In this document: piece after piece, positions 1 to 45,980 of the stretch | Position numbering within the stretch: the first letter of the stretch is position 1 | Layout: each line of letters starts with the position of its first letter | Source: a virus | Lineage: Duplodnaviria > Heunggongvirae > Uroviricota > Caudoviricetes | Length of the DNA stretch: 45,980 nucleotides | Virus record (IMG/VR): IMGVR_UViG_2529292882_000016 | Direction: 5' to 3' (one strand) | The notes under the pieces: model-generated | The model's database searches: none | The model's input: only the letters and a program-made list of their open reading frames with translations | What the model was told of the DNA's origin: nothing | Position numbers and translations under genes: made by a program

Positions 1-483
1 ATGACGAAGAAAAAAGCACATAAACCTGGTTCAGCGACCATCGCGCTTAACAAGCGCGCCCGTCACGAATACTTTATCGAAGAAGAGTTCGAAGCGGGAC
101 TTGCCCTGCAAGGCTGGGAGGTTAAATCCCTGCGCGCAGGAAAAGCCAATATCAGCGACAGCTACGTCCTTCTGCGTGACGGAGAGGCATTTCTGTTTGG
201 CGCTAACATCACGCCAATGGCCGTGGCCTCCACGCATGTGGTGTGCGATCCTACCCGTACCCGCAAGTTACTTCTCAACCAACGCGAACTGGACTCATTG
301 TACGGTCGCGTCAATCGAGAAGGCTATACCGTAGTGGCGCTCTCCCTGTACTGGAAAAATGCCTGGTGCAAAGTGAAAATCGGCGTCGCCAAAGGTAAAA
401 AACAGCACGATAAACGTTCAGATATCAAAGAACGCGAATGGCAGGTGGATAAAGCACGTATCATGAAAAACGCCCACCGTTAA
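1..483 (+). CDS. smpB: SsrA-binding protein SmpB (160 aa, full length)
   Basis: Translation [50 protein letters not shown]... matches enterobacterial SmpB as I recall it; sits immediately upstream of ssrA as in E. coli. Confidence 0.95.
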
Positions 484-697
484 ACCTGCACTCCAATTAT
501 TGACCAGTTCCTCACCGCGCCTCCCTCTCCGGCGGCGCGAATGAACATCTTATTGGCTATCACATCCGACACAAATGTTGCCATCCCATTGCTTAATCGA
601 ATAAAAATCAGGCTACATGGGTGCTAAATCTTTAACGATAACGCCATTGAGGCTGGTCATGGCGCTCATAAATCTGGTATACTTACCTTTACACATT

Positions 698-1060
698 GGG
701 GCTGATTCTGGATTCGACGGGATTTGCGAAACCCAAGGTGCATGCCGAGGGGCGGTTGGCCTCGTAAAAAGCCGCAAAAAATAGTCGCAAACGACGAAAA
801 CTACGCTTTAGCAGCTTAATAACCTGCTTAGAGCCCTCTCTCCCTAGCCTCCGCTCTTAGGACGGGGATCAAGAGAGGTCAAACCCAAAAGAGATCGCGT
901 GGAAGCCCTGCCTGGGGTTGAAGCGTTAAAACTTAATCAGGCTAGTTTGTTAGTGGCGTGTCCGTCCGCAGCTGGCAAGCGAATGTAAAGACTGACTAAG
1001 CATGTAGTACCGAGGATGTAGGAATTTCGGACGCGGGTTCAACTCCCGCCAGCTCCACCA
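698..1060 (+). ncRNA. ssrA: tmRNA (SsrA, transfer-messenger RNA)
   Basis: Starts GGGGCTGATTCTGGATTCGACGGG, contains the tag-reading-frame region (GCAAACGACGAAAACTACGCTTTAGCAGCTTAA) and ends GGGTTCAACTCCCGCCAGCTCCACCA; about 363 nt, matching E. coli ssrA. Confidence 0.95.
1034..1060. repeat. 27-bp direct repeat CGGGTTCAACTCCCGCCAGCTCCACCA (att core at the intact ssrA end)
   Basis: Identical 27-mer recurs at 41072..41098; flanking bases differ on both sides (g/a upstream, c/a downstream). Confidence 0.85.
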
Positions 1061-1161
1061 CTTTTGATAGGACTGCAACCGGACGGCGACAATAAAAACA
1101 GCCACTTACGGACACTGACCAGACAGTGAGCGGACTTAAAAAAGACAAAAATATACACGCA

Positions 1162-1177
1162 AAATGCACGTGCATTT
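1162..1177. repeat. 16-bp perfect palindrome AAATGCACGTGCATTT near the left prophage end
   Basis: Seen directly; half-site AAAATGCAC also occurs near the right end (41002..41010). Function not established. Confidence 0.6.
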
Positions 1178-1183
1178 CAAAAA

Positions 1184-1218
1184 AGCCTCTGATTGTGAAG
1201 CCAGAGGCTTTTCTATTT
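1184..1218. terminator. Bidirectional rho-independent terminator-like hairpin
   Basis: AGCCTCTG...CAGAGGCT stem followed by TTTTCTATTT on plus and preceded by an A-run (U-run on minus); lies just downstream of the minus-strand tail-fibre operon. Confidence 0.55.
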
Positions 1219-1258
1219 GTAACTAAGAGTAACAATTCAACATGACGCAACCTACCAA

Positions 1259-1831
1259 TTACGTAACGTCAAACGCCCGGATTGAAACCAAATCATTCAG
1301 ACTATTCAGCTCTTGCTTCATCTCCCGCTGACGCTGATAAATCTCGTCATTGCGATCGACCTGTGCCTGCGCCATTGCTGCCGCCAGTTCTTCAAGTTCC
1401 TGCATCGACAGTTTCACCTGTTGATTATCAGCGTCGCCCCACGCAAGGGCGGTTCGTGCCGTATCAGATTTTGCAGCCATTACCACCGGATAGAGACGGG
1501 CCAGTGAGTCTGGGCCAGCATTCCAGGTGCGACCGTTCCATTCGAACGTGAACGGCTGCGACTCCTGTTCTGCGCGCCATGCCTCGATTTCCATCTTTTT
1601 GGCATCTTTTGCCGCTGCGATAAGTTCGGGCGTGACGGTGAACGGGGCAATTTCACCCCATTTGCCGCTCTGTAACTCTTCCCAGATGCGCTGGCCTGTC
1701 GGTGCGGTATCATCCTGCATGGCGGTATACAGGACGAATTCCGTTTCACCCTCAAATAACACCTCGCAGTCAACCGCACCATTTTCAAGGTAATGCGCGT
1801 TTCTGATGCCTTTTACCGCTCTGATTTTCAT
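1259..1831 (-). CDS. Tail fibre assembly/chaperone-like protein (190 aa)
   Basis: Immediately downstream of the Stf-like gene in the tfa position; C-terminal helical region loosely resembles Tfa-type chaperones. Confidence 0.55.
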   Translation of the reverse strand: MKIRAVKGIRNAHYLENGAVDCEVLFEGETEFVLYTAMQDDTAPTGQRIWEELQSGKWGEIAPFTVTPELIAAAKDAKKMEIEAWRAEQESQPFTFEWNGRTWNAGPDSLARLYPVVMAAKSDTARTALAWGDADNQQVKLSMQELEELAAAMAQAQVDRNDEIYQRQREMKQELNSLNDLVSIRAFDVT

Positions 1832-1844
1832 GTTTTATTCCCCG

Positions 1845-4800
1845 TTACTCGATGCGCACAAACAGGCAGATACGACCGCTTGTTCCGTAAGAGTCCCTGA
1901 CCCCGGATAACGCCATATAACGCCCCGGAAAAGTGTACCCTGTTGCTCCTGCACTTGGTGTTGAACCGTAAGAGCCAGGCCCGGCAGAAGATATTGTGCA
2001 CGAAAGATTAACTCCGCCCAGTTGTGACCCCTGCACCACATCACCCAGGCCAATTTTGATTTCTTTATCCCCGGAAGTTGTTCCGCGATAAACAGCCAGC
2101 ACCGGAACACCCACTGCCGGGTATTTGAAATATGAGCCTGAGCCCGCCATCCTGGACAACAGGTACGCCAGTGAATCTCCGTCGTAGACAACTACCCGCG
2201 ATGACATGTTCCAGCTGTTATCGCTGTCGTTGTACCGGTACTGCATATAGTGAATGCAGTGTTCACCCTGATAATACTGGTTGTAACACATCAGGGTTTT
2301 AAATTTGCGGACTGTGTCAGATTCACTGTTGGCGTACGGGGACCACATCACGTCAATAATGCCGTTAAATTGCGTGGTACCGGTAAGCAGTTGTGATGAA
2401 TCTGTAATACTGACCGCATACCGCCCCGGCGTGACTTTCTTCAGCCATTCAACGAAATCAGACAGTCCCTCAAACGCCAGGGCTTCAGTGCTGGTAAATG
2501 CCTGACCAAATCCATGCATGCCGGACAGTGCCAGCCTGCCCGGTGTGCGGTCGCGGATATCACTCTGGGGTTCCATCGTCGCAGCCGCTTTCAGTTCAAG
2601 CTCCGTGCGCATGGCCTCAGGCGTGTCCAGTGCCAGTAATGCGCGGGCTTTTTCTGACAGTTGCGCCAGTAAAATCCGGCCCTCTGCACTGAAATAAGGC
2701 AGCGTGTTTTCTTCCGGTGTTATCTGGCTGACAGCCGTTAACACGTCATTAAGCGGCTGTTTACCTGCCAGTGCTTTAGTGACCGTTGTCGCAAAGTTCG
2801 GGTCATTACCCAGCGCCGCTGCCAGCTCGTTCAGCGTGTCCAGGGCTTCAGGTGATGAGTCAACCAGCGCAGCAAGCAGTTTGCGGACAAACTCCGCATT
2901 GGCTATTTCATTACCTGCTGCATCATCCGGCGGGGTTGGCGCGGACGGAGTTCCGGTCAGTGCCGGACTTTTCAGTGGCGCGCGGGCTTCAATCAGCGCA
3001 ATAAGTGAAGCCTCATCAACCTTCAGGTTTTCCCAGCCAACCAGAAAACCACCATCTGATGACACCGCGCAACGGTTATAATAAATATGACCATTAACAC
3101 CGTAATAAATAATTATCTTATAGGCATACTCATCATTCGGGCTGGTTTTAGGTTGTGGCCAGATAATTTCAATAACACCGTTTGTCTGAATGCCTGGCAC
3201 TACCACATCTGTGTCTGCAAATACGGCATAACGACCGGGTTTTGCTGTTTTTACCCAGCGGAGAAAATCAGTCCCTGATTTAAACTCTGTTCTGTCGCTG
3301 AATAACATCCCGAAACCGAACATGCCAGGAATCGCCAGTCGACCTTCGGTGCGGTCGTAAATATTCTCCTGTGCATCCTTCTGTGCTGCATTGCCAAGTT
3401 GTGGCGTCAGATTCGTCCAGGTGACCGGGGCGGAGATATTATCGCCACGAACGGTCATGAGTATCCGTCCGTCTTTTCCAAAAAACAGAACCAGCTTTGT
3501 TGCTGTCTGGCTTGTTTTGTCGCCCCAGCCATTATCCAGCCAGATAATTTCTGTTATTCCGGTTGTTTCTTCCGTTTGCGTGGAAAAGGTGTAATACCGT
3601 CCCGGGTGCAGGTTGTGCGCAGTTCTGGCTACAGTCGCCATATCGCTGGCAATAATTGCCGTACTTCCGGCGTCCGTCATTCCGTAACCAAATGCACCAG
3701 GTAGCGCAACACGGCCTTCCGAGCTGTCGTAAAGGTCTGTCTGAATGTCCCTTACCGCTGCGCTTTTCAGCTCAAGCTCATTGCGCATGGTTTCCACTGT
3801 GGCCTGTGCCAGCAGTGACCGGGCTTTTTCTGACAGTGGAGACAGTGAAGCATTTCCGTCCTGATTAAAGCACAGAAGATTATCTGCCCGTTCTTCCAGA
3901 TTACTGATTGCGGTTAACACGTCACTGAGTGGTTGTTTACCCGCCAGCGCGTTCATGATTGTTGTCGCAAACTCCGGGTCATTGCCCAGCGCCGCTGCCA
4001 GCTCGTTCAGTGTGTCCAGGGCTTCCGGGGACGAGTCAACCAGCGCAGCAAGCAGTTTGCGAACAAATGCCGCGTTCGCCATCTCCAGCCCGGTCGCATC
4101 GTCCGGTGGGGTTGGTGTGGTTGGCGTGCCGGTGAACGCCGGGCTGTCCAGCGGCGCTTTTGTTTTCGTCTCGTCCATGACGGTTTTGACGGCCTTCGGT
4201 GTGGCTGCCAGTTCTTCGCTGTCGTTATCCGTATCACTACAGAGTTGCACCAGGCCTTTTTCTGTCGTGGAAGCATTGCTTCCCTTCAGGTCATCAACTA
4301 TCCGTTGCGCCTCGTCCCTGTGCTGTTTCGCACCCTGCTCGCTTTTTGCAGCCGCTTCGGCGCTGGCTTTTGCCTCACCGGTCAGCGTTGCGGCATCAGC
4401 AAGTTTATCGACCGCTTTCTGGACTATCGCGTCAGCATCCTTGACAGCCTGTTCTGCGCGGGCGGCATCCTGTGTGGCAGATGATGCCAGCTGTGCCACC
4501 TGCTTTTTATCTTCGGCAACGGCTTCTGCATTCTGCTGTACGTTATCCGCCAGCGTCTCGCAGTCGCTCTTGATTTGTTGCGCATCAGCGACATGTTGCC
4601 CGGCCTGTTGTTCGCTTTCCGCTGCCGCTTCCGCGCTCTGCTGCGCCTGCGCCACCATTTCCTCAAAGCGTTTCACCACGTCGGGTTTGAGGTCGCCTTC
4701 ATCAAGGGCAGTCAGAAAGTCGTTCAGCGTGCCGGGCCTGGAGTCGTCGTATACAGCAATGTCGCCAACACAGTACTCATCGCGCCAGTCCTGTCTCAGA

Positions 4801-4982
4801 TAAACGCAGTATTTTCCGACCTGCGCCTCGAACGAATATTCACCATTATTTCCGGTCACCACATCAGCCTTAGTGCACATCACTACTTCTGAGGTGTTTA
4901 CCCGGGATTTCAGAATTATGTGGCATCCGGACATGGGGATGCCTGCGCCATCAATCAGCGCACCTGATATCACTACAGACAT
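1845..4982 (-). CDS. stf: Side tail fibre protein, lambda Stf-like (1045 aa), with internally duplicated modules
   Basis: N-terminus (ISGALIDGAGIPMSGCHIILKSRVNTSEVV..., VYDDSRPGTLNDFL) and the motif LAATPKAVKTVMDETKTKAPLDSPAFTGTPT resemble lambda Stf as I recall it; long Ala/Glu-rich coiled region. Confidence 0.85.
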   Translation of the reverse strand: MSVVISGALIDGAGIPMSGCHIILKSRVNTSEVVMCTKADVVTGNNGEYSFEAQVGKYCVYLRQDWRDEYCVGDIAVYDDSRPGTLNDFLTALDEGDLKPDVVKRFEEMVAQAQQSAEAAAESEQQAGQHVADAQQIKSDCETLADNVQQNAEAVAEDKKQVAQLASSATQDAARAEQAVKDADAIVQKAVDKLADAATLTGEAKASAEAAAKSEQGAKQHRDEAQRIVDDLKGSNASTTEKGLVQLCSDTDNDSEELAATPKAVKTVMDETKTKAPLDSPAFTGTPTTPTPPDDATGLEMANAAFVRKLLAALVDSSPEALDTLNELAAALGNDPEFATTIMNALAGKQPLSDVLTAISNLEERADNLLCFNQDGNASLSPLSEKARSLLAQATVETMRNELELKSAAVRDIQTDLYDSSEGRVALPGAFGYGMTDAGSTAIIASDMATVARTAHNLHPGRYYTFSTQTEETTGITEIIWLDNGWGDKTSQTATKLVLFFGKDGRILMTVRGDNISAPVTWTNLTPQLGNAAQKDAQENIYDRTEGRLAIPGMFGFGMLFSDRTEFKSGTDFLRWVKTAKPGRYAVFADTDVVVPGIQTNGVIEIIWPQPKTSPNDEYAYKIIIYYGVNGHIYYNRCAVSSDGGFLVGWENLKVDEASLIALIEARAPLKSPALTGTPSAPTPPDDAAGNEIANAEFVRKLLAALVDSSPEALDTLNELAAALGNDPNFATTVTKALAGKQPLNDVLTAVSQITPEENTLPYFSAEGRILLAQLSEKARALLALDTPEAMRTELELKAAATMEPQSDIRDRTPGRLALSGMHGFGQAFTSTEALAFEGLSDFVEWLKKVTPGRYAVSITDSSQLLTGTTQFNGIIDVMWSPYANSESDTVRKFKTLMCYNQYYQGEHCIHYMQYRYNDSDNSWNMSSRVVVYDGDSLAYLLSRMAGSGSYFKYPAVGVPVLAVYRGTTSGDKEIKIGLGDVVQGSQLGGVNLSCTISSAGPGSYGSTPSAGATGYTFPGRYMALSGVRDSYGTSGRICLFVRIE

Positions 4983-5005
4983 ATTTTTTCTCGCGATAAA
5001 TTAAA

Positions 5006-5551
5006 TCAGGAAGAGGCTTCCGGAGAGACGGGCCATTCAATGGCGTTATATGAAGCTTTATCAGTGATGGGGCTGAAATCCATCGCCTGCAGCGATTTCG
5101 CGTAAATGCGGTACGCTTTCAGCTTCTCCCTGTCTTCGTCACTGATTAATCCCAGCAGCAGGTCTTTTTCCCATTCGCTGGTCATGATGCTGACCTGTTT
5201 TAACAGGGCGTCGCGCTCGCCTTCCGCTTTTAGTTTGTAGTCGAAAACAAATTCATCATTGCGGTAAAACCAGAAGCCCGGCGCAGTAATACGACGGTTA
5301 GCGGTAATATCCGGGAGTTCAATGATGCTGACGTTAGTGGGTTCGATACCTGTCACATCCTTACCGACCCACACCACACGCCCTCTTTCATTGTAGGCCA
5401 CTTTTATAGTGTCACTGGCAAAGTTCTTCTGTTCTTCATACCAGTTTTTGCCGTCCTCCGAAAAAAGCCAGACAATACTATGCCGCTTTGTCATCTGATA
5501 TTGCTCTGCCGTTTTCGGATTACCCGCAGTAATATTTTTTAAATGCAACAT
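5006..5551 (-). CDS. Tail fibre assembly protein, Tfa-like (181 aa)
   Basis: Downstream of a tail-fibre gene; C-terminus ...AIEWPVSPEASS resembles the lambda Tfa C-terminus (DIEWPAVP...). Confidence 0.6.
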   Translation of the reverse strand: MLHLKNITAGNPKTAEQYQMTKRHSIVWLFSEDGKNWYEEQKNFASDTIKVAYNERGRVVWVGKDVTGIEPTNVSIIELPDITANRRITAPGFWFYRNDEFVFDYKLKAEGERDALLKQVSIMTSEWEKDLLLGLISDEDREKLKAYRIYAKSLQAMDFSPITDKASYNAIEWPVSPEASS

Positions 5552-5553
5552 TG

Positions 5554-6570
5554 TTATACACTCGACGCATTATACCAGGTGCCGTTAATTAATTTCTGAA
5601 TAGGTCTTGAATACAGTTTTAGTGCTGATGACGGGGCAACATCACCACCAACCACGACATACCCCGAAGGAACGGTAAAATCATCGTCATAGTGCCCGTC
5701 AACCCTCTGACTACCCAGCCTGATATCCTGCACACCGCCATTTCGCTGCTGATAACGGGCATCAAAGTTTCCGTAGTCTGACGGTGTTACCCGTCCTGAA
5801 ACATTCACTGCCCGGTTACTTTGTAACGCGCCATTCTGAAAACGGAATACGTGCTGACCATTGGCATAAACATCCAGCAGGCCGTCACCATTCTGTTTCA
5901 GGCCGGTATCGTTATCCCCGAAAGCAATTGAGTTTCCACCCAGCGCGTTCTGAACGCCGATACCCAGCGCACCATTGACCTGAGAACCGCCGCCAACAGA
6001 CACTTTATGCGACATGGATATTTCACCCGTCCGCAGATTAATAGTGAACGGTCGAAGTGGACCAATATCGCCATTCTCGCCCTGATTTTCCCGGGTGGGA
6101 ATAAGATGCAGGCACTCTTCCGAACGACGAAAAATAAGGCCAAAAGTGTCGTTGAAAATCCTCAGCGCATTAACACCACGGATTTTTAGTTCTCCGGTCA
6201 TGGTATCACCATCACGCTGAACGGCATTTTTTGCCTTGTCCACCGTGGGTTTTAATCCGAGGTTTTCAACAGCCTCATCCTTGTCTTCCACATCCGAAAG
6301 GTTATTTTTTATCAGCAATGCCTCTTCGTTAATTGCACCACCCACCAGTAATAATATGGCTTTATATAGCTGATCGTGTTCTTCTTTATTCAGTTCTATC
6401 CCGGCCTTCTCAATGACACCACAGATTTCCTCCTGAATGGCATCCCACATGGCACTGTTCAGCCAGGTGGCAAGACGTCCTGTGCGAAGATTTCCATCAG
6501 TAAATCCGTTCTTGCCCGGGCCAAACTTATCTTTTACCGCTGTCAGCGTATCAATCCTGTGCATCTTCAT
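5554..6570 (-). CDS. Tail fibre protein (338 aa), P2 gpH / Mu S-like
   Basis: Contains the GDTMTGEL motif typical of myovirus tail fibres; Gly/Asn-rich C-terminal region; follows the baseplate genes. Confidence 0.7.
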   Translation of the reverse strand: MKMHRIDTLTAVKDKFGPGKNGFTDGNLRTGRLATWLNSAMWDAIQEEICGVIEKAGIELNKEEHDQLYKAILLLVGGAINEEALLIKNNLSDVEDKDEAVENLGLKPTVDKAKNAVQRDGDTMTGELKIRGVNALRIFNDTFGLIFRRSEECLHLIPTRENQGENGDIGPLRPFTINLRTGEISMSHKVSVGGGSQVNGALGIGVQNALGGNSIAFGDNDTGLKQNGDGLLDVYANGQHVFRFQNGALQSNRAVNVSGRVTPSDYGNFDARYQQRNGGVQDIRLGSQRVDGHYDDDFTVPSGYVVVGGDVAPSSALKLYSRPIQKLINGTWYNASSV

Positions 6571-7141
6571 CCTCGTCTGGATAGGAAAATAAAACGACGG
6601 TGTGTGACGGACATAATTTATTAATCACGCACTCCGCAACCGTATCCCCCCACGTCCGGATCGGTGTGTTGCAGGCGTCTGTGCATGTCTGCCACTGAGC
6701 ACCGGCATCCACCGGCAACGTCACACGCCAGAAATAACGCCAGCGATCACCCCATTCCGGATCGGGGCTTGCATCCAGATTCTGGAACTGTTCGATCGTC
6801 ACGCCGGTATATCCCAGCGCCTCAAGCTGATCCAGGAAGAACTGCTCATTGATGCCACCAGCCACATTGGCTTTTGCTTCAAGACGTTGCTGACGCTGAC
6901 GTAATGTCTGGGTTCCGACAGGGGAACAGGAATCAGGTAAACCATACAATTCTTCATAACGTTCAATCAGCTCTGTGGACTGACCGGGATCGATTTCAAT
7001 CACCAGTTCATCAGCCCGCTGGTGAACACGCACAAGCGATGGTGCCAGACCGTCAAGTACACCGTCGGTATCTGACCATGCAGGTCCCGGCGGCATCAGG
7101 CCATACAACAATTTTGTATAATCATCCTGTAACGTATCCAT
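6551..7141 (-). CDS. Tail protein, Mu gp48 / YmfQ-like (196 aa)
   Basis: Position and size downstream of the baseplate J-like gene in a Mu-type tail cluster; family assignment from synteny and recollection. Confidence 0.5.
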   Translation of the reverse strand: MDTLQDDYTKLLYGLMPPGPAWSDTDGVLDGLAPSLVRVHQRADELVIEIDPGQSTELIERYEELYGLPDSCSPVGTQTLRQRQQRLEAKANVAGGINEQFFLDQLEALGYTGVTIEQFQNLDASPDPEWGDRWRYFWRVTLPVDAGAQWQTCTDACNTPIRTWGDTVAECVINKLCPSHTVVLFSYPDEDEDAQD

Positions 7142-8223
7142 TATTTACTCCTTACCGGGTCATAAGCCTGCCATGTGATCTCCCCGAGCACCGGAAGCTC
7201 AGTTTCCCCCAGGTCAATATCCGATGAAGGGTCGATAAGTCGATGGGCCACCTCACCTGCAGATAAACTGATAGCCTCGCTGATTCTGGACAGATACATG
7301 CGCCCTTCCGGCACACCATCCCGGAACATCAGCGCATTCAGTTCTGATTTTATTGCCGCCCTGATCTGCGGTGTGTCTTTCGATAACGCAATCGTCATCG
7401 GAATGACTTTTTCTGTGGCACCGAATACATACAATCCGCTTCCGGCAACAGGTGCCAGAGGAAGGATGTGGTCCCTGACTGCGTTAATCACGCTTTCATC
7501 CGGGGCCGGGTGTTCCGGATCGTTTGTCGCCACCATCACGCCAACCGTTCCAATCCCTTTCCAGTGTCTGAAAGTCCATGCACGGTTAATACCCTGAACT
7601 TCTTTCGCCCAGATAACATAATCAGGGTCTGCGCCCCCCTGTGGAATGTAGTAATAACGTTCCATAACGCGGGCACGCCATATTTCCAGATTTTCAATAT
7701 CTTCACCGTCTGTAATGGTGTCTGCGTACCCTGTGGACGGCAGACCACTGACGGGTGTTCCCAGCTGCATGGCAATACCATCATCCGTATTCCCCGCCGA
7801 TCCCGGTTCGTCTGCCACAACAGGCACCCGGAGAAGACCATCGGCTGCGGTCACCGTCGCCGTCGTGGTGAAGGTCACCTGATCATCACGCTGGATCTGC
7901 GTTCCCGCCGGCAATACCGGCGCCCCCTCTACGCCATCCCAGCGCACAAATCCCCGGGCTGCCACCGCATCTTTTCGCGGGCAGCGTTTGATTCTGGCGT
8001 GCCGGTACAGCCAGTCTTCATCACACATGTCCGGTAACAGATTTCTGGCAAGATAATCGATATACCCGTACAACGTGTGCACAGCTGCAGCCTGTACACG
8101 GGCGTACACTTCCGCATCCATACGACGAAGCAGCGTATCCTGCTCAAAGCGGGTTAATAAATCACTCCGGATCATAGAAATAAGTTGCGGAAGGCCGGGG
8201 CGATAAAACTGACTGTCAGCCAT
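7141..8223 (-). CDS. Baseplate J-like protein (Mu gp47-like, 360 aa)
   Basis: Size and synteny within a Mu-like baseplate operon; start overlaps upstream gene stop. Confidence 0.65.
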   Translation of the reverse strand: MADSQFYRPGLPQLISMIRSDLLTRFEQDTLLRRMDAEVYARVQAAAVHTLYGYIDYLARNLLPDMCDEDWLYRHARIKRCPRKDAVAARGFVRWDGVEGAPVLPAGTQIQRDDQVTFTTTATVTAADGLLRVPVVADEPGSAGNTDDGIAMQLGTPVSGLPSTGYADTITDGEDIENLEIWRARVMERYYYIPQGGADPDYVIWAKEVQGINRAWTFRHWKGIGTVGVMVATNDPEHPAPDESVINAVRDHILPLAPVAGSGLYVFGATEKVIPMTIALSKDTPQIRAAIKSELNALMFRDGVPEGRMYLSRISEAISLSAGEVAHRLIDPSSDIDLGETELPVLGEITWQAYDPVRSK

Positions 8224-8629
8224 TCAGTTCACTCCAGATATCATCAAAAATAATGTTGTGAATATTGCCGTCACGCTGGTAAATGGTAATGGCAAGTGCC
8301 AGCGAGTCTGTCCCGGTCCTGACAGCGTTAATATCAAGACGGGAAGCAACACCATCCTCCACCATCCACGCCAGCGCTTCACGGGCATAATCTCTGGCAA
8401 GCTGCGGGGTTTTATTTGTCAGCTTGCTGCGTCGCAACAGATACAGACGCGACCCCGTGCGATCATTCTGAACCGCAGGCCAGGTATCCCCCCACCATCC
8501 AAATATCTGCGGTGCATCATCATCACGCCCTGCACGCCGCCAGGTAAAAAGCGAAATAATCACAGCACGCGTCAGAAGGTCGAGCGAAGCCCCGGTCGAC
8601 ACGGTTCGCCCGTTAACATTAATCATCAT
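8216..8629 (-). CDS. Baseplate protein, Mu gp46 / GPW-like (137 aa)
   Basis: Synteny between the spike-like and J-like genes; typical size. Confidence 0.5.
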   Translation of the reverse strand: MMINVNGRTVSTGASLDLLTRAVIISLFTWRRAGRDDDAPQIFGWWGDTWPAVQNDRTGSRLYLLRRSKLTNKTPQLARDYAREALAWMVEDGVASRLDINAVRTGTDSLALAITIYQRDGNIHNIIFDDIWSELNG

Positions 8630-8634
8630 GATTT

Positions 8635-9168
8635 TCAGCCCATCGGTTGATCTGGCGTGTCAGTGATCCCACCACTATCACCATTTTCGGTGTGTTTGTG
8701 GGCATTGTAGGTCTGCCGCATTTGCTGCATGCTGAGTCCGCCACTGTCGCAATTGTCAGTAATATCAGCGGTGGATTCGACAGGCATTTCAAAGCGCGCT
8801 TTAGGCGCGTTTTGAAAAATAATGGGCTTCCCGCCCCCGTTCACCACAATACCGGAACGAGTCAGGACAACGGATTGCCCCTGATCGTCATAAAGCGCCA
8901 CTTCCCCACGTTTCAGTCCTTTCAACCGGTAACGTCTGTCAGCCACGACCACAACCACACCATGAGAACGATCGCCCGCCGGGAATAAAGCAACGCCCTC
9001 AGCACCGTTCTGTGCAGCAGATGTAAAACCATAAGGCTCAAGGTGCTCAACGTGTTGTTTCTGATCTCCGGCTATCATTTTCAACCCTACAGACTGACAC
9101 TTTCTGGCGGAATCCACCGCCGTGATGACAGCCCGGGAAATCAGATTGCGAAGAGAAAACCCGTTCAT
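8635..9168 (-). CDS. Baseplate assembly protein V / spike-like (177 aa)
   Basis: Synteny in the Mu-like baseplate cluster; size consistent with the gpV/gp45 family. Confidence 0.5.
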   Translation of the reverse strand: MNGFSLRNLISRAVITAVDSARKCQSVGLKMIAGDQKQHVEHLEPYGFTSAAQNGAEGVALFPAGDRSHGVVVVVADRRYRLKGLKRGEVALYDDQGQSVVLTRSGIVVNGGGKPIIFQNAPKARFEMPVESTADITDNCDSGGLSMQQMRQTYNAHKHTENGDSGGITDTPDQPMG

Positions 9169-10223
9169 CAGAAATCCTCCTCAACATTTTTTTTCTTCCT
9201 GGCGGTAACAGGCTCGGGGAGATAAGCATCTGCCGGGCCAACCCGTAATTCAGTCGTCGTGCCCCGGTCGTCCTGGTTATAGGTGACTTCTGCGATCACC
9301 AGTTCATCATTATCAAAATTATTCAGCGGGTCGAAAACGATGACAGATAACCCCGGACGCCATAACGCGCCACTGCCCTGCCGCCAGCCCTGAACCGTAT
9401 ATGTTGTCTCACGGGTAAGCGCAGCCCGTTGACGCGCTTCAAATTCACAACGGGCCTTACAGGTTGCTGTCGTTGCTGTGCCTGACTGCTGAATCAACAA
9501 AGGGCGATAACGGGTCACACCACTGTCCTGAATGGTCTGACGTATTGCGGCAATGGTAGCCTCACCAAAATCATCATCGTTGCCCGGGCGCTGCCCACTG
9601 ACCTGATATTCAGAAAACCGCTCTCTGATGCTTCTTTCCGTGTCACAGGAAAGAATATTCTCTCCCAGCACCAGTGCTGTCGCCGCTTTGCCTGTTCCGG
9701 GTTTCCCCAGAACCAGTCGACCGCATTCATCGTCATAAGCCAGCGTCTGAACCTGCCCCAGCAACCGGTTAAGACAATCAGCAACGGTTTCGCCGTGTTC
9801 CGGCTGGGCATCAATCACCGCTGTCTGCGGCACACCGGCGTCAACAACGGTGATGCCAAATGGCGCAGCCAGTTCACTGACGATTCTGAGCAGGTTTTTT
9901 CCGCTCTGCTGGACTGGCAAAGCAGAGCAGTCAACCAGATCGGCTGTTTTGCTTCGCCCGACAATTCCCATGCTGACGCTGCTGGCGTCATAACGAAGCG
10001 GTAGAGCCTCCACATATCCGGTGAGCACGGGCTCATCCCCGATAAGCACTTCAACCAGCTCACCATTTTTTATCCGGGGCTGATAATCCCGGCTTCCGGG
10101 CCAGCGGGTGGTAATGGCAACATTAAAATCCCGGGCAATACGGTTAATGCCCGCACTGATACGGACGGATGTCCAGCCGCCCCATTCGCGACCAGAAACC
10201 CGAAGTAAAACGGTATTATTCAT
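9168..10223 (-). CDS. Tail protein, Mu P / late-control-D-like (351 aa)
   Basis: Synteny between the DNA-circulation-like and spike-like genes; start overlaps upstream stop (ATGA). Confidence 0.5.
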   Translation of the reverse strand: MNNTVLLRVSGREWGGWTSVRISAGINRIARDFNVAITTRWPGSRDYQPRIKNGELVEVLIGDEPVLTGYVEALPLRYDASSVSMGIVGRSKTADLVDCSALPVQQSGKNLLRIVSELAAPFGITVVDAGVPQTAVIDAQPEHGETVADCLNRLLGQVQTLAYDDECGRLVLGKPGTGKAATALVLGENILSCDTERSIRERFSEYQVSGQRPGNDDDFGEATIAAIRQTIQDSGVTRYRPLLIQQSGTATTATCKARCEFEARQRAALTRETTYTVQGWRQGSGALWRPGLSVIVFDPLNNFDNDELVIAEVTYNQDDRGTTTELRVGPADAYLPEPVTARKKKNVEEDF

Positions 10224-11611
10224 CTGACGGGTACCCTTAATGCCCGGATCGGAACAAAGCCCGGATGGGAGATGGCATTTCGATCCAGGATATCAGTTTC
10301 ACGGGACGCATCGTCGTACCATGACGCAGCCAGAACAAGCGCAGGAAGAACCTCCGCTGGCGTTCGCTCTGCGGTCTCCTCCGTCTGAACCAGACGGGCC
10401 TGAATATCCCGGTTCAGTTCTGTACGTAATGACGTCAGCTGAAAAAACAGCCTGTCATCCGCCGTACGCCTGAGCTCCTGTTCAATCGCCGCGTTCAGCG
10501 ATTCGCGTATAATGGTGAGATTTTCCCGCGTGGGTGGTTGTGCTGTCTCATTCTGCTCGGTACTGGCAGCCACACTGTCAAGTGCCGGATGAGAAACATG
10601 AATGATATCGGACTGACGTTCAGTGGAACCACCAACAGCCACAACCGCCTGCTGATTTTTCACCAGACTTCCGGGTTGCGGCAGTGAAGTGACCGCCCTT
10701 GCAGCCTCGCTGATTGCCGTCGTCCGGATGACTGCAGCCACCAGATTTGTCTGCTGTTTTTGCCTGACAACCGATGCGGAATCTGTGGGCCACACCGCAC
10801 GCGGTGCCAGTCCTGGATCCAGCGTAATACCGGACATTGTCGTTATGGACTGCACCAGATCCTGTGTGTTGTCCACCAGTCTGGTTCCTGCCCGCCAGGT
10901 ATCCTGCAACGTATGCACAAAATCACTGGCAACCGATGGCGGCATCAGAATGACGGATAAATCGCCCTGCATCAGCCTCATTCCGGCAGAAACAGCAGAA
11001 TTAACCATTTTGAAAGCTGTCTGAACGGTTCCCAGCATATCGGTTGCCCGGGCAATAACATCGTTCTGAATAAAGTCCGATATTCCCGCGAGATCAAAAT
11101 CGCCGAACATGTCTTCAATCAGCTCATCCAGGAATCCGGACGACTCCTCCAGTTTTCTGGCGGTTGCGGCTCCGGCGACCGGAAATGACAGTTCCCCGCT
11201 CTCAACAAACTGAAATGAAACCCGGCACATACGGCCTTCAGTGCTGGAGTGAGAAACGGTCACCTGTCCGTCAATACAGCCCTGCATTTCACCGAACTGC
11301 GGATGGATCAGTGTCCCCGGCCCGGCGGTTTCAATCGCGGTAATCAGCCTGTCGCGCTGCTCTGCGTAATCATCACCAACGAGATACGCATTAATCGTCA
11401 GCCGTCGCGTGGCACGCCCGAGATCTTCCGTGTACGGTTTGTCACGGTTTGGGTATTCATGGACCTGAACGCGGCGTCCGAACGAACCCTCGTCGCTTTC
11501 CACCGAAAACGGAACGCCACGAAATGAAGCATCGTAAAGATTATCGCGCCAGGTCGTTCCGGAAGATGAAGAAAACAAAGAGGACAAAGAAGGTAAGGAA
11601 GGAAAATCCAT
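10220..11611 (-). CDS. Mu N-like DNA circulation / tail protein (463 aa)
   Basis: Follows the tape-measure gene as in Mu-like tail clusters; size consistent. Confidence 0.45.
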   Translation of the reverse strand: MDFPSLPSLSSLFSSSSGTTWRDNLYDASFRGVPFSVESDEGSFGRRVQVHEYPNRDKPYTEDLGRATRRLTINAYLVGDDYAEQRDRLITAIETAGPGTLIHPQFGEMQGCIDGQVTVSHSSTEGRMCRVSFQFVESGELSFPVAGAATARKLEESSGFLDELIEDMFGDFDLAGISDFIQNDVIARATDMLGTVQTAFKMVNSAVSAGMRLMQGDLSVILMPPSVASDFVHTLQDTWRAGTRLVDNTQDLVQSITTMSGITLDPGLAPRAVWPTDSASVVRQKQQTNLVAAVIRTTAISEAARAVTSLPQPGSLVKNQQAVVAVGGSTERQSDIIHVSHPALDSVAASTEQNETAQPPTRENLTIIRESLNAAIEQELRRTADDRLFFQLTSLRTELNRDIQARLVQTEETAERTPAEVLPALVLAASWYDDASRETDILDRNAISHPGFVPIRALRVPVR

Positions 11612-11626
11612 TCTGATACCCCATTA

Positions 11627-13576
11627 TTAACGCCTGAAAGGTGAATACCCAACGTCATGGGTGATTTTCATAAAGGGATCGCCTGTTTTCGGCAAATCGA
11701 TGACGCGCATTCCCGGCGGCGCGTTGTCAAACGTCACCTTAAGTTCGCTGCGGGTTGCCGGTGAAGATGAAAGGCTTAACAGCTGATTCCTTTCCAGTGA
11801 TACATTCGGGGTGTAGCGTTTATCCGGAGATAAATACCCATCACCACGTGGCATCTGCCATCCGGTCATGTCATAGACAAAATCATGGAACTGTTTGCCC
11901 CACTCGTCGAACTTATCATTCAGACCAAATCCACTGTTCAGTGCATCAGCCACAAAATTTTTAACAAGCCAGGGATGTTCTTTTTCAAACTCCTGCGCCA
12001 TCATGCCCAGTTCAAGCAATCCACCAATCAGACTGATCTTCCCGAGCCCCTTTAATTTCAGCGCCGTTTTTCCTGCCGCCGTTGTCCATTGATTCTGGGC
12101 GACTGTTGCCGCACGAATACTTGCCACCGCCTTCACACCAATATACAGAGCAGAAACCGTTGCTATTGTTTTTACTGCCTGCTCCCATCCCCCCATTGCT
12201 CTGACAACCTGATCAACCTCCTGCCAGACTTTTTTCACAACCGGCCCGACCGTTTCCCAGTTATCAATTATGAGATATGCACCACCGACGAGAAGCGCAA
12301 TTAATCCCTTTGCCGGCGTCATATTCATCACGCTACCCATGATTTTTGTTATGCGTGTCAATGTGCCAATCGCCACGCCCATCGTCAGTAATGCCGCTCC
12401 AGTTTTCGCGATGGTTTTTACGACATCAGGATTTTCTCTGACAAACGTGCGCACTTCTTCCAGAAAAGGCTTCATCTCTTTTATGCCTTCATTGATTGAA
12501 GGCAGGAAGGTTTCCCCCAACGTGGAAGAAATCGCATTGATCTGGTTCTGCAGCAGCAACAACTGATTTTCCGTCGTCGCGGCACGGGCGGCATATTCTT
12601 TCTGCATTGAGCCGCCATACTGCTGCGCATCCGCCACACGATTAAAATTGGTTCGCAACAAATCCAGATTCGTGAGCAGCGGCGCAATGGCTCCCAGAGA
12701 CTCCTTCCCGAACAGCGCATTAAGCACAGCAGCCTGTTTTTCTTTCGGCACTTTCGCCAGAGAATCCAGTACGTGCAGCATGGCCCCACGGGCGTCTTTC
12801 TGCATATCCGCCGCCAGTTTTTTCGGGTCAATGCGCAACAGGCGAAGCGCTTTTTTCTGCGATTTGGTGGCAGAATTCCCCGCTGTCAGCGACAGCATAA
12901 AATTCTTTATCCCCGTCGCAGCAATTTCTGATTCCACCCCCATTCCGGCAATGGTTGCCCCCATTGCGGCAATCTCTCCGGAGGCCACACCCGCAACACT
13001 GCCTAAAGGGCCAATACGGGTCACAATATCAGAAATCTTTTTCGCACTTGCAGGACCGGTATTACCAAGATAGTTAATCTTGTCCGCAAGCCCTGCCACC
13101 TCTCCCTGTGTCAGTTTAAAGGCAGTGCGCCACTGTGCCATCATCTGACCGGATTCTTCCGCCGTGGTGTCAAAGGCCACCCCCATCTTCACGGCGTCGT
13201 CAGTAAACTGCATCAGCTCGTCACGGGCGATGCCAGCCTGACCACCCGCCGCCACGATTTCGGCGATACCTTCCGCCGACATGGGCAGTTCTGTTGACAG
13301 GTCGCGCACCTGTTCCGTCATTGCCTTAAACGCTTCCGGCGTATCCAGACCATCCACCACTTTCCGGACATCCGCCATTTTTGATTCAAGGGCAATGGCA
13401 GATTTGACCGGGAGCGCCAGCGCCCCCAGTACTGCGGTTCCGGCACCCGCTGCGCCCAGTGACAGGCTGGCAAACTCCTTTTTAAAGCCTTTCAGCTGGC
13501 GCTGCATCCCCTTCAGCGGTGCCGACACCTTATCCACGGCAGTGATGATCGCCTTCAGCTGAAAACTGTCAGCCAT
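11627..13576 (-). CDS. Tail tape measure protein (649 aa)
   Basis: Long helical, Ala/Gly-rich protein with hydrophobic segments, between chaperone/tube and baseplate genes. Confidence 0.75.
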   Translation of the reverse strand: MADSFQLKAIITAVDKVSAPLKGMQRQLKGFKKEFASLSLGAAGAGTAVLGALALPVKSAIALESKMADVRKVVDGLDTPEAFKAMTEQVRDLSTELPMSAEGIAEIVAAGGQAGIARDELMQFTDDAVKMGVAFDTTAEESGQMMAQWRTAFKLTQGEVAGLADKINYLGNTGPASAKKISDIVTRIGPLGSVAGVASGEIAAMGATIAGMGVESEIAATGIKNFMLSLTAGNSATKSQKKALRLLRIDPKKLAADMQKDARGAMLHVLDSLAKVPKEKQAAVLNALFGKESLGAIAPLLTNLDLLRTNFNRVADAQQYGGSMQKEYAARAATTENQLLLLQNQINAISSTLGETFLPSINEGIKEMKPFLEEVRTFVRENPDVVKTIAKTGAALLTMGVAIGTLTRITKIMGSVMNMTPAKGLIALLVGGAYLIIDNWETVGPVVKKVWQEVDQVVRAMGGWEQAVKTIATVSALYIGVKAVASIRAATVAQNQWTTAAGKTALKLKGLGKISLIGGLLELGMMAQEFEKEHPWLVKNFVADALNSGFGLNDKFDEWGKQFHDFVYDMTGWQMPRGDGYLSPDKRYTPNVSLERNQLLSLSSSPATRSELKVTFDNAPPGMRVIDLPKTGDPFMKITHDVGYSPFRR

Positions 13577-13660
13577 GCTTCATCTCCTCGTTAATGCGGA
13601 CGGCCTCGGCTTCCAGTTCTGTAAACTGCGAAATAGCCACCCGTCGCAGCTCCAGTGGAT

Positions 13661-13990
13661 TCAGTTTCCAGAACCAGGCAACATTGTAGAGTCGTTTCCG
13701 GAGGTGCTTCCCGTCTCCGACTGGGTAAAAAAACGCAGGATCTGCATGCTGGTCTTAAAAATATCCAGTTTTGCCATCTGCGCCGCCGATGAACGCGGGA
13801 TCCCCGCCAGCAGCGGGATATATTTCAGTGCCACCTGGCTGTCCAGTTTAATACTGCCCTCACCGGAAATAATGAAAGGAAAACCCAGGGCCTCGATTTC
13901 GTCATACGTGGGTTCACGCAACTCCAGCACATGCAGCGTTTCGTTATGCGCTGTCACCGGTTTTTTTAAAACAATTTCTGTCACGCTCAT
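13661..13990 (-). CDS. Tail assembly chaperone-like protein (109 aa)
   Basis: Small gene between tail tube and tape measure, the conserved chaperone position. Confidence 0.4.
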   Translation of the reverse strand: MSVTEIVLKKPVTAHNETLHVLELREPTYDEIEALGFPFIISGEGSIKLDSQVALKYIPLLAGIPRSSAAQMAKLDIFKTSMQILRFFTQSETGSTSGNDSTMLPGSGN

Positions 13991-14346
13991 TACTGATATC
14001 CTCCCTCTTCGCCGTGGAATTCAAGATCTGCCGTACCTTCTTCGGCATTATGGTTTGCTTCGCCATGCAGCCAGGCCGCCGAAAGCACATACACCATGCC
14101 GTTTGCCAGCTCGGCAGTAATCGTCATCTGGTCTGAGGCGGTAATTTTGTCGACCGGAAAATTTTTGGGCACTTTAAACGTGCCCTTAACGTAAGGTGAC
14201 CGCCAGGTCTCCTTGTAATCCACATCACCAGCCATGCCGACGACATCATCCCGGACATTGGTGTTCATCGGCACTTCAATGCCACCTGTCAGCGATAACT
14301 GCTGACCATCCACTTTAAAAAAACAGGTTCCGGCGATCTTTGCCAT
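13990..14346 (-). CDS. Tail tube protein (118 aa)
   Basis: Immediately downstream of the sheath gene; typical size for a myovirus tube protein; start overlaps sheath stop. Confidence 0.6.
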   Translation of the reverse strand: MAKIAGTCFFKVDGQQLSLTGGIEVPMNTNVRDDVVGMAGDVDYKETWRSPYVKGTFKVPKNFPVDKITASDQMTITAELANGMVYVLSAAWLHGEANHNAEEGTADLEFHGEEGGYQ

Positions 14347-15842
14347 TATGCTGACTCCTCTGAATACTGGAGACGGAACTGGTTAACCACCGCAAAGACA
14401 CGTAACTGGTTAACATAATCCGGCGGGAACAGCGTGTTCAGTCGGTTCGGGTTATCCGCATCACGCTCAACTATCAGATACTGTTTAAACAGATCGTAAT
14501 TTTCCACAATACCGGCACGCTCCATCTGACGATATGTCGCCAGAAGCTCCCCTTTGATAACGGCAGGAGTAACAATCGCCTGCCCAGGACCAAAACGGGT
14601 ACCATCATTTGCCAGCTTGTGGCGTCCGTACTTGCTTGTGATGACCGATTTCAGTTTGCGAAGAACATATGCGCTGGTATGCAGTGTTTCACTGTCCAGA
14701 TAGCTGTTGTCTGCCACGCCATATGCATTCTTTTTGTATGTGGTTACGGAACGCTGGATCCGCAACGTGCCGCCTTCCACATAAGCCGTCGCCACGCCGT
14801 GAGATAAAAGGGTCTGCTGCTCTGTCATGATGAATCGCTTACCTTTCGGTGCCGGAAGCATCCCCACCAGTTCCCCCGTCTGTGTCGGACGGGCCGGATC
14901 ATTGCGGATAAATACCGCTTCACGGGCAAGGCGACTGGCAACCAGTTCATCGACAGGCGACTGGGTTTCTTTTTCGTAACCGGCAAGCGTGATATGTTGC
15001 TGATTATGCATATCTCCGGCATCAACCAGCTCTGACAGCGTTCCCAGTTTTGCGGTATAGACATGCCCGTATAACTGGCGCGCATAACTCCAGCGACCGC
15101 TGCTGTCATTCATTTCGGTCATCATCATATTGATGGAGGCGGCATCGTTGAACGGCAGACCGATAAAGTCGAATGCCTCATCGCCCATAGCAGCAACAGC
15201 GGCAGTAAGATCAGGCGCGCCACTACCCGCAGTTCCGGCTTCCGTCACAACCTGAAGCCCCGCAGGCAGAATCTCACCACCACCAGAACCATAATAATTC
15301 AGGCAGACAGGCAACTCGTTACCATACAGCCCCTTATGGCGGGCAGTCAGCGTCACCACACCTGCATCAGATGACGCCGCAAACGGCAGGGTGATAACCC
15401 CGTTTACCGCTTCCTTAATCGCGGTGGCAACCGCAGTAGCATCATCGCCATTCACCACAGGCACCTGTACACGGGAGCGCCCGACATACAGACTCATGGT
15501 GCCGCTTTCCTCTGCTTCTCCGGTAACTGTCACCCTGACCGTCGCCGCCGCCCCTTTGGCTTCCGGTACTGCAATAACATACAGTTCACCGAAAGGATCT
15601 GTCTGACGGTAGACGTCAACCATACGCGCCAGCTGGCTCCCGGCCCCACAAATCTGACGGGCATAATCTGCCGACGGCATCAGCACCAGGCTGTTAACCT
15701 CAATGGCGGCATCGTTGCTGGCATGCCCAATCAGTAATGCAGGCGCGCTGGTCACCGCTGTATTTGCCGCAGAATTGTCCATCTCGGCGTAGAACAACGG
15801 CACCAGCGTATTCGACGGAACAGCACTAAAACTTATTGTCAT
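14346..15842 (-). CDS. Contractile tail sheath protein (498 aa)
   Basis: Size, position upstream of tube, and composition typical of myovirus sheath proteins. Confidence 0.75.
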   Translation of the reverse strand: MTISFSAVPSNTLVPLFYAEMDNSAANTAVTSAPALLIGHASNDAAIEVNSLVLMPSADYARQICGAGSQLARMVDVYRQTDPFGELYVIAVPEAKGAAATVRVTVTGEAEESGTMSLYVGRSRVQVPVVNGDDATAVATAIKEAVNGVITLPFAASSDAGVVTLTARHKGLYGNELPVCLNYYGSGGGEILPAGLQVVTEAGTAGSGAPDLTAAVAAMGDEAFDFIGLPFNDAASINMMMTEMNDSSGRWSYARQLYGHVYTAKLGTLSELVDAGDMHNQQHITLAGYEKETQSPVDELVASRLAREAVFIRNDPARPTQTGELVGMLPAPKGKRFIMTEQQTLLSHGVATAYVEGGTLRIQRSVTTYKKNAYGVADNSYLDSETLHTSAYVLRKLKSVITSKYGRHKLANDGTRFGPGQAIVTPAVIKGELLATYRQMERAGIVENYDLFKQYLIVERDADNPNRLNTLFPPDYVNQLRVFAVVNQFRLQYSEESA

Positions 15843-16000
15843 GATTCTTTAGCCTTATCCTGTTTAACACGTACTACATCACCCGCCGCTATACGGCGGA
15901 GCCAGTAGCTGTTTTCTTCCACATTTCGCCCGTCAGAAGGCAAAAGATCTCCACGGGCAGGGTCAGGAACCGACCGCCCTTTCAGGGGTTTCACAAACAT
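15839..16000 (-). CDS. Small hypothetical protein (53 aa), translationally coupled to the sheath gene
   Basis: ORF MFVKPLKGRSVPDPARGDLLPSDGRNVEENSYWLRRIAAGDVVRVKQDKAKES; its TGA overlaps the sheath ATG (ATGA). Not in the supplied ORF track because it is under 60 aa. Confidence 0.35.
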   Translation of the reverse strand: MFVKPLKGRSVPDPARGDLLPSDGRNVEENSYWLRRIAAGDVVRVKQDKAKES

Positions 16001-16009
16001 GAGGGACTC

Positions 16010-16573
16010 TTATTTCTGAGGGAAACGCATTTCCAGATGGTGCTCAAAGTCACCATCCGGGCCAGTACCAGGATCGATGTAATCCACATCAATACTCAGC
16101 AGGGATAAATCCGGCAGAGCATTCACGTCCTCTGCCTGTCGCGTGTCTTCTTCCGTGATTTCATGCTTCGCCGTAAAATCAAACTGGTAATACAGTTCGT
16201 AACGGTTCAGATCCAGCAGGGTGCCACCGGCATAAACAATCTCGCCCCCCTGCGGGTCCGGCATCCACCCAAGCAGGGCTTTCCAGAGTTCTCTACGGAC
16301 ATCATGAACGGCGTCATAGGCTGCCCACTGCCCTTTTTCATCACGCTCATTGCTGAGCACAACAATAACGGAGAAGCCTTCTGTCAAATCCTGCCAGTAA
16401 TCGGTCTGTGATTTTTGTTCCCCCGGCGCATCGTCAGAGGGGACAACATAGGCAGCAGGCAGACGCAGTTTTCCGGCATCAGGGATCGCCTTAAACTGCG
16501 CCGCACCACCAACACGATTCTCAAAACGCGGGCATCGCTCACGCAACGCCGCAATTATTGTTGTCAGTTTCAT
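16010..16573 (-). CDS. Virion morphogenesis / tail completion-like protein (187 aa)
   Basis: Position between head-tail joining genes and the sheath; no motif recognised. Confidence 0.4.
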   Translation of the reverse strand: MKLTTIIAALRERCPRFENRVGGAAQFKAIPDAGKLRLPAAYVVPSDDAPGEQKSQTDYWQDLTEGFSVIVVLSNERDEKGQWAAYDAVHDVRRELWKALLGWMPDPQGGEIVYAGGTLLDLNRYELYYQFDFTAKHEITEEDTRQAEDVNALPDLSLLSIDVDYIDPGTGPDGDFEHHLEMRFPQK

Positions 16574-17133
16574 TTATGCTTCCTTTTTACCGGACGTAAC
16601 GAACGCTGCAACTCACGGGACAACAGTTCCTGCGTCCAGTGACGCCGCCGCTCAATAACGTCAGCCATAAAGTTATTACGCGGGGCCAGCCGGAAAGCCG
16701 AAGAATGGTGCTTCTTCTGCCGCTTATCCTTTTTATCCATTCCATAAGCTGAATGGCGAACGCCGTAATACAGAAATGCCGGATAATAGGGTGCGCCTTC
16801 AGGGAAACGGCGATTCCCCTGCCCGTTTTTCTGGTTAGGAGAAATTTTCACCATCAGTCCGGGGCGACGCGTCGTTTTTTTGGGAACGTAATAACCGATG
16901 GAGCGGGCCAGACGCCCGGTCTGATACCCCGGGTTCTCTCCCGGGCCAGAACGCCCGCGTTTAATCACCAGACGTCTGGCGTCACGCATGTAAACGCGCC
17001 CGATCTGCACAAATGCCCGACGCAGACGGGCGCGATTAAACTCCAGCTCCTTTGGTTGTTTAAAGTCGACGTGTAAAAATGCTGTCTGATTCATGGCATT
17101 CACCCCGTCGTCGCGCTGTACGCAGTTCTTCAC
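16570..17133 (-). CDS. Head-tail joining protein, HK97 gp10-like (187 aa)
   Basis: Basic protein downstream of head-closure genes; family assignment by synteny. Confidence 0.45.
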   Translation of the reverse strand: MKNCVQRDDGVNAMNQTAFLHVDFKQPKELEFNRARLRRAFVQIGRVYMRDARRLVIKRGRSGPGENPGYQTGRLARSIGYYVPKKTTRRPGLMVKISPNQKNGQGNRRFPEGAPYYPAFLYYGVRHSAYGMDKKDKRQKKHHSSAFRLAPRNNFMADVIERRRHWTQELLSRELQRSLRPVKRKHK

Positions 17134-17476
17134 ATTCCAGCAATAAAAAACGCCGCTGACCGTTCAGGTCGCGTATTCGCCGGATCCGGTACTCCTGACC
17201 GTAATAAACCACCTCATGATCTGCCGTGATGTCGTGACGGAAACGGATCGTAAAATAATGCGTAACGATATTTTCTGTCTGCACTGAGCCCTGATAAGCG
17301 GCAGCGCCTGGCTGAGCCACCTTTGCCCAGACATCAAACGACTCCGTATATGTCGGCTCCGTACCAAAATCAGCGGTGGGTTCATCCACCCGAAGGCGGA
17401 TCTTTATCCGGCGATTCAGCTCTCCGGGATCCGGTAAAAGGTAAGTGGCACTGGTCTGACTTTGCCTGATTTTCAT
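17060..17476 (-). CDS. Head closure / head-tail adaptor protein (~138 aa from the ATG at 17476)
   Basis: ATG at 17476 overlaps the stop of the upstream gene (ATGA); sequence ...VTHYFTIRFRHD...DLNGQRR resembles head-tail joining family proteins. Confidence 0.55.
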   Translation of the reverse strand: MKIRQSQTSATYLLPDPGELNRRIKIRLRVDEPTADFGTEPTYTESFDVWAKVAQPGAAAYQGSVQTENIVTHYFTIRFRHDITADHEVVYYGQEYRIRRIRDLNGQRRFLLLECEELRTARRRGECHESDSIFTRRL

Positions 17477-17817
17477 AGCGGGACAATCCTGTAAGGGCCA
17501 GCAAGCCATCTGAAACTCATTGGCGTTTCCAGCTTCTCCACATCGGTGATCGTTGAGCGATTTTCATAAAAATGACTGACCAGCATCAGCATTGCCAGAC
17601 GAACATCATCAGTCAGATGCATCCCGTCAGGATCGTCTTCCGGAATCGTCTCTTCCGGGGCATACAACTTCCTGTTCAGGTATGTCTCTGTTCTTTTCTG
17701 TACCGCCTGCGCCAGCAGTTTCAGAAAATCGCCGTCACTGTACAAACCATCATCGAGCCGGAGGTGAGATTTAATTTCCTCTTCTTTCAGGAGCATATTT
17801 TCCTCCTGTGCCCGCAA
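17473..17817 (-). CDS. Head-tail connector protein, gp6-like (114 aa)
   Basis: Small acidic protein immediately downstream of the major capsid gene, the usual connector position. Confidence 0.55.
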   Translation of the reverse strand: MRAQEENMLLKEEEIKSHLRLDDGLYSDGDFLKLLAQAVQKRTETYLNRKLYAPEETIPEDDPDGMHLTDDVRLAMLMLVSHFYENRSTITDVEKLETPMSFRWLAGPYRIVPL

Positions 17818-17842
17818 TTACGCGGGCACAAAAAAAACCGCA

Positions 17843-19066
17843 TTACGCAGCGGCTTTCTGGCGGGTTGCAGCCCCAATTTTCATCAGCTTAATCGCCTGA
17901 GAATCCACCAGCATACCGCCGGTTCGCTTGGTGGTATAAAAACCCACAAACGGTTTATTGGTGTACGGATCGCGCAGGATACGGGTACCGATGCGATCAA
18001 CGATGGTATAGCCACGTTTGAAGTTACCAAACGCAATGGCTTTTGCATCGGCAGCAATATCCGGCATCTGTTCATTCTCAACGATGCCATACCCTGCCAG
18101 AGAAGAAGGCTGACCCAGCTCAATACCCGGACGCCACAGATAATTTCCGTCGTTATCCTTCAGCAGACGAATGGCAAACAGGCTGCTGTTGTTCATCATA
18201 AACTTCGCGCCGCTGCGGTGCGCCTTGCGCAGGGTGTAAATCAGTTTAATGATCGCATCAGCAGTCACGCCGGAAGCCGCACCGGAAGCAATGTGCTGAA
18301 GTTTGCCAAACGCACGGGTCTTGTCATCTTCATCGGTGGACTCGTAAGCCAGAAAACCTTTTGGTTTTTTGCTGCCGTCGCCACTGGTAAAGGCAATTTC
18401 TTCCTGTTCGGCAAATTCCAGCGCCAGCTCACTGTTGATCCAGTCTTCCACATTGAAGAAAGCGTCATCGAGCATTTTCTGGGTGGCCTGCGGGTTGCCG
18501 TAGATTTCCCCCATAAAGGGTTCAATCAGCCCCAGTTTTGAGGTGGCGGTTTCCGGACGTGCATCCGTTTCCCCCACCCATCCGGACGTTGTGCCGCCCA
18601 GATTCACCAGTTTTTTATAATCCGAGCCCCCGAGGGTGATCACAGTGGCTTCCTGGCGCATCACCACCTCATCTTTCAGTAGCGTCAGAATGGTGCGATC
18701 CAGTTCTTCCGGAATGGCATAACCGCCATCTTCATCATTGCCCACCTGCAGCGCCTTACGCTCCAGCTCACGCAGGCCGTCTTCACGTCCCTTGCGCATA
18801 AATCCGATAAACGCTTCTTTGTGTTCACTGGCAACTTTATTTTGCGTGCCGCCTGCCGGACGCTTGATGTCTGCCAGCTCTTTTTCCAGGTCGCTTTTCA
18901 GGTTCTCCAGCTCGCTGATTTGCCCGTTCAGGCTTTCCACCTGTTCGGCCAGCTTGCCTTTTTCCTGTTCGATCGCGTCAATGCGCTTGTCGTTTTTTGC
19001 CTTAAAATCGTCAAACTTCTGCTGCAGCTCCTGCGCGACCTGCTCCACATCTTTAATGTCAGCCAT
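17843..19066 (-). CDS. Major capsid protein, HK97 family (407 aa)
   Basis: N-terminal coiled delta-like domain followed by a capsid-type domain; located after the prohead protease. Confidence 0.8.
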   Translation of the reverse strand: MADIKDVEQVAQELQQKFDDFKAKNDKRIDAIEQEKGKLAEQVESLNGQISELENLKSDLEKELADIKRPAGGTQNKVASEHKEAFIGFMRKGREDGLRELERKALQVGNDEDGGYAIPEELDRTILTLLKDEVVMRQEATVITLGGSDYKKLVNLGGTTSGWVGETDARPETATSKLGLIEPFMGEIYGNPQATQKMLDDAFFNVEDWINSELALEFAEQEEIAFTSGDGSKKPKGFLAYESTDEDDKTRAFGKLQHIASGAASGVTADAIIKLIYTLRKAHRSGAKFMMNNSSLFAIRLLKDNDGNYLWRPGIELGQPSSLAGYGIVENEQMPDIAADAKAIAFGNFKRGYTIVDRIGTRILRDPYTNKPFVGFYTTKRTGGMLVDSQAIKLMKIGAATRQKAAA

Positions 19067-19080
19067 TATTTTTCTCCTGG

Positions 19081-19761
19081 TTAAAATTTAAGATTTTTCA
19101 GTGCATTCAGTGCGGCATCCACATCCTCAGCATCACGCAGGGATAAAGCGCCATATCCCCCGGCCATGAATGCTTTGGCCTGGGTTCGCGAGAGTCCAAC
19201 ATCGCGCAGGACTCGCTCAATAATTTTCTGATCAGGGATCTCCCCACGCGCCAGCGCATTTTTCACATCGCTGATGCGTGCCTCATCATTGGAAGGAAAC
19301 GTCACCAGACTGACCTCCCACAAGTCGATCTCTTTCAGCAGGAATACCCCTTTTTCACGGTCGTACTCCCAGTCTTTCAGGATGTAGCCAATAGAAAGGC
19401 CGGTTAAAGAACCGGCCTTCATATGGGCATGTGCACGTTTTGCCAGGGGATCATCATCAACGAGTAATCGCCCCCTGACATAAAGCCCGACATCATCTTC
19501 TTTCATTTCGGTGTACACACCGATGGGCTCATCCATGCGGTGCTGCCAGAGCAACGCAGGCAGCGCCTTTTTTTCGCTCCATTTCTGGAGTGTTGTGGTA
19601 AAGGCTCCGGGGACCACCACATCATCGTGGCTGTCCTTAACACCAAAAACAGAACCGTAACCTTCAAATTCCCCGGAATCACTGACGGATTTCAGGTTCA
19701 GCGGTATATCAAGACGCTGTTTTGTCTGCATCTCCACTCTCCTTTTTCTTACCGTTGTCAT
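19081..19761 (-). CDS. Prohead protease, HK97 family (226 aa)
   Basis: Between portal and capsid genes; N-terminal region (GYGSVFGVKDSHDDVVVPGAF) typical of prohead serine proteases. Confidence 0.75.
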   Translation of the reverse strand: MTTVRKRRVEMQTKQRLDIPLNLKSVSDSGEFEGYGSVFGVKDSHDDVVVPGAFTTTLQKWSEKKALPALLWQHRMDEPIGVYTEMKEDDVGLYVRGRLLVDDDPLAKRAHAHMKAGSLTGLSIGYILKDWEYDREKGVFLLKEIDLWEVSLVTFPSNDEARISDVKNALARGEIPDQKIIERVLRDVGLSRTQAKAFMAGGYGALSLRDAEDVDAALNALKNLKF

Positions 19762-20950
19762 CGCCAGCAGAGGGACTGGTGGTCATGTTCATCGGTGTCA
19801 GATACACATCACCGCCCGGTCGGGGATTCATATCTTCCAGATCACGGCAGTCATTAGGGGAATAAATCCCCCAGTTGATCCCCGTGGCATACGCTTCAAA
19901 GCGGGATTTCATGTCGCCACGCAACAATGCTCCGGCATTAAATTTGGCGTAAAATTTTCCCTGCTTGCTCTCTCTGACCAGCCCTGTATTGATCCGCTGC
20001 TCAATACGGGTCAGATACGGCACAAGGGAATAGTTAATGAAACCAAGCCCCAGCTCTTCAATATTGTTGAAGGTGGCGCGATCGGTGTTCTGCACCATAT
20101 GCAGCGGCACGCGGAACAGGCGACAGATTTCTTCCAGCTGAAACTTGCGGGTTTCCAGGAACTGGCTGTCCTCGGCATTCAGTGCCACCGTTTTCCAGTC
20201 CAGCCCCATTTCCAGAATCATCGGACGATGAGAGTTTCCCAGCCCGACATGCCGTTCCTCAAAATCCTTTTTGATACGCGCATAAGCCTGGTCAGAAAGT
20301 TGTTGATCCGTACGCAACACACCGGATGTTACCGCGCCATTGCCAAACAATCTGGCACCATGCTCCTCGGTTGCCGCTGCCAGTGAAATGGCCTCGCGCG
20401 CATATGCAATGGGATTCAGACCGACAAGTCCATCCAGCGTCAGGGTACGCACATGCCAGATTTCATTCTGGGTCAGCACATCCACGGAACCATCCGGAAA
20501 CGTCACCTGATAAACCGGCTGCCACTGGCTGTTCAGCTTCGGTTCCACACAGCCCGGATCTATCGGAAGAAGCTCCACCACTTCCCCCAGTGCCTTTACC
20601 TTGTAGGCGTAAAAATTACCCCGCAGACACAGGCAGACGATAACCAGTTCCCAGAATTCCTGCGGCGTCATGTAGCCATTGGGTTTTGCCGAAATCAGCT
20701 TATGCAGCCGTTCATCCACCGCCCGTGTTTTAAGGGTGCCGCTGATTTTGTAGAGACTGCAGGGCAGCATACCAACAGACTCAGCCAGCACCCTGACGCA
20801 GGAATAGACCGCCGTCAGTCGCATGGCCCGCTGGCTGCTGATCCGCTTTCCGGTATAGGTGTCGTATGACAACCCCAGCTCTTCCGCAAGCATCCCGGGC
20901 GTTGTGACGGGGGTGTTATTTTTGCGTTGAAAAAGCCCCTGGAAAAACAT
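19709..20950 (-). CDS. Portal protein (413 aa)
   Basis: Downstream of terminase large subunit; size and composition typical of HK97-family portals. Confidence 0.8.
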   Translation of the reverse strand: MFFQGLFQRKNNTPVTTPGMLAEELGLSYDTYTGKRISSQRAMRLTAVYSCVRVLAESVGMLPCSLYKISGTLKTRAVDERLHKLISAKPNGYMTPQEFWELVIVCLCLRGNFYAYKVKALGEVVELLPIDPGCVEPKLNSQWQPVYQVTFPDGSVDVLTQNEIWHVRTLTLDGLVGLNPIAYAREAISLAAATEEHGARLFGNGAVTSGVLRTDQQLSDQAYARIKKDFEERHVGLGNSHRPMILEMGLDWKTVALNAEDSQFLETRKFQLEEICRLFRVPLHMVQNTDRATFNNIEELGLGFINYSLVPYLTRIEQRINTGLVRESKQGKFYAKFNAGALLRGDMKSRFEAYATGINWGIYSPNDCRDLEDMNPRPGGDVYLTPMNMTTSPSAGDDNGKKKESGDADKTAS

Positions 20951-21132
20951 TACTCACCTCCGGAGGCGACCCGGTGACCGCGATCGAGATAACGCGCAAC
21001 CAGCCACGACCAGCACAGACACAGCGCCCCGGCAACAACAAAACCAGCCGGGGGATAAATCAGCCAGGCGCCATACGCCAGCAAAAGCGCCCCCAGCACG
21101 CCCACCAGTGGCGTGAGAATTATCAGAAACAT
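20950..21132 (-). CDS. Small membrane protein (60 aa), hypothetical
   Basis: Two hydrophobic segments; sits between terminase and portal. Confidence 0.35.
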
Positions 21133-21143
21133 AATGACCTCGG

Positions 21144-22901
21144 TTAAAGCGAGCGAATACCAACGCTGACCAGATGCTCAGACAGATCCGGCTCCGGTTC
21201 ACCGCCATTGACCAGCATCCGGCTCATTGCTGTAAACATCGCCACAGGGCCGTCGATTTTGGCTTCCAGCGTGGATTTATTCGGGAAGATATTGTTGTTT
21301 TTGTCCGGTTTCACCGTAACGTTAGACATCATCCAGTTCATGACCGGGTGATTGCTGTGGTGGAAACGTCCGGCATAGACCAGTGATTCCGTTTCCTTCA
21401 TGGCCTCTGACAGATTGCGGACCGTCTGCGGAACTTCCACCAGCGGTATACCTTCTTCAGCCAGCGCCAGACTGAACTGCATTGCGCTCCACGGGTCAAA
21501 TCCCAGTTCCCTCAGGTTTTCACCGCCAATCCATTCCAGCAGGTCACTTTTTATCTGAGTATGATCGATAACATCACCATCCGTCAGGATGAGCTTATCC
21601 ATCTCCGCCCACTTCCGGTAAAGTTCTGCCTGCTGCCGTGAGCATCGTTCCAGCCGTCCTTCCGGAAGCCAGAATTTAAAATCGGCATGAACATGCCCGT
21701 TATCCGTTCGCCAGAGTTTTGCCGCCGCACAGATATCAATCTTATGAGCAAGGTCGACGCCGACCCACATGGGATATGTTTTCAGCTCATGCTGTGGAGC
21801 GATGTATTCACACTTCTCCCACTTAATCATATCCATCCAGGCAGACTCGGCAGTGACCCACACATTCATGTGTTTGGTAAAAAAATTCACCCGCGCAGAG
21901 ACCTGTTCTTTCGCTTTTTTCGCCAGACGACGCAGATCATCCCAGCGTTTACAGATGCCCAGGCCGGGATTCGCTTTCTGCCAGACCGTTTCATCAAACG
22001 GATCATCTCCCTCATCGAGTGTGTAAATAATCGCAAAGTAGGAGTCGTCTTTTACCGCGCCCTCCACGTCGCTGTTATAGCCTCGCAATACCTTGATGGC
22101 GTAATCGCGTTGCTCGTAACAAATCCCTTCCTTGTTAAAGCCCGCCGTGGTGATACCAAATAACAGGGACTGCAGACGGGCACCGGTTGCCGTTTCCAGA
22201 ACGTCCCACACGTCGCGGGTTTTATGTGCATGCAGCTCATCAATAATGGCGCAGTGGATGTTCAGACCGTCCAGGTTGTTTGCATCCGAGGAAAGCGGTT
22301 CAAATTTTGATGCGCTCTGCTCCTGGTAAATCGCCAGCTTGTTGAAATCAAACAACCGCCCGAGTGTCGACCGGGCTTTCCTGACCATATTTTTGGCGTC
22401 TTCAAACACAATTCTGGCCTGGTCACGCGTGGTTGCGGCTGAATACACCTCAGCCCCGCCTTCACCATCTGCCCCCGTCATATACAGACCGATACCCGAT
22501 GACAGGGTTGATTTTGCGTTTTTACGGGCGACTTCGTTGTACGCTGTCCGGAACCGGCGCACCATCACCGGGCGTCCGCTGCCATCGCTGCGCATGACAA
22601 CTTCCCCGGTCTCTTCATTCACCAGCGGAATGACAAAACCAAAAATATTAATGAGGATAAAAACATGCCAGTCCATCAGTTCAATGGGCTGACCTGCCAG
22701 CGCCCCTTTTACATGGGGCACAAATTTGTAGAAATTCAGGATGTGCTGCGCACGGGGTTCACTGAAATAAATCCCCCGCTCTTCGCCGTACTTCAGATCA
22801 TCAAGAAAACGCTGGCAGGCCAGACGGACAAATTCGCCAGCGACAATTTCTCCTGCAACAACACGTTCGGCGTAGCGGATCCCGTCAGCCACTTTTGCCA
22901 T
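21144..22901 (-). CDS. Terminase large subunit (585 aa)
   Basis: Size and position after the small subunit and HNH gene; ATPase/nuclease-type composition. Confidence 0.85.
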
Positions 22902-23383
22902 CAGTCTCTCGCTTTTAAAAGCTCTGCCAGCGGATCAACATCATCCGGTCCGGCGATATTTACTTTCGCCCGGCTTGCCGGTGACATACCAAACTCTGCA
23001 AGCATCGCCCGGATCCGCTTCCAGGCATCCGCCTTCATCGCCGCAGCCGGATGTGCCTTGATCATCACATCGCCATTCTGCGTTTCCGTGCGGTAGGTAT
23101 ACCCCTCAACATCGAGTGTTTCGCAGTGATGCCGGTATTCGGTGTAGGCTTCCACCAGTAACTCAAGTGCACGCGCATCAAGCTGAGAAATGATCCCTTC
23201 CGCATTCAGCTCTTCCGCCATTCGCCTGAACCAGTACTTCCCCTGCGCCCCTAAATGCTGCGGAATTTTAGGGAGACCTTTTTCGTCCTTTTTAGCGGTT
23301 TTTTTGGAGTCTTTAACGGGGCGCTTTGAGGGGTTGCCTCGTATCAAATGCAGGCGTGGCGGGGTTTTCGGGGGTCCTGACAT
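22901..23383 (-). CDS. Terminase small subunit (160 aa)
   Basis: Basic N-terminus, immediately upstream of the large subunit with start/stop overlap. Confidence 0.7.
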   Translation of the reverse strand: MSGPPKTPPRLHLIRGNPSKRPVKDSKKTAKKDEKGLPKIPQHLGAQGKYWFRRMAEELNAEGIISQLDARALELLVEAYTEYRHHCETLDVEGYTYRTETQNGDVMIKAHPAAAMKADAWKRIRAMLAEFGMSPASRAKVNIAGPDDVDPLAELLKARD

Positions 23384-23530
23384 AATCGGTTTTACCTATC
23401 AATCGTTTGATCTCATTCCCAAAAAAAAGTTTTCGAACCTGCGGCGATGCGAGGAAGGGTTGGCGGGCGGTCCCTGACAGCCAGGGTTGCAGGGATTTGA
23501 CCCGCCCCTCCCCACAAGTGAGAATAATTA

Positions 23531-23881
23531 TCACCTGATTCGTTCGCGCGCTGTTTTCGCTTTGTGGCAGGGCCAGCACAGACTCTGCAGGTTGCTGTCT
23601 GCGTCTGTTCCGCCATGCGCTTTCGGGATGATGTGGTCGACGGTTTTCGCCTCGCTCACCACACCGACACGCAGACACAACTGACACAGACCTTTATCGC
23701 GCTTCAGAATACGGGCACGAATCACCGTCCATTTTGAGCCATAGCCACGCTGGTGGCGGCTCAGTCCGCGCTGGTGCTGCACCCAGCCTTCACCACGATG
23801 TTTATCGCAGTAGCCAGAGCTGTCTGTCGTGGTGCCTGCGCAGCCTCGCTTACGGCATGCGCGGGGGATTCGTGATGGCAT
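23531..23881 (-). CDS. HNH endonuclease (116 aa)
   Basis: Cys-rich zinc finger plus ...DHIIPKAHGGTDADSNLQSLCWPCH... HNH motif; typical partner of HK97-like terminases. Confidence 0.85.
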   Translation of the reverse strand: MPSRIPRACRKRGCAGTTTDSSGYCDKHRGEGWVQHQRGLSRHQRGYGSKWTVIRARILKRDKGLCQLCLRVGVVSEAKTVDHIIPKAHGGTDADSNLQSLCWPCHKAKTARERIR

Positions 23882-23901
23882 GGAATTTCGTTCTCCAGCG
23901 A

Positions 23902-24216
23902 TTAAAACGTTTCTCTCTCGGGGATAACATGTATTGTATTCAGTCCCGCCGCCACAGCGTACTGATTATGTTCACTGACAAGCTGCATTGTTTCATCAAG
24001 CAATTCACGGCAGCGATTTGCATTCGTTTCTATGCTCAGCACCAGTGAATGACTCCCACACAACCGCCCATCCAATAAAAATGGAGAATCAGCAGAAACA
24101 ATTTCCGATTTTATTTTTTGCAGCGCGCAAAGATTTTCTTCAATACGCTTTCGCAGAACAACGCAGCGTCCAATCGCTTCATAGTTTCGCTCAGACATTT
24201 CGCCTCCTGTTTTCAA
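23902..24216 (-). CDS. Hypothetical protein (104 aa)
   Basis: ORF only; between lysis region and HNH gene. Confidence 0.35.
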   Translation of the reverse strand: MKTGGEMSERNYEAIGRCVVLRKRIEENLCALQKIKSEIVSADSPFLLDGRLCGSHSLVLSIETNANRCRELLDETMQLVSEHNQYAVAAGLNTIHVIPERETF

Positions 24217-24283
24217 TGGAGATATTCAGGCCAACAGCATTATCGCAGCCCCTCACACTGAAGGGCTGCTGTAATGCTGGTGA

Positions 24284-24466
24284 TCAGTTCTGCGTACACC
24301 GTCGAACACCATCAATAAGCTGACAGACCTGAGACGCGGTATCGAAAAGCTGGCGCGCCTTATCCAGGCTAACGCATCCCACCAATAAAAAAGGCACCAG
24401 TATCGCTACCAGCGCCCATTTCGCCGCCGCTCGCGGCATTCTGTGTGTCCAGTGCTTTCGGCTCAT
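24284..24466 (-). CDS. Putative small lipoprotein (~60 aa)
   Basis: Signal peptide with lipobox LLVGC (MPRAAAKWALVAILVPFLLVGC...); start uncertain (ATG at 24466 or 24439). Not proline-rich, so not an obvious Rz1-type o-spanin. Confidence 0.35.
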   Translation of the reverse strand: MSRKHWTHRMPRAAAKWALVAILVPFLLVGCVSLDKARQLFDTASQVCQLIDGVRRCTQN

Positions 24467-24523
24467 AATTTTGCAATTCACTTGATACAATCCCCGCTGA
24501 ACTAAACGCAAAAAGGAGTGTTC

Positions 24524-24793
24524 ATGACTAAAGAGCAACTGGAAGTAATTGTCGCCTTAATCAGCAGCCAGCAAATGGCTCTGACTCACCTCTCACTAAA
24601 AGTCGCAAGCCTCACCGGCTGCGACAAGCAGGAGCTAGCCAATTCATTCCTTCAGGAGGGTGAACGCCTGCTAACCAGACACAATGGCAAGCTCGCCAAT
24701 GTTATTTTCAGCCAGATTGCCAGGGGTATTGAGGCAGGCGAGGAACAATCACAAGAGAACATCAGAGGAGAGATTAACGGACTACTTCATTAA
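24524..24793 (+). CDS. Hypothetical protein (89 aa), opposite orientation to the late operon
   Basis: AGGAG ribosome-binding site upstream of the ATG at 24524; ORF MTKEQLEVIVALISSQQMALTHL... Confidence 0.5.
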   Translation: MTKEQLEVIVALISSQQMALTHLSLKVASLTGCDKQELANSFLQEGERLLTRHNGKLANVIFSQIARGIEAGEEQSQENIRGEINGLLH

Positions 24794-24925
24794 ATATTGC
24801 CATAATCTCTGACTGAATTTGCTCAAAAAATGACAATTCGGTTTTTGTGCCAGCCGCTGCATTTGCCGATGCTGCGGCTTTTTGTTTATTTTTTTTCAAA
24901 ACATTCTCCTGCAGAATAAAAGCTG

Positions 24926-25309
24926 TCATCGTTTCAACTGAAAGTGAGGTCCGTCTTTCAGTGTTTTCCAGTCCCCGCCCCATTCGATGGCAGTTCCCAG
25001 CTCTGCGGCAGCCTGCTTAAATGCCTGTGCGATTTTCTCGTACAGAGGCCAGTCCCATGACACCTGGCTGCCAATGTAGGCCACAACATCCACCGCATCA
25101 CCGGTCAGGTGGCGGCTGTTCATGGTCTGGCTCTTACCTTCTGCAACCAACTGTTTCTGGCGATACTTACTGCGCAGACCTTCCGTAATACCGAAATCAA
25201 CCTCCGTCAGCTCCAGTGCACGGCGAACGACAGCAACCAGCTGTGGTTTGACGCCCTCCAGATTTTTTTCACTGCGACGGCTGAATCTGAATTTACCCGA
25301 CATATTCAC
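24926..25309 (-). CDS. Endolysin, peptidase M15-type (127 aa)
   Basis: SRHLTGDAVDV (H-x6-D) and C-terminal DGPHFQL motifs typical of zinc D-Ala/L-Ala-D-Glu peptidase endolysins; follows holin-like genes. Confidence 0.75.
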   Translation of the reverse strand: MNMSGKFRFSRRSEKNLEGVKPQLVAVVRRALELTEVDFGITEGLRSKYRQKQLVAEGKSQTMNSRHLTGDAVDVVAYIGSQVSWDWPLYEKIAQAFKQAAAELGTAIEWGGDWKTLKDGPHFQLKR

Positions 25310-25581
25310 CTCAACAATGGAAAGATTTTTGTGACGTTCCCGCGTGCGCGTATCACCAGCACGCAGAACAGCAGGTTAAAAAACACTTCCAGCCAGCCCG
25401 TTGCTAACGGGCGACCACACAGATAGCTGAGGGGCGCAAAGGCATACAGCAGCATCAGCAGCCAGGCCAGCCATGACATCAGCGGTTTATGTCTGGAATC
25501 ACGGCGACGATAAAAAAAGAGCGTCAGCACGATAACCGTGCATAACGCTACATTCAGCAATCCGGGAATGTTACTTAACAT
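25306..25581 (-). CDS. Membrane protein, lysis-associated (start probably at the ATG at 25581)
   Basis: Three hydrophobic segments; between holin-like gene and endolysin. Confidence 0.4.
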   Translation of the reverse strand: MLSNIPGLLNVALCTVIVLTLFFYRRRDSRHKPLMSWLAWLLMLLYAFAPLSYLCGRPLATGWLEVFFNLLFCVLVIRARGNVTKIFPLLR

Positions 25582-25963
25582 TGCCGCCTCCTCCACCCCG
25601 CAGACGGGAGAACAGGCCGGACACCAGCGATGCAATATCCTGCTGGTGGATGAACGAGAGAATCTTCACCGACACCACTGACACCAGTACTGCACACAAT
25701 GCGTCGACAGGTGCACCGTCAAACCCTGTATGCTTTACCAGCCAGGATGCCAGAACCTCTGCCCCCAGCACGCCGATAATGAACGACACCAGAAAATGCG
25801 CCGCCACACGCCAGGCTGAAAGCGCCTGCGGAATTGTTGCCACAAATAACGCCCCGGCGAACGCACCAAACACAATCCCGAAATCCGTTCCGGTAAACAG
25901 CCCGAATACCGTCGCCCCGCCGAGCGCCACAGCCGTGCCGGAACCGGATAAGGGTTCAGACAT
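25571..25963 (-). CDS. Holin-like membrane protein (~130 aa; start at ATG 25963 with AGGAG RBS)
   Basis: Gly/Ala-rich transmembrane helices; first gene of the lysis cassette. The longer ORF to 26188 has no ribosome-binding site. Confidence 0.5.
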   Translation of the reverse strand: MSEPLSGSGTAVALGGATVFGLFTGTDFGIVFGAFAGALFVATIPQALSAWRVAAHFLVSFIIGVLGAEVLASWLVKHTGFDGAPVDALCAVLVSVVSVKILSFIHQQDIASLVSGLFSRLRGGGGGNVK

Positions 25964-26023
25964 ACTTTTTTCTCCTGTAAATAAAAAAGGGCCACCAGCG
26001 GCCCGTAAAAAAAACACCCCGTC

Positions 26024-26050
26024 AAAGGCACCCGCAGATGCCTTTTGTGT
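26024..26050 (+). terminator. Hairpin AAAGGCA...TGCCTTT followed by TTTTGTG
   Basis: Seen directly in the holin/cassette intergenic region; function uncertain. Confidence 0.3.
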
Positions 26051-26127
26051 GGTGTTATCTGATGTGATGTGCGCCGGGCGTGGCGCGGATATGAAAAAGG
26101 CCCGCCGCAGCGAGCCCCAGAAACAAC

Positions 26128-26149
26128 AAACCCGCTCGGCGGCGGGTTT
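26128..26149 (-). terminator. Hairpin AAACCCGC-TCGGCG-GCGGGTTT with U-rich tail on the minus strand (tR'-like candidate)
   Basis: 8-bp GC-rich stem; on the minus strand it is followed by TTTGTTGTTTCT; lies upstream of the holin gene in late orientation. Confidence 0.35.
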
Positions 26150-26192
26150 AAGCTGTGTGGCGAAGTAACCACTCTTAACACGATACAATACT

Positions 26193-26221
26193 TTTTGCGT
26201 ACGCGTTAGTGTTTTAGTAAT
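26193..26221 (+). promoter_or_regulatory. Candidate sigma70 promoter for the cassette: -35 TTGCGT, 17-bp spacer, -10 TAATAT
   Basis: Hexamers read directly from the sequence about 40 bp upstream of the first cassette ATG. Confidence 0.3.
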
Positions 26222-26257
26222 ATCCTGAAGTACGTTTATCTATTGATATCTATAGAA

Positions 26258-27349
26258 ATGAAGAAAATCGAAAAACTGTTCACTGAAGTAATACGGAAGT
26301 TGCGCCATAAGAAATTTATGCGCTCGATAGCTAGTAAAAGAAGCACAACAGAAAGAAAACTAAAACGTAATGGAAGTTTAAAAAAAATCTCTCCAGAAAA
26401 AATACTTGCTCCAACCATACTTGATATTTACAAGGCGGAATATCATGAGAATGTGGTTAATTTTATAGAAAAAATAGAAAACAAAGCAAAAACAGGAAAT
26501 AAAAAGATATATATATGCTTCAGAAATACAATTCACATATCGGCTGCTGCTGGCTTATTTCTTCTTGCAAAACTAGAGACATTAAAAAGCAATCATAAGG
26601 GCTTAAAATATATCGTAGCCAAACCTCCAATTAAAACTTCATCAAAAGGAGAGCAGCACGTTGTTGATTCTGTTTTGAACAGAATCGGTATCTATGCAGC
26701 ATTAGGTGTTAAATCAAGAGAAATGAGAGAAACTCCGTCTGTAAAATGTTGGGAGGTAATTCGTGGCGAACTCGTAGATTCGGAAATTGCGGGGAACTTA
26801 TTAGAAACAATCACAGAAAGAATGGGTACCGATTATACAGATTTATATCGCCCCTTGATAGAAGCCATGTCTAATTCAGTAGAGCATGCATATCGAGACG
26901 ATTTATATGACTCAAATAAAAATAATAATAAAAATAAATGGTGGTGCTTTGCTGCAATTATGAACAACAAGTTAATATTACTAATTTGTGACCTCGGTGT
27001 CGGTATACCTAAAACGTTAAAACTCACTCAAGGTGAAAAGGTTCTTGCAAAACTAACCGAGTTCCTTGGTAAGCCATTAGTCCTTGATTCAGAACATATA
27101 AAAGCCTCATTGCAAGTTAAACGAACCCGAACAAAGCTTGGATACAGAGGGAAAGGAGGAACTGATTTACAATCTATCATAGAAAACTTTGAAAATGCAC
27201 AATTACGGATTATATCCAACAAAGGAAATTACAGATATACTCATCGTAAGAAAGCAAGACCAGAGTTAATGTGGGATGCCAAACATTCCATCAACGGTAC
27301 TATAGTTGAATGGAGCGTACCGCTACCAAATGAAGGAGACCCCCAATGA
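26258..27349 (+). CDS. GHKL-superfamily ATPase/kinase, RsbW/SpoIIAB-like C-terminal domain with ~190-aa N-terminal extension (363 aa from ATG 26258)
   Basis: N-box-like EAMSNSVEHAY, G1 box ICDLGVGIP (DxGxG), G2-like GYRGKGGTDL, with appropriate spacing; AT-rich; stop overlaps next gene's ATG (ATGA). Confidence 0.75.
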   Translation: MKKIEKLFTEVIRKLRHKKFMRSIASKRSTTERKLKRNGSLKKISPEKILAPTILDIYKAEYHENVVNFIEKIENKAKTGNKKIYICFRNTIHISAAAGLFLLAKLETLKSNHKGLKYIVAKPPIKTSSKGEQHVVDSVLNRIGIYAALGVKSREMRETPSVKCWEVIRGELVDSEIAGNLLETITERMGTDYTDLYRPLIEAMSNSVEHAYRDDLYDSNKNNNKNKWWCFAAIMNNKLILLICDLGVGIPKTLKLTQGEKVLAKLTEFLGKPLVLDSEHIKASLQVKRTRTKLGYRGKGGTDLQSIIENFENAQLRIISNKGNYRYTHRKKARPELMWDAKHSINGTIVEWSVPLPNEGDPQ

Positions 27350-27663
27350 AAACCTTATTTATCAAGGACTTTTCAAGATTCCCGGGACCTAGATACGAAA
27401 GGTTAGGTGAAAACAGTGGCGAAAAATTCCGCGATTTATTTTTGATACCAGCACTTAGCAAAGATCCAGACTTAGTCATTGACTTTGATGGTGTTTTTGG
27501 CTATGGCTCATCTTTCCTTGAGGAGGCCTTTGGAGGTTTGGTGCGTAAAGGGATAGAGCGCGAAAAATTGGAGAAGCTTAAGAAGAATCTCAAAAGTAAA
27601 GATCAATACATTATTGAGGAAGTAATTTCATATATAGATGATGCTCTGAGAGAACTAAAATAA
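27346..27663 (+). CDS. STAS-like protein, anti-sigma-factor-antagonist-like / DUF4325-like (105 aa)
   Basis: VIDFDGVFGYGSSFLEEAFGG resembles the SpoIIAA/RsbV loop (DLSGVSFMDSSGLG) including the Ser-Ser; translationally coupled on both sides. Confidence 0.7.
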   Translation: MKTLFIKDFSRFPGPRYERLGENSGEKFRDLFLIPALSKDPDLVIDFDGVFGYGSSFLEEAFGGLVRKGIEREKLEKLKKNLKSKDQYIIEEVISYIDDALRELK

Positions 27664-28124
27664 TGGACACTGACGTTACTCAGAATTTATGGACAATGCC
27701 TGCAACGATTATAGCGATTGCTGGCATTTTTTTAACAATATTAGGCTGGATAGTCACAGCAATATTTACTCGCATTAACAACGCGAAAAATTTAAAAAAA
27801 CTAGAAATAAATAGGCTTATTGATGAGTTATTTTATAAATTAGATTTCATTTATAGCGAAATGCTTGAATTGCTGCGAGACGATAAAAAAGACAAACAAG
27901 TCCTATATTACATTTTTACATCATCAGTAAGGCATGTTGAGTTTATTTGCGAGCGAATTGAGTTATTAGACAACAAGAAAAACAAAGACAATGGATTAAT
28001 ATCTGAATTAAGGCAAGCATGCACTAACGATGCGAAATATGAAAAAGAAAAAATAGGAACAACATTACATGAAATTCAAAGCGCTAATGAAAAACTCAAA
28101 AACAAATATCTAAAATCCTTTTAA
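27663..28124 (+). CDS. Small membrane protein with N-terminal transmembrane segment and helical cytoplasmic region (153 aa)
   Basis: Hydrophobic stretch MPATIIAIAGIFLTILGWIVTAIF then Lys/Glu-rich helices; start overlaps previous stop (TAATG). Confidence 0.65.
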   Translation: MDTDVTQNLWTMPATIIAIAGIFLTILGWIVTAIFTRINNAKNLKKLEINRLIDELFYKLDFIYSEMLELLRDDKKDKQVLYYIFTSSVRHVEFICERIELLDNKKNKDNGLISELRQACTNDAKYEKEKIGTTLHEIQSANEKLKNKYLKSF

Positions 28125-28130
28125 ATAAAA

Positions 28131-28165
28131 AAGGACCGGCGGCTTAGCCGGTTCCTTTTTATTTT
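28131..28165. terminator. Bidirectional rho-independent terminator between the cassette and Q
   Basis: AAAAAGGACCGGCGGCTTAGCCGGTTCCTTTTTATTTT: GC stem flanked by an A-run and a T-run. Confidence 0.7.
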
Positions 28166-28503
28166 ATTACACAAAGGCATCCATCAATAAACCCCATTGC
28201 CGTTTGCATCTCTTTCCGTATTGTTCCATCTGAACATTTCCGTTTTTTAGCAATAGCGCGTAATGAGATACCAATAACAAAGTGAGCAATGATCAACTCA
28301 TACTCTTCGGGTTTATACTTTCGCAACCGAGCCACACAACCGTCTATCATGATACCTTCGTCATCATCACACTGGAGACGTGACTTTTTACCGTGTGGTA
28401 AAAGCCCCTTGAAGCCTGCTGCTATCGGCTGCCAGTCCACACCACTGTTATCTGCTGCAGCCCAGGCCCCCCAACGATCTAAAACTTCGTACATATCACG
28501 CAT
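28159..28503 (-). CDS. Late-gene antiterminator Q, QuuD-like (114 aa from ATG 28503)
   Basis: MRDMYEVLDRWGAWAAADNSGVDWQPIAAGFKGL... and the Cys-rich QCDDDEGIMIDGC closely resemble QuuD-type Q proteins as I recall them; start overlaps upstream stop. Confidence 0.8.
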   Translation of the reverse strand: MRDMYEVLDRWGAWAAADNSGVDWQPIAAGFKGLLPHGKKSRLQCDDDEGIMIDGCVARLRKYKPEEYELIIAHFVIGISLRAIAKKRKCSDGTIRKEMQTAMGFIDGCLCVIK

Positions 28504-28760
28504 CAGCGCAGTACCTCCTGCACCAGTTTTTCGAACTTTCCAACTTTGGTTTCCAGCTCTGCCACACAATCCACCAGCTCATCCACTGCTTTTTGTGCGC
28601 GGTGTTTCGCCTGCATCAGTTCCCTGAGCGCTGGCACCATATCCTTACGAATGGCATCTTTTGTTACGCCTGTCTTTTCCAGTTGTTCCGCCTGTCGTAA
28701 CATTTCCTGTGCCTGTTTACGTAATTGTTCAGGCGTAAAAGTCATGGTCTGGTTGTTCAA
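28503..28760 (-). CDS. Hypothetical protein (85 aa)
   Basis: Helical, between DnaB-like gene and Q; overlapping start/stop junctions. Confidence 0.45.
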   Translation of the reverse strand: MNNQTMTFTPEQLRKQAQEMLRQAEQLEKTGVTKDAIRKDMVPALRELMQAKHRAQKAVDELVDCVAELETKVGKFEKLVQEVLR

Positions 28761-30148
28761 AAGAAACGCTCCATCTTACTGCTGTCGGTTCGCTTATTGC
28801 TGTATCTGCGCGGCTGGGGCTGCTGCATTGGGGTGGAAAGAATCTGTGCGCTTTCCTGATCCACAGGCAGAAAATGTCCGTTATAAAAACGCCGGTAAAT
28901 CGTTCCCAGAGAACCGTTACGTTGTTTCGTGATATTGATTTCTGCGATGCCCCTGGCCTGCGTATCCGGGTTGTACACTTCATCCCTGTAAAGCATCAGA
29001 ATGATGTCTGCATCCGCCTCTATTTCTCCGGAATTTTTCAGGTCTGAGTTCATAGGGCGTTTATTGGGCCTGGACTCCACACCACGGGAAAGCTGGCTCA
29101 GCGCAATCAACGGAAAACCACCGGATTTTGCCAGGCCTTTAAGCCCCTTTGAGATTTCACCCACGGCAAGGTCATGACGCCCCGTGGTTCGGGTTTTTAT
29201 CAGCCCGAGATAATCAACCACCACCAGCGCCGTTTCCGGATGTTTAATCAGGTGATGTTTCGTTGTTGCGCATATCTCATCAATGGTCAGGTTCGCCTGG
29301 TCCACCATCCAGATATTGCGCCCGGTCATCCGCCCCACTCCTTGTGAGAAACGTGCCCAATCTTCGTCTTCAAAGTGAGTGACAGATTTCAGGCGTGATA
29401 CCGGCATTCCTCCAGCCGCAGATACCATGCGTTCACCAATCTGGATGTTCGCCATTTCCATTGTGAACAGAAGGACACCATGCCCCTGCTCAGTCACCTT
29501 GTCGATGATATCCAGCGCCAGTTCGGTTTTGCCCATTGACGGACGAGCCGCAATAAATACCAGATCGCCGGGCTCCATGCCGCCTGTTTTTGCGTCCAGT
29601 TCATCAATACCGGTCATCAACGTTCTGGATTTTTCCAGTCCCTGATTCCGGCATTCAACACGCTCAACCACTTCCGGAAGCACATCATCAATATGTACCG
29701 GCTGAATAACGCCCTTTTCCGTCGACAATGAGGCCATCATGTTCTGCGCATCCTTCAGGGCATCTTCAGCTGCTTCACAGGTATGCGCATCACGTAATTT
29801 CTGCAACGCCTCATTCAGCGTCTTTTCTGCATCACGCAGTGCGGCATTGCGACGCAACGCTGCAACATAGTGCTCCAGTGAAGACTTCACCCAGGTTTTA
29901 CGCCCGGTATCAGTAATCACCGGAGCAAGTTCCGGCATCTCATTGCACAGCAGCACAGGATCAATCACACCTGAAACACGAGCCTGTCTGCAGATGCCTG
30001 TGTAGATATCCCGATACGCTCGTACAGAAAAAACGTCCGCAGGTAGTGTGGCCAGAATATCCATCACTTCAGGATCTGCCCCACGCAGAAAGAACGCGCC
30101 AATGACAGCGCCTTCTAGGTCATCGTTACGCCAGACTGGTGTTGTCAT
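28757..30148 (-). CDS. Replicative DNA helicase, DnaB family (~463 aa from ATG 30148)
   Basis: Walker A-like AARPSMGKTELALD and RecA-like C-terminal domain; ATG at 30148 overlaps the stop of the loader-like gene (ATGA). Confidence 0.85.
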   Translation of the reverse strand: MTTPVWRNDDLEGAVIGAFFLRGADPEVMDILATLPADVFSVRAYRDIYTGICRQARVSGVIDPVLLCNEMPELAPVITDTGRKTWVKSSLEHYVAALRRNAALRDAEKTLNEALQKLRDAHTCEAAEDALKDAQNMMASLSTEKGVIQPVHIDDVLPEVVERVECRNQGLEKSRTLMTGIDELDAKTGGMEPGDLVFIAARPSMGKTELALDIIDKVTEQGHGVLLFTMEMANIQIGERMVSAAGGMPVSRLKSVTHFEDEDWARFSQGVGRMTGRNIWMVDQANLTIDEICATTKHHLIKHPETALVVVDYLGLIKTRTTGRHDLAVGEISKGLKGLAKSGGFPLIALSQLSRGVESRPNKRPMNSDLKNSGEIEADADIILMLYRDEVYNPDTQARGIAEINITKQRNGSLGTIYRRFYNGHFLPVDQESAQILSTPMQQPQPRRYSNKRTDSSKMERFF

Positions 30149-31032
30149 GCAGCCACACCTCTGATACGAGAACGGTAGCTGGGCCAGTTGAACGACAACC
30201 AGTTGCGCCCCCCGTCTGTGATCCTGTCGGCAATGCGGGGGCTGATGAACGCCCACAACTCTTCCGGTGAAAGGTTGCTGATCAGGATGGTGGGCAGGAT
30301 ACTTTCGTACCGGGCATTGATAATTTCCTGCAAAATAGCCATTTCAGCCGCGCTGCCAAACTGAACACCAACTTCGTCGATGATCAGCAAATCCATTGAC
30401 GCATAATGCTCAATAACTTCATCCGCTGTTTTTTCGCTGTCATTCCGCCAGCAGTTTTTCACAGCACGGGTAAGGCGCATCACGTCGGTGATCTCCACGC
30501 TGGCCAGATGATTACGGATGATGTGTTTTGCCATTGATACCGCCAGATGATTTTTCCCGGTACCGCAACTGCCAGTCATAACAAGACTGGTGCCGTTCTC
30601 CAGCATATCTGGCCAGTTCTCCGCATAGCGGCGACAGGCTGCAAGATTTCTGGCTGCGTCAGGATTAACCTCCAGATAGTTATCAAACTCACAGTCCCGA
30701 AAACGCAGGGCAATTCCGGCGTTATCAGTCAGCTCTTCCGCCTTGAGGGACGACAGCTCCATGGTCAAATCGTTGGCCTCAGCGATCAAGCAGTCAGGGC
30801 AGCATGAAATTTTTTCTCTGTCCTCGCCATTGCGATCGCTCCACACCAGTATATGCGTATGGTATTTACCGTGTTTTTCGCAATACCCGCGACCTTCACG
30901 CATCAGGCAGGAACGATAAGGCCATGGCTTTTCGCCCTTCTGAGCAAATGCAATCTCTGCCCGTAACTCATCCATTCGCGCCTGTAGTCTTGTTTGTTGT
31001 TCACGCAGGTTAAACGTCATCATCGCTGTCAC
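30145..31032 (-). CDS. DnaC/IstB-like AAA+ helicase loader with N-terminal Cys/His zinc-finger-like region (295 aa)
   Basis: Walker A GSCGTGKNHL and Walker B LLIIDEVG; between O-like and DnaB-like genes. Confidence 0.75.
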   Translation of the reverse strand: MTAMMTFNLREQQTRLQARMDELRAEIAFAQKGEKPWPYRSCLMREGRGYCEKHGKYHTHILVWSDRNGEDREKISCCPDCLIAEANDLTMELSSLKAEELTDNAGIALRFRDCEFDNYLEVNPDAARNLAACRRYAENWPDMLENGTSLVMTGSCGTGKNHLAVSMAKHIIRNHLASVEITDVMRLTRAVKNCWRNDSEKTADEVIEHYASMDLLIIDEVGVQFGSAAEMAILQEIINARYESILPTILISNLSPEELWAFISPRIADRITDGGRNWLSFNWPSYRSRIRGVAA

Positions 31033-31033
31033 C

Positions 31034-31858
31034 TCAGAATGTCAATTTGTCACTGGATTTACCGAATTTGTCAGACATGGCACCAAGGCCAGACAGGACA
31101 TCGACCTGTCGCTGTCGCCCACCTCCGGGAGCGGCTGGCTGTTGCCAGAAATCTTCGAAGTGACGATCGGGGCCAAAGAACGTCGCAGCCTGCTTCACGA
31201 ACTGTGTGCCGGTATTTCCTGTAGCACGTACCCAGGCGGCATAACGTCTCACACCATCAAGCATGGTCTCCGGTTTTATTCCCTCCCTGAGACGGGCTTT
31301 CCAGGCTTTGAAGGCTGCTGACTTGGAATTGCCACCAGCACGTTTGGGATATTCCTGCCAGACCTGTTCAAATTCCGGTGAATATTCCTGTCGGGCGGAA
31401 CGCGCTGGTGCAGACGCGTCAGCGGATGCGCCAATAGTTGATTCATTGACTGGTTCTTTGACTGGTTCAAAAGAGTGACTGGTTCTGGGTGAATCTCCTG
31501 CACTACCCCCTGGTGCAACTCCTGCACCACCTGGTGAATTTGCTGCACTAGGTAGTGAATTATTTGCACTACCACCTGGTGAATCTTTTGCACCATCAAG
31601 ACGAAGAAGATAAATATTGCTCGAGTTCCCTTTTTCACCTTTCCGGGAAACTTTTTTTACCAGTCCGGATTCACAAAGAGCCGTAATATGATTCATCACA
31701 GAACGTTTGCTAATCTCGCACTGATCAGCAATATGCTGATAGCTGGGCCAGCACTCGCCCTGATCGCTGGCATTATCAGCCAGCTTAATCAGAACCAGTT
31801 TTCGCAACGGATTTCCCACGCGAATTTTCATCGCTTTCACCATCAGCTCCATGCTCAT
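31034..31858 (-). CDS. Replication initiation protein, O-like, N-terminal winged HTH (274 aa)
   Basis: HTH-like N-terminus; central Gly/Ser/Pro linker encoded by the iteron array; first gene of the replication module. Confidence 0.6.
   Translation of the reverse strand: MSMELMVKAMKIRVGNPLRKLVLIKLADNASDQGECWPSYQHIADQCEISKRSVMNHITALCESGLVKKVSRKGEKGNSSNIYLLRLDGAKDSPGGSANNSLPSAANSPGGAGVAPGGSAGDSPRTSHSFEPVKEPVNESTIGASADASAPARSARQEYSPEFEQVWQEYPKRAGGNSKSAAFKAWKARLREGIKPETMLDGVRRYAAWVRATGNTGTQFVKQAATFFGPDRHFEDFWQQPAAPGGGRQRQVDVLSGLGAMSDKFGKSSDKLTF
31447..31620. repeat. Candidate replication origin: three TGACTGGTTC repeats plus about four ~21-bp iterons with core CACCACCTGGTGAAT, inside the O-like gene
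   Basis: TGACTGGTTC at 31447, 31459, 31476; iterons CTGCACTACCCCCTGGTGCAACT, CCTGCACCACCTGGTGAATTTG, CTGCACTAGGTAGTGAATTATTTG, CACTACCACCTGGTGAATCTTTT at 31498..31589. Confidence 0.5.
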
Positions 31859-32079
31859 AACACACCTCCCAGGCGTTTAAACATTTTTCCGGACTGAAAC
31901 ACCGCCAGTGGATAACTGATGGTGTAGTTACGCCCCAGTAATTCACACACAACTTTCTGGCTTTCGGTGCTGACCAGGCAAACCCGCAGAACGTGACCGT
32001 TGCTGGTGGCGAACCACTGCCCCACACGGGGGCAACGGTTGTATCGGTGATACAGGGAATTAACGATGCGACGAATCAT
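31855..32079 (-). CDS. Hypothetical protein (74 aa)
   Basis: ORF with start overlapping upstream stop; no motif recognised. Confidence 0.35.
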   Translation of the reverse strand: MIRRIVNSLYHRYNRCPRVGQWFATSNGHVLRVCLVSTESQKVVCELLGRNYTISYPLAVFQSGKMFKRLGGVL

Positions 32080-32285
32080 GGGCGCACCTCCGCCGTAGTG
32101 ATGTATTTAACCGGACTGCTTTTCATTGCGATGGTTTCACACATCTCCGCTGCTTTACGTTCCGCTGTTTTCCTGGATTTATAGCGGCGGTGCCAGACAG
32201 ATGTATCCGTGCGAACTGATACATCGTTTCTGTATTCCGTTGTAGAAATAATAATTTCGTAACTAATCATGGACGCGCCTCCCAT
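32076..32285 (-). CDS. Hypothetical protein (69 aa)
   Basis: ORF only; start may be the internal ATG at 32270. Confidence 0.35.
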   Translation of the reverse strand: MGGASMISYEIIISTTEYRNDVSVRTDTSVWHRRYKSRKTAERKAAEMCETIAMKSSPVKYITTAEVRP

Positions 32286-32929
32286 TGATTACGGCGGAAA
32301 GCAGTGTGATTCAGGCTGGTTTCAGCCTCATGGAATGCTTCAATACAGCTCTCGTAGTACCGCATTGTGCGCAGACTTAACCCAAGCTGAAGCATCATCA
32401 GGCCATCAAGGGTGATGTAATAACCACGCAGGGAGTCACCATAGATGTGATAAGTGCCCGGTATGAAATTGCGGGTAAAAAAATCGCGCGAGCAGTTCAG
32501 ATACTCGATTTTGTCGACGATGTTCTGGTGCATGCGCTTGAAGTGGCAGGCAACATGCAGGGAGAAAATAACAGCTTTGCCGTTGACGACTTCGATTTTC
32601 AGGTATGGGGAAGTTGGGACTGTAGCCATGATGGCAGCCTCCGTATGCAATGGATAACTTCCACCACCGGAGCTGCGAAACTCATGGGTGGTGAACTGAA
32701 CAGGGTTCGCAGTACCGGCGCATACGGAAACCGGCGAGCCTTTCGGCTCCCCTGCCCAGCCCACCATAATTCTGGCGTGCGCGAGCATGGACGATAAAAA
32801 AGACGCTGGCGCGTCGTATATCGCCGTATGCAATTCCGGGCTGCGACCCCCGGCACCCGCTTTATAAGGTGCAGAGACAGTGTAACGTCCCGAAATTGCA
32901 GAATCAATATTTAGGCTTGAAACATTCAT
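32267..32929 (-). CDS. Hypothetical early protein (220 aa)
   Basis: Long ORF in the early-right operon; no motif recognised. Confidence 0.45.
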   Translation of the reverse strand: MNVSSLNIDSAISGRYTVSAPYKAGAGGRSPELHTAIYDAPASFLSSMLAHARIMVGWAGEPKGSPVSVCAGTANPVQFTTHEFRSSGGGSYPLHTEAAIMATVPTSPYLKIEVVNGKAVIFSLHVACHFKRMHQNIVDKIEYLNCSRDFFTRNFIPGTYHIYGDSLRGYYITLDGLMMLQLGLSLRTMRYYESCIEAFHEAETSLNHTAFRRNQWEARP

Positions 32930-32953
32930 ATGCTTACTGGTATTTTTACTAAC

Positions 32954-33044
32954 GCAAATGTTCTTGGATGTTACTGGCTTACTTCTTTTGTGAAGTTGCC
33001 TTTACTAACGTTGAGCGAGCCGGGTCACTCCCCGGCTTTTTTTT
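32954..33044 (+). ncRNA. Candidate OOP-like antisense small RNA (~90 nt)
   Basis: Promoter-like -35 TTGAAA (32917..32922), 18-bp spacer, -10 TATTTT (32941..32946), ending in terminator GCCGGG-TCACTC-CCCGGC plus T8 (33019..33044); plus strand in an intergenic gap of the minus-strand operon. Confidence 0.25.
33019..33044 (+). terminator. Rho-independent terminator (GCCGGG/CCCGGC stem plus T8) on the plus strand
   Basis: Hairpin and eight T residues read directly; no plus-strand protein gene lies upstream. Confidence 0.55.
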
Positions 33045-33793
33045 CACCGCTGCCAACCAATAACCTGAAATAACCCCATTTTCGGGTGATACCAGCGAGT
33101 CCCTCGCGGTTCTGCTTCCTCCATAACCCGATAAAAAGCAGCCATAAACGGTTCCACAGCAACAATTGCGCGACGTGATAACAATCCGTCCGGCGTCATA
33201 AACTCGTGGGTATCTGTAGGAATTTGATAGGCGTTCACCAGATTGCGGCATTTATCATCTGACAAACCGGTTTTTGCTTTCAGTTGGCGATATCCGGCAT
33301 AGCCCTCACGAATGGTACCCCTTTTGATTTGCTCAACTGTTTCGGCAACATGGCTGACTTTTTCTTCCACCTGAGTGATCCGTTTCTGCTGACGAACGGC
33401 TTCAAGAGCCATCGCAGCAACCATTTCGATTTCGCTCATTGGCTTACGGATCTGTTCTTCCAGTTCGCGCCAGCGATCTACCAGGCGAGCAGTGAATTCA
33501 GGACAGAGCTGTGCGACGACAATGATGCTGTCTCGCTTACCTTGTTCTCCTTCAAACAGGTAATGCTCATATTGAACTTTAAAACCTAAGTTATTGATTT
33601 TCTCGGAAACAGCCATTGGCGGTTTCCGGATGATGTTTTTAGCAACCAGGCGTTCGATACTACGTTTAACATCTGAGTGCTGACTACCCACCAGCTCTGC
33701 GATCTCAACGCTGGTCATGGATGCTTTATCGTTAAAAATTGCGGTGTTCACTGCCATCTCCTTACGGATAAATTCTTTTGAGATTCCGCACAT
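33044..33793 (-). CDS. Rha-family phage regulatory protein (249 aa; start uncertain)
   Basis: N-terminal MTSVEIAELVGSQHSDVKRSIERL typical of the Rha family; candidate starts at 33793 and 33757. Confidence 0.65.
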   Translation of the reverse strand: MCGISKEFIRKEMAVNTAIFNDKASMTSVEIAELVGSQHSDVKRSIERLVAKNIIRKPPMAVSEKINNLGFKVQYEHYLFEGEQGKRDSIIVVAQLCPEFTARLVDRWRELEEQIRKPMSEIEMVAAMALEAVRQQKRITQVEEKVSHVAETVEQIKRGTIREGYAGYRQLKAKTGLSDDKCRNLVNAYQIPTDTHEFMTPDGLLSRRAIVAVEPFMAAFYRVMEEAEPRGTRWYHPKMGLFQVIGWQR

Positions 33794-33870
33794 TCGTACT
33801 TGTTGGTGCCGAACCTTCCTTCCGTTATCCTTTTGATCCCTATAAACAAAAGAACCAAAGGAGGTTCGAC

Positions 33871-34326
33871 ATGAATTTAATGAACGTCTATGAAAAAATT
33901 GAGAATCACCTACTAGCTATCTATAAAATCAGCCCACACGATCGTGAGACGGGTAACTTGGTAAAATGCAGAGCAGTCAAACTAACTCAGCTTTATTTAC
34001 TTGTTTACAAACACGCCAATACCTCATTTATCAGGTCCAGCCATAAGATCTCGTTATCAGAATTGATATACACAGCAAGTGGTAAGTTAATTGCAGAACC
34101 ACAATCTGTTCCCCCAGCACTTGTTCTTCTCATCCTAAAAGAACAGCTTAATCAGCTTGCAAATGACCCCGACAATCTGCTTGTTGGAGTAGAGAACAAG
34201 CTGAAAGAATGGCTTTTTGAGCGCCTTGAATGGCACCAACAACTTTGTTCAGAGTTGCCAACTCTTCCTGAATTGCGCTGGAGTGATCTTCCGAATGAAT
34301 TATTTGGTCTGAAACAAGAAAGCTGA
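33871..34326 (+). CDS. Hypothetical AT-rich protein (151 aa), opposite orientation within the early region
   Basis: Strong RBS AAGGAGG 6 nt upstream of ATG 33871; followed by a 12-bp perfect hairpin at 34349..34380. Confidence 0.5.
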   Translation: MNLMNVYEKIENHLLAIYKISPHDRETGNLVKCRAVKLTQLYLLVYKHANTSFIRSSHKISLSELIYTASGKLIAEPQSVPPALVLLILKEQLNQLANDPDNLLVGVENKLKEWLFERLEWHQQLCSELPTLPELRWSDLPNELFGLKQES

Positions 34327-34540
34327 TTCTGGGTTCTAAATCTTTCAATACAGAGCGCAGCGAATGCTCTGCGCTCTGTAGTTTCAACAAGGTGTGTTCG
34401 GTCGCCAAACCAGCAATTTCTGCATTGTTAGCCAAGTGAATAATCCATTCACGCAGTTCACTAGGTGTAAGATCCCCTGCATTGATACATGGAGCCTTTT
34501 TCACTGCTTCATTATTACTATGCTGCATATCTCTTCCCAT
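34148..34540 (-). CDS. Hypothetical protein (130 aa) coupled to the cro-like gene; 3' half overlaps the plus-strand gene
   Basis: ATG at 34540 overlaps the stop of the upstream cro-like ORF; 179-nt antisense overlap with 33871..34326 makes its full extent doubtful. Confidence 0.3.
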   Translation of the reverse strand: MGRDMQHSNNEAVKKAPCINAGDLTPSELREWIIHLANNAEIAGLATEHTLLKLQSAEHSLRSVLKDLEPRISFLVSDQIIHSEDHSSAIQEELATLNKVVGAIQGAQKAILSACSLLQQADCRGHLQAD

Positions 34541-34749
34541 CACTTCTCATCCTCTGTGTGCGCTAAGCTTGGATGTGTATATGGAATGTTCGGATCCAGA
34601 TGGCAGAGAATGGCAACATCCTCCGGAACGCCCCGCGTTTTCCACTTTCCAACTCCCTGACTACCACGAGGCCTTCCTTTCTTTGGGAACCTGCGGCCAA
34701 TAGCGGCATTGGTCTTAAATTGAGTTTTTAATATTTCATAAAGGGTCAT
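34540..34749 (-). CDS. Cro-like small regulator (69 aa)
   Basis: First gene leftward of the divergent promoter region opposite the cI-like gene; basic; GAGG RBS. No sequence similarity to lambda Cro recognised. Confidence 0.4.
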   Translation of the reverse strand: MTLYEILKTQFKTNAAIGRRFPKKGRPRGSQGVGKWKTRGVPEDVAILCHLDPNIPYTHPSLAHTEDEK

Positions 34750-34759
34750 TCTTTAGCCT

Positions 34760-34840
34760 CACACTGGATACTCTGTTATCCAAGAATGTTAAACGCGAGA
34801 ACCCAAAGTATCAAGAAATTCTGTTACTTTAGTATCAGCA
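34760..34840. promoter_or_regulatory. Divergent promoter/operator region (OR-like) with repeated GTATC/GATAC half-sites
   Basis: GGATACTCTGTTATCC (34766..34781), AGTATCA at 34807 and 34831, TCTGTTAC at 34822; between the divergently transcribed cro-like and cI-like genes. Confidence 0.4.
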
Positions 34841-34860
34841 GCCATGAAAGGAGAAGAAAA

Positions 34861-35517
34861 ATGAAATCTTTAGGTGAACGCCTCATCAACGCACGACAAA
34901 AAGCTGGGTTAACGCAAGATGCGTTGGCTAAAAAAGCAGGGGTCACCAGAGTTGCAATCAGTAAAGCCGAGCAAGGCCTTACAAAAAGTTTCAACGGTGA
35001 CACCCTTTTTAAAGTCGCAGCTGCACTGCAGTGTTCACCGCAGTGGCTTCAGAACGGAGATGAAAAAGATAAGCATTGGGAAAATAATGTTAAGAGCTGC
35101 CCACAGAGAGACACAGCACACTCTTACCCTGTAATTAACTGGGTTCAGGCAGGATTATTCGCAACTGCTGGTGATGACTACAACATGTATGATCAGGATA
35201 ATTGGAGGCATTCTGTAAAATACGCTGGTGAGAGGGGGTTCTGGCTGGAAGTGCACGGAGACTCAATGACTTCGCCCGTAGGAATAACATTTCCTGAAGG
35301 AATGTCGATCCTTGTCAACCCAGATAAAGAAGTTTTTTCAGGGTGTTACGTCATCGCCAGAAAAAAATCTACCAATGAAGCAACATTCAAAAAATATATT
35401 TCTGAAATGGGAAAGGCGTTTCTAAAGCCCCTTAATCCACAATATCCAATCATAGAAATGGACAATGATTGCGAAATAGTAGGTGTTGTGGTTGATGCCA
35501 GGTGGGATATTTTCTGA
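34861..35517 (+). CDS. cI-type repressor, HTH plus LexA-like S24 peptidase domain (218 aa from ATG 34861)
   Basis: N-terminal HTH (LTQDALAKKAGVTRVAISKAEQG) and C-terminal S24-like region (WLEVHGDSMTSPVGITFPEGM...VIARKK...); AAGGAG RBS. Confidence 0.85.
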   Translation: MKSLGERLINARQKAGLTQDALAKKAGVTRVAISKAEQGLTKSFNGDTLFKVAAALQCSPQWLQNGDEKDKHWENNVKSCPQRDTAHSYPVINWVQAGLFATAGDDYNMYDQDNWRHSVKYAGERGFWLEVHGDSMTSPVGITFPEGMSILVNPDKEVFSGCYVIARKKSTNEATFKKYISEMGKAFLKPLNPQYPIIEMDNDCEIVGVVVDARWDIF

Positions 35518-35539
35518 CCAGACACAAAACACAAAAAGA

Positions 35540-35620
35540 AACCAAAGTATCAAAAATCACTTGCCATACCTTGATACCTTAGTTACCATGAAGCAAGGTT
35601 CGTAACTGAGGTATCATCTC
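35540..35620. promoter_or_regulatory. Second operator-like cluster (OL-like) with the same GTATC/GATAC half-sites
   Basis: AGTATCA (35546), TTGATACC (35571), GTAACTGAGGTATCA (35602..35616) immediately upstream of the early-left operon. Confidence 0.35.
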
Positions 35621-36124
35621 ATGATCAATAAAGCTACAACTCTTGACTGTCTCGAAGAACTGAAAAACCTCGGCAGCCTCATTACACTAATAGCAAAAGC
35701 AACACCAGATGCTACGCTCTCTAGCGATATAGAGTCATGCGCAGGACTGGCATGGGATATGACAAATAGCATATCCAGAAAGCTATCGTCAGCAATGCTT
35801 TTACAGAACAAAAATTCTGCAATCAACAACCGTCTTCGCACCCAACGCGAAGACTGCGGCTTAACAACAGCCGAACTCGCCAGACTGCTCGACCTCGATG
35901 AAGAAATCATCATCCAGTGGGAAAGCGGAGAGCACGAACCAACCATCAGCATGCTTATCCCTCTGGCTAATGTTCTTGGCTGTGATCCGATGTGGCTGTT
36001 AACTGGCGAGGTTACTCCTCCGGAGCAACCAAAAAGTGAGGAGCAGCAACACCATGACGCATCTCAACAAGTTTGCTCCTTATCTCGCGAAGCTCTTCTA
36101 CGGAAGAACCAATACCAATGGTGA
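35621..36124 (+). CDS. XRE-family HTH protein (167 aa)
   Basis: HTH segment LTTAELARLLDLDEEIIIQWESGEHEPTISMLIPLANVLGCDPMWLLTG; GAGGT RBS; first gene after the OL-like region. Confidence 0.6.
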   Translation: MINKATTLDCLEELKNLGSLITLIAKATPDATLSSDIESCAGLAWDMTNSISRKLSSAMLLQNKNSAINNRLRTQREDCGLTTAELARLLDLDEEIIIQWESGEHEPTISMLIPLANVLGCDPMWLLTGEVTPPEQPKSEEQQHHDASQQVCSLSREALLRKNQYQW

Positions 36125-36252
36125 CATAATCGCCGCTTCGCCCCTCAAGGTACATGCGAACATTTTTATCAATCATTGCGGAAACAGTCTCAATATGAAA
36201 ACACTTCTGAGACTCGCTATATAGCAGAACATATAAGTCAGCTGAGGAAGCC

Positions 36253-36618
36253 ATGAAAAAGTTCGAAAACATAACTGTTCTCCATGTTGATGACTTTGAT
36301 TATACAAACCCGGACCTTCTCCCGGAGGTTGTAAAGGCAATAGATGTTGCCGATATAGTGATTAGAGGAAAGAGAATTGTCAAAAACAGGCTCGCATGCA
36401 CTTCAGGAGCAATGACAGAAACAACCTCACAACAAGATGATTATGAAGGCATTTGTCTGGAGCCTGACTCATTTGCGGTAAATGTTTATCATTTATTGCA
36501 TGCAACACAGGTATTACATATGTCAAGTAATCACGAAACAAAAACACTTGGCAGCGAAATTCTGAATTTTGCATGTGAATATGCAAAAGCTGCTGCCGAA
36601 AAAGAATTAGCGCAATAA
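36253..36618 (+). CDS. Hypothetical protein (121 aa), AT-rich
   Basis: ORF only; GAGGAAG upstream of the ATG. Confidence 0.45.
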   Translation: MKKFENITVLHVDDFDYTNPDLLPEVVKAIDVADIVIRGKRIVKNRLACTSGAMTETTSQQDDYEGICLEPDSFAVNVYHLLHATQVLHMSSNHETKTLGSEILNFACEYAKAAAEKELAQ

Positions 36619-36814
36619 CAATAAATATTCCCTAAATGTTTATTACGGTTTTATCGCCGGGGATTGTTGCAACCTTTATTCGCAGGAGATTATGTTATGA
36701 CTTTCCTGAAACATAAGGCATCGTATAAAACTACCCGCCTCATTGCACAACATGGAGATTCTTATCTTCATATAGCCAGCCTGTATTTGCGCAAAGCATA
36801 TGGGAGATAAGTCA

Positions 36815-37003
36815 ATGGAAGAAAAACAACAAAACATAACACATAAAAAAGTAAGAGTGTTGCTAACCATTGAAAATGGTGAAGTAATTTACTCAAAACA
36901 TCTGTTGGATAATGAATTCGTTGGCTGCATGGATACATTTCTGTGGATGGCAAAAAGAGCGGGTTACACGATTATTCCACCAGCAAAGGAGCAAACATTA
37001 TGA
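36815..37003 (+). CDS. Hypothetical small protein (62 aa)
   Basis: GGGAGA RBS before ATG 36815; stop overlaps next ATG (ATGA). Confidence 0.4.
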   Translation: MEEKQQNITHKKVRVLLTIENGEVIYSKHLLDNEFVGCMDTFLWMAKRAGYTIIPPAKEQTL

Positions 37004-37581
37004 GTCATTCAGAGTTCCGACCAGAAGTTACGCCACATGGCATAAAAATTGGCAATACAACCATTGATTATGTTGAGGCCGTACAGCGGCTTAATGATGG
37101 TGAATACGATTATCCAAACTCACACGGTTTAAGAATCATGCAATGTATTGCTGAAGCCGATGATGCAGGGTTGCTGGGACGATTTTCAGTCGATATGAAG
37201 GTTGCTCAGTGGCGATGGCTGTATGTGACTACGTTTATAAATGAAGAGAAAGACAAGAACGGTACCGTTGATATCCCTAACGATAACGGAACTACAGATC
37301 ACGCGGTTATTTACAAGGGTAAACATGGTTGCCTGAGTATCTACCCCGGACCACTTCGTATTGCCCTGCAAAACCACGTCGAATGGGGATTTATTGAAAA
37401 ATATGGCGAAGCTGAAGGCATGGGGCGAGTTCTGTTTCTCTATCAAAAAATGCTCATCGCAGATCCTGATAATGGTTTCATTATTTCTGCTATGGGGCGC
37501 GAAGGGCTTGAACTCCTTCTGGATGAAATGATGAACGACCTGAATACTCATGGTATGCCAGAAGCGCCAGTGACACATTAA
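37000..37581 (+). CDS. Hypothetical protein (193 aa)
   Basis: AAGGAG RBS 7 nt upstream of ATG 37000; translationally coupled to the upstream small ORF. Confidence 0.5.
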   Translation: MSHSEFRPEVTPHGIKIGNTTIDYVEAVQRLNDGEYDYPNSHGLRIMQCIAEADDAGLLGRFSVDMKVAQWRWLYVTTFINEEKDKNGTVDIPNDNGTTDHAVIYKGKHGCLSIYPGPLRIALQNHVEWGFIEKYGEAEGMGRVLFLYQKMLIADPDNGFIISAMGREGLELLLDEMMNDLNTHGMPEAPVTH

Positions 37582-37757
37582 ATATTAAGAAGAATATAAT
37601 TCTTCCATCTTTTACTAACCGTTTATATGAAAAGCAACCGTGAATTAAACAGAGTAAAACTGATTTTAATCCTTACCACAGTACTGACACTAACTGAAAT
37701 CATTATTCTCTTTATTGCGCTGTCAGTCGGTTAAAAATATCTGGATACCACAGACCA

Positions 37758-37946
37758 ATGAGACTGTATTTCACAATAGTAATTTTACTGGCAATTATCG
37801 CATGCATTTACGGATTACTCGTTCCGTTCCTTATATCTATGAAGGATACGATAGCAGTTATTTCTGGCTTTGCACTGGCGTTTCTGACCCCGCCCTGCAT
37901 TTATGCCATTTACAAGGGTCTTTCTTTCACTAAGGATAAAAGATGA
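37758..37946 (+). CDS. Small membrane protein (62 aa, two predicted transmembrane segments), coupled to the SPFH gene
   Basis: Hydrophobic sequence MRLYFTIVILLAIIACIYGLLVPFLIS...; stop overlaps the SPFH gene ATG (ATGA). Confidence 0.4.
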   Translation: MRLYFTIVILLAIIACIYGLLVPFLISMKDTIAVISGFALAFLTPPCIYAIYKGLSFTKDKR

Positions 37947-38770
37947 AAAAAATTATTTTTGCTTTAGCCATTGTTCTGCCGACTATTGGCCTTGTCGGTT
38001 GCGATCGCGTTGAACCAGGTAATGTTGGCATCAAGGTAAATAAACTGGGCGACGACAAAGGCGTCGGTGAGGTGGTCGGTGTTGGTCGCTACTGGACTGG
38101 CTGGAATACTGAAGTTTATATCTTCCCCACCTTCAAACAAATGAAGACCTACGATGAACCGTTCAGTTTCCAGATGAGTGACGGTACAACCATCGGCTAT
38201 CACATCGGTGTGGCCTACAAAGTTGATCCATCCAAAGTTACCACGGTGTTTCAGACCTACCGCAAAGGCGTGGATGACATTACCGACACTGACCTGCGCC
38301 AGAAGATCGCCGACGCACTCAACCGACTGGCCAGCAAAATGACCACCGACAAATTTATCGATGGCGGGAAGTCTGAACTACTGGATGCAGCTCTTAAAGA
38401 CATTCAGGAGGAAATGACACCCATCGGTATTCAGGTAATGAGCCTCTCATATGTAGGTAAGCCGGAGTACCCGTCAACCGTTATCGACAGCATTAATGCC
38501 AAAGTCACGGCGAACCAGAAAACACTGCAGCGCGAGCAGGAAGTAAAACAGCGCGAAGCGGAAGCCAATATGTTGCGCGCAGAAGCTGCCGGACAGGCTG
38601 ATGCGATTCGCACAAAAGCCCAGGCCGAAGCTGATGCTATTCGTTTACGCGGTGAAGCTCTGCGCCAGAACCCCGGCGTTATGGAGCTGGAAGCCATCAA
38701 TAAATGGAACGGCACACTGCCGCAATACATGACCAGCGGTGCTAATACACCATTTATCCAGGTTAAATAA
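37943..38770 (+). CDS. SPFH/band-7 (prohibitin/stomatin-like) domain lipoprotein (275 aa)
   Basis: Signal peptide with lipobox LVGC; central SPFH-like region and Ala/Glu-rich coiled-coil tail (EAEANMLRAEAAGQADAIRTKAQAEADAIRLRGEALRQNPGVMELEAINKWNG). Confidence 0.75.
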   Translation: MKKIIFALAIVLPTIGLVGCDRVEPGNVGIKVNKLGDDKGVGEVVGVGRYWTGWNTEVYIFPTFKQMKTYDEPFSFQMSDGTTIGYHIGVAYKVDPSKVTTVFQTYRKGVDDITDTDLRQKIADALNRLASKMTTDKFIDGGKSELLDAALKDIQEEMTPIGIQVMSLSYVGKPEYPSTVIDSINAKVTANQKTLQREQEVKQREAEANMLRAEAAGQADAIRTKAQAEADAIRLRGEALRQNPGVMELEAINKWNGTLPQYMTSGANTPFIQVK

Positions 38771-38804
38771 CTTATACGCCCGGCAGGCCGCCGGGCTAAG
38801 GGAA

Positions 38805-39170
38805 ATGCAAATGAACACCCAGAATACTCAACCGCAAATAATGAACTATGACCCGAATCTGACGTCATGCGGACGCATGGCAAAACAAACCGTTCGATTA
38901 ACTTTCGGGCTATGGGAATACCGCGAAACATTCGAAGTTACTGTCGGCGGCAATCTGACCGGACTGGATGTTATCAGTTGCGCTATTGAAAGCCTGTACG
39001 CAACGCTGCCTTATGAAGAAGTCGAGGATGAGCGCGATATCATAGCCACCATTAATATCGGCGGACTGGAATGCAAGGATGAAAACCTGTCCGGAGAGCT
39101 CTGGCTTGCCGGAATGCTTATCTCAGCAGAAATTATCAGCATTGAACCCGCTACAAACATACGACTCTGA
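38805..39170 (+). CDS. Hypothetical protein (121 aa)
   Basis: ORF with AGGGA upstream of ATG 38805; preceded by a GC-rich intercistronic hairpin (GCCCGGC...GCCGGGC). Confidence 0.45.
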   Translation: MQMNTQNTQPQIMNYDPNLTSCGRMAKQTVRLTFGLWEYRETFEVTVGGNLTGLDVISCAIESLYATLPYEEVEDERDIIATINIGGLECKDENLSGELWLAGMLISAEIISIEPATNIRL

Positions 39171-39201
39171 AGTTCTCACTATTCAGAGAACAGGAGAAAA
39201 A

Positions 39202-39444
39202 ATGTTCGCTTTGATTAATCAGGGACAACTGTATACCGACAGTGCCGGTTACCCGATAAAAATTATTCGCTGCATAAATAACACTGTGTTGTACAGAAGA
39301 ATGGATGGGCAAATGCAGTCGATAAAAATAAACGATTTTAATGGACTGTTTGAACGGATCGATCACCAGGAATACCGACAAATTCTGGCAGAAACAGAGC
39401 AGGAAGCTCATCTGAAAAAATTACGGGCCATGAAAAGGAAGTAA
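39202..39444 (+). CDS. Hypothetical protein (80 aa)
   Basis: AGGAG RBS upstream of ATG 39202. Confidence 0.45.
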   Translation: MFALINQGQLYTDSAGYPIKIIRCINNTVLYRRMDGQMQSIKINDFNGLFERIDHQEYRQILAETEQEAHLKKLRAMKRK

Positions 39445-39447
39445 AGA

Positions 39448-39594
39448 ATGAATAAAGCCTTTGAGCTATGGGTGCGCCAGCGTTACGGCAATCGCTATGA
39501 CCTGACGCGAGATGTTGACGGTTTCTACTGCCGTGAAATTGTGAAACGAATGTTTGAAGTGTGGTGCCACTGCCGTGGGCTGAATGTTGTATGA
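39448..39594 (+). CDS. Hypothetical small protein (48 aa)
   Basis: AAGGAAG RBS; ORF MNKAFELWVRQRYGNRYDLTRDVDGFYCREIVKRMFEVWCHCRGLNVV; below the ORF-track size cut-off. Confidence 0.3.
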   Translation: MNKAFELWVRQRYGNRYDLTRDVDGFYCREIVKRMFEVWCHCRGLNVV

Positions 39595-39602
39595 GGTGAA
39601 CT

Positions 39603-39812
39603 GTGGGGCTGGATTGCGTACCTATATCAACCTACTGCCGCAACGCAGGAGAAACGGTTGATGCCGTTAACAAACGGATACAAAGAGGAATATGGAAAGA
39701 AGGGGTACATGTATTAAAAGTCGACGGAGTTAAAGAACGTTGGGTCGACTTAATGGAGATTACAAAATGGGCAAGAAAGAACAAGGATCACTATCTCTCC
39801 CTAGAGGAGTAA
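39603..39812 (+). CDS. xis: Excisionase-like protein (69 aa; GTG start assumed)
   Basis: Small basic protein immediately upstream of and overlapping int, as in lambda xis-int; winged-helix-like composition. Confidence 0.5.
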   Translation: MGLDCVPISTYCRNAGETVDAVNKRIQRGIWKEGVHVLKVDGVKERWVDLMEITKWARKNKDHYLSLEE

Positions 39813-40939
39813 CTATTCGCCAGCATAAAACTGGTAGCACTCTGGTTATCACTTTTACATATAAAGGGGTTCTGTGTCGGGAGCCCCTCTCCAGAATGGA
39901 AGTAAACGCGCGCGGTGTGAAGTACGCTGAGCGTCTGCTGGGAGAAATAAAAAATCAGATTATCGATGGTACCTTCGAATATGCAAAATACTTCCCCAAC
40001 TCCCAAAAGCTGGAGTTGTTCGGGGGAGTGAAAAAAAACAAAAATATAAAATCTTACCTGGATGAATACCTGATTATCTGCCAGAACCGTAACCTGTCAC
40101 CATCGACAATTAGAGGTTATGAAAAATGCCTGTCGGCGCTGTCAGCATTGCATAAATTTCATGTATCAGAACTGACACCTGCAGTACTAAAAAACTGGAT
40201 CGCCAGCAGAAAAACAAAACTGAAAACTATCCGCAATAATCTTTCATTCTTGCGCAGCGCCATAGATGAAGCGGTGACCGATGGTTTGTTAACAATAAAT
40301 CCTGTCACGCTAGTCAGCGCCAGCCGGTATCACGTATTGGACAACACACCAGGCAGTGATGATTACGAGGTCGATCCTTTTACACCAGCGGAGACGGCAG
40401 CAATCTATGACGCCTGTCATTACCCGGAATGGCGAAATCTGTTTCGCTTTGCCTTTAATACAGGACTGCGCAGCTCAGAATTGTGCGCGTTGCGCTGGAC
40501 GGATATAGACTTTATCGGCAACACCGCGCATGTTCAGACTGCAAGCGTAGTCGGGGTAATCAAAAGCACCAAAACAAAAGCCGGCACCCGCAAAGTGCAA
40601 CTGAACAGCGAAGCGCTGGCGGCTCTTCAGGCACAAAAGCCCTACACGGCGCTAAAGAGCGACTTCATATTCAGCGATCCGAAAACTCGCGCTCCTTGGG
40701 CAAACGCAGATGCGATCCGAAAAAAAGCCTGGGTACCAACCCTTAAAAAAGCTGGTGTACGCTATCGCAATCCGTACCAGACACGCCACACGTTCGCCAC
40801 TCGGCACATTAGCCAGGGCGTTAACCTGTTCTGGCTTGCTGGTCAGATGGGGCATAAAGGACCGGAAATGCTGTTCAGACATTACGGCTCTTACCTTGCA
40901 GAATACGATGGAAAAACGGCGATTTCTGCAACCCCGTAA
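39767..40939 (+). CDS. int: Tyrosine integrase, lambda Int-like (390 aa from ATG 39767)
   Basis: C-terminal catalytic region with RHTFATRHISQG...RHYGSYL (R/H/R/Y-type motifs); transcribed toward the att repeat at 41072. Confidence 0.85.
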   Translation: MGKKEQGSLSLPRGVTIRQHKTGSTLVITFTYKGVLCREPLSRMEVNARGVKYAERLLGEIKNQIIDGTFEYAKYFPNSQKLELFGGVKKNKNIKSYLDEYLIICQNRNLSPSTIRGYEKCLSALSALHKFHVSELTPAVLKNWIASRKTKLKTIRNNLSFLRSAIDEAVTDGLLTINPVTLVSASRYHVLDNTPGSDDYEVDPFTPAETAAIYDACHYPEWRNLFRFAFNTGLRSSELCALRWTDIDFIGNTAHVQTASVVGVIKSTKTKAGTRKVQLNSEALAALQAQKPYTALKSDFIFSDPKTRAPWANADAIRKKAWVPTLKKAGVRYRNPYQTRHTFATRHISQGVNLFWLAGQMGHKGPEMLFRHYGSYLAEYDGKTAISATP

Positions 40940-41071
40940 CGGCAAAATATTTCAAAATGTTGTACAGAATCAGGACGTTACCGGGACAACAATATGTACG
41001 TAAAATGCACATAATTCATTGTTTGAAAAAATAAATCGTTCATATTCAATAAATTGGATTAATCACGATCA

Positions 41072-41098
41072 CGGGTTCAACTCCCGCCAGCTCCACCA
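41072..41098. repeat. Second copy of the 27-bp att direct repeat (displaced ssrA 3' end)
   Basis: Identical to 1034..1060; the downstream flank (AAATTCTCCATCGGTGATTACC...) carries a terminator hairpin and is then followed by a P4-type integrase, as at the chromosomal ssrA locus. Confidence 0.85.
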
Positions 41099-41145
41099 AA
41101 ATTCTCCATCGGTGATTACCAGAGTCATCCGATGAAGTCCTAAGA

Positions 41146-41178
41146 GCCCGCACGGCGCAAGCCCTGCGGGCTTTTTTG
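41146..41178 (+). terminator. Rho-independent terminator (probable original ssrA terminator)
   Basis: GCCCGCA...TGCGGGC stem followed by TTTTTTGTG. Confidence 0.6.
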
Positions 41179-41303
41179 TGCCCTCAATTTGTCCCGCGAA
41201 GTCCGAAGAAAACTAATTAAATCCGATCCTTTTAGGCACCTTGTTAGGCACCTCATAAAGCTTTATTGTTTTTTGAGGTGCCTAAAACTATGGAAACCCG
41301 GCA

Positions 41304-42545
41304 ATGGCAAGACAAACCAAACCTCTATCCGTTAAAGAAATAGAATCAGCCAAACCCAAGGAGGCGGACTACGTTCTCTATGATGGCGATGGCCTTGAGC
41401 TACTCATTAAATCCAGCGGGAGTAAAATCTGGCAGTTTCGCTACATTCGCCCTGTCACCAAGAAACGAGCAAAGAAGAGCATAGGCTCCTACCCGTCAGT
41501 TACCCTTGCCGATGCCAGAAACTACCGTGCAGAGTCCCGCTCACTACTGGCTAAACAGATCGATCCGCAGGAACATCAGCAAGAACAATTGCGCAGTTCG
41601 CTGGAAGCCAAAACCAACACTTTCCAACTCGTAGCTGAACGTTGGTGGAATGTGAAGAAAGCCAGTGTGACAGAGGACTATGCGGAAGATATCTGGCGCT
41701 CTCTTGAAAGAGACGTCTTTCCTGCGATTGGCGACGTTAGCGTTACAGATATTAAAGCTCATACACTGGTTCAGGCCGTACAACCGGTTCAGGCCAGAGG
41801 AGCACTGGAAACTGTTCGTCGCCTGTGCCAACGTATTAATGAGGTCATGATCTATGCCCAGAACACAGGGCTGATTGATGCTGTTCCCAGCGTTAATATC
41901 GGTAAAGCCTTCGAGAAGCCTCAGAAAAAGAACATGCCCAGCATTCGACCGGATCAGCTACCTCAGTTAATGCAGACGATGCGAACAGCCAGCATTAGCC
42001 TTTCCACACGCTGCCTGTTCATGTGGCAACTTCTTACTATTACCCGCCCTGCCGAAGCGGCTGAAGCTCTCTGGGAAGAGGTAGACATAGAAGCGCGAGA
42101 GTGGAAGATTCCTGCAGCACGCATGAAAATGAACCGCGACCATACTGTTCCATTGTCAGATGAAGCAATTGCGATACTAGAGATGATGAAGCCGTTAAGT
42201 GGAAATCGAGAATTTATCTTTCCCAGCCGCATCAAGCCAAACCAGCCGATGAACAGTCAGACCGTAAACGCATCGCTAAAACGCGCAGGTTTTGGTGGGG
42301 TGCTCGTTTCACACGGCCTGCGATCTATCGCCAGTACAGCCCTTAATGAGCAGGGATTTCCACCTGATGTTATTGAGGCTGCACTTGCTCATGTGGATAA
42401 GAATGAGGTTCGTCGTGCGTATAACCGTAGTGATTATCTTGAGCAGCGACGGCCTATGATGCAGTGGTGGGCTGATTTTGTGATGGCTGCAGATCACGGT
42501 AGTATGATTGAAGGAGGGATAAAGGCAATGCGGTTAGTTGGATGA
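41304..42545 (+). CDS. intA: P4-type tyrosine integrase, CP4-57 IntA-like (413 aa)
   Basis: N-terminus MARQTKPLSVKEIESAKPKEADYVLYDGDGLELLIKSSGSKIWQFRY and C-terminus ...HVDKNEVRRAYNRSDYLEQRRPMMQWWADF typical of P4-family integrases; about 200 bp after the ssrA 3' end. Confidence 0.85.
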   Translation: MARQTKPLSVKEIESAKPKEADYVLYDGDGLELLIKSSGSKIWQFRYIRPVTKKRAKKSIGSYPSVTLADARNYRAESRSLLAKQIDPQEHQQEQLRSSLEAKTNTFQLVAERWWNVKKASVTEDYAEDIWRSLERDVFPAIGDVSVTDIKAHTLVQAVQPVQARGALETVRRLCQRINEVMIYAQNTGLIDAVPSVNIGKAFEKPQKKNMPSIRPDQLPQLMQTMRTASISLSTRCLFMWQLLTITRPAEAAEALWEEVDIEAREWKIPAARMKMNRDHTVPLSDEAIAILEMMKPLSGNREFIFPSRIKPNQPMNSQTVNASLKRAGFGGVLVSHGLRSIASTALNEQGFPPDVIEAALAHVDKNEVRRAYNRSDYLEQRRPMMQWWADFVMAADHGSMIEGGIKAMRLVG

Positions 42546-42625
42546 CATGTCGTAGCTAAAACCCGTTCTGTTTTTGGGTAGATTAACCTGAAGGTCTGCA
42601 ATTTTAAATGACGCTGAAAGAAGTT

Positions 42626-42651
42626 AAACCCTGCTCTTAAGCAGGGTTTTT
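42626..42651. terminator. Bidirectional terminator hairpin AAACCCTGC-TCTTAA-GCAGGGTTT
   Basis: 9-bp stem with T-run on plus and a T-rich tract on minus; lies between the convergent intA-like gene and the 767-aa gene. Confidence 0.6.
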
Positions 42652-42683
42652 ATGATTTATTCTAATTTTGGTTTTGAATCTTT

Positions 42684-45980: not shown

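Follow-up and report, generated by a model that had tools for sequence, protein, structure and literature searches.

Tandem arrays of integrative elements at tRNA and tmRNA genes were reportedly documented by Williams in 2003 under the title 'Traffic at the tmRNA gene'. In the Islander database, 125 tandems of two or more are recorded among 3919 islands, and the tmRNA gene is the most enriched target (PMC4383910). In Escherichia coli K-12, excision of the island CP4-57 deletes T357 and inactivates tmRNA (PMC10107115). Phage phiP27 (NC_003356) is an Stx2e-converting myovirus integrated in yecE, and the temperate Escherichia phages LMessi and phi467 and the temperate Cronobacter phage phiES15 integrate at ssrA. 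In the window analysed here (the whole 45,980-nt stretch of an IMG/VR virus record, IMGVR_UViG_2529292882_000016), an stx-negative, phiP27-like myovirus prophage of 40,011 bp lies next to an intact ssrA. We consider it very probable that this phiP27-like phage was integrated by its own Int at the 3′ end of ssrA, ahead of an older, degenerate island of the CP4-57 type.

The sequence CGGGTTCAACTCCCGCCAGCTCCACCA occurs in the window as two exact copies at 1034–1060 and 41072–41098, both on the plus strand, and a pattern search detected no further copies with up to three mismatches. Mismatches bound the repeat on both sides, giving a length of exactly 27 bp. None of 100 shuffled sequences contained a match, and none is expected by chance. 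The left part of the window carries chromosomal smpB (1–483, plus strand), a 160-aa ORF 100% identical to the region annotated as smpB in the genome of GE3, and, downstream of it, ssrA (698–1060, plus strand), which was recognized by ARAGORN with the tag ANDENYALAA and by Rfam (RF00023, 295.8 bits). Because ssrA is intact and identical to K-12 ssrA at 363 of 363 nt, the left copy of the repeat is the 3′ end of the gene; both the exact pair of repeats and this placement agree with the initial annotation. As the attL core (1034–1060, plus strand), it comprises most of the T arm, the 3′ acceptor strand and CCA, according to the tmRNA parts read from the sequence. The right copy (41072–41098, plus strand) is a displaced 27-bp fragment of ssrA, forming at once the attR core of the phage and the ssrA-proximal att core of the island. 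The locus thus combines an intact tDNA with a displaced fragment of it on the same strand at the opposite end, the configuration on which the Islander criterion is based.

Sequence comparison indicated that GE3 matches window positions 1–1060 at 100% and 41072–45980 at 99.9%, and that these matches share exactly the 27-bp core, constituting a precise empty site. The insert absent from GE3 therefore consists of the 40,011-bp phage (1061–41071) and one copy of the core. The attP rebuilt by joining the prophage ends occurs uninterrupted in the sequenced free phage LMessi, where int, the P arm, the core from ssrA and a homologue of the P′ arm follow in this order. The P′ arm of LMessi is nearly identical to window positions 1061–1200, within the P′ arm at the left end of the prophage (1061–1225). 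The GE3 empty site and the LMessi attP together bear out two earlier proposals, namely that the repeat lies at the prophage boundaries, a point that the initial annotation had itself singled out for refutation, and that a phage of approximately 40 kb sits between ssrA and an ssrA-associated island. That the repeat is instead a product of chance or of annotation, with the 40-kb segment not bounded by it, is extremely improbable given the shuffled sequences, the precise empty site and the contiguous attP in a free phage, and we found no point in its favour.

The arms contain three copies of AAATGCAC, one in the P arm (40940–41071) at 41003–41010 and a palindromic, inverted pair in the P′ arm at 1162–1177, and all of them are conserved in LMessi; they are candidate arm-type Int sites. 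These motifs appeared only with the arms joined as attP; no direct repeats were detected in either arm taken separately. The P′ arm also contains a hairpin terminator at 1181–1212. Phi467 was rejected as a source of a free-phage attP, and LMessi was taken in its place, because the phi467 record contains the displaced core followed by the intA of a neighbouring island and is thus a prophage region extended too far. Prophage-calling programs overrun the displaced ssrA fragment into the integrase of the neighbouring island, as do some of the 'phage' records deposited, so the boundaries of tandem elements need to be set at the repeat.

The phage integrase gene (39767–40939, plus strand) ends 132 bp before the right copy of the repeat, and its ATG at 39767 agrees with RefSeq models in relatives. 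The protein is a tyrosine recombinase with an N-terminal arm-binding domain (PF12167) and a catalytic domain (PF00589), and its translation contains motifs consistent with the active-site residues R, HxxR, H and Y. It is accompanied by an adjacent excisionase gene, xis (39603–39812, plus strand; phrog_2917 excisionase, E = 1.5e-40), giving the lambda-type heterobivalent architecture. The description of this gene as a lambda-like int therefore holds for its domains and the adjacent xis but not for its sequence, because the similarity to lambda Int is marginal (E of about 7e-5, in the core-binding region only); Tn1549 Int is a better match (8.5e-11), and the amino acid identity to phiP27 Int is only 28%. 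LMessi, phi467 and phiES15 have integrases of the same family, and their int–xis regions are 79–85% identical in nucleotides to that of the prophage, though their morphogenesis modules are unlike those of the prophage.

Outside the integration module, the closest described phage is phiP27, to which the prophage is collinear over most of the genome at 93–97% nucleotide identity. The structural, lysis, replication and repressor genes are 90–100% identical in amino acids to those of phiP27. The counterparts of phiP27 genes in the prophage are full length, as are all of its morphogenesis, lysis and replication genes. According to profile and sequence matches, the late structural block (1259–23383, minus strand) contains, in order, genes for DUF4376 tail-fibre assembly, a 1045-aa tail fibre, the baseplate, the tape measure, the sheath and tube, an HK97-type capsid, the protease, the portal, and the large and small terminase. 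It is followed by lysis genes for an M15 endolysin and two holins (24926–26188, minus strand) and, beyond the cargo module, by genes for a Q-like antiterminator, a DnaB helicase, a DnaC-like loader and a replication initiator (28159–31858, minus strand). The antirepressor region contains C4 antisense RNA (32684–32771, minus strand; RF01695, 83.3 bits) and isrK (32796–32872, minus strand; RF01394, 57 bits). The CI-type repressor (34786–35517, plus strand), which shares 99.5% amino acid identity with phiP27 L11, has an HTH (PF01381) and an S24 peptidase domain (PF00717), a combination that suggests SOS-inducible control.

The prophage differs from phiP27 in the terminase and the tail-fibre tip, and in the int/xis/attP module, which targets ssrA instead of yecE. 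Furthermore, it is without stx2e, the tRNAs and the GIY-YIG/methylase block, in place of which it has window positions 26185–28457. Carriage of stx2e was considered, since stxA2e was among the phiP27 features under the match, and was rejected because blastn and tblastn revealed that the toxin region is replaced; tblastn gave no match to StxA or StxB in the window. The cargo module at the stx2e position of phiP27 (26243–28124, plus strand) encodes a 368-aa ATP-binding-like protein, a 105-aa DUF4325 protein and a 153-aa protein. Pfam gave no match for the 368-aa and 153-aa proteins or for a 767-aa protein encoded by the island, and a PADLOC scan for defence systems gave none for the three cargo ORFs and the 767-aa island ORF. 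A Stx-phage backbone of the phiP27 type can thus exchange an integration module directed at yecE for one directed at ssrA, with other cargo at the toxin locus.

Beyond the right copy of the repeat, approximately 120 nt, terminator included, are nearly identical to the K-12 sequence downstream of ssrA. These belong to the left end of the island (41099–41303, plus strand), which does not differ from GE3 and shares about 84% identity with K-12. The hairpin terminator was detected by a scan at 41159–41173, with a longer stem at about 41146–41179 read from the sequence. The island integrase gene (41304–42545, plus strand) starts 205 bp past the repeat and encodes a 413-aa protein of the P4/CP4-57 type (PF13356, PF22022 and PF00589), whose N-terminal domain matches 'CP4-like integrase' structures; a second element with its own integrase, as expected of a tandem array, is therefore present. 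A terminator followed by a P4-type intA about 200 bp past the right copy had been recognized in the initial annotation. The comparison with K-12, offered there as a means of refutation, located the K-12-type flank at the right and not at the left copy. However, the flank had been described as native to ssrA. In the K-12 annotation it falls within CP4-57, which makes it the island's left end and not ancestral chromosome; the K-12 sequence past the far att site of CP4-57 differs from it.

The island resembles CP4-57 of K-12 in its target, the 3′ end of ssrA, and in the position and orientation of intA approximately 200 bp past ssrA. This likeness is confined to att, the spacer and intA, over approximately 1.43 kb at 79% nucleotide identity, with 85% amino acid identity between the integrase and K-12 IntA. 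In a blastn comparison of window positions 41072–45980 with the whole of CP4-57, only the first 1.43 kb matched, and alpA and the yfj genes (yfjH–ypjF content) are absent from the part of the island seen. The designation of the island as a CP4-57-like element is thus appropriate for this segment and not for the remainder. The single other blastn match of positions 41072–45980 was an 88-bp stretch outside CP4-57, near pinH.

In place of the CP4-57 cargo, the island has an unrelated large gene cut by IS3. The truncated gene (42684–44987, minus strand) encodes the C-terminal 767 aa of a 1248-aa protein and matches positions 488–1255 of the 1258 in the phrog_18693 profile; the gene is uninterrupted in NCCP15648, at 3747 bp. 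The interrupting IS3 copy (from 44972, plus strand, past the window end at 45980) matches both IS3 copies of GE3 and contains an HTH_Tnp_1 ORF at 45028–45336, and the GE3 annotation agrees with IS3. The window ends inside this copy, short of the place where a distal tDNA fragment of the island would lie. In GE3 and NCCP15648, the distal end of the island has been deleted by IS3 into ypjA. An intact distal att of the island type was not found, the distal end being deleted by IS3 in both relatives examined, and the idea that excision of the island damages ssrA is probably moot.

The phage int–attR module was present at no less than 94% nucleotide identity in 25 of 5426 complete E. coli genomes, and it was in the ssrA region in all seven carriers examined. 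The presence of ssrA at the proximal end was seen for A36 and WAT and was indicated by left-junction matches for cq9 and C5. The neighbours of the int/att module vary among genomes: a second prophage may adjoin it, or one of four other P4-type islands, or there may be no island at all. In one genome, a triple tandem lies beside ssrA. Furthermore, the module has been exchanged among myoviruses, P2-like-tailed phages and siphoviruses. The island, in turn, directly adjoins ssrA without the phage in GE3 and NCCP15648, and FORC_069 and 2014C-4135 exhibited the same match pattern as phage-free genomes with an ssrA–island junction (matches only).

These distributions bear on the order of events. In a reverse order, the phage would have entered an island-free ssrA, and a CP4-57-type island would then have entered the displaced 27-bp fragment. 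The K-12 CP4-57 identity block of approximately 15 bp, CCGCCAGC[T]CCACCA, lies wholly within the displaced copy, so this copy is a possible secondary target that the island integrase could in principle use. However, the island directly adjoins ssrA in genomes that match the flanks of the window at 100% and 99.9%, IS3 cuts it at the same position as in GE3, and the deletion of its distal end in both relatives examined indicates an old, immobile element, while the phage module is found beside many different neighbours. We therefore regard the reverse order as highly improbable.

The composite may also have been imported as a block by homologous recombination, through transduction or conjugation from a donor with the phage and island in tandem. 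The junction of the phage int, core and island is common to C5 (99.1%) and DX6 (95.1%), so lineages other than this one possess it, and recombination could spread it. However, the C5 prophage, with a span of approximately 48.5 kb and a left junction 92.3% identical to that of the window, is unlike the window's prophage, and the data fit independent integrations or phage mosaicism just as well; the best match to the left junction in the genome collection searched was 97.2%. Such an import, which we consider very unlikely, would alter the place of integration and not the nature of the structure.

Considering these results, we propose the following scenario for integration of the phage ahead of a pre-existing island. 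The chromosome would already have carried a degenerate CP4-57-type island directly past ssrA. The attP of the temperate phage, carrying the terminal 27 bp of ssrA, would have recombined with the 3′ end of the gene through the phage Int. A crossover inside the 27-bp identity block would have remade an intact ssrA at attL, followed by the P′ arm and the phage terminator, and would have carried the original 27 bp, together with the island attached to it, 40 kb downstream as attR. Such displacement would account for the position of the displaced copy between the phage int and P arm and the spacer, terminator and intA of the island. Because the two copies of the repeat are identical, the sequence itself does not reveal where the crossover occurred or which way the event ran. 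The perfect repeats and the full-length xis, int, CI/S24 repressor and late genes imply that the phage should be capable of precise excision, restoring the ssrA–island junction.

With the phage between ssrA and the island, the proximal att core of the island is moved off the functional gene, and an excision-coupled switch of the island would thus be uncoupled from ssrA. We consider it unlikely that the insertion has this effect and that the shared hybrid core, with a different int gene on either side, might permit the phage Int and Xis to cross-excise or co-mobilize the neighbour. The composite of phage and island at ssrA is real and precisely mapped, and gives an exactly mapped case in which the tmRNA gene has served serially as an integration site. 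The arrangement is also well known and ordinary, tandem arrays at the tmRNA gene having already been documented, and it leaves current understanding unchanged. As in known tDNA tandem arrays, an intact tDNA lies at one end, the elements are separated by a displaced 3′ fragment of the same orientation, and each element has its own tyrosine integrase. The locus does not differ from such arrays in principle; its second member is a remnant, with the distal end deleted in the relatives examined.

The 27-mer CGGGTTCAACTCCCGCCAGCTCCACCA occurred in two exact copies in the window, at 1034–1060 and 41072–41098, both on the + strand, with no further copy at three or fewer mismatches in the window and none in any of 100 shuffled sequences. 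Mismatches border both copies on either side, and the repeat length is thus exactly 27 bp. ARAGORN and Rfam agreed on a complete tmRNA gene at 698–1060, downstream of smpB (1–483) and identical to K-12 ssrA at 363 of 363 nt. The left copy, which spans most of the T arm, the 3′ acceptor strand and the CCA, is thus the 3′ terminus of an ssrA gene that looks functional, confirming the repeat reported in the initial annotation.

In E. coli strain GE3, which lacks the phage, the gene order is smpB, ssrA, integrase, hypothetical gene and IS3. Window 1–1060 matched GE3 at 100% and 41072–45980 at 99.9%, and their overlap in GE3 was precisely the 27-bp core. The window thus corresponds to a GE3-like chromosome with a 40,011-bp insert (1061–41071) and one duplicated core, which is the signature of site-specific integration. 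An attP was rebuilt by fusing the stretch that precedes the right copy to the one that follows the left copy. Escherichia phage LMessi carries this attP uninterrupted in its deposited genome, in the order int, P arm, ssrA core and a P′ arm almost the same as window 1061–1200. The true ends of the prophage therefore lie at the repeat, as had been proposed. The motif AAATGCAC occurs three times in the rebuilt arms, once in the P arm (41003–41010) and as an inverted pair in the P′ arm (1162–1177), and recurs in LMessi; these copies are candidate arm-type sites with a putative role.

The prophage is close to the Stx2e phage phiP27, with collinear blocks at 93–97% nucleotide identity over most of the genome. 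The phiP27 morphogenesis, lysis, replication and repressor genes with a window counterpart gave essentially full-length matches, mostly at 90–100% amino acid identity, and no internal stops were found in these counterparts. Pfam and PHROGs identified a sheath, an HK97-type capsid, terminase, an M15 endolysin, DnaB, a Q-like antiterminator and a CI-type repressor with HTH and S24 peptidase domains. The region at 32684–32872 (−), which adjoins Ash/Rha-type antirepressor genes, holds a C4 antisense RNA beside an isrK-like sRNA and resembles a P1/Gifsy-like antirepressor control module within a phiP27-type phage.

Four modules set the prophage apart from phiP27: terminase, the tail-fibre tip, the stx2e region and the integration module (39598–41071). 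In the place of the phiP27 GIY-YIG gene, methylase gene, two tRNAs and stx2e, the prophage carries window 26185–28457, in which no toxin genes were found. Three ORFs at 26243–28124 (+), on the strand opposite to the late genes, occupy the stx2e locus and encode a 368-aa protein, ATP-binding according to some sources (PF13581, HATPase_c_2, in one homologue), a 105-aa DUF4325 (STAS-like) protein and a 153-aa protein (phrog_34309). Homologues were found across Enterobacterales, Vibrio and Pseudomonas; PADLOC gave no match for the three ORFs, and the cargo is a candidate moron or defence module. The integration module contains an excisionase gene (39603–39812; phrog_2917, E 1.5e-40) and a 390-aa tyrosine integrase gene (39767–40939) whose product has an N-terminal arm-binding domain (PF12167 and PF00589). 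This Int shares only 28% identity with that of phiP27, which targets yecE, and is only marginally similar to lambda Int (E about 7e-5); the description "lambda-like" thus holds for its architecture but not for its sequence.

To the right of the displaced core, 205 bp including a hairpin terminator (scan match 41159–41173) precede a 413-aa integrase (41304–42545) with the P4/CP4-57 domain set (PF13356, PF22022 and PF00589), 85% identical to K-12 IntA and with an N-terminus matching "CP4-like integrase" structures, bearing out the predicted P4-type intA. The first ~120 nt past the core are nearly identical in the window and K-12, in line with the initial annotation, which took them for the native ssrA downstream flank. 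However, CP4-57 as annotated in K-12 begins 15 bp within ssrA, and this flank is thus the left end of the island rather than ancestral chromosome. The likeness to CP4-57 likewise applies to the integration module only (about 1.43 kb, 79% nucleotide identity), past which the island showed no similarity to any part of CP4-57. Of a 1248-aa gene found whole in NCCP15648, the window keeps the C-terminal 767 aa (ORF at 42684–44987, −): an IS3 copy, beginning near 44972 and continuing past the window end, interrupts the gene, and GE3 has the same insertion. In both GE3 and NCCP15648, the distal end of the island was lost through another IS3 into ypjA, suggesting that this island type is old and immobile.

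Arrival of the island after the phage is mechanistically possible, and the CP4-57 att identity block, CCGCCAGC[T]CCACCA, falls within the displaced 27 bp. However, given the IS-riddled island, the intact look of the phage and flanks that are nearly the same as in GE3, insertion of the phage between ssrA and a pre-existing island, as first suggested, is by far the most economical reading. Under phage insertion into an island-bearing locus, ssrA would be exactly regenerated, its 3′ trailer and nearest terminator now being phage-derived (hairpin 1181–1212), and the displaced core would double as phage attR and the proximal att of the island, with one int gene on either side. With two perfect core copies, excision of the phage should bring back an undamaged ssrA–island junction. 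K-12 differs, in that the distal copy of CP4-57 lacks T357, and CP4-57 excision there inactivates tmRNA (PMC10107115). Each element found right after an ssrA core carries its own GC-rich hairpin and T run within about 50–150 nt (window 1181–1212 and about 41146–41179, and stretches L005 and L007–L010 from other genomes), and ssrA thus receives a terminator from whichever element is proximal.

The int–attR module was present at ≥94% nucleotide identity in 25 of 5426 complete E. coli genomes, and lay in the ssrA region in all seven examined of these 25. Past the displaced core, the junction was the same as in the window in C5 and DX6, four other P4-type islands were present in cq9, numer 3, E94 and ETEC1732, and in A36 the island was absent, a degenerate core being followed after about 0.7 kb by glaH. 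In strain WAT (2870357–2965183), ssrA is followed by a triple tandem: first a siphovirus-type prophage of ~44 kb that shares the window's int/xis module, next a lambdoid prophage of ~48 kb with a related integrase, and last the window's island. The island adjoins ssrA directly in GE3 and NCCP15648, and FORC_069 and 2014C-4135 gave the same match pattern. The "phage" records phi467 (LN997803.1, 32815–34231) and Kp4866-6 (OK490421.1) hold the displaced core followed by a CP4-57-type terminator and intA, and their boundaries thus overrun the true attR into the neighbouring island. The Int in the Klebsiella record Kp4866-6 is 96% identical to the window's island Int, and the same tandem thus occurs in another genus. 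K-12 2777972–2778140, just past the distal att of CP4-57 (psaA), is nearly the same as the left end of the second WAT prophage (L010 4000–4160) and homologous to the P′ arm (1061–1225) of the window phage; the K-12 sequence past psaA appears to be a relic of an earlier phage that integrated at ssrA, not pristine chromosome. GE3 has another ssrA-like pseudo-site (L013 18590–18608), CTGCCAGCCCACCA, with the T missing as in K-12 psaA. A pinH-like recombinase remnant lies on one side of it and ypjCB on the other, suggesting one more relic of ancient integration, downstream of the locus.

It is already established that prophages and islands integrate at the 3′ end of tmRNA genes and form tandem arrays there. 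Among 3919 islands, Islander lists 125 tandem arrays with at least two members, the tmRNA gene being the most enriched target (PMC4383910), and Bobay et al. reported that the tmRNA site in E. coli and Salmonella hosts almost all prophage genera and other elements (PMC3603311). Furthermore, ssrA is listed among Stx-phage insertion sites. Only mildly new, then, are the pairing of a phiP27 backbone with an integration module specific for ssrA, and the non-toxin cargo at the stx position.

Follow-up and report, generated by a model that had tools for sequence, protein, structure and literature searches.

The question raised by this locus is which protein reads the short repeated sequences that lie in both arms of the attachment site of an ssrA-integrated prophage, and what the unit that is read actually is. 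The window analysed here is a stretch of 45,980 bp which starts with smpB-ssrA and contains a prophage of ~40 kb inserted in the 3′ end of the tmRNA gene ssrA (698-1060, + strand; identified by ARAGORN, with the tag ANDENYALAA). The element is bracketed by the direct repeat D3, an identical 26-bp core GGGTTCAACTCCCGCCAGCTCCACCA on the + strand at attL (1035-1060) and at attR (41073-41098); the core target is the ssrA T-arm, and the 3′ end of the gene is rebuilt by the core that the phage brings. The left end of the prophage is adjoined by − strand tail-fibre genes, while the right end carries xis and then the overlapping int. From the core repeats and the position of int, the attP of the free phage is therefore derived as 40940-41098 joined to 1061-~1215, and this junction, running from the P arm through the core into the P′ arm, is found uninterrupted in phage LMessi and in the IMG/VR contigs L030 and L034. 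The int-attR stretch was matched in 828 of the 5,426 complete E. coli genomes.

The int gene (39767-40939, + strand) encodes a heterobivalent tyrosine integrase of 390 aa which carries a separate N-terminal arm-binding domain (PF12167, Arm-DNA-bind_2) and a catalytic domain (PF00589, E = 1.9e-19) with PDB sequence matches to the Int proteins 6en0 and 1z1g. PF12167 was found in all 28 fragment homologues having any Pfam match, and because PF12167 is combined with PF00589 the protein is assigned, among the arm-binding tyrosine recombinases, to the IntBPP-1 subgroup (PMC8138268). In the ORF listing int begins at TTG 39740; ATG 39767 was preferred because the annotated proteins of relatives begin with MGKKE or MGTKE, and the overlap with xis is therefore 46 bp. 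The xis gene itself (39603-39812, + strand), which overlaps the int start, encodes an excisionase of 69 aa belonging to PHROG 2917 (E = 1.5e-40) with no Pfam match. In an AF2 model (pLDDT 79) the Int N-terminal domain consists of three strands and one helix, with β2 at residues 23-32 and β3 at residues 35-41; a single-sequence AF2 model of residues 1-110 was unusable (pLDDT 47.6). The profile of the N-terminal domain gave nothing meaningful against PDB sequences, and no solved arm-domain structure was found by sequence search.

In the original prediction two 13-mers near the prophage ends were proposed as arm-type sites of a lambda-like integrase. Both are present exactly as described, ACGCAAAATGCAC at 1157-1169 and ACGTAAAATGCAC at 40998-41010, the left one 97 bp past the left core repeat (about 100 bp had been given) and the right one 63 bp before the right core repeat (about 60 bp) and 59 bp past the int stop codon, and AAATGCACGTGCATTT at 1162-1177 is indeed an exact 16-bp palindrome. 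Across all 45,980 bp of the window the degenerate 13-mer ACGYAAAATGCAC is matched at these two places only, each time on the + strand, and it is matched in none of 100 dinucleotide-preserving shuffles. The 9-mer AAAATGCAC was counted three times in the window versus 0.74 expected, its third copy being placed at 27192, away from the arms; this lone copy, isolated within an ORF and with no tandem partner, was rejected. The hexamer ATGCAC was counted 21 times in the window over both strands, three of these occurrences being in the arms, which span 273 bp (Poisson P = 3e-4). A search for the 13-mer with two mismatches, which found 4 matches in the window versus 3.06 expected, was uninformative. 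The expectation that the motif would be enriched only near the att sites was thus borne out by the 13-mer count, by the count of ATGCAC in the arms and by the weight matrix described below.

The similarity of the arms extends beyond the 13-mer. The 19-mer ATATRYACGYAAAATGCAC matches at both 1151-1169 and 40992-41010, and the best ungapped 30-mer between the arms is identical in 23 of 30 positions (from 40983 and from 1142), a value reached by none of 300 shuffles. The true unit is a putative 11-bp site with the consensus AWATGCACGTR and an 8-bp core AAATGCAC, which is arranged as one tandem pair per arm in the same orientation, and the 13-mer combines the 3′ end of unit 1 with the 8-bp core of unit 2. 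On the P arm the pair includes P1 ATATGTACGTA (40992-41002, + strand), which is degenerate and was placed by alignment with ATATGCACGTA of relatives, and P2 AAATGCACATA (41003-41013, + strand). On the P′ arm P′1 ATATACACGCA (1151-1161, + strand), also degenerate and aligning with ATATGCACGTG of relatives, is followed by P′2 AAATGCACGTG (1162-1172, + strand), the left half of the palindrome, and by the inverted P′3 with the same sequence AAATGCACGTG (1167-1177, − strand). The palindrome at 1162-1177 is, in terms of these predicted units, P′2 together with the overlapping inverted P′3. The P-arm pair is located ~60-80 bp and the P′-arm pair ~90-110 bp from the core, and the sites repeated on both arms are unlike the core in sequence.

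For comparison, relatives were designated as T (the window's clade, with ATGCAC), G (GGAGCC-type) and T* (Serratia, Providencia and Proteus, which keep ATGCAC with an Int ~70% identical). Unit 1 is degenerate in both arms across the window's clade, most relatives having ATATGCACGT(A/G), and P′2 is kept in 28 distinct T-type P′ arms with one A-to-G variant. When ~92,000 positions of the window were scored with a weight matrix built solely from relatives outside the window's own clade, five of the six best were 1151, 1162, 1167 (−), 40992 and 41003, with P′2 and P′3 as joint-best matches and P′1, P2 and P1 at ranks 4, 5 and 6, respectively. Among 62 distinct T-type P arms the column conservation was 0.98 in the units (40992-41010), 0.975 in the core and 0.70 in the 32 bp directly 3′ of the units. 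PurR, CRP and IHF operators were also compared by eye with the TGCAC units; the reading as operators of host factors was dropped because the motif switches between phage lineages in the same hosts.

The same arrangement was looked for in a survey of int relatives from genome contigs, taken as one genome per species down to ~25% identity, in which the 300 bp that follow int were analysed in 45 species-level Int relatives with 28-89% identity for a 9-mer recurring at ≥8/9. Such a repeat was found at offset 11 in 22 of the 45 relatives and at offset 12 in 11 of the 45, while each remaining offset was represented by 0-3 relatives and the control region within int gave 0 at offset 11. The repeated motif is lineage-specific (ATGCAC, GGAGCC/GGATAC, TGGGCCGG, ATACACGA, TTTAGCCCT and others): ATGCAC is found in the window clade, Serratia and Proteus, GTGCAC in Providencia, AAARGnnCCGY in LLS, Enterobacter, Kosakonia, Klebsiella, Photorhabdus, Yersinia and Tolumonas, AAATGGGCCGG in Luteibacter, AAAATACACGA in Neisseria, TTTAGCCCT in Janthinobacterium and TGTCGAA in Deferribacter. 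Wherever both arms were seen they share the lineage-specific units, as in LLS/L208 (AAAGGAGCCGT-AAAGGATCCGC in P and AAAGGATACGC-AAAGGAGCCGC in P′), in Tolumonas (GGATCCGT-TTTGAGCCG in both arms) and in Photorhabdus, and the paired architecture recurs with unrelated motifs across proteobacterial classes.

Several arrangements around these loci were observed in addition. In some relatives, L132 (phage LLS; 1652-2467), L141, L142, L145 and L157, the gap between int and the core exceeds 1 kb or holds an extra ORF, and in phage LLS the P-arm units (GGGTACGTGAAAGATAC) are placed inside the 3′ end of this extra ORF. Other elements standing in tandem at ssrA upstream of G-type P′ arms (IMG/VR L199, L207, L215 and L235) have their own core-adjacent tandem pairs, for example ATGGCGGCAnnnTTGGCGGCAG, so that ssrA-targeting elements commonly have paired repeats in the P arm. 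Phage Ayreon (L133) was considered as a test case in which a G-type P′ arm is combined with a different integrase, and it was uninformative, the stretch being a remnant: at 2500-2610 a G-type P′ arm remnant without the ssrA core is located beside an unrelated P4-type integrase in whose surroundings TGTACA repeats abound, and this looks like a scar of module exchange. In the window a second island with a P4-type integrase follows rightward beyond attR; its integrase gene (41304-42545) carries Arm-DNA-bind_3, and upstream of it the repeat region 41232-41285 includes two direct copies of TTAGGCACC at 41232 and 41244, 12 bp apart, and an inverted GGTGCCTAA at 41277-41285. Repeats of TAGGCCCA occupy the same place upstream of the P4-type integrase gene in relatives, and those of the window are probably the neighbouring island's own arm or autoregulatory sites.

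Apart from the units, both arms contain a second, phased repeat, RGAC. On the P′ arm (1070-1146, + strand) it starts at 1070, 1081, 1110, 1121, 1132 and 1143, that is, with spacings of 11, 29, 11, 11 and 11, six copies on the + strand versus 0.45 expected (P = 8e-6) and 0 on the − strand; on the P arm (40962-40987, + strand) a degenerate GTAC at 40962 is followed by GGAC at 40973 and 40984 with the 11-bp spacing, and the conservation of this block is 0.91 in the 62 distinct P arms. T-type and G-type relatives alike retain the RGAC array, whereas the units differ, and the arrays, candidate sites of the recombination directionality factor (RDF), are likely to be Xis filament sites. The candidate IHF site ATTCAATAAATTG (41044-41056, + strand), read from the sequence, has one mismatch to the consensus WATCAANNNNTTR and is part of a TTCAAnnnnTTR block with conservation of 0.83, which is placed between two variable stretches, 17-29 bp from the core. 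The P′ arm also contains an inverted repeat CACTG-ACCAGA-CAGTG (1113-1128), which in several relatives is CTCTG-ACCAGA-CAGAG, with both sides changed, and which is broken in others.

At its outer end the P′ arm is closed by a strong bidirectional intrinsic terminator found by the scan at 1181-1212 on both strands, with −20.2 kcal/mol on the + strand and −27.6 kcal/mol on the − strand (z = −3.2 and −5.9, respectively). A hairpin and T-run are present at this position in all relatives, with different stem sequences. On the − strand the terminator ends the tail operon; in the lysogen it comes first among the terminators past ssrA and is the one for the ssrA precursor, and in the free phage it is located downstream of int and attP, as lambda tI/sib. 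The head-to-head arrangement of P′2 and P′3 just before it is found in the G-type family too (GGAGCCG/CGGCTCC, 66 distinct P′ arms), where symmetric double variants of the palindrome GGAGCCGCGGCTCC (IMG/VR L195-L313, e.g., L211, L222, L253 and L272) were observed, namely GGAGTCGCGACTCC in 11 loci and AGAGCCGCAGCTCT in 1, together with one-sided changes; these symmetric variants hint at selection on symmetry itself. Most T-type arms have AAATGCACGTGCACTT with one mismatched pair, and the palindrome is perfect via different changes in the window (GCATTT) and in L121 (AAGTGCAC).

According to these data the units are probably Int arm-type binding sites, and the original prediction is supported in this respect by the enrichment in the att arms, by conservation at the level of the core and by the family-wide 11-bp pairs, while the 13-mer itself is not the binding unit. 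The evidence favours Int over Xis as the binder through covariation, which is statistically modest. In Int residues 1-95 the T* proteins are 65.5% identical to T and 58.7% to G, while for the core-binding domain the values are 67.8% and 68.4%, for the catalytic domain 74.7% and 77.8%, and for Xis 71.1% and 68.1%, so that a clear grouping of T* with T is seen in Int 1-95 only, the 3-point gap of Xis not being counted as sorting by motif. Ten Int columns split T and T* from G perfectly, six of them in residues 1-95 (Fisher P = 0.017 versus the rest of Int): S/L10K, V27N, L36K/R, K/Q/R43N and positions 80 and 83. Residues 27 and 36 fall in the predicted β2 and β3 of the AF2 model, and residues 10, 27, 36 and 43 are candidate determinants of arm-site specificity. 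Compared directly, the Int N-terminal domain and Xis have 6/95 and 1/61 discriminating columns, a difference which is not significant (P = 0.16), and the contrast of ATGCAC with GGAGCC represents roughly one evolutionary switch. The degenerate state of unit 1 on either arm of the window likewise counts against the reading as Int sites.

The opposite assignment, with the tandem TGCAC pairs as Xis sites and the phased RGAC motifs as the true Int arm-type sites, is unlikely but is the main rival reading. RDFs are known to use head-to-tail repeats one helical turn apart (PMC7498355), the tripartite RDF site of Gifsy-1 being a parallel (PMC2603039), and a Xis-like ORF is located beside int in every relative checked, so that no Xis-free relative was available as a natural control among the distant relatives examined. 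The P-arm pair is also core-proximal to the RGAC array and adjoins the IHF-like block, like lambda X1-X2 (PMC4880445); in lambda the place between H2 and P2 is taken by the Xis sites, and it is they, not the Int site P2, that adjoin H2 on the core-proximal side (PMC4880445), therefore by position alone the pair could be Xis sites. The 11-bp head-to-tail spacing does not discriminate, because adjacent Int arm sites share such spacing. However, Xis shows essentially no variation in its predicted helix and wing from the ATGCAC to the GGAGCC family, with one weak discriminating column, and Xis identity is not sorted by motif type. Pairs on both arms together with an inverted copy are not what a head-to-tail filament would use, the low-information, multi-copy RGAC array suits the behaviour of an RDF better, and Deferribacter L189, the only one of the relatives checked with a different, MerR-like excisionase ORF, nevertheless keeps an 11-bp pair. 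Xis as the binder retains its limited weight because of the non-significant column comparison, the nearly single switch, the tandem repeats of RDFs and the lambda site order.

Two further explanations concern the P′ cluster and the arms as a whole. It is improbable that the P′ cluster was selected mainly as a nucleic-acid hairpin, that is, a second − strand terminator or insulator, and not as a protein site, although a − strand hairpin at 1175-1153 followed by ATTTTTGTCT scores terminator-like in the scan immediately after the main − strand terminator, most T-type relatives are able to form TGCACGTG-CATTT-CACGTGCA followed by TATTTTTG, and the G-type double variants as well as the two differently reached perfect T-type palindromes point in the same direction. 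Against it, the 16-bp palindrome alone folds weakly (−4.5 kcal/mol, z = −0.75; 47 of 200 shuffles as good or better), double-sided events number one or two versus about five one-sided, the P-arm pair cannot form a comparable hairpin, and the family-wide 11-bp pairs after int are left unexplained. A hairpin role is moreover compatible with the reading as Int arm sites and not exclusive of it: a dual-purpose cluster, in which the head-to-head P′2/P′3 with P′1 would also serve as a second − strand terminator or insulator hairpin, is a doubtful but conceivable variant. If base pairing and protein binding were both under selection, this would account for the way in which the palindrome co-varies symmetrically in two motif families unrelated to each other, and such a cluster, if true, would protect either attP (in the free phage) or ssrA (in the lysogen) against late transcription. 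That the arms are alike by chance, or merely through common ancestry and without function, might be suggested by two A+T-rich non-coding arms with only two or three exact copies in the window, but is scarcely credible and was rejected, since zero shuffles reach the observed matches, the units are conserved like the core while their flanks drift, and the architecture is repeated with unrelated motifs in different proteobacterial classes.

With the units taken as Int arm-type sites, Int would bind them by its N-terminal domain of three strands and one helix (residues ~12-67) and the core in the ssrA T-arm by its C-terminal domains, and would in this way link arm to core like the lambda intasome, while Xis on the phased RGAC arrays and IHF on the TTCAAnnnnTTR block would supply the bends. 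Both the identity of the binder and the arm-core bridging are what we infer from these comparisons.

Judged by sequence, attP and Int resemble a lambda-type heterobivalent system: the catalytic domain, the separate arm-binding domain, the repeated arm sites unlike the core, and their conservation and covariation with Int were all found, together with candidate accessory sites for IHF and Xis. Like lambda attP with its P1, P2 and P′1-P′3 sites, it combines a heterobivalent tyrosine integrase and an adjacent xis with ~10-bp sites on both arms that are unrelated to the core and separated from their neighbours by about one helical turn, with a candidate IHF site between arm sites and core, and with a terminator past the P′ arm in the tI/sib position. 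Unlike lambda, the arm domain belongs to the PF12167 family (IntBPP-1 subgroup), the motif is AAATGCAC and integration is targeted to the ssrA T-arm; P and P′ have an identical pair in direct orientation, to which P′ adds an inverted, overlapping third unit; an isolated distal P1-like site was not found in attP; and on the P arm the pair is nearer to the core than the putative Xis array, the reverse of the order P2-X1-X2. With the integrases of BPP-1, the Stx2a phage and Gifsy-2, members of the IntBPP-1 subgroup, Int shares the DUF3596/PF12167 arm domain with three strands and one helix predicted, and the three-stranded-sheet DNA-binding domains of Tn916 Int and of the AP2 type are among the closest known systems. 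The direct repeats 10-11 bp apart in attP also resemble the filament sites of RDFs (Xis/Cox/Apl), such as lambda X1-X1.5-X2, the Gifsy-1 tripartite site and the five Apl repeats of 186; however, there are two direct units per arm and one inverted, on both arms, the motif is of high information and changes without a matching change of Xis, and the neighbouring RGAC array is more RDF-like.

Smyshlyaev et al. 2021 classified the IntBPP-1 proteins and termed them putative integrases (PMC8138268). In the full-text literature no published arm sites were found for IntBPP-1/PF12167 integrases, for ssrA-integrating phages or for CP-1639, only the family classification (PMC8138268), and the sites are elements of an ordinary kind which have apparently not been described before for the PF12167 integrase family. 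The known mechanism of lambda-type recombination is unchanged by the finding of these arm sites. What it offers is a sequence map of attP for widespread ssrA-integrating enterobacterial prophages and, for PF12167 integrases, the rule of an 11-bp tandem pair directly downstream of int, which could help to delimit prophage ends.

Follow-up and report, generated by a model that had tools for sequence, protein, structure and literature searches.

Packaging module around the terS-HNH gap

In the DNA stretch analysed here (45,980 nucleotides, hereafter the window), a gap of 147 bp separates the small terminase gene (terS) from an HNH endonuclease gene, which raises the question of whether phage DNA is cut and packaged from this gap and, if so, at which bases. 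A preliminary description had put the gap forward as a candidate packaging (cos) site, pointing to an A8 run and a GC-rich, dyad-containing segment. Here, the landmarks on which that proposal was built were all recovered: the gap spans 23384-23530 and is bounded exactly by the terS start codon and the HNH stop codon, the A8 run lies at 23421-23428, and the quoted GC-rich segment of 47 nt occurs word for word at 23462-23508. The order of genes on the minus strand is HNH, the gap, terS, terL and portal (19709-20950), and all members of the packaging and head set (HNH, terS, terL, portal, S78 protease and HK97-fold capsid) are encoded on this strand, with endolysin and holin genes just upstream of the HNH gene. 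The genes adjoining the gap, together with terL, are as follows.

23531-23881, minus strand: HNH endonuclease gene, 116 aa, directly upstream of the cos region in phage orientation (Pfam HNH, PF01844, E 1.7e-16)
22901-23383, minus strand: terS, P27-family small terminase, 160 aa (Pfam Terminase_4, PF05119, E 3.3e-26)
21144-22901, minus strand: terL, large terminase, 585 aa (Pfam TerL_ATPase and TerL_nuclease domains)

Sequence comparisons revealed that the HNH protein is 34% identical to gp74 of HK97 over 70 aa (E 2e-10) and that the large terminase (TerL) is 29% identical to HK97 gp2 over 455 aa (E 3e-41), and the homologs of the small terminase (TerS) are named P27-family small terminase in their sources. 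The prophage adjoins E. coli smpB and ssrA (99.8% match), with the ssrA tmRNA located at 698-1060 by an ARAGORN search of the whole window, and is a mosaic of phiP27-like and phi467-like sequence. Based on its gene content, the smpB/ssrA setting and an integrase gene at 39740-40939, the element is an E. coli prophage of ~40 kb that appears complete.

Alignment of the gap with phage ends

Ungapped alignment of the gap with related phages resolved the following features, where the phage orientation corresponds to the minus strand of the window.

23501-23513, minus strand: G-box, GGGGAGGGGCGGG, the upstream conserved box, whose plus strand is the CCCGCCCC arm of the reported dyad
23495-23500, minus strand: TCAAAT hexamer closing the G-box, (T/G/A)(C/A)AAA(T/A) in all relatives
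23473-23494, minus strand: spacer of 22 nt, variable in sequence and fixed in length, holding the inner dyad arms
23470-23472, minus strand: GAC flank, with (G/T)AC before the cohesive end in every relative
23460-23469, minus strand: predicted cosN, a 10-nt 3' cohesive end 5'-CGCCCGCCAA-3', from alignment to the phiP27, SfI and HK97 ends
23421-23446, minus strand: downstream core CGCCGCAGGTTCGAAAAC-TTTTTTTT (-T8), +14 to +39, containing the A8 run
23397-23409, plus strand: TATCAATCGTTTG, which matches the IHF consensus WATCAANNNNTTR at every position and lies between the T-tract and the terS ribosome-binding site

The columns of this alignment were anchored by relatives whose ends are mapped or annotated. 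The record of the Stx2e phage phiP27 (NC_003356), to which window positions 23462-23540 are 98.7% identical, annotates a 10-nt cos-site at 21806-21815, CGCCCGCCCC, which aligns to window 23469-23460. The cohesive end of SfI was identified as the 10-nt TGCCCGCCCC by run-off sequencing of virion DNA (PMC3636060), and the same 10-mer is present in the sequences of SfV, ST64B and SKA5. In the HK97 record, the terminus reads ...GAC CGCCGCCAAA (...GACCGCCGCCAAA) and the sequence restarts with GTTTGAATTT, where CGCCGCCAAA again aligns to window 23469-23460; the published HK97 landmarks, namely T16, G:C at 21 and A:T at 24-29, agree with the numbering of the record (PMC11331095, PMC9410871). The linear record of Proteus phage vB_PvuS_Pm34, whose TerS is 62% identical to that of the window and whose downstream core is the same, breaks exactly between GAC and CGCCCCCTTA; in phage orientation it starts with CGCCCCCTTA CCTCTTTTCAC... 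and ends with ...TCAAAT, 22 nt and GAC. The phiP27 annotation, the SfI ends, the HK97 ends and the Pm34 record ends thus all occupy identical columns of the ungapped alignment.

From these columns we infer the exact nick positions in the prophage: the predicted nicks separate 23470 from 23469 on the bottom strand and 23460 from 23459 on the top strand, such that 23459 becomes position +1 and the terS ATG is located 76 nt past the predicted top-strand nick. The last two bases of the overhang are AA in the window vs CC in phiP27, and the mapped ends belong to other alleles. The window allele CGCCCGCCAA itself recurs in 15 IMG/VR loci, which are independent viral contigs, with the downstream core intact in each.

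The gap is therefore homologous, position for position, to mapped or annotated cos ends, and we conclude that it is very probably the cos site of an apparently complete ~40-kb HK97/phiP27-like prophage beside ssrA in E. coli, in support of the original proposal. The site belongs with the HNH-associated cos sites of the HK97/P27/SfV class, a kind that is already known. It lies between the HNH gene and terS, where an HK97-like terL/portal/protease/capsid module begins, it carries (G/T)AC followed by a 10-mer starting with (C/T)GCC that is homologous to the mapped ends, and it displays the G-rich box and TCAAAT 22 nt upstream of the nick, the latter being a feature derived from this family alignment and not from published work. 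As packaging mechanisms of other kinds, pac/headful packaging was rejected, given that HK97, whose TerL is a homolog of the one in the window, is a cos phage and that the relatives have defined ends, and a lambda-type cos was rejected on account of the PF05119 TerS, the HK97-like TerL and the adjacent HNH gene.

Following induction, concatemeric phage DNA would be recognised at this gap, where the P27-family TerS may bind the core (+14 to +39, 23446-23421), in which a G/C-rich part precedes an A/T tract. Aided by the HNH protein, the HK97-like TerL would then nick the two strands 10 nt apart, at 23460/23459 on the phage top strand and at 23470/23469 on the other, to yield 10-nt 3' cohesive ends with the sequence 5'-CGCCCGCCAA-3'. 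Starting at the nick, packaging would enter terS first and continue through terL and the head genes toward lower window coordinates, and would halt at the next cos, with the G-box and spacer as the last DNA to be packaged.

It is improbable, though conceivable, that the gap is a cos site by descent that no longer functions, either since the prophage is defective or since cleavage is blocked by the AA ending of the overhang or by changes elsewhere. Function is read here from sequence, and decayed copies appear to exist, as in the chromosomal copy of Proteus vulgaris (L099; CP054157, ~1110-1130), which carries TAAT where others have GAC right before the cohesive end and possibly represents a cos that has decayed within a defective prophage; a second integrase gene after the prophage also hints at a complex locus. 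However, all packaging and head genes of the window are full-length ORFs with strong family matches, the exact overhang allele recurs with an intact core in the 15 independent contigs, and the close relatives are deposited as phage genomes, with a DNA identity of about 88-90% from terS to HNH. A cos region that is cut at other positions, e.g. inside the G-box or beside the T-tract, is very unlikely; the allelic difference of the mapped ends would leave room for such a shift, as would the conservation of the G-box, which is at least as high as that of the predicted overhang, but four independent sources (phiP27, SfI, HK97 and Pm34) put the ends on the same columns.

Structural potential of the GC-rich dyad

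The preliminary description had laid emphasis on the GC-rich dyad, whose arms are real: the outer arms GGCGGG/CCCGCC are located at 23462-23467 / 23501-23506, the inner arms TCCCTG/CAGGGA at 23471-23476 / 23490-23495, and the minimum-energy fold pairs the G-box with cosN. The two 6-bp arm pairs and this fold could suggest that the dyad acts structurally, as a nuclease-recognised hairpin or cruciform, a terminator, or an RNA with a regulatory role located between the lysis and head genes, but we regard such a role as highly improbable. The energy of the 64-nt single-stranded DNA fold is ordinary (-13.7 kcal/mol vs -11.6 +/- 2.2 for shuffled sequences; z = -0.96), with 31/200 shuffles at least as stable. 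Moreover, the central pairs of the window fold hold in only 25-58% of the sequences across 88 distinct related sites, among which no compensating changes were found, and the HK97 spacer CTTCAAAACCTTTGCCCCAAAT has no conserved sequence in common with that of the window.

Searches for known elements led to the same outcome. No terminator-like site was found on either strand of 23200-23700, and the T8 run lies 32 nt past the predicted nick and farther still from the end of the dyad; an intrinsic terminator, which would combine a GC-rich hairpin with an immediate T run, was therefore rejected. ARAGORN found no tRNA in the gap, the ssrA tmRNA being its only find in the window, all Rfam hits were far below their gathering scores with none of weight in the gap, and a structured RNA or tRNA-derived element was rejected for want of family matches and conserved pairing. 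A G-quadruplex was also dismissed, as the G-box of the window, judged by eye, has only three G-runs. Pairing of the outer arms simply reflects the fact that the G-box and the cohesive end, each conserved in its own right, happen to be G-rich and C-rich, and the inner arms fall in the variable spacer. The structural emphasis is not supported: the dyad is incidental, and what is conserved are two separate boxes, namely the G-box and cosN.

Two modules meeting at the predicted nick

Comparison of the related sites revealed that those whose TerS proteins lack any sequence relation nevertheless have in common the G-box, its spacing and the first half of the cohesive end, whereas the sequence beyond the nick comes in types that follow the type of TerS.

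Window-type downstream sequence: TerS 58-100% identical to that of the window
SfV-type downstream sequence: TerS 24% identical
P27-type downstream sequence: TerS 18% identical
HK97-type downstream sequence: TerS with no hit to that of the window

Among 10 sites of the window type (TerS 58-100% identical), CGCCGCAGGTT(A/C)GAAAACTTTTTT is invariant. The core is nearly unchanged in Hafnia, Proteus, Xenorhabdus and Pantoea prophages, shows a few changes in a Serratia prophage, and is replaced by other sequences wherever the TerS type differs. Since the core changes along with the TerS type, the region from +14 to +39 is likely the TerS recognition site, in a cosB-like role, and the upstream half is most likely there for the TerL and HNH proteins that the sites share.

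In HK97, TerS binds +15 to +29, and both a G:C contact and the A-tract are essential for binding (PMC11331095). The position of the window core matches this HK97 site with its G:C pair and A-tract. BLASTP of the window TerS against HK97 gp1, which is not in PF05119, gave no hit, and the predicted structure of the window TerS (pLDDT 70) had no specific match to any solved structure; in view of this lack of sequence or fold similarity, the analogy with HK97 draws on position and co-variation only.

Additional support for a modular organization was obtained from the homology between the window and phiP27, which amounts to 96-99% on the HNH side and ends at 23462/23461, inside the cohesive end, with the terS side being of another type. 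Furthermore, three contigs (L022, L031 and L055) combine a window-like upstream half with a P27-type downstream half. Taken together, the homology break and these contigs indicate that cosN behaves as a point of module exchange.

The individual relatives display the same division. HK97 cos, which has a 10-nt 3' overhang and requires TerS gp1, TerL gp2 and HNH gp74, shares with the window the G-rich box and TCAAAT, the 22 nt, GAC and a 10-mer starting with CGCC, in addition to homologous TerL and HNH proteins and an A/T tract beside G:C pairs downstream of the nick. In contrast, its TerS belongs to a family other than the PF05119 of the window, its downstream sequence is unrelated, and its T-tract lies at +24 to +30 vs +32 to +39 in the window, i.e. 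~8 nt closer to the nick; the HNH gene is ~320 bp from the genome end in HK97, whereas ~70 nt separate the HNH stop from the predicted nick in the window. In phiP27, identity to the window is 96-99% across the HNH gene, the G-box, the spacer and the initial 8 nt of the cohesive end, but the last two overhang bases, the whole downstream recognition region and TerS differ. The Shigella phages SfV, SfI, SfII and SfIV and the Salmonella phage ST64B have the same G-box, 22-nt spacing and cohesive-end position; their end, TGCCCGCCCC, however, starts with T instead of C, their downstream element is ATCGTTTTTTTATACCCGCGAAAAATG, and their TerS is the distant SfV type. Phages Pm34, mEp235 and phi467, and those of Klebsiella, Morganella and Providencia, share both the TerS branch (57-99%) and the core CGCCGCAGGTT.GAAAACTTTTTT with the window, but differ in their cohesive-end alleles (CGCCCCCTTA, CGCCGCCTAG, CGCCGCCTGA and others), and distant Pm34-type members carry GGGGTCCCC or a similar G/C run after the T-tract, replacing the E. 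coli-type IHF-like sequence.

In the record of Escherichia phage Fraca (LR597645.1; L009), the first ~125 nt (1-125) resemble an internal terL coding fragment that abuts the downstream half of cos, with the upstream half sitting at the end of the record; the start of this record resembles an artefact of assembly at the ends of the genome.

A G-box at a fixed distance from the nick

In an ungapped anchored alignment, the G-box is conserved in E. coli, Shigella, Salmonella, Klebsiella, Morganella, Proteus and HK97 sequences, and the 30 nt upstream of it are unconserved. The layout of G-box, hexamer, 22 nt, and GAC with the 10-mer was found in all 81 viral contigs reached through the HNH protein, including 11 loci in which GCAAAT replaces TCAAAT, and in five Enterobacterales prophages reached through TerS homologs (Hafnia, Serratia, Xenorhabdus, Pantoea and the Proteus copy with the damaged GAC). 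The spacer measures exactly 22 nt in all reference phages and in 81/81 HNH-linked loci.

The spacing was further assessed by scanning viral contigs for GGGTCAAAT followed, after a gap of 12-32 nt, by GACCGCC. Among the matches listed, 59 had a gap of 22 vs 0-9 at each other length, and among the listed matches with a G-rich box the gap was exactly 22 in 52/54. The bipartite pattern occurs once in the 46-kb window vs 0.13 occurrences expected; as a conserved sequence element, the pair of boxes far exceeds chance. The cos region is present in 951/5426 complete E. coli genomes. One contig, L163 (IMGVR_UViG_3300034682_000106, 7476-7512), has a 21-nt spacer, the only such G-box site among the matches listed, and its downstream element resembles the P27 type.

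Sites of the HK97, P27 and SfV types all place the G-box exactly 22 bp before the nick, regardless of the TerS family. A plausible explanation, which we offer tentatively and would not yet favor, is that the G-box with its hexamer (GGGGAGGGGCGGG-TCAAAT) represents a second, uncharacterised recognition element of the whole cos class that is read by TerL and HNH and not by TerS. Such an element could position the staggered nicks or could act as a termination signal like lambda cosQ, and its reading by the shared TerL and HNH proteins, if true, would account for module exchange taking place precisely at the cohesive end. The HK97 literature examined holds no mention of the G-box; earlier literature may already describe it, and the fixed-distance G-box is the sole point of this analysis that may be new.

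These findings suggest that the prophage packages by cos and provide a base-exact prediction of its virion ends, which should aid in linearising and annotating the module carried by ~1 in 6 complete E. coli genomes. A single pattern, namely G-box, 22 nt, and GAC with CGCC, finds this class of cos sites, which can be classified by TerS type from the sequence beyond the nick. For the HK97 in vitro packaging system, in which published work has centred on the downstream TerS site, the conserved G-box is a clear target.

Comparison with lambda cos and a possible bending site

Lambda cos is composed of cosQ, cosN and cosB, generates a 12-nt 5' overhang, contains the IHF site I1 and has no HNH partner. 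Its functional logic resembles that of the window site: a nick position is combined with a TerS-specific region (in the window, the likely TerS site) on the DNA that enters first and with a conserved element, upstream of the nick, on the DNA that enters last, and a site for a host bending protein is possibly a further shared part. Unlike the window site, it has an overhang of different polarity and length, terminases that are unrelated in sequence, and no G-box at a fixed 22 nt, and the window site lies outside the lambda cos family. The lambda cohesive end GGGCGGCGACCT and the reverse complement of the HK97-type end (TTTGGCGGCGGTC in HK97) presumably have the core GGCGGCG in common, and the lambda end would thus be opposite in orientation relative to the terminase genes.

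The IHF consensus match at 23397-23409 may be a bending site, a possibility to which we assign low confidence. Matches to this consensus occur at chance level in the whole window (2 vs 2.55 expected). The match is retained in 65/73 loci with the E. coli-type downstream sequence, where changes fall at N and R positions only, and no such match is present in the mEp235, Klebsiella and Morganella sites.

Additional features of the prophage

Between the lysis genes and a DnaB-like helicase gene, an island of three genes on the opposite (plus) strand, at 26243-28124, has a GC content of 33-41% vs 50-55% in its flanks. Its genes match phrog_3364 (368 aa), a DUF4325 STAS-like protein (105 aa) and phrog_34309 (153 aa). 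Pfam gave no match for the 368-aa phrog_3364 protein, nor did a PADLOC search of the island, which could be a moron or an undescribed defence cassette. At the end of the prophage far from ssrA, two tyrosine-integrase genes are arranged in tandem (39740-40939 and 41304-42545), which suggests a second integrated element, or a remnant of one, beside the prophage.

Follow-up and report, generated by a model that had tools for sequence, protein, structure and literature searches.

A kinase, STAS protein and membrane protein cassette in an Escherichia coli prophage: a candidate phosphorylation-gated exclusion system related to VapKSC

Prophages can carry small groups of genes that differ from their surroundings, and one such group lies in the E. 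coli prophage analysed here. The window, meaning the whole stretch of DNA that was analysed, covers 45,980 nucleotides of the IMG/VR record IMGVR_UViG_2529292882_000016, and it harbours three overlapping plus-strand genes (hereafter the trio) flanked by genes of the opposite strand:

24926–25309, minus strand: M15 endolysin (Pfam)
25306–25635, minus strand: holin (Phage_holin_3_7)
25571–26188, minus strand: holin (Phage_holin_8)
26258–27349, plus strand: gene 1, VapK-like sensor kinase of 363 aa (function predicted)
27346–27663, plus strand: gene 2, VapS-like STAS protein of 105 aa (Pfam DUF4325)
27663–28124, plus strand: gene 3, predicted single-pass inner-membrane protein of 153 aa, presumed effector
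28159–28569, minus strand: antiterminator Q (PF06530, E 2.6e-47, domain beginning at ORF residue 23)

The coordinates and strand of the three genes, as proposed in an earlier sequence-only reading, agree with the ORF list, which extends gene 1 to an upstream TTG (26243); the ATG is the start in the RefSeq annotation of E. coli PSUO2 and in the homologues. The translational coupling proposed at the same time can be read directly in the sequence, as an ATGA shared by the stop of gene 1 and the start of gene 2, and as a TAATG between genes 2 and 3. The cassette is as AT-rich as had been noticed: GC content is 0.347 over positions 26193–28165 against 0.499 for the remaining window, and all other 1973-bp segments have a GC content of at least 0.357 (mean 0.497, sd 0.044). 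Its site between antiterminator Q and the lysis genes is borne out by the Pfam matches of the flanking minus-strand genes. Q itself likely starts at the ATG at 28503–28505, which would give a protein of 114 aa; the RefSeq Q gene in PSUO2 is 345 bp. A block of 95% homology shared with E. coli PSUO2 runs from 26113 to this same ATG (28503–28505), where 72% blocks with Buttiauxella and IMG/VR loci also end; the latter begin at 26147. Judged by these boundaries, the Q gene and the trio move together as one block. The description of the trio as moron-type cargo holds with respect to its foreign GC content, its terminator, its variable presence and its location in known cargo slots; its expression in the lysogen is a prediction.

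Several putative regulatory elements surround the trio:

26127–26150, minus strand: terminator-like hairpin, a 9-pair stem followed by TTGTTTCT
26192–26209, no strand assigned: invariant 18-mer TTTTTGCGTACGCGTTAG, identical in five loci that are about 72% identical overall, and present as a single copy in the window
26195–26223, plus strand: candidate trio promoter, TTGCGT (26195–26200), 17 bp and TAATAT (26218–26223), read from the sequence
28133–28154, both strands: bidirectional intrinsic terminator common to the trio (plus) and the Q gene (minus), with a T run on each side

The promoter-like element upstream of gene 1 was upheld in part. It is present, and all five orthologous loci preserve TTGCGT and, 17 bp further on, a hexamer of the form TAnnnT; because these loci are only about 72% identical overall, the element is regarded as conserved and not as a chance match. 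On the other hand, it agrees with the sigma-70 consensus at 7 of 12 positions, is absent from the promoter-scan listing, and may serve either strand. The 18-mer, which contains the palindrome GCGTACGC, would be either the operator and −35 hexamer of the trio promoter or a minus-strand Q-binding or late-promoter element. The hairpin at 26127–26150 lies on the late (minus) strand, at the left edge of the block common to other prophages, and is a candidate tR'-type terminator of the late operon. The bidirectional terminator on the other side of the trio, also part of the earlier reading, was detected on both strands. Antisense silencing by late transcription running through the cassette was considered and is now thought unlikely, because the conserved 18-mer and terminators sit to the left of the cassette.

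The product of gene 1 is formed by a basic tail (aa 1–45, with 17 K/R against 3 D/E), a STAS-like domain (about aa 48–170) and a GHKL (Bergerat) serine-kinase domain (about aa 175–355). Its N box comprises E202, N206 and H210, followed by the G1 (D245-x-G247-x-G249), G2 (R297-G298-x-G300) and G3 (G347-T348) motifs; all ATP motifs are invariant across the homologues, and both the alignment and structural matches confirm the GHKL assignment made at first sight. In structure, the kinase domain is matched best by the anti-sigma factors SpoIIAB, RsbW and UsfX. Gene 1 encodes a STAS domain joined to a GHKL kinase of the SpoIIAB/RsbW type whose ATP site is intact; the STAS domain retains a Ser/Thr at the canonical phospho-site. 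The N-terminus is a basic helix in which no HTH was detected. No significant family was found for gene 1 in Pfam, NCBIfam or PADLOC, the NCBIfam RsbW model giving a marginal match (E 0.023, 14 bits against a cutoff of 145).

Gene 2 matches PF14213 (DUF4325; E 2.1e-14) and encodes a STAS domain only, with no long C-terminal extension. Its conserved stretch, G-Y-G-S55-S56-F-L-E-E-x-F-G-G, contains a pair of serines (codons 27508–27513), of which S55 is found in 67 and S56 in all of 68 sequences. By this signature the gene 2 product belongs to the DUF4325 STAS proteins and has its Ser-Ser pair at the canonical phospho-acceptor position, where phosphorylation is predicted, in line with the STAS-like protein with a Ser-Ser loop that had been recognized earlier. 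Searches of the PDB with gene 1 and gene 2 profiles returned only marginal RsbW, SpoIIAB and STAS matches, and the CapS and VapS entries 9Z71 and 9Z7O were missing from these profile-search results.

Gene 3 encodes a membrane protein, as first proposed, according to both topology prediction and the structure model, in which a transmembrane helix (about aa 11–33) runs on into a cytoplasmic up-down four-helix bundle. Word-indexed searches yielded few relatives, and the set was extended with HMMs built on fetched loci. All 52 homologues are predicted to be N-out/C-in with a short periplasmic N-terminus, and T121 (codon 28023–28025) and R/K117 are near-invariant. Gene 3 has no significant family in Pfam, NCBIfam or PADLOC and no PIN domain; no catalytic or pore-forming signature was detected, and its fold matches are generic helical bundles. 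Its role as effector is presumed from operon position and membrane topology. The uniform topology of the 52 homologues, with so short a periplasmic segment and no recognizable toxic domain, would also suit an arrangement, considered quite unlikely, in which gene 3 serves as sensor or anchor in the membrane and the effector is the kinase itself. Such a module would detect DNA injection or envelope perturbation and phosphorylate host or phage proteins, with gene 2 as a pseudo-substrate brake, and would result in superinfection exclusion, not suicide; the very basic tail of gene 1 could bind nucleic acid or membrane, and T121, with R/K at −4, could be a phospho-site. However, RsbW/SpoIIAB-type kinases are, to our knowledge, dedicated to their STAS partner. 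In addition, the gene order mirrors that of VapKSC, in which the third gene is the toxin (PMC13373217).

The trio recurs in the same order in about 80 further phage and prophage loci. The kinase, STAS protein and gene 3 homologue follow one another in 79 of the 89 sequences examined, while in the other ten contig ends interrupt the cassette or an ORF of similar size is present; co-occurrence of the trio elsewhere, to which the sequence-only reading had pointed as a check, is thereby confirmed. At 50% identity, the kinase family falls into about 1,500–4,000 clusters (1,571 with a cutoff of E≤1e-30), and distant members sampled from the 1,571 clusters have the same trio order. Three coupled genes keep their order across deep divergence, in lysogen-expressed slots or in known defence hotspots. 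Three slots are usual: immediately behind the CI repressor gene, the P2 old/tin hotspot, and the interval from CI to the integrase. A CI/LexA-type repressor gene directly precedes the trio in about half of 57 non-redundant loci (Peptidase_S24 in 20 and Phage_CI_repr in 9), and the downstream genes include a P2-like portal and large terminase, an integrase, or Q; gpA lies upstream in one Pfam-confirmed case of the P2 type (old/tin hotspot). A slot beside CI or Q would suit a phage-regulatory role as well, which counts against a reading in terms of defence. Within E. coli, only 6 of 5,426 complete genomes harbour the trio, beside a different lysis cassette, and it is lacking in most relatives of the same phages. 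Its rarity, the differing lysis cassette and the low GC content indicate a patchy distribution and horizontal movement. The same trio is also found in a non-prophage chromosomal region of Vibrio parahaemolyticus.

The same slots bring up a role in the phage life cycle, whereby the module would tune induction, lysis timing or the maintenance of lysogeny in response to DNA damage or host state. The trio adjoins master regulators: in roughly half of the loci it directly follows CI, and in this prophage it is placed between Q and the lysis genes and moves with Q. Moreover, DNA damage, which induces prophages, is also the signal to which the related kinases CapK and VapK respond. Nevertheless, the occurrence in Vibrio outside a prophage, and that of related kinase, DUF4325 and one-TM trios in P2/P4 cargo hotspots, speak against such a role, as do the scarcity among E. 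coli genomes and among relatives of the same phages and the foreign base composition. A core life-cycle function is disfavoured because the trio is so dispensable and mobile, and it is regarded as improbable.

Comparison with deposited sequences added few relatives. A nucleotide search of deposited phages gave no match, and in the protein search Marinobacter phage AS1 was the only one. PHROGs matches for genes 1 and 3 are to families of unknown function only. The PADLOC comparison suggested with the sequence-only reading was negative, as PADLOC-DB 2.0.0 gave no family at E≤1 for any of the three proteins, and no other paper on a kinase, STAS and membrane protein architecture was found in the literature.

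The closest described system is VapKSC, formed by the kinase VapK, the STAS antitoxin VapS and the PIN toxin VapC, and described by Chambers et al. (EMBO J 2026; PMC13373217). The VapS–VapC complex has been crystallised, S48E frees the toxin, and the system confers 2-log protection that is lost in D28A, S48A and F54A mutants (PMC13373217). In both VapKSC and CapKS the output is bound by the STAS protein, not by the kinase, and is released upon phosphorylation; CapK and VapK answer to DNA damage, and an aromatic residue (VapK F54, CapK W68) binds ssDNA (PMC13373217). This aromatic residue is not conserved in the gene 1 family: F54 aligns to H93, in a variable column (H 12, R 9 and Y 7 of 63, and others), a pairing that depends on the alignment and is moderately reliable.

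The analysis suggests, with confidence that is about evenly balanced, that the trio is a prophage-borne, phosphorylation-gated membrane-effector system for exclusion or abortive infection, in which a VapK/VapS-like sensing half is kept and a membrane protein replaces VapC. By analogy with VapKSC, the unphosphorylated gene 2 protein would bind the cytoplasmic bundle of gene 3 in the lysogen and hold it inactive. A cue from an infecting phage would activate the gene 1 kinase, leading to phosphorylation of Ser55 or Ser56 of gene 2; the phosphorylated STAS protein would then let go, and the freed gene 3 protein would oligomerise or otherwise perturb the inner membrane. Infection would be aborted or the incoming phage excluded, an outcome functionally akin to that of lambda RexAB. 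The trigger is expected to be an infection-specific signal other than DNA damage, possibly sensed by the very basic N-terminal tail of gene 1, since the ssDNA-binding aromatic is not conserved and a trigger based on DNA damage would fire at induction of the system's own prophage. The abortive-infection or superinfection-exclusion module first proposed from the sequence thus gains support from the VapK/VapS homology and from the cargo slots, as a predicted function.

Two further explanations concern the same parts. The top structural matches of the kinase domain, all anti-sigma factors, are what would be expected of classical partner switching, in which the kinase would hold the helical domain of gene 3 until displaced by unphosphorylated gene 2, for example upon a fall in ATP or inhibition of the kinase; the cytoplasmic part of gene 3 is an all-helical bundle, and with no phosphatase gene the ATP level or protein turnover could set the system. 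[quoted passage not shown] A plain toxin–antitoxin addiction module, which would stabilise the prophage or island without specific anti-phage sensing, would be built in the same way, from a toxin and its labile neutraliser, and VapKSC itself is framed as a toxin–antitoxin system (PMC13373217). Simple addiction would, however, have no need of a dedicated, highly conserved kinase that retains its ATP site and has a sensor-like STAS domain, and the link to defence hotspots suggests phage conflict, which makes this explanation very unlikely.

If the trio protects lysogens, the membrane effector would be a third type of output for a kinase/STAS sensor pair, after the repressor of CapKS and the nuclease of VapKSC, and a name could be given to an abundant temperate-phage cargo so far annotated only as hypothetical proteins. 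The scale is considerable, with relatives in 68 P2-hotspot loci of one E. coli survey and thousands of kinase-family clusters. The rexAB-like slot makes the trio a tractable case for asking how a lysogen tells a superinfecting phage from its own induction, a discrimination that is puzzling here because DNA damage is what triggers the relatives characterised so far. Gene 3, as a small and well-predicted membrane protein, would be an object in which to study the mode of action. [quoted passage not shown] Its VapK-like kinase would read an infection cue other than ssDNA, perhaps via the basic tail, might be held in cis by its own phosphorylatable STAS domain, and would switch a new small membrane effector through a STAS adaptor, as a RexAB-like device built from anti-sigma parts; kinase and STAS protein would then be a portable module placed on effectors as unrelated as a PIN nuclease, a repressor and a membrane protein.

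Among known systems, lambda RexA/RexB resembles the trio in its slot immediately downstream of cI, as in most phages carrying the trio, and in the proposed logic of a cytoplasmic sensor and a membrane effector acting in the lysogen. The rexAB genes lie downstream of cI in the immunity operon, RexB is polytopic, and Rex includes no kinase or STAS protein; we know of no sequence or fold relationship between Rex and the trio. The RsbW–RsbV and SpoIIAB–SpoIIAA pairs differ in that no sigma factor or PP2C phosphatase is encoded in the cassette or beside it, the absence of a sigma factor having been noted from the outset, and in that gene 1 carries a STAS domain of its own. CapK–CapS is a transcriptional controller of CBASS/Bub/Thoeris operons (PMC13373217). 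The likeness lies in a GHKL kinase with an internal STAS domain that phosphorylates a conserved Ser of a STAS partner encoded immediately downstream. However, an HTH is found at the N-terminus of CapK and a winged HTH at the C-terminus of CapS, which represses a downstream immune operon, whereas here gene 2 is STAS only, gene 1 is without a detected HTH, and gene 3 and a terminator follow in place of an immune operon.

Trios of kinase, DUF4325 and one-TM proteins are also present among the hotspot cargo tabulated by Rousset et al. (2022), as 'DUF4325' P2 system 61 with 68 occurrences and 'HATPase_c | DUF4325' P4 system 69 with 9 occurrences (PMC9122126). The HMMs built for genes 1 and 2 recognise the first two proteins of these trios (E 1.9e-57 and 5.2e-36; 7.1e-38 and 1.7e-29). 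The third proteins have no HMM match; by hhalign they resemble the gene 3 profile weakly (E 1.8e-5 and 4.8e-4), the aligned part being the TM and juxtamembrane helix. The motifs of these trios are not found in that paper's table of tested systems (PMC9122126). Rst_3HP, a set of three genes lacking clear domains that protects against P1 (Rousset 2022), was considered as an identity for the trio and rejected on two criteria, the lack of a kinase/STAS motif in the tested-systems table and the lack of a PADLOC match.

The sequence-only reading could match the architecture to no described anti-phage system. This stands for the trio as a whole, for which no exact counterpart has emerged, but not for its first two parts, which are related to VapKSC. 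The third gene differs, encoding a single-pass four-helix-bundle membrane protein and not a PIN nuclease. In addition, VapK is without the 45-residue basic tail of gene 1 and has Arg at the canonical STAS phospho-site, which remains Ser/Thr in gene 1, and gene 2 has two invariant serines and is without the long C-terminal inhibitory helix used by VapS against VapC. The sequences of VapK and VapS, taken from the supplementary AlphaFold file of PMC13373217, show the extent of the likeness. The gene 1 family is homologous to VapK across STAS and GHKL domains (hhalign probability 88%, E 2.9e-6), and VapK matches the gene 1 HMM with E 2e-7, the two being separate subfamilies of low identity. Gene 2 and VapS both belong to PF14213 (VapS E 2.7e-17) and have about 105–116 aa, with S48 of VapS aligned to S55 of gene 2; VapS matches the gene 2 HMM with E 2.3e-5, and the similarity is weak beyond the Pfam core (hhalign E 0.011). 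VapKSC is often close to other defence genes (PMC13373217), and the trio is likewise found in prophage cargo and hotspot slots. Both are three-gene operons with the same order of kinase, STAS protein and third gene.

The three plus-strand ORFs that a sequence-only reading of the window had proposed were recovered at the same coordinates in an ORF listing, and the ATGA and TAATG overlaps said to couple their translation are both seen in the sequence, with a GGAG nine bases 5' of gene 2. The cassette is AT-rich as described, with a GC content of 0.347 (26193–28165) versus 0.499 elsewhere in the window, all other windows of the same length having at least 0.357 in a whole-window scan. Its placement in the Q-to-holin interval was confirmed, with Q on the right and two holins and an M15 endolysin on the left, all on the minus strand, and the supposed bidirectional terminator is a hairpin that scores as such on either strand. 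The features are as follows.

26127–26150, minus strand: terminator hairpin of the left flank (terminator scan)
26192–26209: 18-mer TTTTTGCGTACGCGTTAG, containing the palindrome GCGTACGC, invariant in five loci otherwise ~72% identical
26258–27349, plus strand: gene 1, kinase-like, ORF of 363 aa
27346–27663, plus strand: gene 2, STAS-like, ORF of 105 aa
27663–28124, plus strand: gene 3, membrane protein, ORF
28133–28154, both strands: terminator hairpin (terminator scan)
Right of the cassette, minus strand: antiterminator Q (PF06530, E 2.6e-47)
Left of the cassette, minus strand: two holins and M15 endolysin (flanking-gene domain search)
34786–35517: the prophage's own CI
35621–36124, plus strand: HTH protein in the post-CI slot
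37943–38770, plus strand: SPFH/Band-7 protein in the post-CI slot
39740–40939: the prophage's own integrase

Many E. coli chromosomes match the right end of the window (41000–45980) at 99.9% identity, and the host is therefore E. coli.

The block homologous to E. coli PSUO2 (95%), and to loci of Buttiauxella and IMG/VR (72%), starts at 26113/26147 and ends at 28503–28505, so the trio travels with the Q gene and ~110–145 bp of left flank. The promoter claimed for the trio, TTGCGT-17-TAATAT (26195–26223), is present, but agrees with the consensus at no more than 7 of 12 positions and went unlisted in a promoter scan. Its -35 hexamer falls inside the 18-mer TTTTTGCGTACGCGTTAG, a TAnnnT is kept 17 bp downstream of that hexamer in all five loci compared, and immediately left of the 18-mer, at 26165–26185, a further stretch, CACTCTTAACAC, is conserved too. 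One possibility is that the 18-mer serves the trio as promoter and operator; another is that, on the opposite strand, it forms the Q-binding late promoter that belongs to the co-travelling Q gene, with its terminator following. Between cassette and holins the minus strand has three successive terminator-like hairpins (26150–26127, 26118–26097 and 26004–25989), where 2.8 would be expected in the whole scanned region versus three in a row within 25989–26150, and they resemble stacked tR'-type terminators that Q would read through. The 205-aa 'holin' ORF on the minus strand (25571–26188), in which the Phage_holin_8 domain begins at residue 76, is probably over-extended, the true start likely being a Met near 25966; such a start would leave ~290 bp of GC-rich non-coding DNA to the left of the cassette.

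Gene 1 gave no match in a Pfam search. The GHKL motifs attributed to it are borne out by an alignment of 63 homologues, in which the Bergerat-fold set is invariant: E202, N206 and H210 of the N box, D245-x-G247-x-G249 (G1), R297-G298-x-G300 (G2) and G347-T348 (G3). A basic tail (aa 1–45; 17 K/R versus 3 D/E) is followed by a STAS-like domain (~aa 48–170) and an RsbW-type kinase domain (~aa 175–355). At the canonical STAS phospho-site, residue 95 (window 26540–26542), 59 of the 63 homologues carry Thr (46) or Ser (13), which hints at autophosphorylation in cis or pseudo-substrate control. The corresponding site is the one phosphorylated in anti-sigma antagonists. Gene 2 belongs to Pfam PF14213, 'STAS-like DUF4325' (E 2.1e-14), and 68 distinct homologues share its motif G-Y-G-S-S-F-L-E-E-x-F-G-G with almost no variation; the Ser-Ser loop noticed earlier is thus real, with S55 in 67 and S56 in all 68. 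A classical partner switch, in which the gene 3 protein would be the sequestered partner, is considered unlikely. Gene 2 aligns to positions 342–439 only of the 441 in PHROG phrog_5816, so a longer phage protein with a DUF4325-like C-terminus exists, possibly a fused kinase-DUF4325 form.

The gene 3 product has K/R residues past its membrane span in all 52 non-redundant homologues, which places the helical bundle in the cytoplasm. T121 and R/K117 are each kept in 51 of the 52, and very distant members retain the region around T121 as FRRAITGADF or FRKAITSG. This near-invariant R/K-x-x-x-T-x-(D) (residues 117–123; window 28011–28031), kept below 20% identity, may be a surface that binds the STAS protein or a second phospho-site. 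That the kinase is itself the effector and gene 3 a membrane sensor seems slightly less probable still than the partner switch.

The trio is a unit. A kinase-profile search of viral contigs gave 79 loci, and the window itself plus nine loci of E. coli and other bacteria were added. Among these 89 sequences, 79 carry kinase, STAS gene and gene 3 homologue in the same order on one strand, mostly overlapping, by HMMs built in this analysis; the other 10 are cut by a contig end or have a similar-sized ORF as third gene. Distant gene 3 homologues found independently belong to the same kind of trio, and so do three distant kinases picked from the output of an exhaustive profile search. That search gave 3,985 kinase clusters (50% identity) at E<=1e-3 and 1,571 at E<=1e-30; the best 150 clusters listed are almost all full length. 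By its source names the family spans the Gammaproteobacteria, with members in Klebsiella, Serratia, Pectobacterium, Vibrio, Pseudomonas and Marinobacter among others. In a Francisella prophage the genes follow the same plan, with CI, a 293-aa hypothetical protein, DUF4325 and a TM protein in turn (PMC7924643). Among 5,426 complete E. coli genomes, only 6 carry the exact cassette, which again lies beside Q but adjoins a different lysis cassette, and just one of 50,697 deposited phage genomes, Marinobacter phage AS1, has a homologue behind its repressor.

Of 57 non-redundant loci in a neighbour census, roughly half have a CI/LexA-type repressor directly upstream (Peptidase_S24 20, Phage_CI_repr 9), as a rule accompanied by a divergent ORF the size of cro. 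Trios placed behind CI are separated from it by <60 bp (17 bp in Pectobacterium), and a transcript shared with the repressor is therefore probable in lysogens. Regulation of the phage's own life cycle is judged as improbable as a kinase effector. Downstream neighbours include a portal (8 loci) and a large terminase (7 loci) of P2-like type, and a 750–830-aa ORF lies before them, which is gpA by Pfam in the single case where it is the nearest upstream gene; these loci are the P2 old/tin hotspot. An integrase lies downstream in six loci, the trio standing between CI and int in a Pectobacterium prophage, and Q in four, which is the window's arrangement. Domain identities, conservation, gene coupling and genomic slots are established.

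The prophage's own post-CI slot (35621–39444, plus strand; GC ~0.40 at 36000–38000), the trio's place in most relatives, holds other small ORFs and gave no system-level PADLOC match. A second AT-rich region just outside the prophage (42684–44987, minus strand; GC 0.34–0.40) has a 767-aa ORF that neither Pfam nor PADLOC matched; it adjoins a second integrase (41304–42545) and an IS3 element and is possibly cargo of an adjacent integrative island. Three Vibrio parahaemolyticus loci carry the trio in a non-prophage variable region of the chromosome between repeated DUF3693 ORFs, abutted by an opposite-strand 152-aa ORF; one strain also has, close by, a gene of metallo-beta-lactamase fold that faintly matches Apyc1 (anti-Pycsar).

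VapKSC, described in 2026, is a three-gene anti-phage toxin-antitoxin system in which the small STAS protein VapS binds and inhibits the PIN toxin VapC, its Ser48 being the proposed target of the STAS-GHKL kinase VapK; the support comes from a crystal structure of the complex, a mutant, S48E, that releases the toxin, and a 2-log protection from phage Bas42 (PMC13373217). With VapK and VapS sequences taken from the supplementary model file of that paper, VapS falls in gene 2's own Pfam family (PF14213, E 2.7e-17), its S48 aligned to S55, and the gene 1 family matches VapK by HMM (E 2e-7) and by hhalign over both domains (probability 88%, E 2.9e-6, 241 columns). These alignments make the sensing half of the trio homologous to VapKSC, and the gene order is identical. 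The third gene, however, encodes a membrane protein instead of a PIN nuclease. Gene 1 carries an additional basic tail and shows Ser/Thr (59/63) where VapK has Arg, the column aligned to VapK F54, the predicted contact to ssDNA, is variable, and gene 2 lacks a long C-terminal inhibitory extension. A plain addiction module is the least probable of the alternatives.

By analogy with VapKSC, we infer every step of the signalling chain: the gene 2 protein would keep the cytoplasmic bundle of gene 3 inactive, an infection cue would switch on the kinase, phosphorylation of Ser55 or Ser56 would free the gene 3 protein to damage or depolarise the inner membrane, and infection would be aborted or the incoming phage excluded. 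DNA damage would make an awkward trigger in a prophage, whose own induction would then fire the trio; together with the non-conserved ssDNA residue, this leads us to expect a cue other than ssDNA or DNA damage. The anatomy given by the sequence-only reading was correct by ORF, motif, domain and flank checks, and its defence hypothesis appears reasonable.

Once activated by ssDNA, CapK (HTH, STAS and GHKL kinase) phosphorylates CapS, a STAS-wHTH repressor (PMC13373217); identity with CapKS was ruled out, the trio having neither HTH domains nor a downstream operon, as was a sigma-type partner-switching module, there being no sigma factor or phosphatase. The literature searched yielded no experimental test of the trio, and its motifs were not found in the table of tested systems of a P2/P4 hotspot cargo survey (Rousset 2022, PMC9122126). 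That survey had catalogued kinase, DUF4325 and 1-TM trios as P2 system 61 (68 occurrences) and P4 system 69 (9), whose first two proteins match our HMMs strongly and whose third proteins resemble gene 3 weakly. The trio is widespread in temperate phages, with related trios already catalogued there, and the description that fits it best is a putative membrane-effector variant within the kinase/STAS family of VapKSC.

Follow-up and report, generated by a model that had tools for sequence, protein, structure and literature searches.

Analysis of the window, that is, the whole 45,980-nt stretch of viral DNA studied here (IMGVR_UViG_2529292882_000016), indicates that the gene at positions 26258-27349 of the plus strand is the first of a trio, hereafter K, S and T, which forms a conserved, widespread and unnamed prophage operon, and that K, judged from its sequence, is a remote relative of the kinases CapK and VapK. 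K encodes a 363-aa STAS-GHKL protein kinase-like protein, S (27346..27663, plus strand) a 105-aa DUF4325 STAS-like protein (PF14213, E 2.1e-14) that is a putative kinase substrate, and T (27663-28124, plus strand; phrog_34309) a putative effector of 153 aa, a single-pass membrane protein whose four-helix bundle is cytoplasmic. The K-S sensing pair is of a known kind, whereas the membrane-protein output T is new and uncharacterised.

The reading frame of K is the same as that of a 363-aa E. coli 'hypothetical protein' in RefSeq, and the ATG at 26258 is preferred over the TTG at 26243 because M1 and K2 are at least 90% conserved in the family alignment. About 93 clusters of K homologs all fall between 330 and 390 aa, so the N-terminal part of the protein is a conserved feature of the family and not the product of a mis-called start. 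With clustering at 50%, an exhaustive HMM search yielded 4,011 representatives of the K family; 3,155 of them lay at E<=1e-10, and the best 150 of the 4,011 were all full-length.

The first-pass annotation had placed RsbW/SpoIIAB-like motifs in the C-terminal half of K, and translation confirmed each of them at its position on the plus strand: the N-box EAMSNSVEHAY (aa 202-212, nt 26861-26893), G1 DLGVGI (aa 245-250, nt 26990-27007) and G2 YRGKGG (aa 296-301, nt 27143-27160); it also located a G3-like GT pair (aa 347-348, nt 27296-27301). They lie in a GHKL (Bergerat) kinase domain spanning residues ~175-360 (26780..27337, plus strand), and the N-box ExxxNxxxH, G1 DxGxG and the G2 GxG of the ATP lid are found in the correct order and with the correct spacing. 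Conservation was scored on an alignment of 54 sequences reaching down to ~21% identity, in which E202, N206, H210, Y212, D245, G247, R297, G298, G300, G347 and T348 are invariant and G249 is kept in 52 sequences. Invariance across such an alignment argues against chance matches, and the suspicion that the motifs might be fortuitous was not borne out by the predicted fold either, since the C-terminal half is modelled as an alpha/beta sandwich that matches solved GHKL domains. The closest solved structures are those of anti-sigma kinases. These data support the assignment of the C-terminal half of K to the RsbW/SpoIIAB-type Bergerat-fold kinase domains.

The N-terminal extension of ~190 aa, left unexplained by the first-pass annotation, proved to be real and conserved, and it resolves into a 48-aa Lys/Arg-rich tail (residues 1-48, 26258..26401, plus strand) followed by a STAS-fold domain (residues ~49-170, 26402..26767, plus strand), the same STAS-GHKL arrangement as in CapK and VapK. 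The lysine richness noted earlier is a property of the tail throughout the family (means of 47 aa, 35% K+R and a net charge of +14), while its sequence is poorly conserved; the tail is predicted to be mostly helical, with helices at residues 2-7 and 10-27 (pLDDT 66-83). K is very basic overall, the rest of the protein beyond residues 1-48 adding a charge of about +13. The STAS domain contains a conserved strand-loop-helix, 'ICFRNTxxI[TS]AAAGL' (aa 88-100, nt 26519-26557, plus strand), with Thr or Ser at the acceptor-like position 95 in 49 of the 54 sequences, and its segment also includes a linker motif, 'VxCW165'. A comparison of the K and S profiles with hhalign revealed no relation (E 0.45), so recent duplication of S did not give rise to the STAS domain of K. 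That K is a STAS-GHKL fusion is held with much higher confidence than the full mechanism proposed below. The N-terminus is therefore a known domain in a described architecture, although K has only remote kin in CapK and VapK, carries a basic tail in place of the CapK HTH, and is linked to a different, undescribed third gene.

Standard profile collections had little to say about this family. Pfam, NCBIfam and PADLOC gave no usable match to K; the window protein did not match Pfam HATPase_c_2 at threshold, a precomputed PF13581 match was present in only one of 93 homologs, and the NCBIfam RsbW model NF003144 scored 14.1 bits against a cut-off of 145 bits. Among the profile sets tried, only PHROGs recognised the K family, as 'unknown function'. 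A search of PDB sequences with K alone found nothing significant, and with the K profile only RsbW was found, at E 0.031 and on the N-box. Foldseek against viral structures returned the GHKL domains of rIIA and topoisomerase II with weak E values of 3e-3 to 3e-2. PADLOC-DB v2.0.0 gave no family at E<=1 for K, S or T; this null result fits a novel system and, for the same reason, lends no independent support to a role in defence.

The three genes are translationally coupled in a single operon: the stop of K overlaps the start of S (ATGA, preceded by a GGAGA Shine-Dalgarno), and the stop of S overlaps the start of T (TAATG). The operon is closed by a GC-rich hairpin between an A-run and a T-run at 28133..28154, identified by a terminator scan of both strands as a bidirectional, intrinsic-terminator-like element, which divides it from the convergent Q gene. 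The AT-rich intergenic region upstream of K (26189..26257, plus strand) is the presumed site of the operon promoter; a consensus scan found no promoter in this region, and TTGCGT-17 nt-TAATAT is a weak match seen by eye only. The K-S-T island has a GC content of 34.7%, against ~50-53% in the flanking minus-strand prophage DNA, and in a megablast search of the island against phages the match was limited to ~100 flanking nucleotides.

To assess the linkage of the three genes, loci were drawn from four look-ups of gene neighbourhoods and from a scan in which each species was represented by one genome, yielding 44 K loci, of which ~36 are distinct (39 after the reciprocal look-ups). S lies directly downstream of K in 43 of the 44 loci, and a T homolog is the third gene in 32 of the ~36 distinct loci, which come from Gamma-, Beta- and Alphaproteobacteria. 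Three divergent loci (L011, L042 and L044) have no T homolog in third position, and the gene found there still encodes a small protein with hydrophobic segments. The reciprocal test gave the same picture, K and S preceding each of three distant T proteins. The trio has been confirmed in ~40 examined loci only, compared with about 4,000 K-family clusters at 50% identity. The three genes are functionally linked, a conclusion held with much greater confidence than the mechanism as a whole.

S consists of a STAS domain alone, and it cannot be a CapS-type repressor because it has no wHTH DNA-binding domain. Its putative phospho-acceptor, Ser55-Ser56 in 'GYG-SS-FLEE', is located at the N-terminus of STAS helix alpha2 (27508..27513, plus strand) within a near-invariant motif, G-Y-G-S55-S56-F-L-E-E-x-F-G-G; among 35 distinct S proteins, S56 is present in all and S55 in 32. 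S55 aligns to S48 of VapS and S56 to S54 of CapS; in an alignment with the STAS structure 3t6o, the motif falls on 'GSSF'. This generic STAS protein was the only match (E ~0.07) when the PDB was searched with S alone or with its profile, and the entries of VapS and CapS (9Z7O and 9Z71) were not among the matches. Since the hhalign matches of the S profile to VapS (E 0.008) and CapS (E 0.04) are both weak, the link between S and VapS rests on their common membership of PF14213, which VapS matches at E 2.7e-17. S is the obvious candidate substrate of K, which would phosphorylate it.

T has homologs in 75 clusters. Its AF2 model (pLDDT 81) is all helical, with a predicted long helix (residues 7-72) that opens with a hydrophobic segment and three further helices that complete the bundle. 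The segment, residues 12-35 (27696..27767, plus strand; maximum of 2.55-2.67 in a 19-residue Kyte-Doolittle window), is the transmembrane helix, and the predicted topology is N-out/C-in in 42 of 43 sequences. G28-W29 (nt 27744-27749) is found in all 43. The cytoplasmic bundle carries 'LRQACT' at residues 116-121 (28008..28025, plus strand), an instance of a conserved [LF]-[RK]-x-x-x-[TS] in which position 117 is R or K in 43/43 sequences and position 121 is Thr in 41 and Ser in 2. No PIN domain, other significant Pfam match or enzymatic domain was detected in T, its comparison with VapC by BLASTP revealed no similarity (E 2.8), and its fold matches generic four-helix bundles only. Many abortive-infection effectors are small membrane proteins. 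T may be toxic and may be bound by S.

The genomic settings of the trio are of several kinds. The window itself is a lambdoid prophage with genes for terminase, HNH, lysis, Q, DnaB, a DnaC-like and an O-like protein, Rha/Ash, cI and integrase, and the operon is inserted between Q and the holin/endolysin (lysis) genes, convergent with Q, antisense to the late transcript and with its own terminator. Among 5,426 complete E. coli genomes, six have the operon in the same Q-to-lysis site, with 96% identity. A second setting is directly downstream of a same-strand cI-type S24 repressor, in at least nine loci, with gaps of 13-61 nt in four of them (L011, L014, L022 and L042); in Marinobacter phage AS1 the trio likewise directly follows cI on the same strand, and in Francisella phage KIRK it follows cI as judged from the published gene table. 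This is the position occupied by rexAB in lambda. In five to six loci, including L048, L026, L034 and L036, the trio lies within or abuts Type I hsd operons, in the order HsdM-HsdS-K-S-T-HsdR in L048 and with K overlapping the stop of HsdS in L026. Some copies adjoin Mrr/ISP restriction genes and HEPN-MNT genes, and others are found in chromosomal islets without nearby phage genes. With a crude marker panel, phage or R-M hallmarks were detected within 6 kb in 22 of the 39 distinct loci, and 17 had no phage or R-M marker. A few copies were observed on plasmids. The best reading is that K-S-T is a self-contained, horizontally acquired cargo of the lambdoid prophage.

The STAS-GHKL architecture was described for CapK and VapK by Chambers et al. 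(EMBO J 2026; PMC13373217). These authors showed experimentally that CapK (HTH-STAS-GHKL) phosphorylates the repressor CapS (STAS-wHTH) at S54 with ssDNA, and they described CapK-CapS as ssDNA-activated regulators of CBASS, Bub and other operons (PMC13373217). VapKSC, composed of the STAS-GHKL kinase VapK, the DUF4325 STAS antitoxin VapS and the PIN toxin VapC, protects against phage Bas42 and requires VapS S48, VapC D28 and VapK F54, the last proposed to stack on ssDNA (PMC13373217). For our comparisons the CapK and VapK sequences were taken from the appendix of that study and the VapK numbering from its AF3 file (PMC13373217). The K profile aligned collinearly over both domains with VapK (E 2e-5, probability 77%, 267 columns) and with CapK (E 7e-6, probability 84%, 219 columns) in hhalign, the relationship being remote at ~21-22% identity; the VapK match starts at profile column 53, which corresponds to residue 48 of K. 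At the ssDNA-binding groove CapK and VapK have a conserved aromatic, W68 and F54 respectively. The column equivalent to VapK F54 (H93 in K, an equivalence judged from the remote alignment) is variable, with H in 11, R in 8, K in 6, F in 5, I in 5 and Y in 4 of the 54 sequences, and the CapK K237/K239 region is not kept basic in the K family.

VapKSC is the closest counterpart in organisation. Both systems have the same gene order, a kinase followed by a small STAS protein and a third component, both kinases have a STAS domain directly before the GHKL domain and no HTH, VapS and S are PF14213 members that share the position of a conserved Ser, and both operons are found near other defence genes. 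They differ in several respects: the third gene encodes a PIN nuclease in VapKSC and a 153-aa single-pass membrane four-helix-bundle protein in K-S-T; K has the 48-aa Lys/Arg tail and the 'VxCW' linker insertion, both absent from VapK; and VapS (116 aa) has a C-terminal helix extension reaching the VapC active site, which S (105 aa), judged by sequence, lacks. Since T is not a PIN nuclease, we did not file K-S-T as VapKSC. With CapK-CapS the trio shares the STAS-GHKL core of the kinase, the 'SS-F' acceptor motif of the substrate and an occasional location beside R-M systems. However, CapK has an N-terminal HTH and CapS a C-terminal wHTH, whereas K has the tail and no Pfam HTH and S has no wHTH, and for this reason K is not a CapK in the strict sense; moreover, CapK-CapS controls a downstream multi-gene immune operon, while the output of K-S would be the single small protein T.

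Other comparisons are looser. SpoIIAB and RsbW are single-domain, sigma-binding proteins of ~140-150 aa, in contrast to the 363 aa of K with its own STAS domain and no linked sigma factor; the solved chains of this family (141-150 aa) bear out the earlier remark that its members normally reach only ~150 aa. Membership of K in the RsbW/SpoIIAB family was considered and rejected, given the failure of the curated models, the lack of a linked sigma factor and the extra domain. Like lambda RexA-RexB, K-S-T is a prophage-encoded module that would be expressed in the lysogen and would pair a cytoplasmic sensor with a membrane protein, a functional analogy only: no sequence relationship was found between them, the PADLOC models gave no match, RexB is polytopic in contrast to the single TM helix predicted for T, and the kinase-STAS sensing chemistry of K-S-T is unrelated to Rex. 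Similarly, the analogy with PrrC/rlo genes is contextual only, both being placed in Type I hsd loci, since the PrrC/rlo proteins are unrelated to K-S-T and no anticodon-nuclease domain occurs in the trio. The positions of the trio resemble those of abortive-infection genes known to lie inside hsd loci. Full-text literature searches found no description of a kinase-DUF4325-membrane-protein trio, and searches on DUF4325, STAS plus GHKL, and VapKSC returned only Chambers et al. and incidental mentions (PMC13373217); a 2017 PIN catalogue noted only the coupling of PIN with DUF4325.

By analogy with VapKSC, we consider that K-S-T has a slightly better than even chance of being a similar, kinase-gated anti-phage module in which a membrane effector replaces the PIN toxin. 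From the architecture of K, its catalytic motifs, the conservation of the acceptor serines, the gene linkage, the topology of T and the prophage and R-M contexts, we infer that K would act on S, that S would bind T, that a trigger would switch the system and that T would be toxic, giving an anti-phage function. In the uninfected lysogen, S would be bound to the cytoplasmic helical bundle of T and keep it inactive. Upon infection, an associated cue (a nucleic acid, for instance ssDNA, being the likeliest) would activate K, the basic protein sensing it through the STAS-GHKL groove and/or the Lys/Arg tail. Active K would then phosphorylate S at Ser55 or Ser56, phospho-S would leave T, and free T would perturb the inner membrane, so that the infected cell would be arrested or killed, or the incoming phage excluded, and the lysogen population protected. 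The trigger and the action of the effector are held with less confidence than the mechanism in general. The trigger may not be ssDNA, because the VapK F54 column is variable and the CapK K237/K239 region is not basic, and the phospho-wiring may differ from that of VapKSC, because the [RK]xxx[TS] of T is invariant and Thr/Ser95 of K is kept.

A broader reading, possible but doubtful, is that K-S-T represents a widespread, unnamed anti-phage or exclusion system comparable to Rex, in which a kinase-driven STAS switch gates a minimal membrane effector in response to a trigger other than ssDNA; the non-conservation of the ssDNA-contact residues, the addition of the basic tail and the presence of the 'VxCW' insertion suggest such a trigger. 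There might also be additional phospho-sites, with Thr/Ser95 of K as a cis pseudo-substrate and Thr121 of T.

It is unlikely, although several features would fit, that T is not the effector but a membrane anchor, sensor or substrate, with K as the output enzyme acting on phage or host proteins or on Thr121 of T, and S as a partner-switching regulator or pseudo-substrate. The invariant [RK]117-x3-[TS]121 of T and its lack of a recognisable toxic domain are consistent with this arrangement, the Thr/Ser95 of the K STAS domain (49/54) hints at extra phospho-regulation, and the basic tail could tether K to the membrane near T. However, where relatives have been characterised, no substrate other than the STAS protein has been demonstrated and the effector role falls to the third component (PMC13373217), and the third genes of L011, L042 and L044, which still encode small proteins with hydrophobic segments, suggest a slot with exchangeable effectors more than a fixed sensor.

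The location of the operon in the window and the six E. coli genomes, with the Q antiterminator on one side and the holin/endolysin genes on the other, raises the question of whether it serves the life cycle of the prophage, K and S regulating T to control lysis timing or the holin or to exclude superinfecting DNA at entry, and not abortive infection. T is indeed a small membrane protein, and superinfection-exclusion genes are typically expressed from a position after cI. We nevertheless regard this explanation as very unlikely: the window operon ends in a terminator of its own and is oriented against the late transcript, and since the trio is also found in Type I R-M operons and phage-free chromosomal islets, its function cannot depend on the lysis cassette of one phage. 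Part of this explanation overlaps with the defence module favoured here, because exclusion at entry is compatible with a defence role.

The anti-sigma framing of the first-pass annotation, in which K would sequester a host or phage sigma factor that S releases, so that the operon would serve transcriptional regulation and not defence, found little to sustain it and appears highly improbable. That anti-sigma kinases are the closest solved structures, the agreement of the K N-box with the RsbW 'EAxTNAxxHAY' and the adjoining STAS partner gene speak for such a switch; but no sigma factor gene is linked to the trio in ~39 distinct loci, the NCBIfam RsbW score (14 bits) is far from its cut-off (145), the extra STAS domain and basic tail of K recall CapK and VapK, which are not anti-sigma factors, the product of the conserved third gene is a membrane protein, and the trio occurs inside hsd operons and after cI. 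Finally, GHKL domains being mostly ATPases, K being very basic overall and the weak viral Foldseek matches being to rIIA and topoisomerase II, K could be taken as a MORC/MutL/rIIA-type ATPase, and not a protein kinase, that spends ATP on conformational changes acting on DNA or membrane, S and T being its accessory subunits, a reading to which we assign a very slight chance.

The kinase-STAS module was tied to immunity only in 2026, a repressor and a PIN toxin being its sole outputs so far. If the proposed mechanism is true, T would add a third common output and the kinase-STAS pair would be a general plug-in, a sensor cassette of bacterial immunity whose effector can be swapped; T itself would represent a new, minimal type of membrane effector. 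The trio is likely a cargo that protects the lysogen, placed at two classic prophage sites, one following cI and the other separating Q from the lysis genes. A function would also be provided for three 'hypothetical' families, phrog_3364, DUF4325 and phrog_34309, members of which are carried by temperate phages of Escherichia, Klebsiella, Pseudomonas, Vibrio, Haemophilus, Francisella and others.

Within the STAS domain of the STAS-GHKL kinase-like protein (363 aa, 26258-27349, plus strand), residue 95 (26540-26542) is the N-cap residue of helix alpha2 and belongs to the motif formed by residues 88-100 (26519-26557). It is Thr or Ser in 49 of the 54 sequences of the family, whereas the remote kinase relatives VapK and CapK have Arg and Leu, respectively, at this position. 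In antagonist STAS proteins, the helix alpha2 N-cap position is the phosphorylated site. Thr/Ser95 may act as a pseudo-substrate in cis or as an autophosphorylation site. A further conserved motif, [RK]-x-x-x-[TS], is found at residues 116-121 (28008-28025) of the putative effector, in the cytoplasmic bundle of this 153-aa membrane protein, and is invariant in all 43 sequences. It could represent a second phospho-site or the surface that binds the DUF4325 STAS-like protein, the putative kinase substrate. In phrog_5816 (441 positions), the match to the latter (27346-27663) is confined to the C-terminal ~100 positions (342-439), and therefore longer phage proteins with a C-terminal DUF4325 domain also exist; the N-terminal part of phrog_5816 showed no match to the kinase-like protein.

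In the region 26258-28569, the operon formed by these three genes is flanked by the Q antiterminator gene on one side and the lysis genes on the other, and its strand is opposite to theirs. Late transcripts that depend on Q would consequently cross all three genes in antisense, and this could silence the operon upon prophage induction.

At other loci (locus-internal coordinates), the trio was found inside or directly adjoining Type I restriction-modification operons (L048:1-8817; L026:49-7684; L034:8-7741; L036:64-7851), a placement that resembles that of the prrC and rlo genes. In L048, the three genes, in the order kinase-like, STAS-like and membrane protein, are inserted between HsdM-HsdS and HsdR, and in L026 the start of the kinase-like gene overlaps the HsdS stop. 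A divergent variant is located downstream of a prophage cI gene (L011:3737-7308; also L012 and L013). Here, the 341-aa kinase-like protein and its STAS-like partner are followed by a 201-aa protein that is non-homologous to the membrane protein and has a hydrophobic stretch around residue 49. Next to it are the genes for a 211-aa protein, whose PARP-like match is weak (E 3.6e-4), and for a SecB-like protein. The Vibrio islet with the trio has a nearby gene of metallo-beta-lactamase fold with a faint Pfam match to Anti-Pycsar Apyc1 (L005:9725-10804).

In the window, the prophage cI gene (34786-35517) is followed directly by a second lower-GC stretch (~40-44%; 35621-38770, plus strand), which encodes an HTH_3 protein (35621-36124), ORFs of 121 aa (36253-36618) and 212 aa (36943-37581), both without a Pfam match, and an SPFH/Band7 protein (37943-38770), all on the plus strand, and these could be additional lysogen-expressed cargo or defence genes. 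Further downstream (39740-44987), two tyrosine integrases in tandem (39740-40939 and 41304-42545, plus strand) are followed by a 767-aa minus-strand ORF without a Pfam match (42684-44987) in DNA of ~34% GC, which suggests a second integrated element adjoining the prophage.

What the first reader, a model, noticed from the sequence alone, without database searches (positions are those of the whole stretch)
27346..27663. STAS-like protein with a SpoIIAA/RsbV-type phospho-loop (DFDGVFGYGSSFL)
The segment VIDFDGVFGYGSSFLEEAFGG aligns by eye with the conserved anti-sigma-antagonist loop DLSGVSFMDSSGLG, including the Ser-Ser pair where phosphorylation occurs in SpoIIAA. Together with the upstream GHKL protein this suggests a phospho-switch. 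Gene order is kinase then STAS, the reverse of the classical rsbV-rsbW order.
Basis: partly seen in the sequence, partly recalled or inferred. Interest (0 to 1): 0.6.

Follow-up and report, generated by a model that had tools for sequence, protein, structure and literature searches.

The report
Prophage kinase–STAS–membrane protein switch cassette
The small STAS-like gene is real and is the middle gene of a three-gene prophage cassette (serine-kinase-like protein, STAS-like substrate, small membrane protein) that resembles the recently described VapKSC anti-phage phospho-switch but has a membrane protein in place of the nuclease toxin.

Summary
The ORF at 27346-27663 exists and encodes a 105-aa Pfam DUF4325 (STAS-like) protein (E=2e-14). 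The GYGSSFLEEAFGG loop is invariant in its 120 closest homologues, and Ser55 starts predicted helix α2.

Both proteins are homologous to VapK and VapS of the VapKSC system characterised in 2026. VapS is itself a DUF4325 protein, and Ser55 aligns with VapS Ser48, a site that is functionally required there.

It encodes a single-pass membrane protein found directly downstream in 85 of 89 related loci, where VapKSC has a PIN toxin.

The low-GC cassette sits between Q and the holin in a lambdoid prophage. In several other species' loci it sits directly after the cI-like repressor, the position rexAB holds in lambda. PADLOC 2023 has no model for it.

Best reading: a kinase-gated phospho-switch controlling a membrane effector for phage exclusion. 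This is a new variant of a known kind. Phosphorylation and defence are inferred, not shown.

The parts
26258..27349 (+). Gene A (K): 363-aa kinase-like protein, or 368 aa if the TTG at 26243 is used. It has a basic N-terminal tail, a STAS domain and an anti-sigma-type GHKL domain.
26258..26410 (+). Basic N-terminal tail of gene A, about 52 aa.
   Evidence: Median net charge is +14 and 32% of residues are K or R across 56 homologues. Predicted helical. Absent from VapK; CapK has an HTH domain at this position.
26411..26722 (+). Internal STAS-like domain of gene A (residues about 57-160 in 368-aa numbering), with the motif CFRNT..I[ST]AAAGL.
26735..27328 (+). GHKL (Bergerat-fold) kinase domain of gene A. 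N-box EAMSNSVEHAY at 26861-26893, G1 box DLGVGIP at 26990-27010, G2 box RGKGG at 27146-27160.
   Evidence: E207, N211, H215, D250, G252, R302, G303, G305, G352 and T353 are invariant in 56 homologues. The G2 lid is the low-confidence loop 302-305. Weak sequence hits to RsbW in NCBIfam (E=0.023) and PDB 6m36 (E=0.015).
27346..27663 (+). Gene B (S): 105-aa DUF4325 STAS-like protein. This is the finding.
27481..27537 (+). Loop and helix α2 start, DFDGVFGYGSSFLEEAFGG. The candidate phospho-acceptor is Ser55 (27508-27510), with Ser56 at 27511-27513.
   Evidence: Invariant in the 120 closest homologues. S or T at position 55 in 129 of 157 unbiased domains. Helix α2 begins at residue 55. Ser55 aligns to VapS Ser48.
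27663..28124 (+). Gene C: 153-aa single-pass membrane protein. It has an N-terminal transmembrane helix with a GW motif (about nt 27696-27764) and a helical cytoplasmic domain carrying an R-x-x-x-T-x-x-x-F-[DE]-like motif (T121).
   Evidence: The start overlaps the stop of gene B (TAATG). A homologue lies directly downstream of the STAS gene in 85 of 89 loci and almost nowhere else among 6581 ORFs. G28 and T121 are at least 90% conserved, and W29 about 81%. No Pfam, PADLOC or meaningful PDB match. All database homologues are annotated 'hypothetical'. Matches phrog_34309.
28133..28154 (.). Bidirectional intrinsic-terminator-like hairpin that closes the cassette. It lies 9 nt after the gene C stop and just after the Q stop on the other strand.
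   Evidence: 8-pair stem followed by a T-run on the + strand, and the mirror site on the - strand.
28159..28569 (-). Context: phage antiterminator Q, forming the right border of the cassette slot.
   Evidence: PF06530 E=2.6e-47. Annotated as Q family in E. coli PSUO2. Window 26113-28505 is 95% identical to that prophage while the rest differs.
25306..25963 (-). Context: the two holin genes of the lysis cassette, forming the left border of the slot.
   Evidence: Phage_holin_8 E=3e-22 and Phage_holin_3_7 E=1e-21. Terminator-like hairpins on the - strand lie at 26097-26150. GC falls from about 0.55 to 0.31-0.40 across 26200-28200.

Best explanation
The STAS-like gene is the middle gene of a horizontally acquired, three-gene prophage cargo operon, K-S-M.

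- **K** has a basic tail, a STAS domain and a SpoIIAB/RsbW-type GHKL serine kinase domain.
- **S** is the 105-aa DUF4325 STAS-like protein.
- **M** is a small single-pass membrane protein.

By homology with VapKSC, the proposed mechanism has four steps:
1. In the resting lysogen, unphosphorylated S holds the cytoplasmic helical domain of M inactive.
2. An infection cue activates K. The cue may be a nucleic acid bound by K's basic tail or by the STAS/GHKL groove.
3. K phosphorylates S on Ser55, at the N-terminus of helix α2.
4. Phospho-S lets go, and M damages or blocks the membrane. The result is abortive infection or exclusion of a superinfecting phage.

**Shown by computation:** domain identities, homology to VapK/VapS, equivalence of Ser55 to VapS Ser48, strict three-gene synteny, and mobile-element or prophage location.

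**Inferred:** kinase activity on S, the S-M interaction, toxicity of M, the trigger, and the anti-phage phenotype.
For: **Domain and homology evidence.**
- S is PF14213, the same Pfam family as the experimentally characterised VapS. Ser55 aligns with VapS Ser48, whose S48A and S48E mutants abolish defence or toxin binding.
- The catalytic GHKL residues are invariant.

**Synteny and linkage.**
- Gene order is K-S-third gene with overlapping stops and starts, the same order as vapKSC.
- K is adjacent in 86 of 89 loci and M in 85 of 89.
- One natural K-S fusion exists (L059, 474 aa). phrog_5816 carries DUF4325 at the C-terminus of a 441-position profile.

**Modularity.** S-like domains are also fused to NUDIX (above the Pfam cutoff). 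Two further fusions, to an HD-type and an N-deoxyribosyltransferase-like domain, are weak and fall below the Pfam cutoffs. This fits a regulatory module placed on different effectors.

**Location.**
- The island is low in GC.
- It occupies the Q-holin cargo slot here and in 6 of 5426 complete E. coli genomes.
- In the Proteus, Vibrio, Shewanella and Pseudomonas loci examined, and in Marinobacter phage AS1, it lies next to or immediately downstream of the cI-like/S24 repressor.
- Neighbours in other species include PD-Lambda-5, Thoeris ThsA, HEC-01, PDC-S02 and RM genes.
Against: - There is no experimental data for this family.
- Phosphorylation of S, S-M binding and M toxicity are all inferred.
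- hhalign of the S profile against single-sequence VapS is weak (E=0.08), so the residue equivalence rests on a modest alignment plus shared Pfam membership.
- Ser55 is not universal: 28 of 157 unbiased domains have A, P, C or another residue there. F57, L58, E60, F62 and G64 are more conserved than the serines, so the loop may primarily be a binding surface.
- The VapK ssDNA-stacking Phe54 aligns to a variable position in K, so the trigger cannot be transferred from VapK.
- M has only one transmembrane helix and no recognisable pore or enzyme domain.
- No PADLOC model matches any of the three proteins.
- The defence-neighbour tally has no background control.
- Most non-enterobacterial loci are not next to a repressor (12-13 of 71).
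Confidence: 0.45

Rival explanations
1. The kinase-STAS phospho-switch is the same, but the membrane protein is the sensor or anchor rather than the effector. M would tether or activate K at the inner membrane, for example on phage DNA entry or envelope perturbation. Phospho-S or free S would then act on an unlinked host or phage target. This would be Sie-like exclusion rather than membrane killing.
For: M has a single transmembrane helix and a helical cytoplasmic domain with no toxin signature. K's very basic tail could bind acidic lipid as easily as nucleic acid. M carries a nearly invariant Thr (T121) in a basic context that could itself be a kinase target. Some prophage genes in repressor-linked, lysogen-expressed positions act at the membrane, such as lambda RexB (own knowledge).
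Against: In the only characterised relative, the third gene is the effector and S is its inhibitor. Fusions of S-like domains to enzymatic effector-type domains fit the picture of S regulating an effector. No separate effector gene is conserved next to the cassette.
Confidence: 0.2
2. The cassette serves the prophage's own life cycle rather than defence against other phages. The K-S pair would sense DNA damage, and M would modulate holin or membrane function, affecting induction, lysis timing or lysogeny maintenance.
For: The cassette sits between Q and the holins in this window. It sits next to the SOS-cleavable S24 repressor in many other prophages. CapK and probably VapK respond to DNA-damage ssDNA.
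Against: In the window it is on the strand opposite the late operon, with its own terminator. About 80% of species-level loci are not beside a repressor. Several of those lie next to RM, PD-Lambda-5 or Thoeris genes. It is found in only 6 of 5426 complete E. coli genomes and 1 of 50,697 isolated phages, which is typical of accessory cargo rather than core phage function.
Confidence: 0.12
3. There is no phosphotransfer. The GHKL domain would work as an ATPase or conformational switch, and the DUF4325 loop GYGSSFLEEAFGG would be a ligand- or protein-binding surface rather than a phospho-site.
Against: K's closest structural relatives are specifically the serine-kinase branch of the GHKL superfamily, scoring above histidine kinases and topoisomerases. 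S-to-T exchange at position 55 (25 of 157) is what a phospho-acceptor tolerates. The homologous VapS and CapS serines are functionally or biochemically validated.
Confidence: 0.13
4. A classical partner-switching module of the SpoIIAA/SpoIIAB or RsbV/RsbW type that controls a sigma factor, or a CapKS-type transcriptional regulator of an adjacent operon.
For: The structural resemblance of K to SpoIIAB/RsbW and of S to RsbV.
Against: There is no sigma factor or PP2C gene in or next to the cassette. S has no DNA-binding wHTH domain, unlike CapS. The cassette is terminated right after M, and no conserved operon follows it. No classical STAS Pfam model hits S.
Confidence: 0.04

Closest known systems
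VapKSC kinase-antitoxin-toxin anti-phage system (Chambers et al., EMBO J 2026, PMC13373217)
   Same: Three-gene operon in the order kinase, STAS, third gene. The kinase is a STAS plus GHKL protein homologous over both domains (hhalign E=8.5e-6). The STAS partner is in the same Pfam family, PF14213, is of similar size (105 vs 116 aa), has a C-terminal helix, and has a conserved Ser/Thr at the start of helix α2 (Ser55 aligns to Ser48). No phosphatase gene is present.
   Different: The third gene is a single-pass membrane protein of an unannotated family instead of a VapC PIN nuclease. The kinase carries an extra, very basic 52-aa N-terminal tail, and the VapK Phe54 position is not conserved. Identity to VapK is about 22%. 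It is prophage-borne, in the Q-holin slot here and the cI-adjacent slot elsewhere. The paper does not mention a membrane variant or DUF4325.
CapK-CapS DNA-damage-responsive regulators of immune operons (same paper)
   Same: A GHKL serine kinase with an internal STAS domain, followed by a STAS protein that is phosphorylated on a conserved serine of helix α2. Gene order is kinase then STAS.
   Different: CapS has a wHTH DNA-binding domain and represses a downstream operon. S here has none, and no conserved operon follows. CapK has an N-terminal HTH; K here has a basic tail.
SpoIIAA/SpoIIAB and RsbV/RsbW partner-switching modules
Lambda RexAB and other lysogen-expressed prophage exclusion systems
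   Same: In several of the other species' loci examined the cassette lies immediately downstream of the cI-like repressor on the same strand, the position rexAB holds in lambda. It pairs cytoplasmic components with a membrane protein.
   Different: There is no sequence relationship and no PADLOC hit. RexB is polytopic, whereas M has one transmembrane helix. The resemblance is positional and conceptual only.

Membership tests
Pfam PF14213 DUF4325 (STAS-like domain) | Scores above the curated gathering threshold of the family HMM | tested here: met
   53.4 bits against a cutoff of 23, E=2.1e-14, residues 24-79. RefSeq names the E. coli orthologue 'STAS-like domain-containing protein'.
Classical anti-sigma-factor antagonists (SpoIIAA/RsbV; Pfam STAS/STAS_2) | Match to a classical STAS profile | tested here: not met
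   No STAS or STAS_2 hit at E<=1. hhalign against SpoIIAA gave probability 0.2%. The family profile gives only a marginal match to the STAS protein 3t6o (E=0.019).
Classical anti-sigma-factor antagonists (SpoIIAA/RsbV; Pfam STAS/STAS_2) | STAS α/β fold | tested here: inconclusive
Classical anti-sigma-factor antagonists (SpoIIAA/RsbV; Pfam STAS/STAS_2) | Conserved phosphorylatable Ser/Thr at the N-terminus of helix α2 | tested here: met
   Helix α2 begins at Ser55. S55 and S56 are invariant in close homologues and are S or T in 82-83% of distant ones. Actual phosphorylation is not testable with these tools.
Classical anti-sigma-factor antagonists (SpoIIAA/RsbV; Pfam STAS/STAS_2) | Operates with a cognate sigma factor and a PP2C phosphatase | tested here: not met
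   Neither is encoded in or beside the cassette in the window or in the related loci examined.
VapKSC | VapK-like kinase: STAS domain plus anti-sigma-type GHKL domain, encoded immediately upstream | tested here: met
VapKSC | VapS-like STAS protein with a conserved Ser/Thr and a C-terminal helix | tested here: met
   VapS is itself PF14213, E=2.7e-17. Ser55 aligns to Ser48. A C-terminal helix spans residues 87-104.
VapKSC | Third gene encodes a VapC-like PIN-domain toxin | tested here: not met
   The third gene encodes a 153-aa single-pass membrane protein with no PIN or any other Pfam hit. That membrane family is the conserved partner in 85 of 89 loci.
VapKSC | Kinase-dependent phosphorylation of S releases the effector and protects against phage | not testable with these tools
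   Requires biochemistry and plaque assays. Known only for VapKSC.
CapK-CapS regulators | CapS carries a C-terminal wHTH and represses an adjacent downstream operon | tested here: not met
   S is a single 105-aa domain with no HTH. The cassette ends at a terminator, and the genes that follow vary between loci.
Catalogued anti-phage systems (PADLOC-DB v2.0.0, including RexAB, PD-T4/PD-Lambda and candidate PDC systems) | Any of the three proteins matches a catalogued defence-protein HMM | tested here: not met
   Zero hits at E<=1 for all three proteins.

The most novel reading that the evidence does not exclude
K-S-M is an uncatalogued, widespread anti-phage abortive-infection or exclusion system. 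It occurs in at least 244 species, mostly Proteobacteria, often on prophages. An anti-sigma-type serine kinase phosphorylates a DUF4325 STAS protein to release a new family of single-pass membrane effectors. Its trigger may differ from ssDNA, given the family-specific basic tail and the non-conserved VapK Phe54 position. The conserved Ser/Thr in the kinase's own STAS domain would add an autoinhibitory pseudo-substrate layer.
Probability: 0.4. Interest if true: 0.7.

Novelty: new variant of a known kind. Interest (0 to 1): 0.55.

Why it matters
Phosphorylation-gated STAS switches were textbook regulators of sigma factors. Only in 2026 were they shown to control bacterial immune operons (CapKS) and a toxin (VapKSC).

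This cassette suggests the same kinase-STAS sensing unit has been coupled to a membrane protein. It appears to be carried by temperate phages in the two classic cargo slots: next to cI, and between Q and the lysis genes, which is my recollection of where Shiga toxin genes sit. If so, DUF4325 is broadly a phospho-regulated adaptor of conflict systems.

If confirmed, three things follow:
- A new defence family would be added to the catalogues.
- Three 'hypothetical protein' families would gain a function, one of which has about 1,500 clusters at 50% identity.
- It would offer a tractable E. coli system for asking how a soluble phospho-switch gates a membrane effector.

It also has a practical use. 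Lysogens carrying the cassette may resist therapeutic or typing phages.

Tried and rejected
**Searches that found nothing for the three proteins.**
- PADLOC returned no hits.
- NCBIfam returned only a sub-threshold RsbW hit for the kinase.
- Pfam returned nothing for the kinase or the membrane protein.
- All homologues of gene C in the 5.8-billion-protein search are unannotated. Profile search against PDB sequences gave only coiled-coil noise, and the Pfam scan of 55 members gave nothing.

**Comparisons with classical STAS proteins that failed.**
- hhalign of the STAS-like profile against SpoIIAA found no meaningful alignment.
- BLASTP of the protein, and of the 3t6o fragment, against SpoIIAA gave nothing or a wrong register.
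- The ungapped motif score against SpoIIAA and RsbV is at chance level.
- Foldseek of the STAS-like model against the PDB had no hit with E<1. That library predates release of the VapS and CapS structures.

**Literature.** Searches for DUF4325, 'STAS-like' with phage, and partner-switching with phage defence found no paper describing this cassette.

**Other negative or limited results.**
- The idea that longer proteins containing an S domain are S-M or K-S fusions was not borne out among the top 150 representatives. They are tandem S repeats or fusions to other domains.
- The consensus scan found no sigma-70 promoter upstream of gene A. By eye, TTGCGT-17-TAATAT at about 26194-26223 is a possible weak one.
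- I could not locate PR'/qut, so I cannot say whether late transcription crosses the cassette antisense.
Full report
**1. Observation**

The ORF at 27346-27663 (+) is real. The loop DFDGVFGYGSSFLEEAFGG is residues 46-64 (nt 27481-27537), and Ser55 is nt 27508-27510.

- The protein matches Pfam PF14213, 'STAS-like domain of unknown function DUF4325', at E=2.1e-14 and 53.4 bits against a cutoff of 23.
- RefSeq already labels the 96.7%-identical E. coli copy 'STAS-like domain-containing protein'.
- Among the 120 closest homologues (48-95% identical, many gammaproteobacterial genera), G52, G54, S55, S56, F57, E60, F62, G63, G64 and R67 are invariant. So are residues of an N-terminal P-G-P-R...G..S-G-E.F-R segment (P13, G21, G25, R29).
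- A motif-unbiased HMMER search of 1.84 billion representatives finds 2376 relatives at E<=1e-3 and 1520 at E<=1e-10.
- In the best 157 domains from that search, position 55 is S in 104, T in 25, A in 8, P in 7 and C in 6. In 145 of 157 there is at least one S/T at positions 55/56.

**2. Is it a STAS fold with a SpoIIAA-like phospho-site?**

The AlphaFold2 model is very confident (pLDDT 95.8). Its order of elements is β(3-5), α1(25-39), β(44-46), α2(55-67), α(72-80), short β, α(87-104). Ser55 is therefore the first residue of helix α2, the topological position of SpoIIAA Ser58.

- Foldseek against the PDB finds nothing significant.
- A profile of the family matches the STAS protein 3t6o at E=0.019, aligning DLDGVfGYGSSFLEE with DLEGVEFFGSSFIEL.
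It is statistically indistinguishable from chance, since 520 of 2000 shuffles reach its score. Against RsbV that register is not even the top-scoring offset. Against 3t6o, 0 of 2000 shuffles reach the score.
- hhalign against SpoIIAA fails. I verified that my SpoIIAA sequence is PDB 1AUZ.

The protein is therefore a divergent STAS-like protein of the DUF4325 branch, not a member of the SpoIIAA/RsbV family.

**3. The upstream protein**

The ORF is 26243-27349, and homologues and RefSeq start at the ATG at 26258, giving 363 aa. It has no Pfam hit, but alignment of 56 homologues shows invariant GHKL motifs:

- N-box E207, N211 and H215 (EAMSNSVEHAY)
- G1 box D250-x-G252-x-G-I-P
- G2 box R302-G-K-G-G
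- G352-T353

The architecture is a basic tail (about 52 aa, median net charge +14), then a STAS domain, then a SpoIIAB/RsbW-type kinase.

**4. A third gene, and strict synteny**

A 153-aa ORF (27663-28124) starts on the last base of the STAS gene's stop codon (TAATG). The STAS gene in turn overlaps the kinase stop (ATGA). A bidirectional terminator hairpin follows at 28133-28154. The protein has one N-terminal transmembrane helix and a helical cytoplasmic domain.

I collected 89 loci: 80 species-level genomes holding the motif out of 244 that matched, plus 9 others.

- A kinase homologue lies immediately upstream in 86 of 89 loci. One case is a natural kinase-STAS fusion of 474 aa.
- A homologue of the membrane protein lies immediately downstream in 85 of 89 loci. 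The iterated profile hits only two other ORFs among 6581.
- In that family G28 and T121 are at least 90% conserved, and W29 about 81%. T121 sits in an R-x-x-x-T-x-x-x-F-[DE]-like motif.
- It has no Pfam, PADLOC or meaningful PDB match, and every database homologue is 'hypothetical'.

**5. Genomic setting**

The window is a lambdoid prophage on the minus strand, carrying tail, head, terminase and HNH genes. The region around the cassette reads as follows:

| Coordinates | Strand | Feature |
|---|---|---|
| 24926-25309 | - | M15 endolysin |
| 25306-25963 | - | two holins |
| 28159-28569 | - | Q antiterminator (PF06530, E=3e-47) |
| from 28757 | - | DnaB, DnaC-like and replication initiator genes |
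| 34786-35517 | + | cI-like repressor |
| 39740-40939 and 41304-42545 | + | two integrases |

- The cassette lies on the opposite strand between the holin and Q. Its GC content is 0.31-0.40, against about 0.52 in the flanks.
- Only 6 of 5426 complete E. coli genomes carry it, in the same slot.
- The segment 26113-28505 (cassette plus Q) is 95% identical to the PSUO2 prophage, whereas the rest of the two prophages is unrelated. The module is evidently exchanged between phage backbones.
- In the Proteus, Vibrio, Shewanella and Pseudomonas loci examined, the same three genes sit immediately downstream of the cI-like HTH+S24 repressor on the same strand. In Marinobacter phage AS1 they follow an unannotated gene in the Cro/CI immunity region. 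AS1 is the only hit among 50,697 isolated phages.
- This is the lysogen-expressed position that rexAB holds in lambda (own knowledge).
- Across 71 species-level loci, 12-13 have such a repressor upstream and the others lie in varied chromosomal contexts.
- Among 135 large ORFs lying within about 1.1 kb of the cassette in the related loci, hits include PD-Lambda-5 A/B, type I and type II RM components, Thoeris ThsA, HEC-01A, PDC-S02 and PbeA. This tally is qualitative and has no background control.

**6. Link to known systems**

A full-text search found Chambers et al., EMBO J 2026 (PMC13373217).

- *CapKS.* CapK (HTH-STAS-GHKL) phosphorylates CapS (STAS-wHTH) on a conserved helix-α2 serine when activated by ssDNA.
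- *VapKSC.* VapK (STAS-GHKL), VapS (STAS plus a C-terminal helix) and VapC (PIN toxin) form a related operon. VapS is the antitoxin, S48E releases VapC, S48A abolishes protection, and the operon gives about 2 logs of protection against phage Bas42.

I recovered the VapS and VapK sequences from the paper's supplementary AlphaFold3 file.

- VapS is itself a PF14213 DUF4325 protein (E=2.7e-17).
- hhalign aligns DGVFGYGSSFL with SNVKMFASPFF, so Ser55 corresponds to VapS Ser48. This alignment is weak, E=0.08, because the template is a single sequence.
- The kinase profile aligns with VapK across both domains (83% probability, E=8.5e-6, 268 columns).
- The paper does not mention DUF4325 or any transmembrane partner.
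- PADLOC-DB 2.0.0 has no model for any of the three proteins.

**7. Mechanism (inferred)**

By homology, K phosphorylates S on Ser55. By analogy with VapS-VapC, unphosphorylated S would hold the cytoplasmic domain of M inactive, and phosphorylation would release it. That would lead to membrane damage and abortive infection or exclusion.

Several observations fit a modular, effector-regulating S domain:

- the K-S fusion;
- phrog_5816, which carries DUF4325 at the C-terminus of a 441-position profile;
- tandem S repeats;
- a fusion of an S-like domain to NUDIX (29.9 bits, above the cutoff), and weaker, sub-threshold fusions to YfbR-like HD and N-deoxyribosyltransferase-like domains.

The trigger cannot be transferred from VapK. 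VapK Phe54, the ssDNA-stacking residue, aligns to a variable position (residue 98) in K. K also has a family-specific basic tail. Rival readings are scored separately: M as sensor or anchor, a role in the prophage's own life cycle, and a switch without phosphotransfer.

**8. Verdict**

- The phospho-switch interpretation is supported in substance, by structure and by homology to an experimentally validated system.
- It is mis-filed as SpoIIAA/RsbV-type, and it is incomplete: it misses the third gene, the kinase's own STAS domain and the prophage-cargo context.
- The cassette is best described as a new variant of the CapK/VapK-type kinase-STAS module, with a novel membrane partner.
- Nothing about phosphorylation, toxicity or defence has been shown for this family.

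Noticed in passing
window 26411-26722 (gene A residues about 57-160; residue 100 = nt 26540-26542): The kinase's own STAS domain has Ser/Thr in 55 of 56 homologues at the N-cap of its helix α2 (motif I-[ST]-A-A-A-G-L). This is the same topological spot as the phospho-serine of SpoIIAA. VapK has Arg there. It may be an autophosphorylation or pseudo-substrate site, or merely a helix cap.
   Followed up: partly
window 26258-26410: The first ~52 residues of the kinase are extremely basic (median net charge +14, about 32% K+R). The composition is conserved but the sequence is not. VapK lacks this tail and CapK has an HTH there. This suggests nucleic-acid or acidic-lipid binding.
   Followed up: partly
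window 27663-28124 (T121 = nt 28023-28025): The membrane protein family has a nearly invariant Thr in an R-x-x-x-T-x-x-x-F-[DE]-like motif, and a well-conserved G-W in the transmembrane helix. The Thr could be a second kinase target.
   Followed up: no
proteins P0233, P0237, P0238, P0380, P0370, P0304 (one search hits): Domains like the S protein (DUF4325) also occur as two or three tandem copies in one protein. They also occur fused to NUDIX (above the Pfam cutoff) and, weakly, to YfbR-like HD and nucleoside 2-deoxyribosyltransferase-like domains. The genomic contexts are unknown.
   Followed up: partly
window 26113-28505 vs L001 5963-8355: The cassette and the adjacent Q antiterminator gene are 95% identical to a prophage of E. 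coli PSUO2, while the surrounding phage genes are unrelated (only the portal region reaches 80%). Q and the cassette appear to move together as one recombination module. From my own knowledge, the Q-holin slot is where Stx phages carry stx; the 74 nt at 26150-26223 match Stx2a phages and SfII.
   Followed up: partly
window 34786-38770: In this prophage, the slot downstream of the cI-like repressor (34786-35517) is occupied by other cargo instead of the cassette. That slot holds the cassette in several of the other species' loci examined. The cargo is an HTH protein (35621-36124), two unknown ORFs (36253-36618 and 36943-37581) and an SPFH/Band-7 protein (37943-38770). None has a specific PADLOC hit.
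   Followed up: partly
window 39740-44987: Two tyrosine integrases lie in tandem (39740-40939 and 41304-42545). They are followed by a 767-aa minus-strand ORF (42684-44987) with no Pfam or PADLOC match. The right end matches E. coli chromosomes at 99.8-99.9%, next to IS3 and an integrase. This may be a second integrated element abutting the prophage.
   Followed up: no
window 26097-26150 (- strand) and 28135-28152 (- strand): Terminator-like hairpins on the late-gene strand flank the cassette on both sides. I could not locate PR'/qut, so it is unresolved whether Q-antiterminated late transcription runs antisense through the cassette. If it does, it could silence the cassette during the prophage's own lytic growth.
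   Followed up: no
L008 1300-2420 (Vibrio contig SRR11357202_573): In one Vibrio contig the kinase gene is broken into several short ORFs, while the STAS and membrane genes remain intact. This could be a decayed copy or an assembly error.
   Followed up: no

What the first reader, a model, noticed from the sequence alone, without database searches (positions are those of the whole stretch)
27663..28124. Membrane protein as candidate effector of the cassette
The third gene encodes a 153-aa protein with one long N-terminal hydrophobic segment (or a tight helical hairpin) followed by a Lys/Glu-rich helical region, and is translationally coupled to the STAS-like gene. In many abortive-infection systems a small membrane protein is the effector; here it could be gated by the kinase/STAS pair.
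Basis: inference. Interest (0 to 1): 0.55.

Follow-up and report, generated by a model that had tools for sequence, protein, structure and literature searches.

The report
Kinase–STAS–membrane protein prophage cassette
The gene encodes a small single-pass inner-membrane protein that is always found after a Ser-kinase-like gene and a STAS-like gene, a trio that resembles the recently described VapKSC anti-phage toxin–antitoxin system but has a membrane protein where VapKSC has a nuclease, so it is probably an undescribed membrane-acting variant of that system.

Summary
Window 27663-28124 (+) is a real 153-aa gene. It has one N-terminal transmembrane helix (residues ~10-36, N-out/C-in, not a hairpin) and a Lys/Leu/Glu-rich cytoplasmic four-helix bundle, and its start overlaps the stop of the DUF4325 STAS-like gene by one base.

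It belongs to a family with no Pfam or PADLOC model (245 representatives in 1.84 billion proteins). In every locus inspected, the gene follows a ~320-380-aa GHKL kinase-like gene and a DUF4325 gene. These loci include lambdoid, P2/186-like, Pseudomonas and Marinobacter prophages and a Vibrio defence island.

The first two genes resemble VapK and VapS of VapKSC (EMBO J 2026), where kinase phosphorylation of the STAS antitoxin frees a PIN toxin. VapS is itself DUF4325, and its phospho-serine S48 aligns with S55 here. The third gene is unrelated to VapC.

Most likely the membrane protein is the toxin of a VapKSC-like abortive-infection module (confidence ~0.5). Supporting this, the helix has a family-wide small-residue stripe with a G28-W29 motif that suggests oligomerisation, and T121 is 97% conserved. 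Toxicity, phosphorylation and phage protection are untested. I rate it a new variant of a known kind, interest ~0.6.

The parts
26258..27349 (+). Gene 1: 363-aa GHKL (SpoIIAB/RsbW-like) Ser-kinase-like protein. It has an Arg/Lys-rich N-terminal helical tail (17 K/R in the first 45 residues), an alpha/beta domain (~residues 50-175 in the numbering of the longer ORF) and a C-terminal GHKL ATP-binding domain. The ORF listing extends the ORF to a TTG at 26243, but ATG 26258 matches the RefSeq annotation of the E. coli copy.
   Evidence: Invariant in 45 homologues: N-box E207/N211/H215/A216, G1 box D250-x-G252-x-G254-I255, and R302-G303-K304-G305. The AF2 model has pLDDT 86. Foldseek PDB hits are CheA P4 and SpoIIAB, with TM-score 0.57-0.64 on the target. 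There is a weak RsbW NCBIfam hit, E 0.023. One homologue carries PF13581. hhalign against Rahnella VapK gives E 1.2e-4 over 269 collinear columns.
27346..27663 (+). Gene 2: 105-aa STAS-like DUF4325 protein (VapS-like) with a Ser55-Ser56 pair at the canonical phospho-acceptor position and a C-terminal helical tail.
   Evidence: Pfam PF14213, E 2.1e-14, 53 bits against a cutoff of 23. Rahnella VapS hits the same family, E 2.5e-17. hhalign against VapS gives E 0.0025, with S55 aligned to VapS S48. A PDB profile search ranks 'Escherichia VapS' 9z7o second, E 0.24. S56 is invariant and S55 is present in 9 of 10 homologues recovered through genes 1 or 3, and both are present in L030, L032 and L034.
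27663..28124 (+). Gene 3 (the finding): 153-aa single-pass inner-membrane protein with a cytoplasmic four-helix bundle. It is the candidate toxin/effector.
27690..27770 (+). Transmembrane helix (residues 10-36) with a conserved small-residue stripe at positions 14, 18, 21, 25, 28, (32), 36 and the G28-W29 motif.
   Evidence: Hydropathy. T25, G28 and W29 are invariant in 34 sequences. In 191 sequences below 70% identity, G28 is 85% and W29 89% conserved, and the small-residue fraction is 0.92 at position 21 and 0.96 at position 28.
28023..28025 (+). Codon of Thr121, the most conserved residue of the family, inside the motif L116-R117-x-x-x-T121-x-D123.
   Evidence: 97% Thr plus 2% Ser in 191 sequences below 70% identity. 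Invariant in alignment A4.
28133..28154 (.). Bidirectional intrinsic-terminator-like hairpin between the convergent gene 3 and the Q antiterminator gene.
   Evidence: The scan finds it on both strands, flanked by T-runs.
26165..26223 (-). Context: a sequence block conserved upstream of gene 1 in five different lambdoid prophages. It is followed on the minus strand by three terminator-like hairpins and then the holin genes. I infer it is the late promoter PR'/qut for this Q type, which would place the cassette between Q and PR', divergent from late transcription.
   Evidence: Upstream regions compared. Terminators at 26150-26127, 26118-26097 and 26004-25989. The first 74 bases of the query are shared with SfII and Stx2 phages. 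The promoter assignment is an inference.
28159..28569 (-). Context: phage antitermination protein Q, convergent with gene 3.
   Evidence: Pfam PF06530, E 2.6e-47.
25306..25963 (-). Context: two holin-family genes (Phage_holin_8 and Phage_holin_3_7), followed by an M15 peptidase endolysin at 24926-25309.
   Evidence: Pfam.

Best explanation
Gene 3 is the membrane-acting toxin of a three-gene, prophage-borne module that works like VapKSC, with three roles: kinase sensor, STAS antitoxin and toxin. In the resting lysogen the DUF4325 STAS protein (gene 2) would be made in a fixed ratio with gene 3 through translational coupling. It would bind the cytoplasmic four-helix bundle of the membrane protein and keep it inactive. 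A cue of infection activates the GHKL kinase (gene 1). By analogy the cue would be single-stranded DNA or another nucleic-acid cue, and the Arg/Lys-rich N-terminal tail fits nucleic-acid binding. The kinase phosphorylates Ser55 (or Ser56) of the STAS protein, and the STAS protein lets go. The freed membrane proteins then self-associate through the small-residue/GW face of their transmembrane helices and compromise the inner membrane by depolarisation or leak. This stops the infected cell before phage progeny are made, i.e. abortive infection. What is shown here: the gene and its topology, the obligate trio, DUF4325 membership, invariant ATP-binding motifs, the conserved serine, the conserved helix stripe, and the genomic contexts. 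What is inferred: every binding, phosphorylation, toxicity and defence step.
For: (1) Obligate trio. Every locus recovered through gene 3, gene 1 or gene 2 has the same order, with abutting or overlapping genes. This covers 29 loci. It also covers three remote gene 3 relatives, P0150, P0194 and P0202. Of 80 IMG/VR contigs, 76 have gene 1 upstream (the other 4 are cut by contig ends), 68 have a profile-positive downstream ORF of 139-194 aa, and 73 have an N-terminal hydrophobic stretch. The isolated Marinobacter phage AS1 carries the trio as AS1_41-39. (2) Homology of the regulatory pair to an experimentally characterised system. VapS is DUF4325, as is gene 2. VapS S48 aligns with S55. The gene 1 profile aligns collinearly with VapK, E 1.2e-4. 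In VapKSC, the phosphomimetic S48E abolishes antitoxin function and the operon gives ~2-log protection (PMC13373217). (3) Same slot. In Rahnella vapKSC, VapC starts on the last base of VapS, as gene 3 does on gene 2. (4) The kinase is probably active, since all ATP-binding motifs are invariant and the fold matches SpoIIAB and CheA P4. (5) The transmembrane helix is more than an anchor. It carries a heptad-like small-residue stripe, and G28 and W29 are conserved in 191 diverged sequences. (6) Context. The cassette is a low-GC island, 31-39% against ~52% in the flanks. It sits downstream of and co-directional with prophage repressors in P2/186-like, Pseudomonas and other prophages and in phage AS1, as rexAB sits next to cI in lambda. 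It also sits between Q and the late promoter in lambdoid prophages, and next to AAA_16 and Csy4 in Vibrio cholerae. (7) No fourth conserved gene exists, and no component has another plausible killing activity.
Confidence: 0.5

Rival explanations
1. The membrane protein is a sensor, anchor or scaffold and not the killer. It would tether or regulate the kinase/STAS pair at the inner membrane, for example by sensing phage DNA entry or envelope perturbation. The output would be phosphorylation of other phage or host targets by the kinase.
For: The top structural neighbours of the four-helix bundle include sensor and phosphotransfer bundles (QseE, chemoreceptor ligand-binding domains, HPt, CheA P1), although none is significant. 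The most conserved residues lie in the cytoplasmic domain: T121 at 97%, plus R117, E48 and D54. This fits a protein-protein interface or a phospho-site. Gene 3 has no similarity to any toxin.
Against: GHKL anti-sigma-type kinases are known to be narrow STAS-specific kinases (established for SpoIIAB and RsbW), so a broad effector role is unlikely. In the closest characterised system the kinase itself is the predicted sensor and the third gene is the toxin. The conserved small-residue stripe in the helix is not needed for a mere anchor. No other effector gene is conserved nearby.
Confidence: 0.2
2. The trio is a superinfection-exclusion device. The membrane protein would block genome entry or an early membrane step of incoming phages without killing the cell, and the kinase/STAS pair would tune it.
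For: It is carried by prophages at lysogen-expressed sites next to repressor genes, like sieB, sim or HK97 gp15-type exclusion genes (own knowledge). It is a small inner-membrane protein.
Against: Known exclusion proteins act alone and do not need an ATP-dependent kinase and a phospho-switch. The trio also occurs outside prophages (Vibrio island, chromosomal locus L032). The bulk of the protein faces the cytoplasm, with only ~9 residues outside, which is poor for meeting an incoming tail or DNA channel.
Confidence: 0.12
3. It is a kinase-controlled toxin-antitoxin or addiction/stress module that mainly stabilises the prophage or answers DNA damage, with no dedicated anti-phage role.
For: It has the same architecture as the best explanation. 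The authors of VapKSC stress that such modules may be general stress responses. In one gut-metagenome lineage gene 3 is truncated (L018) or missing (L019) while genes 1 and 2 are intact, as expected if the third gene is costly.
Against: The trio is enriched on temperate phages (187 IMG/VR contigs) and lies beside defence genes in Vibrio, which is the pattern of defence systems. VapKSC itself protects against a phage.
Confidence: 0.12
4. It is a lysis-cassette accessory of the prophage itself (antiholin, holin trigger or spanin-like protein), given its place between Q and the holins and its Rz-like size and shape (N-terminal transmembrane helix plus a charged helical domain).
For: Its position is next to two holin genes and an endolysin. 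It has an i-spanin-like length and helicity.
Against: It is on the opposite strand to the late operon and apparently lies upstream of the late promoter. Its topology is opposite to an i-spanin, N-out/C-in. The same trio sits beside repressor and integrase genes in P2-like and other prophages and in non-phage loci.
Confidence: 0.03

Closest known systems
VapKSC (VapK kinase, VapS STAS antitoxin, VapC PIN toxin; Chambers et al., EMBO J 2026, PMC13373217)
   Same: Both are three-gene operons in the same order, with a GHKL kinase-like protein carrying an N-terminal alpha/beta domain. The second gene is a ~105-116-aa DUF4325 STAS protein with a conserved Ser at the start of helix 2 and a C-terminal helical tail. 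The third gene starts on the last base of the STAS gene. Both are found near defence genes and on mobile elements.
   Different: The third protein is a single-pass membrane protein with a four-helix bundle, unrelated to PIN/VapC. Gene 1 is ~65 residues longer than VapK, has a basic N-terminal tail, and is only remotely similar (E 1.2e-4, 20% identity, carried by the GHKL domain). hmmsearch with the gene 1 profile does not reach VapK at E<=1e-3. The published search for vapKSC required a vapC hit, so this trio was not covered.
CapK/CapS regulators of immune operons (same paper)
   Same: Both use kinase-plus-STAS logic with a conserved phospho-serine. CapK is activated by ssDNA.
   Different: CapK has an N-terminal HTH, and CapS has a wHTH and is a DNA-binding repressor. 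Gene 2 here has no DNA-binding domain, and no downstream immune operon follows the cassette. What follows is Q, an integrase or unrelated genes.
SpoIIAB/SpoIIAA and RsbW/RsbV partner-switching modules
   Same: The GHKL Ser-kinase fold is shared: SpoIIAB is among the best structural matches and there is a weak RsbW hit. A STAS substrate carries Ser at the canonical site, aligned with STAS structure 3t6o.
   Different: There is no sigma factor target and no PP2C phosphatase in the cassette. The Pfam HATPase_c_2 threshold is not reached by gene 1. The third partner is a membrane protein.
Lambda RexAB and other membrane-effector abortive-infection systems (own knowledge)
   Same: Both are prophage-borne and often sit directly downstream of the repressor gene. 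Both combine a cytoplasmic sensor with an inner-membrane protein, and the expected outcome is membrane depolarisation.
   Different: There is no sequence or fold relationship. RexB has four transmembrane helices. Rex has no kinase or STAS step.

Membership tests
VapKSC | Second gene is a STAS protein of the VapS type (DUF4325) with a conserved Ser/Thr at the start of helix 2 and a short C-terminal helical region | tested here: met
   Gene 2 hits PF14213 at 53 bits and Rahnella VapS hits PF14213 at 63 bits. S55 aligns with VapS S48. S56 is invariant and S55 is present in 9 of 10 independently recovered homologues.
VapKSC | First gene is a kinase with a GHKL domain carrying intact ATP-binding motifs | tested here: met
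   The N, G1 and G2 boxes are invariant in 45 sequences. Foldseek matches SpoIIAB and CheA P4. hhalign to VapK gives E 1.2e-4.
VapKSC | The kinase has an N-terminal STAS domain that forms the predicted ssDNA groove with the GHKL domain (VapK F54 / CapK W68) | tested here: inconclusive
   The AF2 model shows a beta-alpha-beta-alpha-beta domain at residues 50-175 with STAS-like order. However, the domain alone gives no significant match to DUF4325, to PDB STAS chains or to the VapK N-domain (E 0.47). The equivalent of F54 could not be placed.
VapKSC | Third gene is a VapC-like PIN nuclease toxin | tested here: not met
   The gene 3 profile against Rahnella VapC gives E 0.23 over 15 columns. There is no PIN hit in Pfam. 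The fold is a transmembrane helix plus a four-helix bundle.
VapKSC | The STAS protein neutralises the toxin, phosphorylation releases it, and the operon protects against phage | not testable with these tools
   This needs expression, pull-down, Phos-tag and plaque assays.
Anti-sigma partner-switching module (SpoIIAB/AA, RsbW/V) | A sigma factor target and a PP2C phosphatase are associated with the kinase/STAS pair | tested here: not met
   Neither is present in the cassette or conserved in any of the neighbourhoods listed.
Known anti-phage defence systems (PADLOC-DB 2.0) | Any of the three proteins matches a model of a known or candidate system | tested here: not met
   There are no hits at E<=1 for any of the three. 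PHROGs lists them only as unknown function: phrog_3364, phrog_5816 and phrog_34309.
Holin / i-spanin (lysis cassette) | Co-transcribed with the late lysis genes; an i-spanin has N-in/C-out topology with a periplasmic coiled coil | tested here: not met
   The gene is on the opposite strand and upstream of the inferred late promoter. The charge distribution gives N-out/C-in. The same trio occurs away from lysis genes.

The most novel reading that the evidence does not exclude
In this reading the membrane protein is a second substrate or switch element of the kinase and not merely a toxin held by a STAS antitoxin. The near-invariant Thr121 in its cytoplasmic bundle would be phosphorylated, or would read out the phospho-STAS. 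The trio would then be a membrane-anchored three-way partner switch that converts a cytoplasmic nucleic-acid cue into assembly of a single-helix pore, which would be a new class of abortive-infection effector. In lambdoid prophages it sits just upstream of the holins, so it could also set off holin triggering.
Probability: 0.15. Interest if true: 0.75.

Novelty: new variant of a known kind. Interest (0 to 1): 0.6.

Why it matters
If the reading is right, the kinase-plus-STAS phospho-switch described in 2026 for a nuclease toxin is a general gating module that also controls a membrane toxin. It would add a sizeable unannotated system to the defence repertoire: 245 diverged representatives of the membrane protein and at least 187 viral contigs, in prophages of E. 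coli, Klebsiella, Salmonella, Serratia, Vibrio and Pseudomonas. It would give names to three families that currently have no Pfam or PADLOC model or only a DUF label. It would provide a compact, testable example of how a soluble phospho-switch controls a single-pass membrane effector. It also raises a concrete question: how does a prophage carry a module whose relatives are triggered by DNA damage without sabotaging its own induction?

Tried and rejected
- **Hairpin topology:** rejected. The hydrophobic stretch is one 27-residue segment, and AF2 gives a continuous helix 7-72.
- **Known domain for gene 3:** Pfam, NCBIfam and PADLOC give only sub-threshold noise. PHROGs gives an unknown-function family.
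- **Similarity of gene 3 to VapC:** none.
- **STAS identity of the gene 1 N-domain by sequence:** hhalign against DUF4325, a PDB profile search and hhalign against the VapK N-domain were all negative. Only the predicted topology remains.
- **Direct PDB searches:** a search with gene 1 gave only spurious NreA hits. A search with gene 2 gave a weak STAS hit, 3t6o.
- **Remote third proteins:** those of L020 and L021 share the architecture and a T-x-D-like motif, but hhalign is not significant (E 0.03-0.04).
- **Viral scan with the full gene 3 alignment:** failed because no conserved stretch was usable. It was redone with the single protein and with gene 2.
- **Circularity caveat:** the gene 2 scan used the GSSFLE motif as bait, so serine conservation in those 80 loci is circular. 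I counted only loci recovered through genes 1 or 3.
- **Isolated phages:** tblastn of gene 3 against 50,697 GenBank phage records found nothing. Gene 1 found only Marinobacter phage AS1.
- **Literature:** no paper in the library describes a kinase/DUF4325/membrane-protein trio.
- **Lysis accessory or spanin reading:** rejected on strand, topology and contexts.
- **Cassette promoter:** the scan found no convincing sigma-70 promoter in front of gene 1, so the cassette promoter is undefined.
Full report
**Observation.**
The ORF at 27663-28124 (+) exists as described and encodes 153 aa. Kyte-Doolittle hydropathy shows one hydrophobic stretch, residues ~10-36, with a 19-residue mean peaking at 2.55. 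The N-terminal 11 residues are net -2 and the segment after the helix is basic. In 191 diverged family members the positions just after the helix are K/R in 47-69% of sequences, and no acidic residues occur inside the helix. The positive-inside rule therefore puts the short N-terminus outside and the 115-residue C-terminal part in the cytoplasm.

AlphaFold2 on a 34-sequence alignment (pLDDT 82, pTM 0.65) gives one continuous helix 7-72, followed by helices 78-102, 110-126 and 128-148. This is a single span that runs on into a four-helix bundle, not a hairpin. The soluble part is 14.5% Lys, 13.7% Leu and 10.3% Glu. The stop of the upstream gene and the ATG of gene 3 share one base (TAATG), and genes 1 and 2 overlap by ATGA.

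**The cassette and its setting.**
Three co-directional genes form a low-GC island, 31-39% against ~52% on both sides:
- gene 1 at 26258-27349;
- gene 2 at 27346-27663;
- gene 3 at 27663-28124.

The island lies in a lambdoid prophage integrated beside ssrA (tmRNA at 698-1060). It sits between the antiterminator Q gene (28159-28569, minus strand; Pfam E 2.6e-47) and two holin genes plus an M15 endolysin, on the opposite strand to them. A bidirectional terminator-like hairpin (28133-28154) separates gene 3 from Q.

Just upstream of gene 1 there is a ~60-bp block (26165-26223) conserved in five different prophages. On the minus strand it is followed by three terminator-like hairpins and then the holins. 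I infer that this block is the late promoter/qut region. If so, the cassette lies between Q and PR' and is not crossed by late transcription. This point is an inference.

The cassette is rare in E. coli: 6 of 5,426 complete genomes carry it, at 96.5% identity. In strain PSUO2 it sits in a different prophage with different lysis genes, but again next to this Q type.

**What the three proteins are.**
- **Gene 2.** It is a clear member of Pfam DUF4325, 'STAS-like' (E 2.1e-14).
- **Gene 1, GHKL domain.** It reaches no family threshold. However, 45 homologues keep the GHKL ATP-binding motifs invariant: E207/N211/H215/A216, D250-x-G252-x-G254-I255 and R302-G303-K304-G305. The AF2 model (pLDDT 86) has a C-terminal domain whose best PDB matches are CheA P4 and the anti-sigma kinase SpoIIAB, with TM-score 0.57-0.64 on the target.
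- **Gene 1, other regions.** In front of the GHKL domain lies an alpha/beta domain (residues ~50-175) with STAS-like strand/helix order, and a basic helical tail with 17 K/R in the first 45 residues.

**Gene 3 is a dedicated partner of the other two.**
A word-indexed search found 15 close clusters and a profile found 40. An exhaustive HMM search found 245 cluster representatives at E<=1e-3 and 51 at <=1e-10, nearly all 135-170 aa. Every neighbourhood I could inspect has the same trio, whichever gene it was reached through:
- Klebsiella, E. coli and metagenomic lambdoid prophages, between Q and the holin;
- Citrobacter and Serratia P2/186-like prophages, between the CI repressor and the integrase;
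- Vibrio cholerae, next to an AAA_16 protein and Csy4;
- a Pseudomonas prophage, after the S24 repressor;
- gut-metagenome and other prophage loci at 23-28% kinase identity;
- three remote gene 3 relatives, P0150, P0194 and P0202;
- the isolated Marinobacter phage AS1, after its repressor-like gene.

A local HMM scan confirmed all three genes in order in the 24 fetched loci and the window, whose third gene lies within reach of the gene 3 profile. In the five most distant loci (L018-L022) the scan found genes 1 and 2. The small transmembrane-plus-helical third ORF seen there in L018, L020, L021 and L022 (L019 has no gene 3 call) fell below the profile threshold. The only fetched locus with no hit was the Rahnella vapKSC locus L023.

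Of 187 IMG/VR contigs encoding a gene 2 relative, 80 were fetched. Of these, 76 have gene 1 upstream (the other four are cut by contig ends). In 68, the abutting downstream ORF of 139-194 aa is profile-positive, and 73 have an N-terminal hydrophobic stretch. No fourth gene is conserved.

**Conserved features of gene 3.**
In 191 sequences below 70% identity, the most conserved residue is Thr121 (97% T, 2% S), inside the motif L116-R117-x-x-x-T121-x-D123. Next come W29 (89%) and G28 (85%), both in the membrane helix. Small residues (G/A/S/T) recur at positions 14, 18, 21, 25, 28, (32) and 36, with fractions 0.59, 0.63, 0.92, 0.59, 0.96, 0.39 and 0.75. This spacing places them on one face of the helix. 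Such a stripe is typical of helices that pack tightly against other helices (established knowledge of glycine-zipper/small-xxx-small motifs), so the helix is unlikely to be a passive anchor.

**Link to a characterised system.**
A literature search led to Chambers et al., EMBO J 2026 (PMC13373217). That paper describes two systems:
- **CapK/CapS.** This is a GHKL kinase activated by ssDNA that phosphorylates a STAS-domain repressor.
- **VapKSC.** VapK contains STAS plus GHKL. VapS (STAS plus a short C-terminal helix) is the antitoxin of the PIN nuclease VapC. [quoted passage not shown]

I recovered a vapKSC locus from Rahnella bruchi and tested the relationship directly:
- VapS is a DUF4325 member (E 2.5e-17), the same Pfam family as gene 2.
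- The gene 2 profile aligns with VapS over 87 columns (E 0.0025), and S55 falls on VapS S48.
- 'Escherichia VapS' (9z7o) is the second-best PDB hit of the gene 2 profile, at a weak E of 0.24.
- The gene 1 profile aligns collinearly with VapK over 269 columns (E 1.2e-4).
- VapC starts on the last base of VapS, exactly as gene 3 does on gene 2.
- Gene 3 is unrelated to VapC.

There are limits. The N-terminal domain of gene 1 on its own shows no significant similarity to DUF4325, to PDB STAS chains or to the VapK N-domain. The kinase match is therefore carried by the GHKL domain, and the 'STAS' label for that domain rests on predicted topology only. The paper found vapKSC operons by requiring a vapC hit and does not mention a membrane-protein variant. 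No other paper in the library does either.

**Serine conservation without circularity.**
The viral scan used GSSFLE as bait, so I counted only gene 2 homologues reached through genes 1 or 3. S56 is invariant and S55 is present in 9 of 10. Both serines are present in L030, L032 and L034. One distant locus (L021) has P-S at these two positions.

**Most likely mechanism (confidence ~0.5).**
By homology of the regulatory pair and identity of the gene slot, gene 3 is the toxin of a VapKSC-like module. The STAS protein holds the cytoplasmic bundle of the membrane protein inactive. An infection cue activates the kinase. That cue is possibly a nucleic acid, given the basic tail and the CapK/VapK precedent. 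Phosphorylation of S55/S56 releases the STAS protein. The membrane proteins then assemble through their small-residue/GW face and damage the inner membrane, aborting the infection.

The anatomy, the co-occurrence, the family membership of gene 2, the invariant catalytic motifs and the contexts are shown here. All interactions, the phosphorylation, the toxicity and the defence itself are inferred.

**Evidence against, and rivals.**
Nothing experimental exists for this trio, and gene 3 resembles no known toxin. Its folded cytoplasmic domain is large for a simple pore-former, and some relatives are only moderately hydrophobic. A DNA-damage trigger would also fire during SOS induction of the host prophage. 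The rival readings are:
- a sensor/anchor role for gene 3, with the kinase as output (0.2);
- non-lethal superinfection exclusion (0.12);
- a stress or addiction toxin-antitoxin module without a dedicated anti-phage role (0.12);
- a lysis accessory or spanin-like role (0.03), contradicted by strand, topology and the non-lysis contexts.

One small observation fits a costly third gene. In one gut lineage gene 3 is truncated or missing while genes 1 and 2 are intact.

**Novelty and score.**
The kinase/STAS gating principle is known as of 2026, and its combination with a dedicated single-pass membrane protein appears undescribed. Gene 3 has no family model, and PADLOC 2.0 does not list the system. 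I rate it a new variant of a known kind with interest 0.6.

The most novel reading not excluded is that the near-invariant Thr121 makes the membrane protein itself a phospho-regulated switch element in a membrane-anchored three-way partner switch (probability ~0.15).

Noticed in passing
window 28023-28025 (Thr121 of gene 3): Thr121 is the most conserved residue of the whole membrane-protein family: 97% Thr and 2% Ser in 191 sequences below 70% identity. It lies in the cytoplasmic bundle, in an operon with a Ser/Thr-kinase-like gene. It could be a second phospho-acceptor, a helix cap or an interface residue.
   Followed up: partly
window 26258-26400 (N-terminus of gene 1): Gene 1 starts with a strongly basic helical tail, with 17 K/R and 3 D/E in the first 45 residues. 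The tail is shared by most relatives (L030, L032) but is absent from VapK and from the shortest relative (L034). It may bind nucleic acid or membrane.
   Followed up: partly
window 26165-26223 and 25989-26150: A ~60-bp block upstream of gene 1 is conserved in five different lambdoid prophages and partly in SfII and Stx2 phages. On the minus strand it is followed by three terminator-like hairpins before the holin genes. It is probably the late promoter/qut and tR' of this Q type, which would mean the cassette is inserted between Q and its target promoter.
   Followed up: partly
window 698-1060: A tmRNA gene (ssrA, tag ANDENYALAA) lies at the left end, followed by prophage tail-fibre genes. The prophage is integrated at ssrA.
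   Followed up: no
window 32684-32872 (minus strand): Rfam finds a C4 antisense RNA (83 bits) and an isrK Hfq-binding sRNA (57 bits) side by side. Both lie within or next to an Ash/Rha-family ORF (32267-32929). This is a P1/P7-type antirepressor control element inside a lambdoid prophage.
   Followed up: no
window 41304-44987: Beyond the prophage integrase (39740-40939) lies a second integrase (41304-42545). It is followed by a low-GC (34-40%) 767-aa ORF on the minus strand (42684-44987) with no Pfam or PADLOC match. This may be a separate small island with an unknown cargo gene.
   Followed up: partly
window 37943-38770: An SPFH/Band 7 family protein (Pfam E 1.8e-30) is encoded between the CI-like S24 repressor (34786-35517) and the integrase, in a moderately low-GC stretch. 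It has no PADLOC hit.
   Followed up: partly
L018 5384-5761, L019, L020 5384-5836: In one gut-metagenome lineage of the trio, the third gene is full-length (150 aa) in L020, truncated to 125 aa in L018 and not called in L019. The kinase-like and DUF4325 genes are intact in all three.
   Followed up: no
L115 3468-5394 (Marinobacter phage AS1, MK088078, AS1_41 to AS1_39): This is the only isolated, deposited phage among 50,697 records that carries the trio. The trio sits directly after the repressor-like gene and divergent from cro, as rexAB sits next to cI in lambda. It is a ready experimental system.
   Followed up: partly
PHROGs phrog_5816: Gene 2 matches only positions 342-439 of a 441-position phage protein family. 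Some phages therefore carry the DUF4325 domain fused to the C-terminus of a larger protein, possibly a kinase-STAS fusion.
   Followed up: no
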